Shown here: piece after piece, positions 1-32,000 of the stretch
Position numbering within the stretch: the stretch's first letter is position 1
How the letters are laid out: every line of letters starts with the position of its first letter
Source of the DNA: Candidatus Saccharimonadota bacterium
GTDB lineage: Bacteria > Patescibacteriota > Saccharimonadia > Saccharimonadales > Saccharimonadaceae
Assembly (NCBI GenBank): GCA_001029695.1
Contig: CP011211.1
Span: 660,001 to 692,000 of the forward strand
Length of the DNA stretch: 32,000 nt
Reading direction: 5' to 3'
Made by a program: the position numbers and the translations under genes
The notes under the pieces: generated by a model
What the model was told of the DNA's origin: nothing
The model's input: only the letters and a program-made list of their open reading frames with translations
Databases searched by the model: none

Positions 1-159
1 GCAGCGCGTACTCAGATTAACGCGCTACCACCACTATATATTCGCCTCGCCGGCACTAACTTTGAACAGGCTGTCGAACTCCTCACTGCAGAGCAAATCA
101 CTACCCTTTCGACACTCGAGTCATGCATCGAAGCGGTAAAAACGAAAGGGAAGTCATAG
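1..159 (+). CDS. sucC: Succinyl-CoA synthetase beta subunit, C-terminal fragment (5' end outside window)
   Basis: Frame +1 is open from base 1 to TAG at 157-159. It translates to AARTQINALPPLYIRLAGTNFEQAVELLTAEQITTLSTLESCIEAVKTKGKS, resembling the conserved RL.GTN...A..L C-terminal region of SucC. The stop lies 2 nt before the sucD start, the canonical sucCD arrangement. It is absent from the ORF track because it has no start codon in the window. Confidence 0.6.
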   Translation, partial: AARTQINALPPLYIRLAGTNFEQAVELLTAEQITTLSTLESCIEAVKTKGKS

Positions 160-161
160 TT

Positions 162-1022
162 ATGAAAAGCTCTCTTCTTACCGCTCAAAATGTTATCATA
201 CAGGGCATCACTGGAGCGCACGGTGCATTTCATGCTCAAGCTATGAAGAACTCTGGTACGGGCATCGTTGCTGGCACTTCACCAAATAAAGCTGGTCAGT
301 TCATCGATACTATTCCGGTATATAATTCGATCAAAGATATTCAGAAAGATTTCACTGTCGATATTAGCGTTATATTTGTACCACCAGCATTTGCAAAATC
401 CGCCATTATCGAAGCAATCTCAGCAAAAATCCCACTCATCGTCTGTATCACTGAAGGTATTCCAATTCATGATATGTTGCAAATAAAACAACATCTAGAA
501 AAGGGGAGTAGTACACTTATCGGACCAAATTGCCCCGGAGTACTCATACCCGGCAACAATAAGCTCGGCATCATCCCCGCTCACTTGTCACTCCCGGGAT
601 CAGTCGGGCTTGTGAGCCGATCTGGTACACTCACCTACGAAGCGATGGACGGCCTAACTCGCCGCAACATCGGTCAGCGCTACATCGTTGGCATTGGCGG
701 TGACCGAATACCCGGTACAAGCTTCATCGATACACTCGCTTTATTTGAGTCCGACCCAACAGTCGAGCAAATCGTGATGATCGGCGAGATTGGCGGTACA
801 AGCGAGATTGAAGCTGCAGACTATATTCATCAGCACGTCACAAAGCCAGTCTACGCCTACGTCACTGGCCACCATGCTCCCGAAGGTGTACAACTCGGTC
901 ATGCAGGTGCGATCCTTGGTAGTGCCGATGAGTCTGCGGTAGCAAAAACTCAGTATTTAGCACAATGCAACGTTCATACTGCAAACAGTATCACCCAACT
1001 AGTGAAGATGATTCCTGCATGA
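162..1022 (+). CDS. sucD: Succinyl-CoA synthetase alpha subunit (CoA-binding, phosphohistidine subunit)
   Basis: Full-length match by eye to the SucD family: [39 protein letters not shown] and the catalytic His loop QLGHAGAI. I prefer ATG at 162 (MKSSLL...), preceded by AAAGGGAAG, over the track start at 123, which would overlap sucC. Confidence 0.9.
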
Positions 1023-1140
1023 TGCAAGCATTTCTCCTATTTATGAAATAATTGCTTAATTCGGATATATATCCTATGTCGACCATGAAGACTTTTAAAT
1101 ATTCTTGCATATTAGCTCTTCGGACGTTATTTTACTGTTT

Positions 1141-2154
1141 TTAGTACTTAGTAATAATCTTTAGGATATTATCCGATAATTCATCAAATTCTTGTTTGGC
1201 TTTTTCAAGATTATCGTAGGTACCTTGCTTTAGGTTCGCAGGATTTATATCAAAGATTGCTTTTCCGTCTTTATGACAAAGCGCGGGTATCATGCCGTAA
1301 TCTTGTATGTTATGAAGCGGCGCAGAATAACTTGCAGCTACAAGTCCGTTTCGACAATGCTTCTCCGACAAATACGTCTTCACACTCTCTGGAATTCTAT
1401 CGATCCACTGTTGATGATCCTTGATCGGCTTTTCGCTATAGACATTATATGAATTTAGTATATAGCCAATAAACAAGCCCTCTCCATCAAGTACAAACTG
1501 ACGCTCTGTCGAACCACTTAGTGCCTGACCGGTATCCTTCCAGTTACGTTTCCACTCCTCAAGCTTAAGACCAAGATTCTCAATACCTTGCAGGCTAAAC
1601 GCATCTGGGTTCATAGGTACAGCGAAATAATCAGTGCCAAGAAGTATCACTCGGTTGAGTCGCCCCATCGTCGGAGAGGTGTCTATGACAAATATATCAA
1701 CATCGTCTGTCATTCCTTTTTCTCTCATAAATCGATCGATAGCGCTCGTAACGAAATATCCGTTCTGATTGCCACCTGCGGCATTACCAAACGCCGTGCT
1801 TAGCAGCTCTTCATAGTCAGAGAGTCGTAGATCGCCCCTAAGGAGGGATAAGTTTTTTGGCGACGCCTTCACTGGCTCAAAAGTTGCACCAAGATCGATA
1901 TCCCCGCCACCGTTAATTACTCCGCCAAGAACATCGTAGATAGTTTTTGATATGTGAGAAAAAAGCGTATTTTCGTAGTACTCCTCGCCGAGCGCAAGCC
2001 GCGTCAAGTTACACTGTGGGTCGAGATCAATTAGTACAGTTTTATAGCCCTTATTGGCAAACTCAACCGCAGTATTAAACGCGAGCGTCGTCTTTCCTAC
2101 TCCGCCCTTGTTATTAAAAAACGTTAGTTTTTTTGCTCTGGGAAATTTCTTCAT
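1141..2154 (-). CDS. ParA/MinD-family P-loop ATPase, orphan, with extended C-terminal region
   Basis: 337-aa ORF with the deviant Walker A FFNNKGGVGKTTLAFN and a DLDPQ motif typical of ParA/Soj/MinD ATPases. It is clearly longer than typical chromosomal Soj. No ParB-like ORF is adjacent. Confidence 0.8.
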   Translation of the reverse strand: MKKFPRAKKLTFFNNKGGVGKTTLAFNTAVEFANKGYKTVLIDLDPQCNLTRLALGEEYYENTLFSHISKTIYDVLGGVINGGGDIDLGATFEPVKASPKNLSLLRGDLRLSDYEELLSTAFGNAAGGNQNGYFVTSAIDRFMREKGMTDDVDIFVIDTSPTMGRLNRVILLGTDYFAVPMNPDAFSLQGIENLGLKLEEWKRNWKDTGQALSGSTERQFVLDGEGLFIGYILNSYNVYSEKPIKDHQQWIDRIPESVKTYLSEKHCRNGLVAASYSAPLHNIQDYGMIPALCHKDGKAIFDINPANLKQGTYDNLEKAKQEFDELSDNILKIITKY

Positions 2155-2225
2155 CTTACCTATAATAGTACCATAGTAGCTCAGATTAAAAGTGCTCTCT
2201 ATCTGTTATACTATTAGTTATATCC

Positions 2226-3170
2226 ATGAAAAAAACCATCACGATACTCATTCCGGCATACAACGAAGCGCCAGTTCTTGATTCGCTTTACAGCCGCCTT
2301 GACGCGCTGAGTAAGACCTTGAAGGATTTCCAGCTTGAATTTTTATTTGTTAATGACGGCAGCCGCGATGAAACTCTCGAAATAATCACTCGCTTTTCTA
2401 AAAAAGACCAGCGCGTTTCCTACCTAAACCTATCTCGTAATTTTGGAAAAGAAATAGCTATGGCCGCAGGGATCGATCATGTCACAAGTGATGCACTTGT
2501 GATTATTGACGCTGATCTGCAAGATCCACCGGAGTTGATTCCGGAGATGGTGCACTACTGGCAAGAAGGTTATGATGATATCTACGCAAGACGAAGTAGT
2601 CGTCACGGTGAAACTTGGTTTAAAAAATTTACCTCAAAATACTTTTACCGAGTCCTTGAAAAAAGTACTGATATACCAATTCAAAGAGACACCGGTGACT
2701 TTCGTCTCTTAAGTCGTCGTTGTATTGAAGCACTTCAGCAGATCCGTGAACGTGAGCGATACACAAAAGGATTCTTCAGCTGGATTGGTTACAAGAAAAA
2801 AGAAATAACTTATATCCGCGACCCACGTGCAGCCGGTGAAACAAAATGGAACTATTTTAAACTTTTCAACCTAGCGATCGACGGTATCACCACCTTTACG
2901 ACCGCTCCTCTTCGAATCGCTTCATTTTTTGGTGTCGTCGTCTCCGCATGTGCATTTTTCTATATTCTCTACCTCGTACTGCGGACAATATTTTTTGGAA
3001 CTGACTTAGCTGGATACCCATCCATGATGGCTGTCATTTTATTTCTCGGTGGTGTTCAGTTGCTGTCGCTCGGTATCATCGGCGAATATATCGCACGTAT
3101 ATTCAATGAAACAAAGCAACGGCCTCTATATTTTATAGAACACTATCATAGAGGTGGAAAAAAGGACTAA
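2226..3170 (+). CDS. Family 2 glycosyltransferase, polyprenyl-phosphate sugar transferase type (GtrB/ArnC/DPM1-like)
   Basis: GT-A motifs ILIPAYNE, VNDGSRD and IDADLQDPP, plus two C-terminal TM helices (FFGVVVSACAFFYILYLVL and MMAVILFLGGVQLLSLGIIG). Confidence 0.85.
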   Translation: MKKTITILIPAYNEAPVLDSLYSRLDALSKTLKDFQLEFLFVNDGSRDETLEIITRFSKKDQRVSYLNLSRNFGKEIAMAAGIDHVTSDALVIIDADLQDPPELIPEMVHYWQEGYDDIYARRSSRHGETWFKKFTSKYFYRVLEKSTDIPIQRDTGDFRLLSRRCIEALQQIRERERYTKGFFSWIGYKKKEITYIRDPRAAGETKWNYFKLFNLAIDGITTFTTAPLRIASFFGVVVSACAFFYILYLVLRTIFFGTDLAGYPSMMAVILFLGGVQLLSLGIIGEYIARIFNETKQRPLYFIEHYHRGGKKD

Positions 3171-3173
3171 CTC

Positions 3174-4262
3174 ATGCATATTGCCGTCGACGCCCGAATC
3201 ATTAACTCAACCACCGGCCGCTACGTAGAGCGGCTTCTCCACTACCTAGAGCAGGTCGATAAGACAAATACCTATACAATACTTGTACGAAAAAAGGATC
3301 TCAACTTTTGGAAACCAACGAATAATAATTTTTCAGTTCTCGAAGCTGACTTTTCCGACTACTCATTTGGTGAGCAGGTCGGCCTCTTGAAGCTGCTTAG
3401 TGAGCTCAAGCCTGATTTAGTACATTTCTGCATGCCTCAGCAGCCGATACTCTACAAAGGCACACACGTCACCACGATGCACGACCTTACACTTCTAAAA
3501 ACCTATAATTCAGATAAAAATTGGCTCGCGTTTCACATAAAGCAGCTTATTGGGAGGGGTGTGTTTTGGTGGATTGCTCGCTCGAGCGCTGAAATTATCA
3601 CACCTTCAATGTTTACAAAAGTAGAATATCAAAAATTCGCTCGGATTGATTCAGAGAAAATACATGTCATATACGAATCTGCCGACATTGGTAAAAAAAG
3701 GCCAAAGAAATACAGTGGCACTGCAAAGAAATACATCCTATATGTCGGTCAACAAAGTGACTATAAAAACGTCCGAAGATTAGCAAGCGCCCATCAACAA
3801 CTACTTGAGAAATATCCAGACCTTCAACTGGTACTTGTTGGTAAGAAGAATACCTCTGCGCTCCGTAACGAGAAGTTGTTTAAAAAGCAGAGCTATAGAA
3901 ATATTCATTTTACCGGGTTTGTTGATGACGCGGAACTTGCATGGCTGTATAAAAACTGCCAAGCGTATATATTTCCTTCGCTCATGGAAGGTTTCGGTCT
4001 TCCTGGCCTCGAGGCAATGCTCTACGGTGCGCCTGTCGTCAGTAGTAACGCCACCTGCCTCCCAGAGGTATATGGCAATGCGGCGCATTATTTCAATCCT
4101 CACTATCCAGGCGATATCGCACAAGCAATCGATGAGGTCCTCCGTGATGACAAGCTTCGCGCACAACTAATAAAAAACGGCGCTCAACAAGTCAAGAAAT
4201 ACTCTTGGAAAAAAATGGCTCAAGAAACACTAAAAGTATACAAAAAAGCGACTACAAAATAG
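3174..4262 (+). CDS. GT-B fold glycosyltransferase (family 4-like)
   Basis: 362 aa. The C-terminal region FPSLMEGFGLPGLEAMLYGAPVVSS is typical of Glycos_transf_1/GT4. Three nt (3171-3173) separate the GT2 stop from this start, suggesting a co-transcribed pair. Confidence 0.8.
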   Translation: MHIAVDARIINSTTGRYVERLLHYLEQVDKTNTYTILVRKKDLNFWKPTNNNFSVLEADFSDYSFGEQVGLLKLLSELKPDLVHFCMPQQPILYKGTHVTTMHDLTLLKTYNSDKNWLAFHIKQLIGRGVFWWIARSSAEIITPSMFTKVEYQKFARIDSEKIHVIYESADIGKKRPKKYSGTAKKYILYVGQQSDYKNVRRLASAHQQLLEKYPDLQLVLVGKKNTSALRNEKLFKKQSYRNIHFTGFVDDAELAWLYKNCQAYIFPSLMEGFGLPGLEAMLYGAPVVSSNATCLPEVYGNAAHYFNPHYPGDIAQAIDEVLRDDKLRAQLIKNGAQQVKKYSWKKMAQETLKVYKKATTK

Positions 4263-4290
4263 TCGCTTTTAGATTTAATACCCTCAGCCT

Positions 4291-4752
4291 CTACGAACTC
4301 TGCTGAGCGATAATAATACGACGCTCTCGTCCTTCACCCTCAGAGAATGTGCGGATATCAGAATACTCGCTCGCAACTCGGTGGACTATACGACGGTCTG
4401 CGGCATTGAGATCAGCAATATACGAATCACCCGTACGAAGCACTTCTTCAATCCACTCTTTCGCTTGCTTGGCTACTTTATCTGCACGCTGCTTTTTATA
4501 GTCAGCAATATCCACATTTACCCGACTAATCGCAGCCTCTTGGTTGCGAAGAGTCGTTGATACAAGATACTGAATACTACGAAGCGTTTCGGCGTTACGG
4601 CCAATAAGGAGGCTTGTGAGATCAGAAGCAGGTACAGAAAGCTCGATAACATCATCTTCAAGCTTGGTTGTTATCTCTGCATTGATACCGAAAAATGACA
4701 ATAGGTCTGCGAGATACTTTTCTGCGAATTGAACTGATTGCTGCTGATCCAT
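4291..4752 (-). CDS. jag: Jag/KhpB-like RNA-binding protein (KH + R3H)
   Basis: 153 aa with an R3H-like segment, DLNAADRRIVHRVASEYSDIRTFSEGEGRERRIII. It lies directly downstream of yidC, as in the conserved rpmH-rnpA-yidC-jag operon. Confidence 0.75.
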   Translation of the reverse strand: MDQQQSVQFAEKYLADLLSFFGINAEITTKLEDDVIELSVPASDLTSLLIGRNAETLRSIQYLVSTTLRNQEAAISRVNVDIADYKKQRADKVAKQAKEWIEEVLRTGDSYIADLNAADRRIVHRVASEYSDIRTFSEGEGRERRIIIAQQSS

Positions 4753-4757
4753 ACAAA

Positions 4758-5726
4758 TTACTTCCTCTTCTTAGTTTTTGACTTCTTGTCGGCCCCATCT
4801 TTTGCGACAATTCGTGTCACAGTTGCTTCTGGTGCCTTGTCAGCTCGTGCTTTTGCGGCAGCTTTTTGTGTCGCTTTTTTCGCAGGTTTATGAGGTTCAC
4901 TCGCAATCTCTTCTAGTTCATGCTCATCTTGTTTCAAAATGAAGTGCTGTTGGATCACAGCTACAATATTTGAAACGCCATAATACAACGCAATAGCGCC
5001 TGGTAGGCTAATCATTACGAAGAACATGAAGAATGGAAGAAGTTTCATCATCTTCATCATAACGACATTGTTGATCTCTGACTGATCAGCTTCTTTACCT
5101 TCAGATGCTTCACTCAGTATCTGACGAAGACCCTTTTTGCTCTCAGTTTGAGGCATTGTCTGCTTTGACATAATATACTGCGTACCAGCAGCAACTACTG
5201 CAAGTATAAGGAGGAAGATATCAACACCCTCAGCACTAAAGGCGTGCTTAGTGAGGTCAACTACTCCGAGTAGCTTTTCATTGAACTGCTCAGGATGTTC
5301 AATGATATGCTTGATCGCTGGCACACCTTCAAGGAAGTTGTACGTGAACTGCTCTACCTTTTCGCGGTGAAGCGTAAAGATCTGAATAACATAGTACAGC
5401 GCAATAAAAATCGGCAATTGAATCAGCAGGATACCGATCGAACGGAATGGACTAACTCCATGTTTTTTATAGAGCTCCATCATCTGCATAGCTTGCAGCT
5501 GCTTGTTGCCTTTAGTCTTTTTCTTGATTCGCTCCAGCTCTGGCTGTAGGCGTCGCATCGCCTTTACTTGATGGAGTTGTTTCTTAATCAGCGGATACAT
5601 CGCGAAACGAAGCAGTATCGTAAAGATAATGATACTCACACCAAAGTCACTACCAGGCACAATCGCATACAGCGCCATCAGAAGGTTAAAGATCGGCTGT
5701 ACGATCAGTACGTCAAAAATATTCAC
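4758..5726 (-). CDS. yidC: Membrane protein insertase YidC (short monoderm type)
   Basis: 322 aa. YidC/Oxa1 core pattern: GVSIIIFTILLRFAMYPL, QPELERIKKK....ELYKKHGVSPF and multiple TM helices. It has a lysine-rich C-terminal tail and is syntenic with rnpA. Confidence 0.9.
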   Translation of the reverse strand: MNIFDVLIVQPIFNLLMALYAIVPGSDFGVSIIIFTILLRFAMYPLIKKQLHQVKAMRRLQPELERIKKKTKGNKQLQAMQMMELYKKHGVSPFRSIGILLIQLPIFIALYYVIQIFTLHREKVEQFTYNFLEGVPAIKHIIEHPEQFNEKLLGVVDLTKHAFSAEGVDIFLLILAVVAAGTQYIMSKQTMPQTESKKGLRQILSEASEGKEADQSEINNVVMMKMMKLLPFFMFFVMISLPGAIALYYGVSNIVAVIQQHFILKQDEHELEEIASEPHKPAKKATQKAAAKARADKAPEATVTRIVAKDGADKKSKTKKRK

Positions 5727-5780
5727 ACAGTTCTCCAGTTAAATTAGCTCGTTACTTTAGCTAATTATACCACTAAGTAA

Positions 5781-6131
5781 CTACTTTTTATAGATATCAG
5801 CCGAGGTGATCAGCTGGCGAATCATCGCAACTAACTCATCATGCGGCATCGTCATTACTTCACTTGAGAAAACCAAAAATACCATATCGTATGGTCCATC
5901 AAGCTGCGGAAGTTCCGCTCGAATAATCTCATATAGGCGGCGGCGTACGCGATTACGACCAACCGCGCTCTTAAGTACTTTTTTACTAATCACTACAGCT
6001 ACTCGGGGAGTTCGACGCTTTGGATGCTTGATAAATTTAAAGGTTACCAGACGAGTACGGACGGCGTCGCCATTCTTATATAAGTAGCGCAAACTACCAT
6101 GGCCATGAAAACGATAACGAAATGATAACAT
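5781..6131 (-). CDS. rnpA: Ribonuclease P protein component
   Basis: 116-aa basic protein with the RNR-type motif KKVLKSAVGRNRVRRRLYE. It lies between rpmH and yidC. Confidence 0.85.
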   Translation of the reverse strand: MLSFRYRFHGHGSLRYLYKNGDAVRTRLVTFKFIKHPKRRTPRVAVVISKKVLKSAVGRNRVRRRLYEIIRAELPQLDGPYDMVFLVFSSEVMTMPHDELVAMIRQLITSADIYKK

Positions 6132-6213
6132 AATTAACCTTATTATAAACTAAAAATCACCTACTCTCATGGAATAGGTGATAATCAGACAATACGTTCG
6201 TCAAATAAGTTGA

Positions 6214-6351
6214 CTAAACAGTAAGTTTTGCGCGGCCTTTGATTCGGCGGCGCTTAATCACTGCGCGACCAGCTTTGGTCGAAACGCGTGCGCGGAACCC
6301 GTGAGTACGAGCGCGGTGACGAGTGTGTGGTTGGTGTGTTCGCTTTGGCAT
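6214..6351 (-). CDS. rpmH: 50S ribosomal protein L34
   Basis: Too short for the supplied ORF track. Minus-strand ATG at 6349-6351 to TAG at 6214-6216 translates to [45 protein letters not shown], a canonical L34 sequence. AAGGTAG lies upstream. Confidence 0.9.
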
Positions 6352-6414
6352 ATCTTTACTACCTTACACTATCCGTCCACTTTTATCAAGTAAGCGGTTC
6401 GGGTTTATGGTTGA

Positions 6415-6444
6415 ATTATACGTCTGGTCATTTCGTAATATAAA
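6415..6444 (-). promoter_or_regulatory. Candidate promoter of the rpmH-rnpA-yidC-jag operon
   Basis: The minus strand reads TTTATA-18 nt-TATAAT, with the -10 at 6415-6420. It lies about 60 nt upstream of the rpmH ATG and next to a DnaA box. The -35 is weak. Confidence 0.35.
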
Positions 6445-6448
6445 AAAC

Positions 6449-6563
6449 TTATCCACTTATTACTCATAGTTATCCACAGATTAATAGATGAGAGCGTCAC
6501 ATGTGGATAACTGCTCTCTCTATTTAGCCTCACTTCATTTAACACTTTTGAAGTTGTGGATAA
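6449..6563. other. oriC part 1: DnaA-box cluster upstream of dnaA
   Basis: TTATCCACT at 6449-6457 (1 mismatch). Perfect TTATCCACA at 6470-6478. Perfect inverted boxes TGTGGATAA at 6502-6510 and 6555-6563. All lie in the rpmH/dnaA divergent intergenic region. Confidence 0.8.
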
Positions 6564-6582
6564 CTCGTTTGTAGCGTATAGT
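6554..6582 (+). promoter_or_regulatory. Candidate dnaA promoter overlapping a DnaA box (autoregulation)
   Basis: TTGTGG-17 nt-TATAGT. The -35 hexamer (6554-6559) overlaps the perfect DnaA box at 6555-6563. GAGGGA at 6625-6630 is a plausible RBS for ATG 6642. Confidence 0.4.
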
Positions 6583-6641
6583 GGAATTCAAATACAGACG
6601 TGGAAAACCGCGACAATGACAAGTGAGGGAAACGAAGTAAT

Positions 6642-8027
6642 ATGCAACATTCGCTATGGCAAAGTGTCTTAGGTGAGATTGAATTGTCCGTATCGCACGC
6701 GACATTCGTAACATGGTTCAAAAATACCGAACTTCTCGATATCACCGACCAACAAGTCACTATTGCTGTTCCGAATATATTTGCCATTCGTCAGTTTGAG
6801 GTAAAGTTCAACGACCAAATAAAAACTATCCTTAAAAAAAATGATGTCACGACCGAAAAGATCGTCTATACCGTAAAAACCGCCGGCAAGCGTACCGTTA
6901 TCAGCCGTGAAACTACTGCGACGAGCGCTCAAGAGTCAGCGGTTGATGAGCTTATCTCAAAGCGCGAGCCACGCCAAAATGCCAGTAGGCCGGCTTCTTC
7001 GACTGCAACAACTGGCGGGTTAAATCCTCGCTACACATTCGACACCTTTATCGTTGGCTCTAGTAACGACCTCGCCTACACTGCATGTCAGGCAGTCGCT
7101 CAATATCCTGGTGTTAAATACAATCCCCTCTATCTCTATGGTGGCGTAGGACTTGGTAAAACGCACCTCATGCAAGCAGTCGGCAATGAAATTACAAAAC
7201 ATCAGCCTGAATCACGCATTCTCTATGTTAGCTCTGAAACATTCGTAAAAGAGTTCCTCGACAGTATCCGTTTCAAAAAGAAGGGGTTTTCCGATAAATA
7301 CCGCAACGTTGACGTCCTTATTATCGACGACATGCAGTTCATTGCCGGAAAAGAAAAGACACAGGAAGAATTCTTCCATACTTTCAATGCACTCCATCAA
7401 AACAACAAACAGATCATCATCAGCAGCGATAAACCGCCAAAAAGCATACCTACACTCACCGAGCGACTCCGGAGTCGCTTCGAAATGGGCATGGCAATTG
7501 ATGTACAAATGCCTGATTTTGAAACTCGTTGCGCTATTCTTGAGGCAAAAGCTTCTCTATCTGGCGTTGAACTCACTCGCGAAACCTCTGAGTACCTCGC
7601 AAACAACATTAAGACAAACATTCGCGAACTCGAGGGTGCACTCAATCAACTTCTTGCCTATGCAGAGATGCGTGGTGTTGAACCGGACATCTCAACTGCT
7701 GAGGGCTTGGTTGGCAATGTTCGTCATTCTCGACCACAGCACATCACACCAAAGCAAATTATTGATAAGACAGCAAAGCATTTTCAGCTGACCTCTCCGG
7801 AGATGTGTAGCGCTCGGCGAGATAAACACATTGTGACTCCTCGTCAAATAGCTATGTACCTCCTACGAAGCGAGCTCCATCTCAGCTTCCCTAAGATTGC
7901 CGGAGAGCTTGGTCGAAAAGATCACACAACTGCTATTCACTCAGTCGAAAAAATCGAGAAATCAATCAAACTCGACTTCTCTATCCGTGAACAAGTAGCA
8001 GAGATTCGGGAGAAACTATATGCTTAA
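6642..8027 (+). CDS. dnaA: Chromosomal replication initiator protein DnaA
   Basis: 461 aa. AAA+ Walker A GGVGLGKTHL, Walker B LIIDDMQF and the C-terminal DNA-binding helix-turn-helix region (RQIAMYLLRSEL..SFPKIAGELG.KDHTTAIHS). Flanked by DnaA boxes. Confidence 0.97.
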   Translation: MQHSLWQSVLGEIELSVSHATFVTWFKNTELLDITDQQVTIAVPNIFAIRQFEVKFNDQIKTILKKNDVTTEKIVYTVKTAGKRTVISRETTATSAQESAVDELISKREPRQNASRPASSTATTGGLNPRYTFDTFIVGSSNDLAYTACQAVAQYPGVKYNPLYLYGGVGLGKTHLMQAVGNEITKHQPESRILYVSSETFVKEFLDSIRFKKKGFSDKYRNVDVLIIDDMQFIAGKEKTQEEFFHTFNALHQNNKQIIISSDKPPKSIPTLTERLRSRFEMGMAIDVQMPDFETRCAILEAKASLSGVELTRETSEYLANNIKTNIRELEGALNQLLAYAEMRGVEPDISTAEGLVGNVRHSRPQHITPKQIIDKTAKHFQLTSPEMCSARRDKHIVTPRQIAMYLLRSELHLSFPKIAGELGRKDHTTAIHSVEKIEKSIKLDFSIREQVAEIREKLYA

Positions 8028-8085
8028 TAGTTGGGGAAAACATGTGTACAACCTGCGAATACAGCTAGGTACAACCTGGGGACGT

Positions 8086-8285
8086 CTATCCACAGATATA
8101 CTTCGTGGCATTACGACGCATAGCAGTGCCTGTGTACATACCCTACTTATACTCATAACTATCCCCATGAATCCACAGAGTTTATCCACACGATTTATTC
8201 GCTATTTCCATCTGTTAAGAGCATCTTATCCCCGCAATCCACAGTACCTACTATTAACCCAACCAAAGAATAAATAAAAAGAAAG
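8086..8285. other. oriC part 2: DnaA-box cluster, DnaA-trio-like triplets and AT-rich stretch in the dnaA-dnaN spacer
   Basis: Six same-orientation boxes: CTATCCACA 8086-8094, CTATCCCCA 8159-8167, GAATCCACA 8169-8177, perfect TTATCCACA 8182-8190, TTATCCCCG 8226-8234 and CAATCCACA 8235-8243. These are followed by CTACTATTA at 8248-8256, then AT-rich AAAGAATAAATAAAAAGAAA at 8265-8284. Confidence 0.7.
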
Positions 8286-8294
8286 GAACTAATA

Positions 8295-9395
8295 ATGGAA
8301 CTCACTGTTACCCAAGAAAATCTTACTCGAGCACTGACTGCAGTTGGTCGTGTAGCAAGTACAAAGACGCAATTACCAATCCTCAGTAACATCCTTTTAA
8401 GGACAGACGGCACTCGCCTTCTTATTGCTGCAACGAATCTTGAAATAGCCGCAACCCAATTAATTGGAGCAAAGATTGCCAAGCCAGGTTCGATCACGAT
8501 TCCTGCAAAACTTGTAGCTGAGTTCGTCGCCAGTCTTCCAAAAGGCAACGTAGAACTTTTGGTAAAAAACGACCATCTCCACATAAAAGCAGGTACGTAT
8601 AGCTCAGTCATTAATGGTATCGCATCGGATGATTTCCCGGAACTACCAGTGATTGATGAGAAAAAGTCGATCCAGTACAGTATCAGCACGGATGAGTTCA
8701 AACAGGCTGTTTCTCAGACTATTCTTGTCGCAAGCAATGACAGCACTCGTCCAGTACTTACTGGCGTGTATTGGCACTCATTTGAAGGTAATCTTTATCT
8801 TGCAGCCACTGACGGATATAGGTTGACTGAAAAGCGACTTGTCGAGACAAAAAGTGATGTGTCGGCAATTATTCCCGCTTCCTCACTACAAGAAGTACTC
8901 CGTTCGATTACTGACGACGCTACAGAGGTTGAATTACTTTTTGATGAGACACAAGTTCGTTTTCGACTTGGTGAGGCTGAAATTACAAGTCGCCTCATCG
9001 ACGGCAACTTCCCTGATTATCGCCAGCTCATTCCTGCATCATCTGAATCCGTCATAAAGATTGATAAAGCCGAGTTTGTTCGCATTACCAAGATAGCTAG
9101 TCTATTCGCCCGTGACTCAGGTGGCAGTGTCACTGTGACGGCAAATGCTGAGGCCGGCACGCTTGCTATCCATTCGATCGCTTCGCAACTTGGTGAAAAC
9201 ACATCAGAATCAGCTGCCGATGTGAGTGCTGATGGACAAGTAACACTTAACTCACGCTACCTTGCCGACGCACTCAGTGTTACCTCGGGAGATAAAGTAG
9301 TGTTTCGTTTCAGCGGGCGTCTCGCCCCGTGTGTACTCTCGGTAGATAAAAAAGATAATGACTACCAACACATCATCATGCCATTAAAGAGCTAG
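8295..9395 (+). CDS. dnaN: DNA polymerase III beta sliding clamp
   Basis: 366 aa. The typical N-terminus (L....L......V.....T.LPIL.NILL) and three-domain length. Conserved dnaA-dnaN-recF synteny. RBS AAAGGAA at 8282-8288. Confidence 0.95.
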   Translation: MELTVTQENLTRALTAVGRVASTKTQLPILSNILLRTDGTRLLIAATNLEIAATQLIGAKIAKPGSITIPAKLVAEFVASLPKGNVELLVKNDHLHIKAGTYSSVINGIASDDFPELPVIDEKKSIQYSISTDEFKQAVSQTILVASNDSTRPVLTGVYWHSFEGNLYLAATDGYRLTEKRLVETKSDVSAIIPASSLQEVLRSITDDATEVELLFDETQVRFRLGEAEITSRLIDGNFPDYRQLIPASSESVIKIDKAEFVRITKIASLFARDSGGSVTVTANAEAGTLAIHSIASQLGENTSESAADVSADGQVTLNSRYLADALSVTSGDKVVFRFSGRLAPCVLSVDKKDNDYQHIIMPLKS

Positions 9396-9406
9396 CTGTC
9401 TAATCT

Positions 9407-10447
9407 GTGATTATTTCGTCGCTTCAGCTTCAGAATATCAGAACTCATGAGGTGTTTACTCATGAGTTATCACCTTACGTCACGCTTATTACCGGGAGCA
9501 ATGGTAGCGGCAAGACATCAATTATTGAGGCTATGATGATTGCCTTACAAGGCACTTCATTTAAAGGTACTGACACCGAAATACTTCGGCACGAAAGTGA
9601 ATGGTGGCGAATCGACATTAGAAGCGATGATCATGAACGTACTATTAAGTTTGACCCTTCGAAGTCATCAGGTAAGAAGCAATTTAGTATTGATAGTAAA
9701 ATATCGTATCGTTTAGCATCCGCGTATAAATATCCAGTTGTTTTGTTTGAGCCGGATGATCTTCGTCTTCTTCACGGTTCGCCATCGCGAAGACGGCAGT
9801 TTATAGACCGTTTCCTGTCGCAACTTGATTCGGAGTATGCGCAGGCGCTTCGTAAGTACGAAAGGGCTCTAAAGCAGCGTAATGCCCTACTGAAGCGACA
9901 ATTTGTAACGATTGACGATATGTTTGTGTGGGATATTGCAATTGGAGAGTATGGCGCAGAAATTATCGACAAACGCGTGCAGTGTATCGAGGCGCTTAAC
10001 GGCGATATTGCCGATACGTACAACACGATCGCACAATCAAACGATACCGTAAGTATCCACTACTCGCATACCTCGATTGATCATACGAAGCAAAAACTAA
10101 TCAATGAACTTCACGGGCGATTTGAGAGGGATAAACTACTAGGATTTACGAGCGTTGGCCCGCATCGTCATGACGTAGAGTTTCGATTTAACGGAAAATC
10201 TGCCCTGTCGGTCGCTTCTCGTGGTGAGGTGCGAAGTATAGTATTGGCGTTGAAGTTTCTCGAGGTGGATATAATTGAGCGTTTGACTAATCAGCGTCCA
10301 ATCATCTTGCTTGACGATGTTTTTGGTGAGTTAGATGGACAACGTCAGACACATCTTGCGACGAAGTTTAAAAATAAACAAATCATCATGACAAGCGCTT
10401 CAAGCACTGCTCTTCTTGAGGGGGCAATGGTGATTGCACTCGATTAA
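9407..10447 (+). CDS. recF: DNA replication and repair protein RecF
   Basis: 346 aa with a GTG start. SMC-like Walker A ITGSNGSGKTSIIEAM, signature region SRGEVRSIVLALKF and Walker B ILLDDVFGELD. Syntenic after dnaN. Confidence 0.9.
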   Translation: MIISSLQLQNIRTHEVFTHELSPYVTLITGSNGSGKTSIIEAMMIALQGTSFKGTDTEILRHESEWWRIDIRSDDHERTIKFDPSKSSGKKQFSIDSKISYRLASAYKYPVVLFEPDDLRLLHGSPSRRRQFIDRFLSQLDSEYAQALRKYERALKQRNALLKRQFVTIDDMFVWDIAIGEYGAEIIDKRVQCIEALNGDIADTYNTIAQSNDTVSIHYSHTSIDHTKQKLINELHGRFERDKLLGFTSVGPHRHDVEFRFNGKSALSVASRGEVRSIVLALKFLEVDIIERLTNQRPIILLDDVFGELDGQRQTHLATKFKNKQIIMTSASSTALLEGAMVIALD

Positions 10448-10935
10448 TTTATTGTTGGTGAAGTATCGGTTCCCGGGAGAACTGCTGGCTGGTTGATTGT
10501 CTGCAAGACGGATTTTGGTACATCAGGAAAGTCTGGTTGACTTAAGATTGGTCGTGGCGGTGTGCTACGGATAATCCATTTTCCGTCTTTTTTCTCCATT
10601 AGTACGCGAAGGGTGTCTCTACTATCTTCGTCTTTTCCTTGGTACGTTAATGTTGTGCCATACCACTGCCCTTCATCGTAGAGAGCGCCTCTGTTGATGA
10701 TGTAGAGATCAACGAGTGTTGGATATTTTCCGACAAGGACTGTGGAGATTGCCGGAAGCTCGGTTTCGAGCATAGTATCAAGCTCCGCTGTTGTTGGCTT
10801 AGGTTTCTGTTGTGGTTGTTCTACGACAGGAGGTGGCGTAGCCGGCTGGGATTGCAGTGAACCGACAATTGCAATGCCTCCGATGATAACAACGGCAGCG
10901 CATAGTAATATAACTGTAGTTCGATTATTATTCAT
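10444..10935 (-). CDS. Membrane-anchored exported protein, unknown function (last gene of T4SS-like operon)
   Basis: 163 aa. An N-terminal TM helix (TTVILLCAAVVIIGGIAIVGSL), a Pro/Gln-rich linker, then a ~100-aa globular part. Its ATG overlaps the upstream stop (ATGAATAA). No family recognised. Confidence 0.55.
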   Translation of the reverse strand: MNNNRTTVILLCAAVVIIGGIAIVGSLQSQPATPPPVVEQPQQKPKPTTAELDTMLETELPAISTVLVGKYPTLVDLYIINRGALYDEGQWYGTTLTYQGKDEDSRDTLRVLMEKKDGKWIIRSTPPRPILSQPDFPDVPKSVLQTINQPAVLPGTDTSPTIN

Positions 10936-11563
10936 GAGTCACCTCGAGTGGGTTTTTGAATTGTTTAAAGTCAATGGTGTAGTCAGTAGGATTGAAGCCA
11001 AGTTCTCTGATCTTCTGAACTGCAAAATAGCGGTATCGAGGAGAGTCGGTGTCAATAGTAATGATAATATCATCACCATTTGTACGGTAAGCAATCTTGT
11101 AATACGGATCAGTGTACGGGAGTTTTTCTATAATAGGAAAGCGAGATCGAAAATACTGGCCATTCTCTTGCGCCTCAAGACCACCGAAAGTTTCATTATC
11201 CTTGTAGGCTTTTTGATTCTTCTCTGCCCATTTTTTTGCGTCATCTGATTGCGGCGTGAGTGAGACCGCAACTACATTTTGCTTCTTTTTGTCAGTGACA
11301 ACGATTGTTTTTTCTTGCGAGTCAAAGCCAGGCTGCTCGACCTTTATCTTGTAAGATCCAGCAGTGAGATACTGCGTACCGTTACCTATCGTGTTGTTTT
11401 CGAGAGTGATACGAGCACTACTTGGTACGATAGAAAAAACTACTGGAAGTTTGCCTTGGCGAGATAGTGTAATGATAATACTAAAAATACAGATAAGGAG
11501 AAAGATCACTACTGAAGTGACGATAAAGATACGGCGCTTGCTGGAAAAAATCTGATTAAACAT
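10928..11563 (-). CDS. Membrane-anchored protein with PEGA-like beta-sandwich segment
   Basis: 211 aa with an N-terminal TM (IFIVTSVVIFLLICIFSIIITL). The segment VVFSIVPSSARITLENNTIGNGTQYLTAGSYKIKVEQPGFDSQEKTIVV resembles the PEGA domain pattern (from memory, not searched). The start overlaps the upstream stop by 8 nt (ATGTTTAA). Confidence 0.5.
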   Translation of the reverse strand: MFNQIFSSKRRIFIVTSVVIFLLICIFSIIITLSRQGKLPVVFSIVPSSARITLENNTIGNGTQYLTAGSYKIKVEQPGFDSQEKTIVVTDKKKQNVVAVSLTPQSDDAKKWAEKNQKAYKDNETFGGLEAQENGQYFRSRFPIIEKLPYTDPYYKIAYRTNGDDIIITIDTDSPRYRYFAVQKIRELGFNPTDYTIDFKQFKNPLEVTHE

Positions 11564-12845
11564 TTATTACTCCTGACTTCTTACGATACCACCGGAATGA
11601 CCCATCTGTCACGCCCTCTTTACCCGCCATTGGCGCTCGCTCGTCGAGTGATGCCGAGGCAATTTTACTATTAAATCCTTCTATATCACCAACATAAATA
11701 TACGTATGAGTGTCATTTATAGCAACATCACCAGGTAGCCTGTCGCTCGCATCAGTGGCACTGATAGATTCCCAGTTATTACGGAGCCATGCCTCTTGAC
11801 TAATAGTGTTACCTCCCTTCCCTGAGTTGTTATAGGTTGGTTCGGTCTTGCTATCCTGGAGTAGGAGTGAGACGAATCCACCGCAATCAATACCCTTATA
11901 TTTGATACCACCGACGTATCGTTGTTCTGAAGTGGCTTTATTGACCGCGGAGGTGTATTCCGCTCGTGCGTTTATATCGAGACCTTTATGAGTATCCCAC
12001 GCGTAGGCTTTAACTGTCGCTGCGAGATCTCCACCACTAAAGGTATCCCCATCGCACTGCGCACCTGTTGATGATCGTGTTGGATTTGAGACGACTTTGG
12101 CCTTGTCTTTATCGCCGTCAACGGGCGGCTCTGCAAGTGATGAATCGGCCGTACCGCCCGCAAGAGCCGGCGCATCTTTGTATGTGTCGTAGACTTTTTG
12201 AGCATTGCCACCGCGGACGGAACGTACTGCCTCTGGTGAGTCAGCGGAAGCTTCGTAGCCTGGATTTGGCGGGCCGTGCATTGCGACGGCTGCAGCAACT
12301 GGTTCGGTTGTTGACTTCAATGCCTGTAGGGTGTGAGTGTAATTACTGTTTAGCTCTTTCCAAACAAACTCAAGCTGGCCACCGAGATCGGTCATGCCGA
12401 CACCCATCTCTTTCATATGATCTTGAAGTGGTTTTTGTCGTCCAGTAAAGGTCCATTGTACTAGCCCAAACCCAACCCCATTTTCTGGGGTATAGTTAGC
12501 GTCGACGATCTTCCCGCCTTGTCGTACGGCAGGATTTGGTGTTTTGACTCCAGTTTTTTGATCGATTGCTCCGCCAGATTCTTGTGCCATATTTCCGATA
12601 ATTCCTGATGCTTGCGCGAGTGTAAGGCCTTTACGCATAAAGAAGTTTAATATCTGCTCCATAGTGCCATCACCTGCAAGTTGCACGGACCCTGTAGTAT
12701 CTGCTTCAGCACAGGTCGGGTCATAGAACATAATGTCGTTTGCGGAGTAAAATTGCTGATCGATTGTCGCAGCTTGTACTGGCTGGATAATCTCGACAGA
12801 TACGATACCGATAGCTACGATGACGGCAATAACACGCTTAAACAT
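11556..12845 (-). CDS. Secreted two-domain peptidoglycan hydrolase, CwlT-like (phage-tail-lysozyme-like N domain + NlpC/P60-like C domain)
   Basis: I prefer ATG at 12845, giving the signal peptide MFKRVIAVIVAIGIVSVEIIQPVQAA, over the track start at 13007, which runs deep into the upstream gene. The N domain has GIIGNMAQESGG...GVGFGLVQWT (phage tail lysozyme / muramidase-like pattern). The C domain has GIDCGGFVS...HTYIYVGD (Cys/His of NlpC/P60 or CHAP type). Confidence 0.75.
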   Translation of the reverse strand: MFKRVIAVIVAIGIVSVEIIQPVQAATIDQQFYSANDIMFYDPTCAEADTTGSVQLAGDGTMEQILNFFMRKGLTLAQASGIIGNMAQESGGAIDQKTGVKTPNPAVRQGGKIVDANYTPENGVGFGLVQWTFTGRQKPLQDHMKEMGVGMTDLGGQLEFVWKELNSNYTHTLQALKSTTEPVAAAVAMHGPPNPGYEASADSPEAVRSVRGGNAQKVYDTYKDAPALAGGTADSSLAEPPVDGDKDKAKVVSNPTRSSTGAQCDGDTFSGGDLAATVKAYAWDTHKGLDINARAEYTSAVNKATSEQRYVGGIKYKGIDCGGFVSLLLQDSKTEPTYNNSGKGGNTISQEAWLRNNWESISATDASDRLPGDVAINDTHTYIYVGDIEGFNSKIASASLDERAPMAGKEGVTDGSFRWYRKKSGVINV

Positions 12846-15807
12846 CGCGACTCCTATTGCCTGGCTGCGCATTTTTAGCTTTTTGTAGTATTGGCTCAGG
12901 ATTGGTTTCTTTACCAACCTGCCCGTTGTCACTGATGCGACCGCCATCCCATAATTCAAAATGGAGGTGCGGGCCTGTGCTCTGACCATCACTGCCGATT
13001 TTGCCAATCTCTTGGCCGGCCTTTATGGTATCTCCCTGCTTTACGAGAACGCCATCATTGTACATATGGCCGTAAAGGCTATCGACAATCTTTCCGTCAA
13101 CCTGATGACGTATGATGATCCAGTTACCGAAGCCTTCGGCTGGTCCTGCGGCAATTACCTTTCCGTCTCGCGCAGCAAAGATTGGTTTGTTGAGCGAGCC
13201 GCCCGAATGGGTGATATCCACGCCTCGGTGATCAGGTCGAGCAGCAGTTTTGAAGCCACTAGTGATATTTCCATCAGTTGTTGTCGGGTATGACCAGCCA
13301 TCTTCAGTGACGTTACCGGTTGCACCGCTAGCACTCCCTGTTGTTCCGGGATCGGCTTTTTGAGACTTGGATCCGTCAAGCGATTGGTCGACACTGACGT
13401 CCATTGTGTAGATACGGTAGCGCATGTTGAGCGGTTCATTTTCTTTTTTGCGGCACTCTGCTCCGTCGCCAGTATTTTCGTCCTGATTTTCACCCCACCC
13501 AGTTGATCGATTGACACATTCCTTGAGGAATTTAACATAGTTCCAGCCCTTATCGCCGTTGTCTTTTACTACCCCATCTTCGCTTTCGGGGTCGATATTT
13601 CCAGTGGCTGCCATCCAGTTTGCATTTTCAATAGGATCAAGCGCTAACTCCTCTTTTGAGTTGCCGTAGCGAACATTACAAAAAACGTCCGCTTTAATGC
13701 CGAGGCGTAAGTAGTTTACGTCATTACATTGCTGGAAGCGCTGAATCGGTGAAGCTGCAAATAATTTTGGTGCTGCGACAACTGCAAGTGAGGCTGGAAG
13801 TAGATTACCTACACTCATCGCCATCGTTCCAAGACTTGAAGCACTTTGTCGAACGTAAGGGGTGAGACTAAAGGCGATCGACCCAAGGAACGAGTATTGA
13901 TTAGTAATGTCAAGTGGCGTGTCTTTTGCTTGATACCGCTCAACTTCACTGTATGCTTGTGCTACTTTCGCGTTCTCTTGGCTTGCTTCAACCGCCTCTG
14001 TATCATCAAGCGGCTTCATGCCACGCGCCATTGCCATGTCGCCGGTAAGTCCGGCTGTGCCGACAAACGCAGCATCGACTGTGTCCATACCCTCTAGATC
14101 CTTAAAGAGATTGCCGGTGATGATGTCGGCAAGTACCGATTCGAGGTATGGAAGCATGGCACCGATTGCTACGGAGCCTGTTATCATGGCAACTGTCGAC
14201 AGACCGGCTGTTCCTGCGCCCGCGATAATACCAATAGCAAGTGCGCCAAGCCGAACGGCGGGATTTTGAACAAATTTACATTTGTCACTAATCGACTGCG
14301 GGTCGGGGTTTGTTCCGAGAGAGAGTGATAACGCAAGCGCTTGAGCGATACCATCAAAGGTATTTGGTGTACTGTCACCGAGCATAAATCGACTTGCGCG
14401 CATGTCGAGCTTCGGTACATCGTCGTGTGCAGCGAGACGAAATGCTGGTGAATCAAGTCCACTTTTCCCGAAGTCTTTATTTTCAACCATTGGTGGATTA
14501 CTTGCCGTGCCTGGTTCGGTTGCTCGAGACTCATCAATAACCTTCTCTTCTGTATTTGTTTGAGTGATGTTATCCCCAACGAATGACACCATCTCTTCAG
14601 TAGCTTCGTTCGCCTTCATGGCATCGGCTGGTGTCAGGATCATCGTTGTCGCGAATCGTACAGCTTGTTCTTTCTTTTTTACTTTCGAGAGAGCCGATAC
14701 CATGCGGCTCGTATTGTAGATAGTGCATGAGGTGTCGATAACTCCAGTAATCATCGCACCTTTTGCGAGGTTTTGAATTGTCTTACTGCTACCAATCTCA
14801 GCAAGGGCACTGATTCGCTCGCTCGACTGACGAGCTTGTTCAACTTCTTCGCTAGTGAGCGGATTACCTTTGTCATCAGTGTATGTCTTATTTCCGTCTT
14901 CATCAGTTTTGGTTACGATACTACTTGCATTGACACTCGCTTTTTTTTCGACGATAGAATTGACAGATTTTTGCCGCTCTTCGTCAGTGGATCCGTTTAT
15001 TTGAAGGGATTTTCTAGCACCATTTTTTGCGAATACTTTTGCGGCGACTTTATCGGCAAAGCCGATGACTTTTGGATTATATGAAGTGATAAGTGACGAA
15101 CGAAACGCCATATTGTTGAGACTTGCGTTCTTGAGCTCAGCAGCATTGGTTATGTATGTTTTTTCTCCGGACGTTGGATTAGTGAAGGTCATTCGAGTTA
15201 TTTGACCCCGTTTTCCACCTATACCTTTACTCATATCACGGTCGATTTCGATACCTTGGGCTTTAAACTTCTTCACCTGATCATCGTGAAGTGTACTGAA
15301 TCGACACGTAATTTTTACTGCACCGCATGAACCTTTTGTTGTATCTTTTAGTTTTGAGCGCAACAAAACAGCTGATCGCGTGTCAAGCGATCGAAGTTGA
15401 TCATTGAGATCTTGTGTGAATACTTCTTTGAGCTGCACAATGGCGATCGTTGGCGAAAACAACACTGTCAGTGCTGCGCCACCTCCGAAAAGCACTGCTA
15501 TGACAGCAAGGAGAGATGATTTGCCGCGGATTTTTTTAGAGGTAAGAAATTGCCAGCGCTTTTTTCCTGAGTTGGATGACGATGTTTGATTTTGAGGAGT
15601 ATACGGTATCGTCCCCTCGCTCTCGCGTGCGTTGAGCTTGGCGATATTTGCGTTTTCTTGAGCTGGATCGGCTGACTGTGAGTCGTACGTCGAGGCGAGC
15701 TGATTAAACTTCTCTTGTTCCTGCAGTTGGTGACGTAAACCGCGGCCCGCGTCGGTATACGGGTCGTGCTTTTCAGTCGCCTTGTCTTGTAAGTCTAATT
15801 TGCTCAT
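12838..15807 (-). CDS. Giant membrane protein with C-terminal M23 (LytM-type) metallopeptidase, copy B
   Basis: 989 aa. A polar ~100-aa N-terminus, then TM SSLLAVIAVLFGGGAALTVLFSPTIAIV. A long unassigned region is followed by a Gly/Ala-rich hydrophobic stretch, LGALAIGIIAGAGTAGLSTVAMITGSVAIGAML. The C-terminal M23 motifs are HRGVDI and GPHLHFE. Paralog of 18751-21678. Confidence 0.8.
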   Translation of the reverse strand: MSKLDLQDKATEKHDPYTDAGRGLRHQLQEQEKFNQLASTYDSQSADPAQENANIAKLNARESEGTIPYTPQNQTSSSNSGKKRWQFLTSKKIRGKSSLLAVIAVLFGGGAALTVLFSPTIAIVQLKEVFTQDLNDQLRSLDTRSAVLLRSKLKDTTKGSCGAVKITCRFSTLHDDQVKKFKAQGIEIDRDMSKGIGGKRGQITRMTFTNPTSGEKTYITNAAELKNASLNNMAFRSSLITSYNPKVIGFADKVAAKVFAKNGARKSLQINGSTDEERQKSVNSIVEKKASVNASSIVTKTDEDGNKTYTDDKGNPLTSEEVEQARQSSERISALAEIGSSKTIQNLAKGAMITGVIDTSCTIYNTSRMVSALSKVKKKEQAVRFATTMILTPADAMKANEATEEMVSFVGDNITQTNTEEKVIDESRATEPGTASNPPMVENKDFGKSGLDSPAFRLAAHDDVPKLDMRASRFMLGDSTPNTFDGIAQALALSLSLGTNPDPQSISDKCKFVQNPAVRLGALAIGIIAGAGTAGLSTVAMITGSVAIGAMLPYLESVLADIITGNLFKDLEGMDTVDAAFVGTAGLTGDMAMARGMKPLDDTEAVEASQENAKVAQAYSEVERYQAKDTPLDITNQYSFLGSIAFSLTPYVRQSASSLGTMAMSVGNLLPASLAVVAAPKLFAASPIQRFQQCNDVNYLRLGIKADVFCNVRYGNSKEELALDPIENANWMAATGNIDPESEDGVVKDNGDKGWNYVKFLKECVNRSTGWGENQDENTGDGAECRKKENEPLNMRYRIYTMDVSVDQSLDGSKSQKADPGTTGSASGATGNVTEDGWSYPTTTDGNITSGFKTAARPDHRGVDITHSGGSLNKPIFAARDGKVIAAGPAEGFGNWIIIRHQVDGKIVDSLYGHMYNDGVLVKQGDTIKAGQEIGKIGSDGQSTGPHLHFELWDGGRISDNGQVGKETNPEPILQKAKNAQPGNRSRDV

Positions 15808-15884
15808 CCAGGTAGCTCTCTATCAGATATAGATTACCACAAAATTGAGTTTTAGTACATAGTATGTAATAAATAATATACAAA

Positions 15885-17504
15885 TCAATAACTAAAATTG
15901 ATCGTAACGGTATTTAGATCTATACCCTTCTTCTCAAGCATGTCGGTTACTCTCGACTTTGCTTGATTGAGAGCGGTTTCATCTAATGCACCCGAATTTT
16001 TTCGTACTGTTTTATTTAGTGTTACTTTTAGTCGTATTCGTATATTTGATCCTACGAAGTCCATATCGCTAATATCGGTTGATTCAGAAAATGTTACCGG
16101 AAGAAGGTCTATTATTCGTTTATTGCCTGTGCTATTTACTTCACTATTGATTTTGTAGGCGTAGACGCGACTACCTCCATCTTTTACTGATGATAGTGCA
16201 AAAACTGATTCCCCGTAAACACTAACTCTTTTTATATTAATGTGTTCTGAGTGAAAACGACTTACCGCTCCATCGTTAGTTTCATTGATGGCGAATACTG
16301 TATTATCTTTTACGTAATACGTATCTACCCCCGTGTCTACAGAGTCAATATTCTGTTCAAAGAGATGAGCTTTTATTTGTGTGTCGTTTTGAGACTCTAG
16401 CTTATAGAGTCTTTTCCCGTCAAGCGCTAGTATAGTATTGTTTTTTGTAACAAAGAGCTGGTCGACGGATATATCTGATTGAATGCTATATGTATTTTTT
16501 TGAGATGGATTTTCTGTCGAAAAATCTATCATCGTAAGCTTACCTTCAGGCAGATCAACTTTCTTACTACTTGATGAGCCCTCACTACTTTCATCAGAGT
16601 GTGGAGTGAGACTTGATCCTCCCGTGTAGCACGCCGCCTCGGTATTGTTTAGAGTGCATATTGTTGATTTTTTTACGCTACTATAGTCGCTAGGTGCGGT
16701 CATTTTTTTATATTCTACTGAATTATATTCTACTGAAGGCATACCGTAATACACTGCGCCGTCCCAGGAAATAAAAAGGAAGTTACGATTTTCAGGGTGT
16801 ATTTTATCGGTCACTATTTTCGCAAAACGAAGGGTTGACTCATCGATATTTTCTGGCGCAGGAAAGTGCTTTAGTCCGCCTGCCACACTGATGTAGAAGA
16901 GAGGATCTTCTGCGGGTGCATCCGTATCGAACACTGGCGCAATTCCTATAGCTCCGTCTCGATATGGTGTCATGAACTTAGTTGTAGTTGCTGATTTTGC
17001 TGCTATTTTATTCGTCCATATGTTATTACCTGATAGAGCGCTATAGGAATATAACTGAGTTGGTGTTTTGCAATTGTAAGATAATAACTGGTCACTTGAG
17101 TAGTCATAGACTGAACAATCAGAAATCGGATTCATGTACGCAACCTTATCTGCATTTCTATCTTTCTGAAAAGTAAAATCTACAGTGGGGATAGTAAAGA
17201 GCGCTGTATTAATTGAACGACTTGATTGGTAGTTTCCAAGTGAGGCATGAAGGACTTTAGAATCACGCGGTATTATTGCAAAATCTCCGACTAGTAGTGC
17301 TCGGGATGTTTCAAATATATAATCTTTTGAAGCCGTCACTTCAAGTTGACTATTTGTAATATTATCTTCATTTTTTACCGATATTTGTACGAGAGAAAAA
17401 GTAAACCATAGCCATACAACGAGGCATACTAGGGAGATACTCACTCCCAACCCTACCCAGAACCGGATTGACTTTTTGGTAATGAAATTAAGTATTTGAT
17501 TCAT
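15885..17504 (-). CDS. Bitopic membrane protein, large beta-rich ectodomain, unknown function
   Basis: I prefer ATG at 17504 (MNQILNFITKKSIRFWVGLGVSISLVCLVVWLWF...), preceded by AGGAG overlapping the upstream stop. The track start at 17606 would overlap the upstream hydrolase by ~90 nt. 539 aa, one TM, no family recognised. It is noticeably more AT-rich than its neighbours. Confidence 0.6.
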   Translation of the reverse strand: MNQILNFITKKSIRFWVGLGVSISLVCLVVWLWFTFSLVQISVKNEDNITNSQLEVTASKDYIFETSRALLVGDFAIIPRDSKVLHASLGNYQSSRSINTALFTIPTVDFTFQKDRNADKVAYMNPISDCSVYDYSSDQLLSYNCKTPTQLYSYSALSGNNIWTNKIAAKSATTTKFMTPYRDGAIGIAPVFDTDAPAEDPLFYISVAGGLKHFPAPENIDESTLRFAKIVTDKIHPENRNFLFISWDGAVYYGMPSVEYNSVEYKKMTAPSDYSSVKKSTICTLNNTEAACYTGGSSLTPHSDESSEGSSSSKKVDLPEGKLTMIDFSTENPSQKNTYSIQSDISVDQLFVTKNNTILALDGKRLYKLESQNDTQIKAHLFEQNIDSVDTGVDTYYVKDNTVFAINETNDGAVSRFHSEHINIKRVSVYGESVFALSSVKDGGSRVYAYKINSEVNSTGNKRIIDLLPVTFSESTDISDMDFVGSNIRIRLKVTLNKTVRKNSGALDETALNQAKSRVTDMLEKKGIDLNTVTINFSY

Positions 17505-17512
17505 AACAGCTC

Positions 17513-18766
17513 CTATAGACTTAAATGGATATGATCTTGATGCCCTGAAAGTGTATCTTCTCCGTAGTAGCCTACGCAACTTACTGGAGCTCCACCGCCC
17601 ATACATTCATATCCGGATGGCGTAGGGCTATATATTAGTTTGTTTGTTCCTAGAGAGGCGGCATTATCATAGAGGAATTTATATAACTTCTCCCCCTCTG
17701 GTGTACCTGCATTGTATGGGAAGTCTATTGCAAGCCCTTTGCCATGCTCACCTTTATCACAGAAGTGGTCTTTATTAAGTGCATAGACTTTAGCGACTAC
17801 ACCACTTTGTTCGGCGACTGCGATTAAGACCTGCACTGTTTTCTTCTCAATACCGACGTGATCCCCGCTCGGACATGCACTTACTTGTCCGCATCTTTCT
17901 ATATCCTCCATTTCAGGGGCTTCATTCATTAAGAGGATTTTACCTTCGTTCTTGAGTTTTTTAACTCGTTCGATTAATTCGGCACATTCACCATCGGGGA
18001 GACTTCCGTCTTTGCTTGGCTCTGCATCTCCCTTAGTTTTACATTGATTCGCCTCTTTGCCGCCTGTAGACGTTGACGCCTCTGGATTGGGAGCGGGATC
18101 TTTTCCGGTATATTCTCTGTAGATGTTTTCAGCCATAGTGTCGCGACCAAGATTCTCGCCAGTAGCCGTATTTGATCTTTCAAATAAGTCATGGAAGATA
18201 TTCGCCGCTTGGCCTGGTGAAGTTGCTGCTTTGAGAGGTTCCATAACTTGGCTTTCGGAGGTTTCTGTAATCTCATACCAAATATAGTCCAGCTGATAGT
18301 CTAGGCACCTCCAATCCTTTCCTTCTGCTGCAGCTTTTGCAACCATATTATCTGCACGACTATAACACCATTGGACGACCCCTTTACAATCAATCCAGTT
18401 AACTGCATCGGGCATAAATGCAGATTCTTTCTCCATATTACCCATGATCCCCGCTACGGCTTCATCGGATAGGCCTTTATTTTTAAAGTATGACCAGATT
18501 TGTTTCTTGTTCGCTTCAGAATTACTTACCCCAGAAGCATACCCTTGTTCGCCGCACCCTGCACCAGAACCACTAAATGGTGTACCAGAACCGCCTGATT
18601 TTGAGTCAGAAGTGGTACAGTCGTCAGAATACAGTACATGATTTTGAGCACGAAACATCGCATCACGAGCGGATACTTGAGCCGGAGATGCGACAAACAC
18701 ATAAATGAAAGCTATGAGTATATAGCTTAGTTTGTAGCGTTTTTCTATCTTTAAGAACTTGGGCAT
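17513..18766 (-). CDS. Secreted two-domain peptidoglycan hydrolase (phage-tail-lysozyme-like N domain + LAS/M15-type zinc peptidase C domain)
   Basis: 417 aa with signal/anchor YILIAFIYVFVASPAQVSA. The N domain has GIMGNMEKESAF...KGVVQWC. The C domain has EHGKGLAID, matching the canonical HxxGxAxD of M15/LAS peptidases, and a terminal HQDHIH (HxH). The start overlaps the upstream stop by 16 nt. Confidence 0.7.
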   Translation of the reverse strand: MPKFLKIEKRYKLSYILIAFIYVFVASPAQVSARDAMFRAQNHVLYSDDCTTSDSKSGGSGTPFSGSGAGCGEQGYASGVSNSEANKKQIWSYFKNKGLSDEAVAGIMGNMEKESAFMPDAVNWIDCKGVVQWCYSRADNMVAKAAAEGKDWRCLDYQLDYIWYEITETSESQVMEPLKAATSPGQAANIFHDLFERSNTATGENLGRDTMAENIYREYTGKDPAPNPEASTSTGGKEANQCKTKGDAEPSKDGSLPDGECAELIERVKKLKNEGKILLMNEAPEMEDIERCGQVSACPSGDHVGIEKKTVQVLIAVAEQSGVVAKVYALNKDHFCDKGEHGKGLAIDFPYNAGTPEGEKLYKFLYDNAASLGTNKLIYSPTPSGYECMGGGAPVSCVGYYGEDTLSGHQDHIHLSL

Positions 18767-21678
18767 GAGTACTCCACTCCATGTTCTTTCAGTACAGGGA
18801 TCGGATCATCCGAGCCTGACACGGTAACGGCCTTGCCTGCCGGATATATCTCAAAATGTAAGTGGTTACCAAATGAATTTCCGGTGTTTCCAACTTTGCC
18901 GATTTCTTGACCTTTTGAAACCTCTTGGCCGGTAGTGACTGACGGAGTGGTGACCATGTGGCCAAATCGGAAGTCTTTACCACTTCCGTCTGTAGCTGTT
19001 GCGACGACGACATTTCCATATCCACTGTTTCCGTTTCCGTTTTCGCCCATTCCAGCAAATATAATCTTCATACTTGTTGGCGCAACAATTGGGGTGCCTT
19101 CTGGAGCGGCCATGTCGATACCCTGATGACCAGATCCTTTCCACGGCTGTGAGCATGTTGCTTGAGTCGGTATTACCCAGTCGCCTGTATTTTTCGTTGC
19201 TGGTCCAGCGGGCGCGGCAGTATCACTCCAGCAATCCGTAGAGGTCGTCTCTTCTGCGGCGGGGAATTGTCGTTCACACCAGTTGAAGTAAAATGCGTAA
19301 TTGTCCATATTCTTGTTATCTTCAAGACACTTAGATCCTTCGTACCAATATTGATCGGATTCTTTTCCGTCTTCAACTGGTTTAGATGTAGTGCCAAGCG
19401 GATCTGTACGGTGATCGGTGCAATATTTTCGATATTTTGTGTATTCACTCATTTCCTCGGTCTTCTCACTATCGAGGCCTCTTGGCTTGCCCGACTCATC
19501 TATGTCATTTGATGAAATAAGCTCCTGAATCACCGTGTCGATAACATCTTCTTCACCACTCGCCTGCCTGTCTGCCATGCTGAGGAAATTGTCTGTTGAG
19601 TAACCTATCATCCGACCAGACCAATCGCAGCCCGCTCCGATCGACTCCATATCTGGATCACCGCAGTTTTTCATTCTACCTTCTGCCGCACCCGGATTTG
19701 CGGTCATTTGAGAGGGCTGACTAAAGAGTGCATTTGCTGTATTTGTCGTAAACGACAATGGTGTAGCAAGTACGGCAAGTGCATTTGCGGCATGCTCAAA
19801 TACACTACGTGTTTGAGCATTGTATGGATTGAGCGATGTAGCGATTGTACCTGCAAATGAGTACTGGTTGTAGATATCAAATGGTGTATCTTTTGCTTCG
19901 TACTTAGCAAGTTCAATCTGACGATTATATTCAGGATCGGTTGCTGTAATAAATTTCTTTACTTGATTCACTCCTTTGTCTCCACTGCTAACGGGTTTCC
20001 CGCCTGAGCCTAAAGTGCTATTTGAGAGCATGAGACCTATACCTGCGGCAAGCGCATTACCTGCGTCGACACCTTTGAGATCTGAGGTTAGATTTGCCTC
20101 TTCTATCATTTTTAGTGCTGGATCAGCGAGCTGATCAATAACTAAGCTAGCAATTTCGTCACCTGCTAGATAAAGCCCTGCAATTAACGTCGCGCAGAGT
20201 GCTGCAGCCCATGGACCTGCAAAACATGTAGCCGTCGACGCCATAGCTGCATAGCTATTTGCAATACACGCATCGCGAATATTATCTTTGCCTAGATATC
20301 CCTGTAGTGTATTGACGAGCTGACTACCGGCCACTGCGTATGCTGTTTTTCCTGTTGTGTACTGTTTTGTGAAGTCTTCAAGGCCCTGAAAGTCTCCATA
20401 GAGTGCTGCTTTTAGGCCTTGAGAATCCGTTGCACCAAGGTTGTATTTAGGATTTGGTTTTCCATCTACTTCTTTTTTATTGTCGTACCAGGTTAGACGA
20501 TCTCCTAGATTTTCGACAACTTCTGGCTCTATATTACCTTGATCTTGAATCTGAGAAGCAGCTTGAACAAACGGATAAGCAAATTTAACTAACTGATAGA
20601 TCCATTCTGCTTTTACGAGTGCTGTTGTAACTCGTATTGAATTATATCCTGTGCATGCAATCGAGAGTGCGGCGCTTGCCGCCCCGCCACCTTTAATGGT
20701 TTTCTTTAAACCTGGTGTTTTTTTCGCTTTCTCTATTGCTGCTTGAACGCGCTTAATTCCACCTTTTTTATCCTCGCCAACATCGATATTTTCATTAAAG
20801 GATTTATCAATAGCTGCTTTCCGCTTTTCTTTATCCTTATCATTTGAAGATTTTAATACGTTGCTCTTTTTTAACTTAAACTTATCAAGAACACTATTGA
20901 ATTTGGCGTCTTGGAAGAATTTCGATCTGACATTGAATACATGACCGGCGGTACGTCTTCCTTCGATATTGAAATCAGCGTGAGCATTAAATACCTTTCC
21001 GTTATCGGCTACTTTTCCATCGGGGTATTTAATCGATTTTACTTTACTACGTCCAGTTTTTTCGTCTTTTACGGTATCAACCTCAAAGCCCATGTTTTTA
21101 AACTTATCGAGTTGACGCTGCCCCATTGTTTTAAACTTACACTTAATCTTCGACCCCGCACAAGGAGTATCATTTTTTGAGGTGCTAAGAATATTACCCA
21201 TATATGCACGCCGCATAACTCCATTTGTTCGTGCAGAGTCGGAGCCGTCATTTGTAACAGCTTTTTCTATCGCAACAAGAAGAGCTGCAGGTGATAATAG
21301 AATTGTCATTCCACCAAATGCAGCAAGGACAAATCCAGTAATTCCAGTTGATGGTCCAATTTTTTTGAAACCTTTTTTTAGTTTTGCTAACCGGCCAGCT
21401 GGCTGTGCTGACTCCCCTTTTTTGTAGTTAAGAGAGTTTTGACCGCCAGATTCTTCTTGGTCTTTGGTGTTTTTTATATCAGCATCAGGTTCATCGGCAT
21501 TATAGTTTGATTGAATTTTGTCTCCGTGAGTGTCTATTTGCTCATCGTCGAGTTCTTGTGAGTTAGTGTGTCGATTGAATTGACTGTCGTATTTTTTTTG
21601 ACCAGCACTTAGACTATCCTCCGCATTGCCGGCTTGGTTTTCGCGCTCGAGAAGGTCGTTTGCTGTTGATTTCACCAT
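18751..21678 (-). CDS. Giant membrane protein with C-terminal M23 (LytM-type) metallopeptidase, copy A
   Basis: 975 aa with the same architecture as 12838-15807. A polar N-terminus, then TM GITGFVLAAFGGMTILLSPAALLVAI. Shared motifs include CAGSKIKCKFKTMGQRQLDKFKNMGFEVD and YEAKDTPFDIYNQYSFAGTIATSLNPY. The M23 motifs are HQGIDM and GNHLHFE. Confidence 0.8.
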   Translation of the reverse strand: MVKSTANDLLERENQAGNAEDSLSAGQKKYDSQFNRHTNSQELDDEQIDTHGDKIQSNYNADEPDADIKNTKDQEESGGQNSLNYKKGESAQPAGRLAKLKKGFKKIGPSTGITGFVLAAFGGMTILLSPAALLVAIEKAVTNDGSDSARTNGVMRRAYMGNILSTSKNDTPCAGSKIKCKFKTMGQRQLDKFKNMGFEVDTVKDEKTGRSKVKSIKYPDGKVADNGKVFNAHADFNIEGRRTAGHVFNVRSKFFQDAKFNSVLDKFKLKKSNVLKSSNDKDKEKRKAAIDKSFNENIDVGEDKKGGIKRVQAAIEKAKKTPGLKKTIKGGGAASAALSIACTGYNSIRVTTALVKAEWIYQLVKFAYPFVQAASQIQDQGNIEPEVVENLGDRLTWYDNKKEVDGKPNPKYNLGATDSQGLKAALYGDFQGLEDFTKQYTTGKTAYAVAGSQLVNTLQGYLGKDNIRDACIANSYAAMASTATCFAGPWAAALCATLIAGLYLAGDEIASLVIDQLADPALKMIEEANLTSDLKGVDAGNALAAGIGLMLSNSTLGSGGKPVSSGDKGVNQVKKFITATDPEYNRQIELAKYEAKDTPFDIYNQYSFAGTIATSLNPYNAQTRSVFEHAANALAVLATPLSFTTNTANALFSQPSQMTANPGAAEGRMKNCGDPDMESIGAGCDWSGRMIGYSTDNFLSMADRQASGEEDVIDTVIQELISSNDIDESGKPRGLDSEKTEEMSEYTKYRKYCTDHRTDPLGTTSKPVEDGKESDQYWYEGSKCLEDNKNMDNYAFYFNWCERQFPAAEETTSTDCWSDTAAPAGPATKNTGDWVIPTQATCSQPWKGSGHQGIDMAAPEGTPIVAPTSMKIIFAGMGENGNGNSGYGNVVVATATDGSGKDFRFGHMVTTPSVTTGQEVSKGQEIGKVGNTGNSFGNHLHFEIYPAGKAVTVSGSDDPIPVLKEHGVEYSCPSS

Positions 21679-21699
21679 GATAAATTATTTGTTGAGTCT

Positions 21700-23598
21700 T
21701 TAAAGTTGCATCTCCTGAGCAACTGCTTCTTGAGCTGCGCGCTGACGTGCGAGCTCTTGCATTCGTTTTTCTTCCTCTTCTTGCATCTGTTGAACAGGGT
21801 TCGTAGTAACAAGCTGATGCTCGGTGCGACTTGCCACAATCTGAACATGAACGTGGTTTGCGCCTGCAAAGAAAAGCCCTTGTCCTACTGGGAAGTTGGC
21901 GAGACGCTTTCGCTCTTCGTCGGTTAGCTTAAAGACGTCGGCGAGCACATCGACAGCACTCGGCGATTGCTTCAAGAGGAGTTGCATCGAGGAGTTGGCG
22001 ACGATCGCACGTCCCATCTTACTTGCCATAAAGTCTTCGACGTCCTGGCTGATAGTCGTCACCCCAAGATAGTACTTACGAGCACGCTTCGCGAGTGAGA
22101 ATAGGAAGTTTGCCGAGTCTTCGTATTTCATAAGCTGCCAGGCCTCGTCCACGATAAGCATACGTTTCTTTAGGTGGCTTCTCGTGACGTTCCAGATGTG
22201 CGAGAGTACGATATACATTGCGACGGGACGGAGCTCATCTTCGAGGTCGCGAATATTAAATACAACCATCTGATTATTAATATCGATATTTGACTGCATC
22301 GAGAAGATACCTGCGAATGTACCGGTGGTGTATTTACGGAGGCGCTGAGCGAGTGATGGGCCGGAGCCTTCCATGTGCACGAGTGTATCGTAAAGATCGA
22401 TCATAGTTGGAGGTAGTGAATTGTGCGTTAGTGGATCACTTGTGATGCCTGATCGAGCATACGTGTCTATCAGTGCCTGGTCGAGGTCGGCTTCTTCTGC
22501 TGGAGTAAGGCCCGTTGCAGTCGTAATGCCACCAGATGCAACATGCGCTCCACCGAGCATGAGTCGAAGTAGACCGTGAAGGGTGACGAGATTTGCTCGC
22601 AGCGCATCGTCGGCTTCGTCGGTGTCGACAACTCTTGGAAGATCAAATGGATTGATACGAACGTCACTGTTGAGGCTGAGTCGAATGTAGCTTCCACCAA
22701 CCGCGTCAGATAGTTTTTGGTACTCATTTTCTGGGTCGATGATGATCACGTCCGCACCCATCATCATACTGCGAATTGCTTCAAGCTTTACGGTAAACGA
22801 CTTACCGGAACCGGACTTTGCAAATACTACCATGTTGGCATTTTCCAGAGAATAGCGATCAAAGATGATCAGGCCGTTGTTGTGCATGTTGATGCCGTAG
22901 AGGATACCTTTTTCTTGAGTAAGATCGGCGCTCGTGAACGGGAAGCTGGTACTGATTGCACCCGTATTCATATTTCGACGGATCTGTAGCTGATCGGTCA
23001 TCTGAGGAACACTTGAGTTTATGCCTTGTTCTTGCTGAGATGAGGCAACCTTACTAAAGATGAGCTGTTGCCCAAAGATAGTTTCGATCTTGTGCTGTAC
23101 AAAATTCAGCTCATCCATACTGTCGGCGTATAGAGTGATATAAAGACCGTAGCGGAAGAAACGTTCTGAACCTACCTGGATCTCGTCTCGTAGTTCCTCG
23201 GCATCATTGAGCGCTGCTTCAAGTCCCGGGTCACGAGTACGGCCCTTTTCTTCGTTAATAGCCATAGTGGCCTGCATTTGGGTTACCTTTTTGCGCAGGT
23301 TCTTGAGGACGATCTCGCTTTCGACTGGGTAGAAGAACATACTGACATCAAGTACTTCATCGATGTTGATAACTGAGCTGAGCCAGCCTGTATAGATCTG
23401 ACGAGGATATGCGTACACATAGAGAGTACGACCGTACTTTGTGCCTAGTCGGAAGTAACTGGCATGGATCTCGAGACTGCTTGGCGCTACGAGGTCACGA
23501 AGTGTTGTGATACCTTTTTGAAATGCTTGCTCAACTTCAAATTGTTCACGTGCGCGTTGTTTTGCGGCGATATCGACTGCATCGGGTTTTTTAGCCAT
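21700..23598 (-). CDS. virB4: VirB4-family T4SS ATPase (Gram-positive ConE/PrgJ/TcpF type)
   Basis: 632 aa. Walker A VVFAKSGSGKSFT, Walker B KRMLIVDEAWQLM and a downstream TTISQDVEDF motif. The N-terminal region YGRTLYVYAYPRQIYTGWLSSV is typical of monoderm VirB4s. A strong AAGGAGGAG RBS lies upstream. Confidence 0.9.
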   Translation of the reverse strand: MAKKPDAVDIAAKQRAREQFEVEQAFQKGITTLRDLVAPSSLEIHASYFRLGTKYGRTLYVYAYPRQIYTGWLSSVINIDEVLDVSMFFYPVESEIVLKNLRKKVTQMQATMAINEEKGRTRDPGLEAALNDAEELRDEIQVGSERFFRYGLYITLYADSMDELNFVQHKIETIFGQQLIFSKVASSQQEQGINSSVPQMTDQLQIRRNMNTGAISTSFPFTSADLTQEKGILYGINMHNNGLIIFDRYSLENANMVVFAKSGSGKSFTVKLEAIRSMMMGADVIIIDPENEYQKLSDAVGGSYIRLSLNSDVRINPFDLPRVVDTDEADDALRANLVTLHGLLRLMLGGAHVASGGITTATGLTPAEEADLDQALIDTYARSGITSDPLTHNSLPPTMIDLYDTLVHMEGSGPSLAQRLRKYTTGTFAGIFSMQSNIDINNQMVVFNIRDLEDELRPVAMYIVLSHIWNVTRSHLKKRMLIVDEAWQLMKYEDSANFLFSLAKRARKYYLGVTTISQDVEDFMASKMGRAIVANSSMQLLLKQSPSAVDVLADVFKLTDEERKRLANFPVGQGLFFAGANHVHVQIVASRTEHQLVTTNPVQQMQEEEEKRMQELARQRAAQEAVAQEMQL

Positions 23599-23600
23599 TA

Positions 23601-24482
23601 CTACATCTCCTCCTTCGCGAGGTGAAGCTGCGGCGCTTCACCCTGACCTTTTCGTACGTACATCGCAGTGACATCCTGGAAGTTTCCAAGAGGTTCCCGT
23701 ACTGCAGTGTCTGGGTTGTAGAAGTTGTAATAGAGTTCGCCTAGCTCTTTTGTATTTAGTTGGACACACTTTACGCCAAGCTGGAATAGTCCACTCATTA
23801 CTGAGTCGACATGATTTTTGATCTCATCTTTTGCTTTCTCGTATTGAGCATGATCAACAACGATTGCGCGCTGCTGTTGGTTGCCGCCGAAGATAGTGCC
23901 GAACAGGCTCTTACTGGCGCGTTTTACAGATTGGACATCTCCCTGCGGCCAGTACGGTACGATCACGTAAAAGCTCTTATCCATGATGTTCGCTTCCTGT
24001 GAAACGGTGTCGATAAAGTCGATATAGTCATCAGTAAGGACGTTAAGGAGCATATTCTCTTGGTTTCGACGAATATTAGTGAGTCGCTCGATGTATGGTC
24101 CGATATCAACCCGCTGTGAACGAATGAGGATTTGAACAGGAAAATAAAGAGAGTTCAAAAAGTTCTGATAGCTATATTCAATTCCTTCACGCTCTTTGCT
24201 ACTCATGAGGTCGAAGTTGATTGACTTACAGGCGACGACTGCACGAAAACTACCATCATTCATAACGACCATATTGTCACGGATCTCAGAAAAAAGAAGT
24301 GTATTCTGAGTAGTGTTTGGATTATTTGGTGGGGGTGGTGTCGTTGCTTCTGCTGTATTTGCGGCGGGCTGTGGGGGCTGTGGAGCACCTTGACCAGGCA
24401 TTGCTTGGGGTTGCTGCTGATATGGCATGCCTGGACCACCTTGTGGCTGCTGCATTTGCGGCTGCTGATTGTTTGGCTGCAT
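23601..24482 (-). CDS. T4SS-associated protein: Q/P-rich N-terminus plus domain resembling the extreme N-terminal domain of long VirB4 proteins
   Basis: 293 aa. The first ~60 aa are Gln/Pro low complexity (MQPNNQQPQMQQPQGGPGMPYQQQPQAMPGQGAPQPPQP). Then DGSFRAVVACKSINFDLMSSKEREGIEYSYQNFLNSLYFPVQILIRSQRVD recalls the N-terminal region of ~800-aa Gram-positive VirB4s (from memory). The stop lies 2 nt before the VirB4 ATG. Confidence 0.45.
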   Translation of the reverse strand: MQPNNQQPQMQQPQGGPGMPYQQQPQAMPGQGAPQPPQPAANTAEATTPPPPNNPNTTQNTLLFSEIRDNMVVMNDGSFRAVVACKSINFDLMSSKEREGIEYSYQNFLNSLYFPVQILIRSQRVDIGPYIERLTNIRRNQENMLLNVLTDDYIDFIDTVSQEANIMDKSFYVIVPYWPQGDVQSVKRASKSLFGTIFGGNQQQRAIVVDHAQYEKAKDEIKNHVDSVMSGLFQLGVKCVQLNTKELGELYYNFYNPDTAVREPLGNFQDVTAMYVRKGQGEAPQLHLAKEEM

Positions 24483-24510
24483 TTTCCCTATTCCATCCCT
24501 CTTTTTGATC

Positions 24511-25503
24511 TTATCGTAACGAAATCGTTACTTCATCGCCATCCATGAGCGACTTATCTTTCTCTTCAAGCCTATTTGCTTCTTTTGAAAGTGTCTCGAC
24601 AGTTACGTCGTCTCTATATGCCAGCTCCTCATAACGTTTCTTAGCACGTTCTATTGTAGCAGTATCAGGGGTGTTTTCGCTAGTGTTTAGTCGGTCTTCG
24701 CGGTCATCACTTGCCTCTTCTGCGAGCGCAGATGCATATGCTATGGCGTCAAGTTCGCTCTTCCCAAGATAGCTTTGAGTTGACTGTGCTACTGGAGCTG
24801 GCTGAGGCCTTGCCATAGGATTAAAAGGCTGAGCTTGTGTGACAACTGGCGGATGCTGTGCGAGGAGCGGGTTTGACTCTGCTGCCTGAGTCAGTGACAC
24901 GGGCGAAGCTTGTTGCATTTGTGCGACTGCTTGCTGGTGGCGTGCGCTACTGCTTGCATTGAGCTTACTTGAAAGGATTTGCATCTCAGAGTTCGAGGCG
25001 TCCATCATATCGGGAACTTGTTGTGATTCGTAGTATAGGTCGCGATTTAGCGATGTTTCTGGTACTGGCACTCCCTCACCTCGAACTGACCAGCCGTGGC
25101 TATCGACAAGACTTGCCAGGTAGTCGAGTCGTTTCGTTGCCTCGTCTTGGCTAAAGCCTTTTGTGCGTATACGGTCTGCATCTTTTGGTGGGATGATGGT
25201 GACAAATGACGATATGCCGTCTGGCTGCCAAAAGCGCTTACGTGACTTGAGGAAGTAAAATGACACGACTGCAGATAGATATGTCTCCATCGGTTGGTCT
25301 TTACGGAGCGGTAGCGCTAGTGCACCGAAAAAGATAATAAAAGGCAGCGGTATGATCGCAAGTGGTATAAATACCGTCGAAAGCCCCCACGCACCCGCCA
25401 TAGAGATAGCGACAACAATCAAATAAATGAATTGTCGAAAACTAAACGGGCCGATGAGCTTATCGTCAGCCTCGACGTCTTGAGGAACTTTATATACCGC
25501 CAT
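24511..25503 (-). CDS. PrgI-family (VirB3-like) T4SS membrane protein with long C-terminal extension
   Basis: The N-terminus MAVYKVPQDVEADDKLIGPFSFRQFIYLIVVAISMAGAWGL plus a second TM (IIPLPFIIFFGALALPL) matches the PrgI/Orf17-type pattern. It sits two genes upstream of VirB4. At 330 aa it has ~230 extra residues, partly Q/A/P-rich. Confidence 0.7.
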   Translation of the reverse strand: MAVYKVPQDVEADDKLIGPFSFRQFIYLIVVAISMAGAWGLSTVFIPLAIIPLPFIIFFGALALPLRKDQPMETYLSAVVSFYFLKSRKRFWQPDGISSFVTIIPPKDADRIRTKGFSQDEATKRLDYLASLVDSHGWSVRGEGVPVPETSLNRDLYYESQQVPDMMDASNSEMQILSSKLNASSSARHQQAVAQMQQASPVSLTQAAESNPLLAQHPPVVTQAQPFNPMARPQPAPVAQSTQSYLGKSELDAIAYASALAEEASDDREDRLNTSENTPDTATIERAKKRYEELAYRDDVTVETLSKEANRLEEKDKSLMDGDEVTISLR

Positions 25504-25570
25504 AATCTGTTATGAGTATACCGCAAAGCTTATGGTTTGGCGAGGTATGTCGTGGATGGGAATTGTCTTT

Positions 25571-26104
25571 TTAGGCAATTTTTTTATACGGCATTTTACC
25601 TCTTCGTGCCATAAAATGCTGTATAGAAAAACAGACTATAGCAGCAACCGACCCTGCTGTAATAACAGGAAGTAGTGTTGCGAATGTTGGTAAAGCTAAG
25701 AGTAAGATTACGATAAATAGGAAACTGATCGTAATTATTAGTATTTTAGCGAAAAACAATGAACTTGCCGTCGGCTTTTTGTAAAGCCGACCAAGTATTC
25801 GCTTGAGGATATTTGATGAGTGTTTACCAACGAAATAGATAGTGTACACTGCGACTATTATTATGAGAAGCGTAAGAAATATCTTTATTTCGATAGATAA
25901 CTCTGAATTGGAGGATTGGGCGGGGTACGTTTCAATAAGGATAGTTTCTAATGAGTATTCTTGCTGAAGTGTATTGTTAAATAACTGATTGATATTATCA
26001 AAAATTACCGTTGCTGAAAAAGAGAGAAAGAGTGCTATCTGGATTACGCTAATAAGGTAGCCTATGTAGCTCGCTGCTCTTGTAAAAGAATTACTTATCT
26101 TCAC
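25571..26104 (-). CDS. Small polytopic membrane protein (about 4 TM), unknown function
   Basis: 177 aa with a GTG start 5 nt after the upstream stop. There are four long hydrophobic segments. It is AT-rich, has no obvious RBS and matches no family I recognise. Supported mainly by operon context and the uninterrupted frame. Confidence 0.5.
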   Translation of the reverse strand: MKISNSFTRAASYIGYLISVIQIALFLSFSATVIFDNINQLFNNTLQQEYSLETILIETYPAQSSNSELSIEIKIFLTLLIIIVAVYTIYFVGKHSSNILKRILGRLYKKPTASSLFFAKILIITISFLFIVILLLALPTFATLLPVITAGSVAAIVCFSIQHFMARRGKMPYKKIA

Positions 26105-26109
26105 TTTAT

Positions 26110-28194
26110 TTAAGGTCCATTCGGTGTTGGTGGAGGTGTTGGCGGACCTTGCCGCCTGCTTGACGGTATTGCTCTAGAGTCGAGCGTATTTAAACTATGG
26201 CCGTCGGCGATGTGCTGGATAATAGCTCGTTGATTTCCTCCGATATCTTCTTTACTGCTAATCTTGAGGATTTCTTGAGCCGTAGTTTCATCCAGCGCTC
26301 CTGTTGCTGCTGCGTTGTACATAGACTCGTGTGTTTGCGTAGCCATTTGTTTGTAGGATAGGCCACTAAACGCTTCGGATCTAATACTATTAGGCATAGT
26401 CTGTCCTGCAGGGGTGGATCCTCCTGTCGAGCCGCTAGCTGCCCAGTTGGCGATAGTGCCACTCTTCTCTTTGATCGAGCCATGTTGCTCTAATGTATGC
26501 TGCTTGAGGGCGCGAACGACGTCAGCAGTTGAATTAGCGTTGACAGAGTCTTTAGACATGACTGCTTCAAATGTATCCACACCCTTTCCTCCCGATCCGA
26601 GCAAGATATTTTCAGCAGCCTTTGCAGCAGTTTCATTTCCGCTTTTAATGGCGTTTTCTAGTAGCTGCGCTACATGATCGATGTTACCACGAGTTTGAAG
26701 TCGCATTTCCGCTTCACTATCCTTGACTTGTTGATTTGTGTTTGACGACGCAACATTAACAGCTTGCCGCTGCACTGCCGACTGTTGAGCCTGTATACTC
26801 TTTGTTTGAAGGCTTTGTGGTAGGGCGCCTGTAATTCCGCCAGACATAGCTTTTCGAGCTCTCCCTCGGAAAGATTTATCTGTCCCGATGACACCTTGCG
26901 CATAGCGGTTATCCTTAAATTGTTGCTTACCAACCTTCCTAGCTGCCATACCTCGAGCGAGTGCTGTGTTTTCAAACTTACCTTGCGCACCCTTGCCAAG
27001 ACCACCGCTTCCGCGCTGTACTCCCTGTGCGATCTTGCCACCAATAGCACCAGCGGCTGCTAGCGCACCCTTCATAACCGCAAATACGGCTAGTAATGGT
27101 GCGACTGCAACTCCAGCTGCAACAAGCGCTAGCATAATCCCTGGACCTTGACCATCTTCACAAGGCACGTCTTGTGACGCAGATGTATCGAGAACTACAC
27201 ATGGCTCGCCCTCCACCCTATATGCCGCCTCTTTATAGTTGCTTGCTGATTGCCCTGAGGCAAGTATAATTGCACTAGCGAGTTGCCCGCCACCCATAAG
27301 CATTGCGACGATAGGAAATACCATTAGTAGCTTCCAGAACATACTAAGCCATTTACTAAACAGTTTCTCTGTGTTTGGCAGTAGGTATGCTACGAAAGCT
27401 AGCGGTGATACAACAACGAGTAGGATGATGAACGTCTTGCGAAGTAGGAGAATGATAATAATGGCGATACAAGTAGCCACAATGAGCCCTACCATTCCTA
27501 TTAGTGGCCCTAAGAGCATCCATATGGCAGTTGCCGCTAGAGCGGCGGTTGCAATTGAGCCAAGTAAGCTAACATCGGTGACGTTCGGTGTGCCGGGTGT
27601 TTGTACAGGCATGACTGACTGACTAAATACAGTATGAGATAAACCGACTAACCAATCCATTATTGCGTATCCTAGTGTATTTGAAAGGTCGACCATAAGC
27701 TGACATATAATAAAAGAAAGGTTCATGGCGATAGCAATTATAATAAGTCGCGGCATCATACGTTTTATGCCGTAGTTACTAAGACCCATACTTGTTATTT
27801 GTGAATAAATAACAATAATAAACACAATAATAAAGATAACGTTAGCCGTATTCCGGGCTAATTCCCATGCTGTTTTTGTGCCATTTCCCGGATTATCACT
27901 AATTAACTGAGGTTCTGTTTGTAAAAAATTATCTGCGAGAAATGCAAATAGTTTATCACCGACAAATGCTGCACTTTCAACAATAGGACAAACGATCCAC
28001 CCTACTTTTTCAACGGCACAGGTGGTACCGTCTTCGTTTTTAGGAACAGTTTCATTAGTTGGAGGAGACTGTGAGTTATCAGTACTTGTCGGTTGTGCTA
28101 ATGCCTGAGGTGCTAATGCTGTAAACAGGGTGCATATAAATAAGAATGCTGTAAGAGCAAAAATAACCTTATTTCTATTAAGTAGGTTGAACAT
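26110..28194 (-). CDS. VirB6/TrbL-like polytopic T4SS membrane protein with long soluble C-terminal region
   Basis: I prefer ATG at 28194, giving the signal peptide MFNLLNRNKVIFALTAFLFICTLFTALAPQALA. The 11 extra residues from the track start at 28227 are encoded by a hairpin arm and loop. About 6-7 TM helices occupy the first ~400 aa. They are followed by a ~300-aa polar region ending in GPPTPPPTPNGP. Its size, topology and position in a T4SS operon fit VirB6/ConG/TrbL analogues. Confidence 0.6.
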   Translation of the reverse strand: MFNLLNRNKVIFALTAFLFICTLFTALAPQALAQPTSTDNSQSPPTNETVPKNEDGTTCAVEKVGWIVCPIVESAAFVGDKLFAFLADNFLQTEPQLISDNPGNGTKTAWELARNTANVIFIIVFIIVIYSQITSMGLSNYGIKRMMPRLIIIAIAMNLSFIICQLMVDLSNTLGYAIMDWLVGLSHTVFSQSVMPVQTPGTPNVTDVSLLGSIATAALAATAIWMLLGPLIGMVGLIVATCIAIIIILLLRKTFIILLVVVSPLAFVAYLLPNTEKLFSKWLSMFWKLLMVFPIVAMLMGGGQLASAIILASGQSASNYKEAAYRVEGEPCVVLDTSASQDVPCEDGQGPGIMLALVAAGVAVAPLLAVFAVMKGALAAAGAIGGKIAQGVQRGSGGLGKGAQGKFENTALARGMAARKVGKQQFKDNRYAQGVIGTDKSFRGRARKAMSGGITGALPQSLQTKSIQAQQSAVQRQAVNVASSNTNQQVKDSEAEMRLQTRGNIDHVAQLLENAIKSGNETAAKAAENILLGSGGKGVDTFEAVMSKDSVNANSTADVVRALKQHTLEQHGSIKEKSGTIANWAASGSTGGSTPAGQTMPNSIRSEAFSGLSYKQMATQTHESMYNAAATGALDETTAQEILKISSKEDIGGNQRAIIQHIADGHSLNTLDSRAIPSSRRQGPPTPPPTPNGP

Positions 28195-28205
28195 GTCTAT
28201 ATCTA

Positions 28206-28251
28206 AAGATACCTTAAGCACTACCATACTTCAATATGCTTAAGGTATCTT
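28206..28251 (-). promoter_or_regulatory. Perfect 15-bp stem / 16-nt loop hairpin in the gap between operon genes 1 and 2
   Basis: AAGATACCTTAAGCA (28206-28220) is the exact reverse complement of TGCTTAAGGTATCTT (28237-28251). The loop is 28221-28236. No U-tract follows on either strand, so it is not a classical terminator. Confidence 0.6.
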
Positions 28252-28265
28252 AATGATTTACTAGA

Positions 28266-29297
28266 CTAGTTCGCAGTTGTGATAGATTCGATAGCTGAGC
28301 GTACTTTTGGATCACTTGGGTCATATGCTGTTTTTAATGACCATACATCATTTCCGTTGTCGGTCTTCTGAAGCTCGTAAAGAGATAAGAAGGCCTTACC
28401 ATCTTCGACACCGCGTCCAAGTATTACTTCAGCGCCAGCATCACCTATATTTTCACCCATGAAGCTCTGATTTTTTATTCTTGGGTAGTCGATTGGCGAT
28501 GCTTCATAAACTGAAATGATTCCACCTTGTCCATTACCAATCCTATTGGCTAATTTATCAAACCCCGAGTTTTGTGGATCTAGAATTACAGACAAAAGTT
28601 TGCGTCCACGTTCAATTTCTTGCGCTGAACTTCCTTGAGCAGATGCATCGTAAAGATTAATTGAGTAGCTATTAAGTATGTCTTGATCTGTATACGAAGA
28701 CTTATCTTCTGGAAGTGGCTGATTAACTAATCTTGCCTGTTCTGGCGATAAGTGTTTTTGCATGAAAGCTAGTGAGTCAGCGCTCCATTCATCTAACTTT
28801 CCCGCAAAGTGATCGACTCTAGTATGTGTGTCTAACTCACGAAAATTTGTAAGACTCATATTGTCGAGTGCTTCAGAGGTGTACTCAATTGGAGCAACAG
28901 TCTCAGGTGCGTATCCGGGGACAAGCGGCGCGGAGATGTCACGGTCGCCACTACCATTTTTCAGGTCATTAATCATGGCTGCACCGTCCATTATGTTCTT
29001 GCCTACTATACCTGCACCTATTAAAGATGTAAGAGTGAGGCTACCTATAATGACTTTAGCTTTGGTGCTGAGTCCTCTTTTTTCGTTACGATCAATTGGA
29101 TCAATTTCTTCACGGTGGCGTGTATTTGGAGCGGTTCCGGGGCCGTACTGAGATGTTCCTGCACCCTCAATATACACAGGTGGCTGATTGGGCATGTCAT
29201 TTAATGAATTAGGAGTGGTAACTCCGTGTGCTTGCTCAATATCGGTTTGTTCTTCTTTTGGAGCTTGGGCTTTTCGATGATAGTTCTCTATCGACAT
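28266..29297 (-). CDS. Bitopic membrane protein, first gene of the T4SS-like operon (possible VirB8/TcpC-type scaffold, unassigned)
   Basis: 343 aa. A ~80-aa polar N-terminus, one TM (VIIGSLTLTSLIGAGIVG) and a ~240-aa C-terminal domain. RBS AAAGGA lies upstream of the ATG. The VirB8-like idea rests only on topology and position. Confidence 0.55.
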   Translation of the reverse strand: MSIENYHRKAQAPKEEQTDIEQAHGVTTPNSLNDMPNQPPVYIEGAGTSQYGPGTAPNTRHREEIDPIDRNEKRGLSTKAKVIIGSLTLTSLIGAGIVGKNIMDGAAMINDLKNGSGDRDISAPLVPGYAPETVAPIEYTSEALDNMSLTNFRELDTHTRVDHFAGKLDEWSADSLAFMQKHLSPEQARLVNQPLPEDKSSYTDQDILNSYSINLYDASAQGSSAQEIERGRKLLSVILDPQNSGFDKLANRIGNGQGGIISVYEASPIDYPRIKNQSFMGENIGDAGAEVILGRGVEDGKAFLSLYELQKTDNGNDVWSLKTAYDPSDPKVRSAIESITTAN

Positions 29298-29349
29298 AGC
29301 GCTTGGTCCTTTGTCACTAGGGACGGTTATACTTTCTCTATATTAAGAT

Positions 29350-29378
29350 ATTATACACTAAATTTGTAAAGTATGCAA
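29350..29378 (-). promoter_or_regulatory. Candidate sigma-70-type promoter of the T4SS-like operon
   Basis: The minus strand reads TTGCAT (29373-29378), a 17-nt spacer, then TATAAT (29350-29355). It lies ~50 nt upstream of ATG 29297 and directly downstream of the terminator hairpin of the preceding gene. Confidence 0.55.
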
Positions 29379-29409
29379 TAGATTGTGTGAAAAATAGCTT
29401 AAAGAAAGT

Positions 29410-29439
29410 AAATTCACCTCTGTTGATTGAGGTGAATTT
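29410..29439 (-). terminator. Intrinsic terminator candidate for the esterase gene
   Basis: An 11-bp stem, AAATTCACCTC / GAGGTGAATTT, with an 8-nt loop. On the minus strand it is followed by ACTTTCTTT. It lies 24 nt downstream of the stop at 29463. Confidence 0.6.
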
Positions 29440-29462
29440 TAACATAAGAATTGTATGAAAAA

Positions 29463-30875
29463 CTATGGTTGAAGGAGCTGATCAAGCCAATCGAGGCTAG
29501 GTTTTACAACTTCTTCTCGGTAATCGAGATGGAAGTTTCCTGGTAGTATGAGCGCGTCTGAGCGAGTACCCATACTGCGGAGTTTATCGCGCATCTGGTA
29601 GGCTTGATCAGGTCCGACAAGTTCATCATCTTGATAGCCTACAAGAAGCATCGGTGGAGTGAGTGGACTGGCGTTGAGTGCTGGAGAAACGCTACTGATA
29701 TTGTCCATACAAGTAAGGAACTTGTCTGCAGCGAGTCGACGGACGTTTTCACTGAGTTCTTTTTTGCCATTTTCATCTTGAAGTTTTTTGGCGATCTCAC
29801 CCGCACTGACAGCGGTGTCGGATGCTTGGTTTGCGAGTTCGAGAACACCAACAACTGTCTTGAGGTTTTCTGGCTGAACACCAGTTTCATAGACGGATGA
29901 TCTGGTACCGTCGTCGGTGCTCGCCTCCCCGTTTATCTGTTTGACTACGTCGCTGATTCCCTCTACGTCTGTTGGGAAGCAAGTTGAGTGATCCATACCA
30001 ATAGCGAATGATTTGTAGCTACGAAATAGCGCCGTATAGCCATTTGTCGGTGCTGACCAGCCAATTGCTGCTTTTGCCCCTGACTTACCTGTGCCCGCTG
30101 CGCGTACTGTGAGGCTACCGCCTGCGCTGTCACCCCATATAGCGACGCGTGATGGATCTATTTTGTACATACCTGCGTTATTGATCACGTGTCGGATACC
30201 GCGCATAACGTCATCGAGCTGATAATAGACACCGCTTGGACCAAGTCGGTATGTAAGTGAGAAGAATGCGTAGCCTCGAGCAGTAGCGCTTGGCTGAAGT
30301 TTTTCAGCAGCTCCGTCGTTTACTCGCCAACCACCACCATGAATGTAGATAATAGCTGGTGCGCCATCGCCTGCTTGGTTGACTCCTATACGCTGGTAGT
30401 CACCTTTTCCATTTACGTACTCGCCGTACTTATTGTCAGGTACTTGGTCAGGATTCTTTTTTGGCTCTTTTGATTCGCGCTCTTGGCGTTCAGCAAAAGA
30501 TTCGAGAGCTTCTCGTGCTTCTTTTTCTTTTTGCTCCTTTGTTTTTTCATCCGGAGTTGTCGGTGTCGTTGGGGTCGTCGGTGTTGTCGGAGTGTTCGTA
30601 GCCTTTTCTTCGGCAACTGCCGCTTCGAGACAGATCGTCTCGTGCGCCTCATTGTGTGTCTCGAGCCAGCCATCACACGCCTTTCCTGCCCAACCGTCTG
30701 TACAGGCGAGTTTTTCGCTTTTTACTGTAAACTTACTACAGTATTCACCTACAGTTGAAGCTTCTGCTTGCACTTTTGGTGTAATAGCAAAAGGAGCGAT
30801 TGCGGTTATGAGGGCGACGAGGGCCATAAATGTCAGTGTTGAAAATGATTTCTGAGACTTTGTTTGTATCTTCAT
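29463..30875 (-). CDS. Secreted alpha/beta-hydrolase esterase/lipase (HGGG + GDSAG type)
   Basis: I prefer ATG at 30875 (signal peptide MKIQTKSQKSFSTLTFMALVALITAIAPFAITPKVQA) over the GTG at 30932. The oxyanion motif is IYIHGGGW and the nucleophile elbow is GDSAGGS. Candidate Asp and His lie near the C-terminus (YQDDELV, GNFHLDY). A Cys-rich N-terminal module and a TPTTP/charged linker precede the catalytic domain. Confidence 0.8.
   Translation of the reverse strand: MKIQTKSQKSFSTLTFMALVALITAIAPFAITPKVQAEASTVGEYCSKFTVKSEKLACTDGWAGKACDGWLETHNEAHETICLEAAVAEEKATNTPTTPTTPTTPTTPDEKTKEQKEKEAREALESFAERQERESKEPKKNPDQVPDNKYGEYVNGKGDYQRIGVNQAGDGAPAIIYIHGGGWRVNDGAAEKLQPSATARGYAFFSLTYRLGPSGVYYQLDDVMRGIRHVINNAGMYKIDPSRVAIWGDSAGGSLTVRAAGTGKSGAKAAIGWSAPTNGYTALFRSYKSFAIGMDHSTCFPTDVEGISDVVKQINGEASTDDGTRSSVYETGVQPENLKTVVGVLELANQASDTAVSAGEIAKKLQDENGKKELSENVRRLAADKFLTCMDNISSVSPALNASPLTPPMLLVGYQDDELVGPDQAYQMRDKLRSMGTRSDALILPGNFHLDYREEVVKPSLDWLDQLLQP
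30552..30593 (-). repeat. Coding tandem repeat (TPT)n linker
   Basis: 42 nt of imperfect 9-nt units encode TPTTPTTPTTPTTP within the esterase. They also appear as VVGVVGVVGVVGV in the antisense shadow ORF. Confidence 0.8.
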
Positions 30876-30953
30876 AGTTATGTACAGAATACCATTAGTA
30901 CTTATATAAGGACAAGCATAATACACGCGCACCTCTAGGTCTACGCATGATGC

Positions 30954-30982
30954 TTATGGTAGTGTATACTCGTACATATAAT
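30954..30982 (+). promoter_or_regulatory. Weak candidate promoter for 31000-31668
   Basis: TTATGG-17 nt-TATAAT, with the -10 at 30977-30982. AAGGAA RBS at 30989-30994. The -35 is poor. Confidence 0.3.
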
Positions 30983-30999
30983 CTAGCTAAGGAAATTAC

Positions 31000-31668
31000 A
31001 TGGCAGGCGCAAAAAAGAAACAACAAAGCACTAGTAAGCGTACAGCTACGCGAAAAAAGACTTCTCTTCTTCGGAGTGATAGTTTTCGTAAAAAAGCAGT
31101 TCTTCTACTTATTGTCTTGATTGCCGTAGGTGCTATAGTCGTCTTTACATGGGTACTTCCGAAGTACAATGGCGCCAAGAGCGGTGTTGGCGCTGACGGT
31201 TTTAGTGTGTACGAAATGAAAGGCGCTGATCTTGGCGTAGCGAACAGTGTCTCAAAGGAAGATGTGCAGCGCATTCTTGGGGATCAAGTAAAGAGTGTGT
31301 CAGATGTGAAAAAATCTGGTGTGATCAACCTTAACGGTGCAAAAGGTCAGACAGCTACCTTCCCTATCGTTACCAAAGGAGATCAACAAGCGAGTTTTTA
31401 TGTTGATGTGCTTGAATACAAAAATGTCGCAGCCCTCGAAGACTCTGGCGTCACTAAGGGTACTGTCTCTGCAGGGAGAATCAATGACTCACCTGCGTAT
31501 TATATGAAATCAAATAAGCTTGGCGACCAACGAGAGACGACACTGCTCGTATCAAAAGGTTCTAAGTCATACAAATTCGTGATAGCCCAGCCGCGACAGA
31601 ATATTACCATCTCGGAGGCGGAAGGTCTCGAAAAGCTAATTGAGATTGCAAAGACTGCAAAGCTTTAA
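31000..31668 (+). CDS. Membrane-anchored hypothetical protein
   Basis: 222 aa. A Lys/Arg-rich N-terminus, one TM (AVLLLIVLIAVGAIVVFTWVL) and a ~170-aa exported domain. It has a good RBS. No family recognised. Confidence 0.6.
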   Translation: MAGAKKKQQSTSKRTATRKKTSLLRSDSFRKKAVLLLIVLIAVGAIVVFTWVLPKYNGAKSGVGADGFSVYEMKGADLGVANSVSKEDVQRILGDQVKSVSDVKKSGVINLNGAKGQTATFPIVTKGDQQASFYVDVLEYKNVAALEDSGVTKGTVSAGRINDSPAYYMKSNKLGDQRETTLLVSKGSKSYKFVIAQPRQNITISEAEGLEKLIEIAKTAKL

Positions 31669-31713
31669 GATATTCGCCGATCTTTCGTTGACTCGGTGTA
31701 GCACAGATTTTTA

Positions 31714-31744
31714 CTAAATATAGCTCCTAGGGAGCTATATTTAG
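31714..31744. terminator. Palindromic hairpin, likely bidirectional terminator between convergent genes
   Basis: CTAAATATAGCTCC (31714-31727) and GGAGCTATATTTAG (31731-31744) form a perfect 14-bp stem with a 3-nt loop. It lies between the stop at 31668 (+) and the stop at 31791 (-). A/T runs flank it on both sides. Confidence 0.6.
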
Positions 31745-31790
31745 ATTCCTCAACTGCGAAATAAAAGAGTGTAGTGGTTCTGCTGTATGT

Positions 31791-32000
31791 TTACTTCGGT
31801 TCAATAAATGTACGTTGAGATGAGATATATAGGATGTCGTTGTTCTGATAGAAGCTGTCTTGCGCTTCCCGCTCTCGATCAGTCATGGTGCAATCTTCAA
31901 TATTTGCGTATGAGCCATCAACTGAACACATCATTGTGTAGGCGCGAAAATTATTCATCATTTCACTCTCTTCGAGACACTTCTTGCCTGTATACCAGTC
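31791..32000 (-). CDS. Hypothetical protein, C-terminal part (ORF open to the window edge)
   Basis: The minus frame is open from 32000 to TAA at 31791-31793. It translates to DWYTGKKCLEESEMMNNFRAYTMMCSVDGSYANIEDCTMTDREREAQDSFYQNNDILYISSQRTFIEPK. It is not in the ORF track (no start in the window) and matches no family I recognise. Confidence 0.4.
   Translation of the reverse strand, partial: DWYTGKKCLEESEMMNNFRAYTMMCSVDGSYANIEDCTMTDREREAQDSFYQNNDILYISSQRTFIEPK

Follow-up and report, generated by a model that had tools for sequence, protein, structure and literature searches.

An origin-adjacent type IV secretion locus of Saccharibacteria without relaxase or coupling protein, probably derived from monoderm conjugation machinery

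Does the long minus-strand gene cluster beside the replication origin of a Saccharibacteria chromosome represent a conjugative element, or a type IV secretion system (T4SS) that has become a fixed part of the chromosome? The window, that is the whole stretch of 32,000 nucleotides analysed here, is identical to public Saccharibacteria genome contigs (proteins AKM80597-AKM80606). An earlier note, made from the letters alone, had proposed a chromosomal T4SS of Gram-positive type, domesticated and probably not dedicated to conjugation, and every test run supported this. The locus is an already published Saccharibacteria T4SS, reported together with its essentiality (PMC10633639 and PMC12102498). 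The equivalent locus of Southlakia epibionticum was found essential by Tn-seq (Wang 2023, PMC10633639), and Quinonero-Coronel 2025 (PMC12102498) describes the Patescibacteria T4SS as relaxase-less, T4CP-less, dnaA-proximal and MPF-FATA-derived, its survey covering 2,474 Patescibacteria virB4 genes with few relaxases and proximity to dnaA.

Thirteen minus-strand genes, all found where the earlier note had placed them, run from g1 (starting at 29297) to g13 (ending at 10444). If gene starts are taken from the calls for the identical public contigs, the intergenic gaps reach at most 77 nt (g9/g10) and four start/stop overlaps occur (g7/g8, 16 nt; g10/g11, g11/g12 and g12/g13, 8 nt each), again as described before. 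The following sites frame the run:

6449..6563, no strand: DnaA-box cluster (oriC) between rpmH and dnaA
29350..29378, minus strand: candidate sigma-70 promoter, TTGCAT-17 nt-TATAAT
29410..29439, minus strand: terminator-like hairpin (11-bp stem, then a T-rich tail)

The promoter can be read directly in the letters from 29378 to 29350. We rate it as a plausible candidate for the operon promoter, not a demonstrated one, because only three of the six letters of its -35 hexamer agree with TTGACA, and promoter-like sites are no commoner across the region than in shuffled sequence (35 found, 33.2 expected); a consensus scan missed it. The hairpin (29439-29410) closes the upstream esterase gene and sets it apart from the T4SS operon. 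Short gaps and one weak promoter thus suggest a single operon as a candidate reading. The origin context noted earlier, including the recF border, was confirmed by rpmH-rnpA-yidC-jag and dnaA-dnaN-recF within the window. The oriC cluster, about 4 kb from the T4SS genes, holds three perfect TTATCCACA boxes and one with a single mismatch (16 DnaA-box matches across the window, 7.8 expected), and g13 shares its last 4 nt with the convergent recF.

The motor and membrane platform are encoded in the first half of the run:

21700..23598, minus strand: g6, 632 aa, VirB4 ATPase, central and C-terminal part
23601..24482, minus strand: g5, 293 aa, TrsD-like, detached N-terminal domain of VirB4
24511..25503, minus strand: g4, 330 aa, PrgI/VirB3-like with a long C-terminal extension
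25571..26104, minus strand: g3, 177 aa, small polytopic membrane protein, about four predicted TM segments
26110..28227, minus strand: g2 ('VirB6a'), 705 aa (or 694 if the second ATG is used), polytopic protein of VirB6/TrbL-like type

Identification of g6 as a VirB4 ATPase proved sound: it matches the Pfam families P-loop_TraG (1.5e-28) and AAA_10, exceeds the NCBIfam cutoff for conju_CD1110 (379.9 bits, cutoff 325), resembles PDB 4AG5 (9e-46) and contains both AKSGSGKS and LIVDEAW. Profile coverage shows VirB4 to be split into the TrsD-like g5 and the ATPase g6, since g6 covers only positions 170-732 of conju_CD1110 and g5 supplies positions 3-119. In addition, g5 matches NCBIfam TrsD (1.7e-7), positions 100-233 of the VirB4_plasma profile and, as a precomputed Pfam match, TraC-like PF26593; it occurs in 79 of 80 related loci, always directly upstream of virB4. 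The PrgI/VirB3 assignment of g4, likewise made before, is upheld (Pfam PrgI 3.7e-12, 47 bits, cutoff 27), and g4 was found in 72 of the 80 loci. For g3, no tblastn match was obtained in these loci and no family was recognised; in one of them (L091), a 182-aa gene occupies its position. The earlier VirB6/TrbL-like label of g2 stands in part: the local Pfam scan gave a weak TrbL score (E=0.79), but a precomputed TrbL_3 match exists, and a 34% identical paralogue just outside the window passes TrbL (26.3 bits, cutoff 25.9). Hydrophobic segments are predicted at the N-terminus of g2 (one) and between residues ~120 and ~400 (several), followed by a long hydrophilic C-terminal half. All 1489 homologues of g2 come from Saccharibacteria or MAGs. 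The membrane platform comprises the PrgI/VirB3 protein g4, the VirB6-like g2 and a second VirB6-like copy encoded just outside the window.

The remainder of the run encodes, as far as domain content indicates, five membrane-anchored wall hydrolases, described as two M23 'giants', two two-domain muramidases and accessory anchored proteins:

18751..21678, minus strand: g7, 975 aa, 'giant' A, M23 8.6e-23
17513..18766, minus strand: g8, 417 aa, anchored muramidase, Phage_lysozyme2 2.2e-32
15885..17606, minus strand: g9, 573 aa (or 539 if translation starts at a later ATG), anchored extracellular protein
12838..15807, minus strand: g10, 989 aa, 'giant' B, architecture as g7, M23 5.5e-25
11556..12845, minus strand: g11, 429 aa (called ATG), muramidase plus putative NlpC/P60, Phage_lysozyme2 1.7e-26
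10928..11563, minus strand: g12, 211 aa, exported PEGA-domain protein, PEGA 2.3e-5, 24.7 bits, cutoff 20.8
10444..10935, minus strand: g13, 163 aa, anchored protein, no family recognised, last gene of the operon

The hydrolase module is present twice (g7-g9 and g10-g13), and N-terminal anchors or signal sequences are predicted on all hydrolases. The giants g7 and g10 are paralogues (23% identity over 948 aa) built from an N-terminal tail, one TM segment, a ~700-aa ectodomain without known fold and a C-terminal M23 peptidase (HQGID ... HLH in g7, HRGVD ... HLH in g10). In a PDB search with the AlphaFold2 model of g10 (pLDDT 74.7, pTM 0.68), the M23 domain alone found matches. The lysozyme domain of g8 matches that of phi29 gp13 (1e-5), and its motif HGKGLAID ... 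HQDHIH leads us to infer a C-terminal LAS/M15-type domain. In g11, an NlpC/P60 endopeptidase domain is probable, which would give a CwlT-like architecture; of this earlier claim, the architecture stood (Phage_lysozyme2 in both g8 and g11), but the NlpC/P60 score is weak (E=0.044) and g11 has no sequence match to any solved structure. No family could be named for g9, which shows a sub-threshold beta-propeller hint (E=0.0036) and was found in 5 of the 80 loci. More than half of the coding capacity had been listed as belonging to no nameable family. Of these products, several now have names: the 293-aa protein is TrsD-like, the 211-aa protein carries PEGA and the 343-aa protein is bitopic, with a confidently folded and weakly NTF2-like ectodomain; about 40% still has no recognisable fold (the N-terminal ~830 aa of the giants, g3, g9 and g13).

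The extent of 13 genes and ~19 kb given before is too short. The locus continues for about 11 kb beyond 29378; it passes an esterase gene and a gene for 222 aa and then leaves the window:

29463..30932, minus strand: secreted esterase, an alpha/beta-hydrolase of the HSL family, between the two T4SS blocks, BD-FAE 6.8e-23 and Abhydrolase_3
31000..31668, plus strand: 222-aa anchored protein between the two T4SS blocks, no family recognised
31791..32000, minus strand: C-terminal tail of a third giant paralogue, whose gene leaves the window

The esterase, whose PDB matches are carboxylesterases, keeps its position in the close relatives L001, L003, L006, L007 and L090, and the 222-aa gene is kept in L001, L003, L006 and L090. 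The third giant, complete on the identical contig L081 (10792-13575), has 927 aa, lacks an M23 domain and is 24-27% identical to g7 and g10. Outside the window, the same genome encodes an array of VirB2-like pilins as well as the second VirB6, with five to seven pilin-domain genes adjoining the locus.

The first gene of the run differs between strains:

28266..29297, minus strand: g1, 343 aa, hypervariable bitopic membrane protein
28287..28811, minus strand: 525-bp segment of g1 with 94.7% nucleotide identity (blastn) to a gene in a Mu-like prophage of Rhodococcus qingshengii

The predicted g1 protein consists of an N-terminal tail, one TM segment around residues 80-100 and an ectodomain (136-343) that AlphaFold2 models at pLDDT ~98. 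No match was found in Pfam, NCBIfam or PHROG, and no significant one for the ectodomain in a PDB fold search, whose top-ranked entries are NTF2-like folds including pIP501 TraH and TraM; g1 is a candidate VirB8-like or host-specificity component. A family member occupies the same position in 17 of the 80 loci. Together with VirB6a, g1 forms a cassette that is hypervariable between strains, while the flanks are 96% identical. Two g1 alleles have C-terminal domains ~95% nucleotide-identical to two tandem genes of the Rhodococcus prophage. The GC content is 41% in the g1 segment, 43% in the matching part of the phage gene and 57% in the 5' third of that gene, and dN/dS for the segment is 0.14. 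Both the prophage link and the g1/VirB6a cassette appear to be new, being absent from the searchable literature.

The closest known system is that of Candidatus Southlakia epibionticum ML1 (SEML1_0004/0006-0019, PMC10633639), on the same strand and at the same site directly after dnaA-dnaN-recF. Gene order is collinear gene-for-gene with SEML1_0003-0020, nearly all of which were classed essential by Tn-seq (PMC10633639): recF, a prealbumin-like protein (SEML1_0004, at the position of g13), PEGA (SEML1_0005, likewise 211 aa and essential, equivalent to g12), lysozyme plus Cys-protease (SEML1_0006, at the position of g11), a giant with DD-peptidase, VirB4 and the 293-aa protein, followed by PrgI, VirB6-like, NTF2-like, a second VirB6-like protein, pilins and Hsp20. 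Both loci share a small bitopic protein and a divergent pilin array, and lack relaxase and T4CP. However, ML1 has one hydrolase module instead of two (g7-g9, g10-g13), and SEML1_0007 ends in a Hedgehog/DD-peptidase domain whereas the giants here end in M23. The present locus also has the extra 177-aa gene with four predicted TM segments, the esterase, 222-aa and third giant genes between its two VirB6 genes, and VirB6 proteins shorter by ~300 aa. PMC12102498 reports for the Patescibacteria clade an MPF-FATA-like VirB4 with TrsD alongside, PrgI/VirB3, VirB6, VirB2-like pilin arrays and non-VirB1 hydrolases with M23, without relaxase and near dnaA, dnaN and rnpA. Nothing essential there differs from our locus; the split-VirB4 (TrsD plus VirB4) reading, the g1/VirB6a cassette and the Rhodococcus link do not appear in the sections consulted. 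Likeness also extends to MPF-FATA elements of Gram-positives (CTn2 of C. difficile, pGO1 TrsD/TrsE, pCF10 Prg, ICEBs1 Con/CwlT): a CD1110-family VirB4 above the curated cutoff, a TrsD-like protein in a gene of its own (also the case in pGO1), PrgI, a polytopic VirB6-like protein and bifunctional membrane-anchored wall hydrolases. In contrast to these, the present locus lacks relaxase, T4CP, oriT-processing genes, integrase and adhesin and has VirB2-like pilins, which are absent from Gram-positive conjugation systems; it is chromosomal, keeps a fixed place at the origin and is essential in a relative.

Could the locus nevertheless be an ordinary ICE, or the decayed remnant of one, with its relaxase, coupling protein and integrase outside the window? 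The VirB4 score above the CTn2/CD1110 cutoff and hydrolase architectures reminiscent of CwlT and PrgK from Gram-positive elements would fit. However, profile scans detected no relaxase, T4CP or integrase domain in any window ORF, and no tRNA or flanking direct repeats were found in the window, as noted earlier. The check for a contiguous ICE gave the same result: the ~10 kb to the left on the identical contig (sucC and envelope-polysaccharide genes) and the ~10 kb to the right (further T4SS genes, pilins, Hsp20) contain no relaxase, T4CP, integrase or att repeats, so that ~52 kb of the 1.04-Mb genome lack both a relaxase and a coupling protein. A counterpoint to the T4CP-less reading is that Southlakia encodes a VirD4-like T4CP elsewhere in its genome, where it is non-essential. 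The GC content of the locus resembles that of the rest of the window. Moreover, the site next to recF-dnaN-dnaA is constant in most related species, which is not ICE behaviour: synteny extends over dozens of Saccharibacteria species, 52 of 80 related loci have dnaA no more than 10 kb from virB4, and VirB4 is 80-93% identical among the recovered Saccharibacteria loci, as fits a vertically inherited core gene. The ICE reading is thus largely refuted already, and we consider it extremely improbable.

It is also conceivable, albeit unlikely, that a reversed T4SS imports host DNA, RNA or nucleotides in the manner of H. pylori ComB or archaeal Ced. Saccharibacteria lack nucleotide synthesis (PMC10633639), and a 2026 preprint describes a Patescibacterium that consumes the RNA of its host and shows tubular structures, perhaps T4SS pili. 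VirB4 weakly resembles CedB (6.5e-11) and CedD (1.6e-6) in NCBIfam; however, these matches lie far below the cutoffs and represent generic P-loop similarity. Profile scans recognised neither a nuclease nor any component that binds DNA or RNA in the locus, and loss of comEC in Southlakia ends competence but leaves viability intact, and therefore ComEC-dependent natural transformation is not the essential function. We assign an equally low probability to an apparatus serving mainly as a pilus, whose essential output would be a VirB2-like fibre anchoring the epibiont to its host, without any substrate being translocated. The adjoining pilin genes, the essentiality of the Southlakia pilin array and the absence of a substrate-recruiting T4CP speak for it. 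However, type IV pili, which are separately essential, already provide Saccharibacteria with adhesion, and five wall hydrolases plus three giant paralogues exceed the normal needs of pilus biogenesis.

Taken together, the locus is very probably a conserved chromosomal Saccharibacteria T4SS belonging to a Patescibacteria clade derived from monoderm MPF-FATA conjugation machinery, as gene content and order suggest. Such a machine may assemble where epibiont and host touch; its hydrolases would breach the wall of the epibiont itself and probably that of the host, and the pilins would build a conduit or attachment fibre. Assembly and transfer may be powered by VirB4 alone, as in Bordetella Ptl and Brucella VirB, which function without coupling protein, so that proteins or host-derived material would be likelier substrates than relaxase-piloted DNA. 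Ptl substrates reach their machine by Sec export, and the hydrolases here all have N-terminal anchors or signal sequences; however, Ptl and Brucella VirB belong to the MPF-T systems of diderms and have an outer-membrane core complex, and homology is limited to VirB4, VirB3, VirB6 and VirB2. Within this T4SS, g1 and VirB6a vary and probably face the host, in a machine whose equivalent in the relative Southlakia is essential for growth on a host bacterium.

The window corresponds to the replication-origin region of a Saccharibacterium, and its proteins are identical to AKM80597-AKM80606 (Candidatus Saccharibacteria), where the VirB4 protein is already annotated as such. From left to right, it is organized as follows.

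Features of the origin region (window coordinates)
Left end of the window, in this order: sucD, ParA-like ATPase, two glycosyltransferases
Right of the glycosyltransferases, minus strand: jag, yidC, rnpA, rpmH
6449-6563: DnaA-box cluster, three perfect TTATCCACA and one with a single mismatch
Right of the DnaA boxes, plus strand: dnaA, dnaN, recF
29297 down to 10444, minus strand: thirteen T4SS genes (g1-g13)

DnaA-box matches number 16 in the whole window as compared to 7.8 expected. With oriC in the interval that separates rpmH from dnaA, all of the 19-kb operon is on the side of the lagging strand, and its transcription therefore runs head-on to replication. The operon starts about 4 kb from the origin. 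A like orientation is found in Candidatus Southlakia epibionticum (hereafter Southlakia), in which T4SS genes on the minus strand follow recF on the plus strand. The ParA/AAA_31-type ATPase gene near the origin occupies window 1141-2154, and the window shows no obvious gene for a ParB-like protein. Using gene starts from identical public contigs, we recovered the operon layout described in the earlier note, that is thirteen minus-strand genes with a largest gap of 77 nt and four small overlaps. The promoter proposed for it, TTGCAT-17-TATAAT, can indeed be read at 29378-29350, just past a terminator-like hairpin of the upstream gene, but is only plausible because its -35 element matches poorly and shuffled sequence yields promoter-like sites about as often. 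Searches of the window returned no tRNA, no Rfam family and no flanking direct or att-like repeats.

The right boundary previously assigned to the locus turned out to be too short: the T4SS region continues past 29378 and off the window. This extension was read on contig L081, which is identical to the window (100% identity over the 11 kb compared).

Features of the right extension
Window 29463-31668, directly beyond 29378: secreted esterase, then a 222-aa gene
Window 31791-32000 (tail), continuing on L081 from 10792: third paralogue of the giant proteins g7 and g10, 927 aa, no M23 domain
L081, within 10792-19664, after the third giant paralogue: second VirB6 (TrbL-positive)
L081, within 10792-19664, after the second VirB6 and before the five pilins: two larger proteins with pilin-like C-termini (sub-threshold)
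L081, within 17519-19664: five VirB2-like pilins (PF18895, 3.6e-7 to 5.6e-13)
L081, after the pilins: Hsp20

On the left side, the flank of about 10 kb carries sucC and envelope-polysaccharide genes. The esterase and the 222-aa anchored protein are wedged between two T4SS blocks, a position that is kept in close relatives. The esterase is Cys-rich in its N-terminal region and has a PT-rich linker. A LysB-like mycolyl-esterase identity is no more than an idea, as only generic HSL-family carboxylesterases and no mycobacteriophage LysB were matched, and the same holds for a possible action of the enzyme on the mycolic acids of a host envelope. In the 96%-identical strain represented by contig L090, gene calling broke the third giant paralogue up into two ORFs of 344 and 596 aa (2619-5523), which hints at a frameshift or at a fault of the assembly.

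The 632-aa product of g6 is a VirB4 ATPase of the monoderm type with visible Walker A and B motifs, as revealed by matches to Pfam P-loop_TraG (1.5e-28), PDB 4AG5 (9e-46) and the NCBIfam model 'VirB4-like conjugal transfer ATPase, CD1110 family' (conju_CD1110; 379.9 bits, cutoff 325). Of the latter model, g6 covers positions 170-732 only, and the missing N-terminal part is supplied by the 293-aa product of g5, which covers positions 3-119 (both genes together: window 21700-24482). Thus, VirB4 is split in the same manner as TrsD/TrsE of pGO1. The g5 protein matches NCBIfam TrsD/TraD at 1.7e-7, which is under the curated full-length cutoff, and has a precomputed Pfam TraC-like match. Its assignment leans on these two matches, since the hhalign comparison of the g5 family with the cognate VirB4 family was negative (probability 0.1) but relied on very shallow alignments (Neff about 2). 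A g5-type gene adjoins virB4 in 79/80 loci (best 80 of 579 relatives). PrgI/VirB3 is encoded by g4 (Pfam PrgI, 47 bits, cutoff 27), and the VirB4 and PrgI profile matches, whose failure would have refuted the reading of the earlier note, both lie above their cutoffs. The polytopic g2 product (VirB6a) is VirB6-like with a sub-threshold match of its own (TrbL E=0.79; TrbL_3 weak); the second VirB6, outside the window, is 34% identical to g2 and passes TrbL at 26.3 bits versus 25.9 (7.6e-6).

The hydrolase region (10444-21678) consists of two non-identical tandem modules, A (g7-g9) and B (g10-g13). The paralogous giants g7 and g10 are 23% identical, and each contains a cytoplasmic tail, a single TM segment, an ectodomain of ~700 aa and an M23 peptidase in which the HxxxD and HxH motifs are intact. 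A fold search of the PDB with the reasonably confident AlphaFold2 model of g10 (pLDDT 74.7) retrieved the M23 domain only, and the first ~830 residues of this model have no solved counterpart there. A match of the g10 model to a cyanophage pre-ejectosome was dropped (TM 0.12). The g8 and g11 products are anchored muramidases with Phage_lysozyme2 domains. In g11, this domain scores 1.7e-26 and is accompanied by a weak NlpC/P60 match (E=0.044), which makes g11 a candidate for a CwlT-type bifunctional hydrolase, and no solved structure was matched by sequence; unlike g11, g8 shows a LAS/M15-type motif in its second domain, as judged by inspection. The g12 product has a PEGA domain, and profile searches assigned no family to g3, g9 and g13. 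Both modules are present in the window and in the related loci L001 and L003, whereas module A occurs alone in the close relatives L004, L006 and L007, and a B-like module (g10-g13) alone in more distant relatives and in Southlakia. In the latter, the giant family is essential (PMC10633639).

According to the earlier note, the locus is a domesticated T4SS that is probably not dedicated to conjugation, and it would be an ordinary integrative conjugative element if a relaxase, a coupling protein, an integrase and att repeats lay contiguous with it just outside the window. In the window plus ~10 kb on either side (about 52 kb), there is no relaxase domain and no VirD4/TcpA-type coupling protein, nor is there an integrase, an att direct repeat or a tRNA; P-loop ATPases there are limited to VirB4, RecF, DnaA and the ParA-like protein. 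On the basis of these ~52 kb, an integrative conjugative element is essentially excluded. With relaxase, T4CP and integrase absent from this stretch and the gene order recurring in relatives, the data support a domesticated, probably non-conjugative system. Its composition is that of the Patescibacteria-clade T4SS: VirB4, a TrsD-like protein, PrgI/VirB3, VirB6/TrbL-like proteins, a VirB2-like array and neither relaxase nor T4CP at the cluster. Mechanistically, PrgI and VirB6 would serve as the docking site of the split VirB4, the anchored hydrolases may breach the wall of the epibiont and probably also that of the host, and the pilins would build a fibre or conduit. Since neither T4CP nor relaxase is present, the cargo would consist of proteins or host-derived material rather than of relaxase-piloted DNA. 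Two rivals to this mechanism are an uptake machine and an apparatus devoted purely to pilus biogenesis.

A scan of the genome collection yielded 579 VirB4 relatives, confirmed by tblastn. Among the best 80 of these, VirB4 is 79-93% identical, and nearly all derive from Saccharibacteria or unclassified MAGs, a few carrying other bin labels. A core order beside the origin genes recurs (VirB6 - PrgI - TrsD-like - VirB4 - giant - lysozyme - recF/dnaN/dnaA), and dnaA is less than 10 kb away from virB4 in 52 of the best 80 loci. The gene order of Southlakia (Table S2 in PMC10633639) is the same as that of the window. In this organism, SEML1_0006-0019 were described as an unusual Gram-positive-like T4SS without recognizable coupling or relaxase proteins (Wang et al. 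2023, PMC10633639), which is essential by Tn-seq, pilins included (PMC10633639); the requirement for epibiotic growth was demonstrated for the Southlakia homologues only (PMC10633639). A survey of 2,474 Patescibacteria virB4 genes (Quinonero-Coronel et al. 2025, PMC12102498) describes MPF-FATA ancestry, TrsD, PrgI, VirB6, VirB2 arrays, M23/lysozyme proteins in place of VirB1, scarce relaxases and proximity to dnaA, and a 2025 review restates these T4SS findings. Thus, the reading of the locus as a domesticated T4SS is correct but already known, given that both studies report such a system.

The first gene of the operon, g1, encodes a bitopic 343-aa protein with no family match, whose topology is as in the VirB8-like proteins PrgL, TraM and TcpC. 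Its ectodomain (residues 136-343) is predicted to adopt an alpha+beta fold (pLDDT about 98). When the model was compared to the PDB, NTF2-like folds ranked top, among them the VirB8-like pIP501 proteins TraH (5AIW, E 0.25) and TraM (4EC6, E 0.75), none of them significant; the BFVD viral structures returned nothing. In keeping with this ranking, the positional equivalent in Southlakia, the non-essential SEML1_0012, received an NTF2-like call (e4ec6D1; PMC10633639). With a family profile, g1-family members were recovered at the equivalent position in 17 of the 80 related T4SS loci. Comparison of two strains revealed that g1 and g2 (window about 26071-29249) are embedded in flanks of 93.8-96.3% identity, while g1 is unalignable and VirB6a only 71% identical at the nucleotide level; the next-best VirB6a homologue among 5.8 billion proteins is 63% identical. 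Judged from these sequences, the first two operon genes act as a hypervariable, swappable cassette.

Outside MAGs, all named g1-family members belong to Rhodococcus, where they reside in three contexts: a Mu-like R. qingshengii prophage, in which they are flanked by Mu F and Mu I and have Pycsar genes close by; an integrase/ParA/resolvase island; and an R. fascians plasmid, beside a NACHT NTPase. Gene 1 of the prophage shares 525 bp (record L088, 10322-10846) with window 28287-28811 at 94.7% nucleotide identity. Its tandem neighbour (L088, 10929-11804) matches P0060 (L090, 8001-9143) over 616 bp at 94.8% identity. P0060 is a different g1 allele in a Saccharibacterial T4SS locus with flanks 93.8-96.3% identical to the genome of the window, and hence two epibiont g1 alleles are represented by their ectodomains within a single prophage. 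In both prophage genes, the ectodomain is joined to an N-terminus and a TM segment of Rhodococcus type. The shared parts have a GC content of 41-44%, that is a Saccharibacterial composition, as compared to 54-57% in the 5' parts of the Rhodococcus genes (prophage gene 1: 41-43% in the shared stretch, 57% in the 5' part). The dN/dS values are 0.14 for the 525-bp pair and 0.07 for the 616-bp pair, and a crude NJ tree intersperses the Rhodococcus members, as a polyphyletic set, among the Saccharibacterial ones. A tblastn search with g1 in 50,697 phage records and a search with the 525-bp segment in plasmids both returned no match. A chimeric assembly was rejected as the source of the link because two independent assemblies show the same arrangement, and because multi-strain WP_ accessions exist for related proteins of several species of Rhodococcus, with one chromosome of 6.5 Mb and one closed plasmid among their sources. 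The searchable literature on Saccharibacteria in connection with Rhodococcus, prophages or host defence yielded no account of this link.

In our reading of these similarities, the g1 ectodomain has probably passed from the epibiont to mobile elements of its host recently and more than once, and has presumably stayed functional in both settings. At a minimum, the shared segments speak for a recent flow of DNA in this direction, and they point to the R. erythropolis group as the putative natural host of this uncultured lineage. A wider proposition, in which g1 and VirB6a constitute the host-specificity module of the T4SS and the g1 ectodomain was captured time and again by mobile elements of Rhodococcus, is one that we consider unlikely as a whole. 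It is speculation that the prophage copies might counter the epibiont T4SS in an allele-specific manner, as decoys or through exclusion.

Taken together, the locus is one of few molecular handles on how Patescibacteria, which represent a large share of bacterial diversity, live on other bacteria. As this importance and the essentiality in Southlakia are already in print, the window contributes another member of the system rather than a discovery, with added detail in the pGO1-style split of VirB4, a duplicable hydrolase module, giants with ~830 unmatched residues and two swap-prone first genes. Alone, the locus is of modest interest; the g1/VirB6a cassette and the Rhodococcus link add somewhat to it, and the cross-phylum identity could matter more if upheld. 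If true, it would offer a sequence-based way to name the hosts of uncultured Saccharibacteria and provide a concrete candidate through which hosts could resist epibionts at the level of the T4SS.

Follow-up and report, generated by a model that had tools for sequence, protein, structure and literature searches.

Saccharibacteria are ultra-small parasites. Chromosomal T4SS near oriC were previously known in Patescibacteria, and surveys report that a relaxase and a coupling protein are absent from their neighborhood (PMC10633639, PMC12102498). In Southlakia epibionticum, SEML1_0004 to 0008 are essential by Tn-seq (Wang et al. 2023, PMC10633639), including SEML1_0005, which encodes the counterpart of the PEGA protein described below (PMC10633639). 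The peptidase and the lysozyme encoded downstream of virB4 have been regarded as likely VirB1 substitutes (PMC10633639, PMC12102498), VirB1 itself having been modeled with CD419 and TrsG profiles in a survey of Patescibacteria (PMC12102498). A single pair of giant protein and lysozyme after virB4, essential in S. epibionticum, is thus already on record. A duplication, a split into A and B orthogroups and modularity at the C-terminus go unmentioned in both Wang et al. 2023 (PMC10633639) and Quinonero-Coronel et al. 2025 (PMC12102498). We likewise found no published account of the duplication and the modular C-terminal domain.

In ICEBs1, the order conE-conG-cwlT represents the Gram-positive arrangement of virB4, large membrane protein and bifunctional hydrolase, and CwlT, of the CD419 type, joins a muramidase to an NlpC/P60 DL-endopeptidase downstream of virB4 and the large membrane protein. 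In the Gram-positive conjugative T4SS of the Enterococcus faecalis plasmid pCF10, the VirB1-like hydrolase is PrgK (PMC11323569). Among phage proteins, phi29 gp13 (PDB 3csq, 3csr) carries the lysozyme-like domain discussed below, joined to M23, and the tape-measure protein of mycobacteriophage TM4, through its motif 3, gave VldE its ‘MT3’ label (PMC11667670).

The window analyzed here, a stretch of 32,000 nt from the genome of Candidatus Saccharibacteria bacterium GW2011_GWC2_44_17, contains an origin-proximal chromosomal T4SS. As in S. epibionticum ML1, the system lies beside dnaA-dnaN-recF and includes PrgI, TrsD and VirB4; next in order, S. epibionticum likewise encodes a protein of >1000 aa that ends in a peptidase, a hydrolase joining a phage-tail-lysozyme to a cysteine-proteinase domain, a PEGA protein of 211 aa and a small protein. 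The two differ in that S. epibionticum has one module and the window genome two, in that the S. epibionticum giant ends in a Hedgehog/DD-peptidase (LAS) domain whereas the window giants end in M23, and in an extra glucosaminidase domain on the S. epibionticum hydrolase, unlike those of the window. The two paralogous modules of the window are located 3′ of virB4, all on the minus strand (as are all features given coordinates below), each beginning with a ~980-aa, mostly helical membrane protein with a C-terminal M23 domain, followed by an overlapping gene for a secreted hydrolase with a gp13-type lysozyme domain. The gene for the VirB4 ATPase (21700..23598; 632 aa, identical to AKM80601.1; NCBIfam conju_CD1110 379.9 bits, cut-off 325; Pfam P-loop_TraG) lies directly upstream of cassette A and ties the module to the T4SS. 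Both cassettes belong to the operon that encodes VirB4, TrsD and PrgI; genes in it overlap by 8-16 nt, and promoter- or terminator-like sites are not in excess across it. No relaxase or coupling protein was recognized among the scanned T4SS-cluster proteins of the window. An earlier note on this DNA had compared the locus with conjugative T4SS; that comparison falls, the locus being a chromosomal, oriC-proximal T4SS of Patescibacteria and not a conjugative one (PMC10633639, PMC12102498).

Giant A (21678-18751; 975 aa) falls in the A orthogroup, scoring 982 bits on the A model (HA) vs 159 on the B model (HB), and giant B (15807-12838; 989 aa) in the B orthogroup, with 1166 bits on HB vs 261 on HA; AKM80597.1, also of 989 aa, shares the 90%-identity cluster of giant B. 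Giant A has a basic N-terminal tail, a TM helix at ~113-135, an alpha-helical body of ~700 aa with a hydrophobic Gly/Ala-rich segment at ~486-557, and M23 at the C-terminus (AF2 model: pLDDT 77.5, pTM 0.71); giant B has the same architecture, with its TM segment at ~95-124 and a hydrophobic stretch at 518-552. That both are membrane proteins of ~980 aa ending in M23, as first noticed from the letters, is borne out by Pfam M23 scores of 80.8 bits for giant A (residues 850-951; 18826..19131) and 87.8 bits for giant B (residues 860-957; 12937-13230), at a cut-off of 28.7, and by intact motifs in both (H851-x3-D855, H907 and H939-x-H941 in A; H860-x3-D864, H914 and H947-x-H949 in B). In Foldseek, the M23 domain of giant A matched LytM, lysostaphin and StM23 with target TM-scores of 0.74-0.84. 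The likeness of the giants extends well beyond M23, covering their full length (~949 aa, 23% identity, E 2e-46). Since the helical body matched no known T4SS component structurally, the role assigned to it is drawn from its position only. The C-terminal 69 codons of a third paralogue of the giant body are found at 31791..32000 (BLASTP to giant A residues 778-815, E 7e-7); this gene, truncated by the window edge, encodes a body with no catalytic domain after it, and its counterpart ORF in another locus (L002, 6-656) matches the body HMM.

Each giant gene is overlapped at its 3′ end by the ATG of the hydrolase gene, by 16 nt in cassette A and 8 nt in cassette B exactly as the earlier note had read them, and the two are probably translationally coupled. 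Both hydrolases have a signal-peptide-like N-terminus, and the phage-tail-lysozyme-like domain seen in each scored far above the Pfam Phage_lysozyme2 cut-off of 28.2 bits: 112.6 bits in hydrolase A (18766-17513, 417 aa; domain at residues 86-218, 18113-18511, PDB 3csr E 1e-5) and 93.5 bits in hydrolase B (12845-11556, 429 aa; domain at ~61-222, 12180-12665). The N-terminal halves align at E 6e-11, and the Glu aligned to phi29 gp13 E45 is kept in both (E115 in A, E90 in B). The length of 429 aa for hydrolase B is counted from the ATG, the listed ORF beginning at an upstream TTG; the ATG start is backed by orthologues of 404-460 aa and by a 99%-identical NCBI protein of 429 aa. For hydrolase B (AF2 pLDDT 81.5), Foldseek retrieved 3csr (E 5e-4, target TM-score 0.68), while a search of PDB sequences gave no match at E<=1, no NCBIfam family was found at E<=0.01, and Phage_lysozyme2 was the only Pfam family at E<=0.01.

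The second catalytic domain is indeed swapped between the hydrolases. In hydrolase A, residues ~300-417 (17516-17869) form a LAS zinc endopeptidase domain of VldE/MT3 type, which refines the original ‘LAS/M15-like’ label: it matches PDB 9flh, the solved VldE L,D-endopeptidase, at E 2e-5, and H341, D348, H412 and H414 align with the zinc ligands H301, D308, H373 and H375 of VldE (PMC11667670), all ligands being kept. The LAS-type domain, like the two M23 and the two lysozyme-like domains, thus retains its catalytic residues. Hydrolase B instead has a papain-like Cys/His domain at ~268-425 (11571-12044), whose C321 and H380 do not vary among 38 orthologues; it had been called ‘NlpC/P60-like’, but the score against Pfam NLPC_P60 (16.8 bits, E 0.007) is below the threshold of 23 bits, and only the papain-like description holds. 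Hydrolase B thereby resembles CwlT in export signal, lysozyme-like domain, C-terminal Cys/His peptidase and operon position, and differs from it in having a phi29-gp13-type lysozyme and a Cys/His domain under the NlpC/P60 threshold. The LytM (M23), glycosidase and Cys/His peptidase of PrgK, which is membrane-anchored and extracellular, as predicted for the window module, and likewise encoded in a T4SS operon, equal giant B and hydrolase B summed. However, PrgK is a single chain of 871 aa, whereas module B spreads the domains over two proteins; its LytM site, unlike the two intact M23 sites of the window, lacks metal and is degenerate; as glycosidase it has an SLT-fold muramidase (SLT and CHAP beside LytM) rather than one of gp13 type; and it has neither the ~700-aa helical body nor a duplication.

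The two cassettes differ in what follows the hydrolase. In cassette B, this is a PEGA-domain bitopic protein of 211 aa (11563-10928; Pfam PEGA 24.7 bits, cut-off 20.8), which all B cassettes share as an orthologue and some A cassettes as a paralogue, and then a 163-aa bitopic protein (10935-10444), kept in all B cassettes, whose gene is convergent with recF (4-nt overlap) and for which paralogues were recovered from the A cassettes of L002 and L008 by BLASTP and of L010 and L013 by HMM. Since the A cassettes of these four loci hold both PEGA and small-protein paralogues, the ancestral unit had four genes, for the giant, the lysozyme-hydrolase, the PEGA protein and the small bitopic protein. 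In cassette A of the window, the last two have been replaced by an unrelated 539-aa bitopic protein (17504-15885), which occupies the site of the PEGA and small genes of other A cassettes, is represented by orthologues in L001, L006 and L007 (E 1e-34 to 2e-62), yields nothing above threshold in Pfam and is unrelated to the PEGA and small families by hhalign. Thus, of the three-gene cassette in the same order proposed originally, the repeated giant and hydrolase stand, whereas the third genes (539 aa in A, 211 aa in B) lack homology to each other and the repeat unit is one of four genes.

An old tandem duplication with both copies kept, as the earlier note had it, is supported by the giants and hydrolases alike, whose alignments put the paralogy well past chance. 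The copies are well diverged at the DNA level, the longest common word being 13 nt and the best blastn match 44 bp at 79.5%. In a survey seeded with giant-derived patterns, and so not an unbiased sample, both modules were found in eleven other distinct loci, eight complete and three cut by contig ends (L009, L011, L012); the loci complete from virB4 to recF are L001, L002, L005, L007, L008, L010, L013, L015 and L018, L014 being a near-duplicate of L007. A-type and B-type giants form cleanly separate orthogroups, A-position giants scoring 704-1016 bits on the A model vs 80-323 on the B model, a relation that is inverted for giants at the B position. Copy B is conserved, whereas copy A is faster-evolving and shuffles its domains. 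Mean body identity is 42.6% for B vs 30.6% for A, B being higher in 63 of 66 genome pairs; M23 is found in 50 of 54 representatives of B-type giants, whereas A-type giants end in M23 (27), NlpC-like (11), LAS-like (5) or other domains. The lysozyme plus Cys/His core is constant in hydrolase B, and the partner domains in hydrolase A include VldE, M23 on either side, NlpC-like, Amidase_2 + SGNH, and SLT_2 + M23. The giant-body family as a whole is large, with 805 representative clusters at E<=1e-3 (441 at E<=1e-30), and modular at the C-terminus throughout.

We favor, with some confidence, the view that the region encodes two ancient paralogous peptidoglycan-breaching modules of the chromosomal, origin-proximal T4SS of Saccharibacteria (Patescibacteria). 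Each would comprise a giant of ~1000 aa with an N-terminal TM anchor, a large helical ectodomain and a presumably active M23 endopeptidase at its end, a Sec-exported bifunctional hydrolase with a phi29-gp13-type muramidase-like domain and a peptidase, both predicted to be active, and, as a third kind of component, bitopic accessory proteins. Together, the enzymes would cut glycan strands as well as peptide stems or cross-links, and may open a local wall passage for the T4SS channel or pilus.

The giants could alternatively be polymorphic effectors delivered by the T4SS rather than parts of the apparatus, the conserved N-terminal body serving as a trafficking or translocation domain, the C-terminal ‘warhead’ reaching the host envelope, and the small downstream proteins acting as chaperones or immunity factors. 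This is unlikely, but the composition of the family speaks for it. The body bears M23, LAS-like, NlpC-like, VanY, Amidase_3, BSP peptidase, alginate lyase or tandem EEP + M23 domains, or no C-terminal enzyme at all (12 of 192); one conserved body with many alternative enzymes is a hallmark of polymorphic toxins and ‘evolved’ secretion-system components. Phage-type lytic domains, as in tape-measure proteins and tail-tip lysins, normally attack the target wall from outside, and the non-peptidoglycan domains of some giants (alginate lyase, tandem EEP, BSP peptidase) fit an effector as well as a wall-opening role. However, the giants are anchored by an N-terminal TM helix next to a basic cytoplasmic segment, their gene directly follows virB4 at every locus, the PEGA and small genes are kept whichever warhead is present and are therefore not cognate-immunity-like, and the S. 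epibionticum counterpart is essential.

It is improbable that the modules are redundant duplicates with no division of labor, kept for dosage or robustness near the origin. Both share the same core chemistries (M23, gp13-type lysozyme), and several lineages have a single module, of A type only in L006 and of intermediate type in L016, L019, L026 and S. epibionticum. Nevertheless, the copies are only ~23% identical, have no DNA similarity, and form distinct orthogroups across 12 genomes with unequal rates and differing domain repertoires, a divergence pattern of long-term subfunctionalization.

Still less probable is a housekeeping role, in which autolysins serving growth, division or budding just happen to lie beside the T4SS genes. 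M23, NlpC/P60-like and LAS enzymes commonly serve division and remodeling, and weak NCBIfam matches to NlpD, MepM, DipM and EnvC were obtained; all of these are far under their cut-offs, however, the synteny with virB4 is strict across the surveyed loci, the genes overlap or are closely spaced in one direction, and the order virB4, large membrane protein, bifunctional hydrolase is that of Gram-positive conjugation operons. That the region is what remains of the tail or ejection module of a prophage is hardly credible: lysozyme, M23 and MT3 domains do occur on phage tape-measure, tail-tip and internal proteins, and PHROG families matched include tape-measure, tail and endolysin, but these matches are limited to the catalytic domains, no phage structural or other phage genes are present near the modules, the locus keeps its place between virB4 and recF throughout the lineage, TM-scores vs phage internal proteins are ~0.12 with only the M23 part superposing, and the lytic domains of phi29 gp13 and TM4 belong to virion proteins acting from outside, whereas those of the window are chromosomal and T4SS-linked.

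If the region does encode two wall-breaching modules of the T4SS, module B (M23, lysozyme, Cys/His peptidase, PEGA and small protein) would represent the conserved, ancestral-like set, acting on a constant substrate that would most simply be the cell's own wall, and module A a fast-evolving copy with repeatedly exchanged catalytic domains, tuned to a variable substrate that would most simply be the actinobacterial host wall or envelope. The suggestion of the earlier note that the cassettes act on two walls or two peptidoglycan chemotypes is compatible with a conserved B and a faster, domain-swapping A; a strict split of one module per wall is not universal, because some lineages live with one module. 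A pair of modules of which one is conserved and the other swaps its domains may bear on how Saccharibacteria breach the wall of their hosts.

The giants, i.e. the ~980-aa membrane proteins with a C-terminal M23 domain that head cassette A (975 aa) and cassette B (989 aa), align over ~949 residues at 23% identity (E 2e-46), and their similarity thus extends beyond M23 instead of being limited to it. The hydrolases encoded next (417 aa in A, 429 aa in B) have the signal region and the lysozyme half in common (E 6e-11). At the DNA level no similarity between the cassettes is detectable, the longest shared word being 13 nt, in agreement with the earlier note, which had judged the two copies to be well diverged; the coordinates (11556-21678), gene lengths and overlaps between giant stop and hydrolase start (16 nt in A, 8 nt in B) that it gave were recovered as well. 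It had also matched the third genes of the cassettes with each other. A third gene is indeed present in both copies, but the 539-aa protein of cassette A and the 211-aa PEGA protein of cassette B are unrelated according to BLASTP and hhalign. The same methods also spoke against an origin of the 539-aa protein by fusion or divergence of the PEGA protein plus the 163-aa small bitopic protein that ends cassette B (hhalign probabilities of 5.6% and 0.3%).

The nature of the duplicated unit emerges from 23 related loci, drawn from collections of genomes and metagenomes, to which HMMs built from the window genes were applied for annotation. Two modules, complete from virB4 to recF, are found in eight other distinct loci (L001, L002, L005, L007, L008, L010, L013 and L015), plus L018; L014 is a near-duplicate of L007, and L009, L011 and L012, truncated where their contigs stop, contain portions of both modules. 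Cassette A of L002, L008, L010 and L013 encodes four proteins, namely a giant, a lysozyme-hydrolase, a PEGA protein and a small bitopic protein, each with its own paralogue in cassette B, and the duplicated unit therefore comprises four genes. The window shares with L001, L005, L006, L007, L009, L011, L015 and L018 a protein of ~470-570 aa in place of the last two cassette A genes. For giants from the A position, the HMM built from A gives 704-1016 bits and that built from B 80-323 bits, and the opposite holds for giants from the B position. The duplication must therefore be older than the divergence of all these genomes, and its description as old and maintained stands. A midpoint-rooted neighbor-joining tree of 192 giant bodies (the helical part of the protein without M23) likewise split A from B, but with short deep branches and saturated distances, which is why we relied on the HMM scores. 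Some lineages have a single module, which is A-type in L006, while in L016/L021 and L019 the giants are intermediate and nearer to B, and in L026 a giant without a catalytic domain is followed by an SLT_2 plus M23 hydrolase; Southlakia epibionticum, too, has one module only (PMC10633639).

Several further observations were made in these loci. A gene for a 153-174-aa protein, absent from the window, lies between giant A and hydrolase A in three of them (L005:5252-5776, L006:5352-5813 and L008:6848-7342); the three proteins, which lack Pfam matches, are mutually related (E 1e-9 to 1e-10). Hydrolase B of Ca. Mycosynbacter amalyticus (GII36_00030) has an identical counterpart encoded on the L027 contig. 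Upstream of the complete B module of L027 are a 974-aa hydrolase with Glyco_hydro_3 and Phage_lysozyme2 domains (L027:1230-4154) and, ahead of it, a 1059-aa protein with a weak giant-body match (17 bits). L027 could represent an organism that can be cultivated and has a locus with two modules. The same Saccharibacteria layout also occurs under the public labels 'Chloroflexi bacterium' or 'Candidatus Nomurabacteria bacterium' (L001, SEAL01000004.1, and P0221/P0324), these contigs probably being mis-binned or mis-classified MAGs.

The M23 domain attributed to both giants in the earlier note scores far above the Pfam cut-off (PF01551; 80.8 bits for A and 87.8 bits for B, cut-off 28.7), with complete HxxxD, His and HxH sets (H851, D855, H907, H939 and H941 in giant A; H860, D864, H914, H947 and H949 in giant B), which we take to correspond to H210, D214, H260, H291 and H293 of LytM. 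For giant A, the one giant modeled, Foldseek superimposed the AF2 model (pLDDT 77.5, pTM 0.71) on LytM structures 2b0p/4zyb with target TM-scores of 0.80-0.84 and rmsd of 1.7-1.8. The model is near-wholly alpha-helical from residue ~130 to ~810, followed by the beta-rich M23 domain; its helical body found no Foldseek match in PDB or BFVD, where the convincing matches were all to M23, and matches in PHROGs and NCBIfam were restricted to the catalytic domains. Long alignments of giant A to phage internal or ejectosome proteins had TM-scores of only ~0.12 and were not counted as homology. By hydropathy, the giants have a basic N-terminal tail, a single clear transmembrane (TM) helix and, in the middle, a hydrophobic stretch rich in Gly and Ala, which is of low confidence in the giant A model. 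From these sequence features, we infer that the N-terminus is probably inside, and the body and M23 domain outside.

Both hydrolases start with a lysozyme-like domain, as had been proposed (Phage_lysozyme2, PF18013; 112.6 bits for A and 93.5 bits for B, cut-off 28.2). The equivalent of the catalytic E45 of phi29 gp13 is kept, being E115 in hydrolase A and, within the same GNMxxES motif, E90 in hydrolase B, which is invariant in 38 orthologues; in Foldseek, a model of hydrolase B matched 3csr (target TM-score 0.68, E 5e-4). For hydrolase B we take the ATG at 12845 as the start, not the TTG further upstream that opens the mechanical ORF, because the resulting length of 429 aa is the same as that of an NCBI protein with 99% identity and lies in the range of the orthologues (404-460 aa). 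The second domains differ. Residues 334-417 of hydrolase A match VldE, a pneumococcal L,D-endopeptidase of known structure (9flh; phmmer, E 2e-5), and H341, D348, H412 and H414 align with VldE H301, D308, H373 and H375 (motif H-x6-D...HxH), of which H301, D308 and H375 are the Zn-1 ligands and H373 is the HxH histidine (PMC11667670). This match, together with the retained ligand equivalents, identifies a VldE/MT3-type LAS domain (M15-like, clan MD), in line with the LAS/M15-like assignment made earlier; the name MT3 refers to motif 3 of the tape-measure protein of mycobacteriophage TM4 (PMC11667670). The Pfam family PF26571 (VldE) gave no match to hydrolase A even at E<=10, and the orthologues in L006 and L007 have precomputed PF26571 hits. 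For hydrolase B, the earlier reading as NlpC/P60-like was upheld in part: C321 (in GIDCGGF) and H380 are invariant in the 38 orthologues, but the score of 16.8 bits (E 0.0068) against NLPC_P60 (PF00877) is below the gathering threshold of 23. A seven-sequence profile of hydrolase B reached only Spr/MepS in the PDB, at the Cys motif only (E 0.3-0.4), and the papain-like Foldseek matches of its AF2 model (pLDDT 81.5), namely TecA, Tae4 and PCAT1 C39, were non-significant (all E>1). The S. epibionticum counterpart falls in the ECOD class 'Cysteine proteinases' (PMC10633639). Altogether, these data are suggestive of a papain-like Cys/His hydrolase, NlpC/P60-like with family membership below threshold.

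The two modules have evolved unequally. Across 12 genomes, mean body identity is 42.6% for B-type giants versus 30.6% for A-type giants, B exceeding A in 63 of the 66 genome pairs, which are mutually dependent so that no p-value is relied on. Among 192 representatives, M23 is the terminal domain in 50 of the 54 B-type giants; in A-type giants this place is taken by M23 (27), NlpC-like (11) or LAS-like (5) domains, by Amidase_3 or a BSP peptidase, or by no domain. The partner domain of hydrolase A is VldE-like in the window, L001, L006 and L007, NlpC-like in L002 and L013, M23 in L008 and L010 (N-terminal side) and in L015 (C-terminal side), and SGNH plus Amidase_2 in L018. Hydrolase B has always kept the lysozyme domain and the Cys/His core, at times with an SGNH lipase or beta-lactamase-type insertion. 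More widely, a profile built from both bodies without M23 retrieved 805 representative clusters with E<=1e-3, of which 441 reached E<=1e-30. This single body family bears at least seven recognizable tails (M23, LAS-like, NlpC-like, VanY, Amidase_3, BSP peptidase and alginate lyase), in addition to several unassigned singleton tails, a combination of two EEP domains with M23, and tail-less members; the non-peptidoglycan tails suggest targets beyond peptidoglycan, e.g. polysaccharide, lipid or nucleic acid. Among the giants P0114, P0186 and L016:9848-14419, one carries Alginate_lyase2 (E 7e-39) and the others two endonuclease/exonuclease/phosphatase domains before M23 (1523-1575 aa).

Polymorphic toxins and specialized effectors combine a conserved N-terminal part with exchangeable enzymatic domains at the C-terminus, an architecture that the giants show. 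[quoted passage not shown] However, the giants have a TM anchor and a fixed place after virB4, and no cognate immunity gene co-varying with the giant tail was found, the hydrolase, PEGA, small and long third-gene (A) families being constant whatever the tail. Our best estimate is that modules A and B are peptidoglycan-breaching sets of the T4SS, in which module B would act on a constant substrate and module A on a variable one, e.g. the host envelope. The conservation of module B against the variability of module A, and the phage-type character of most of the catalytic domains, are compatible with such a split. A strict rule of one module per wall is not general, given the single-module lineages.

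The system itself is an origin-proximal, monoderm-type T4SS of Patescibacteria. On the plus strand lie dnaA (6642-8027; protein identical to AKM80590.1), dnaN (8295-9395) and recF (9407-10447), and a long minus-strand gene array converging on recF encodes, in order, a polytopic 705-aa membrane protein, PrgI (VirB3-like), a TrsD-like protein, VirB4 (identical to AKM80601.1; NCBIfam conju_CD1110, 379.9 bits, cut-off 325) and both cassettes, giant B sharing a 90%-identity cluster with AKM80597.1. The monoderm-type VirB4, its TrsD and PrgI neighbours, the proximity to dnaA and the giant plus lysozyme pair directly after virB4 are those of the chromosomal type of the Patescibacteria clade. No relaxase or coupling-protein family was matched among the T4SS-cluster proteins scanned, a set covering the genes below 6 kb in part. 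A scan for promoters and terminators that would indicate separate transcription of modules A and B found no excess over shuffles (25 versus 22.4 and 15 versus 12.6). The 163-aa gene, last of the array, overlaps the convergent recF by 4 nt (10444-10447), leaving no space for a terminator between them. An 85-aa ORF without Pfam annotation occupies the dnaA-dnaN gap (8020-8277, plus strand), and ORFs of 83-90 aa are found in the same gap in L005, L007 and L008. Within the array, 29463-30932 (minus strand) encodes a predicted exported alpha/beta-hydrolase with BD-FAE, Abhydrolase_3 and Peptidase_S9 matches and a Pro/Thr-rich linker, which may be a further envelope-modifying enzyme, e.g. a deacetylase or esterase; in the P0017 genome its position is taken by a 1000-aa BD-FAE plus BSP peptidase protein. 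Upstream of the array, past a divergent gene for a 222-aa membrane protein, the window edge cuts a third giant-body paralogue, leaving its final 69 codons (31791-32000, minus strand). This gene stops without a catalytic domain and matches residues 778-815 of giant A (E 7e-7), and its equivalent in L002 (ORF 6-656) matches the body HMM.

Compared with known systems, the summed M23, glycosidase and Cys/His peptidase set of module B is the same as that of PrgK from pCF10. Unlike in PrgK, however, the set is split across two chains, its M23 site is intact instead of degenerate (PMC11323569), and its glycosidase is gp13-type instead of SLT-type; no SLT or CHAP Pfam match was found on window proteins, and no NCBIfam match on the hydrolases at E<=0.01. 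The likeness to Gram-positive VirB1-like hydrolases (PrgK/TraG/CwlT) is hence a resemblance in architecture and operon position, not demonstrated shared ancestry. Most of the modules' catalytic domain types are also mounted by phages on tail tips or tape-measure proteins, which cut the target wall from outside. Earlier publications already describe the T4SS, its place near the origin and, as essential genes, the 'peptidase and lysozyme homologues immediately downstream of virB4' (PMC10633639, PMC12102498): in S. epibionticum this type of T4SS is required for epibiotic growth, and the counterparts of the module genes are essential by Tn-seq (PMC10633639). In the literature searched, no tandem duplication, four-gene unit, A/B orthogroups of unequal rate or giant-body family with exchangeable C-termini was encountered.

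A bolder idea, which we regard as improbable but worth stating, is that the giants, going beyond wall-anchored hydrolases, are the part of the Saccharibacteria T4SS that penetrates the host, with module A as host-range determinant. The ~1000-aa helical family, with its glycine-rich hydrophobic hairpin and exchangeable enzymatic tip, would be pushed through or along the T4SS into the host envelope, like phage tape-measure or ejection proteins, and the fast-evolving giant A and hydrolase A would set which host walls can be breached (peptidoglycan chemotype, capsule, lipid).

The Saccharibacteria T4SS is the first T4SS found essential to its bearer, and it must cross two Gram-positive-type walls. 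Saccharibacteria themselves are amenable to natural transformation. Its wall-cutting part is a defined four-gene module around a large, hitherto unnamed protein family (~800 clusters at 50% identity), of which many environmental Saccharibacteria have retained two ancient copies, one conserved and the other exchanging catalytic domains, non-peptidoglycan enzymes included. The modules thus supply concrete candidate determinants of host specificity for epibiotic Patescibacteria. Even if the two-wall idea is wrong, the parts list of the Saccharibacteria T4SS is refined.
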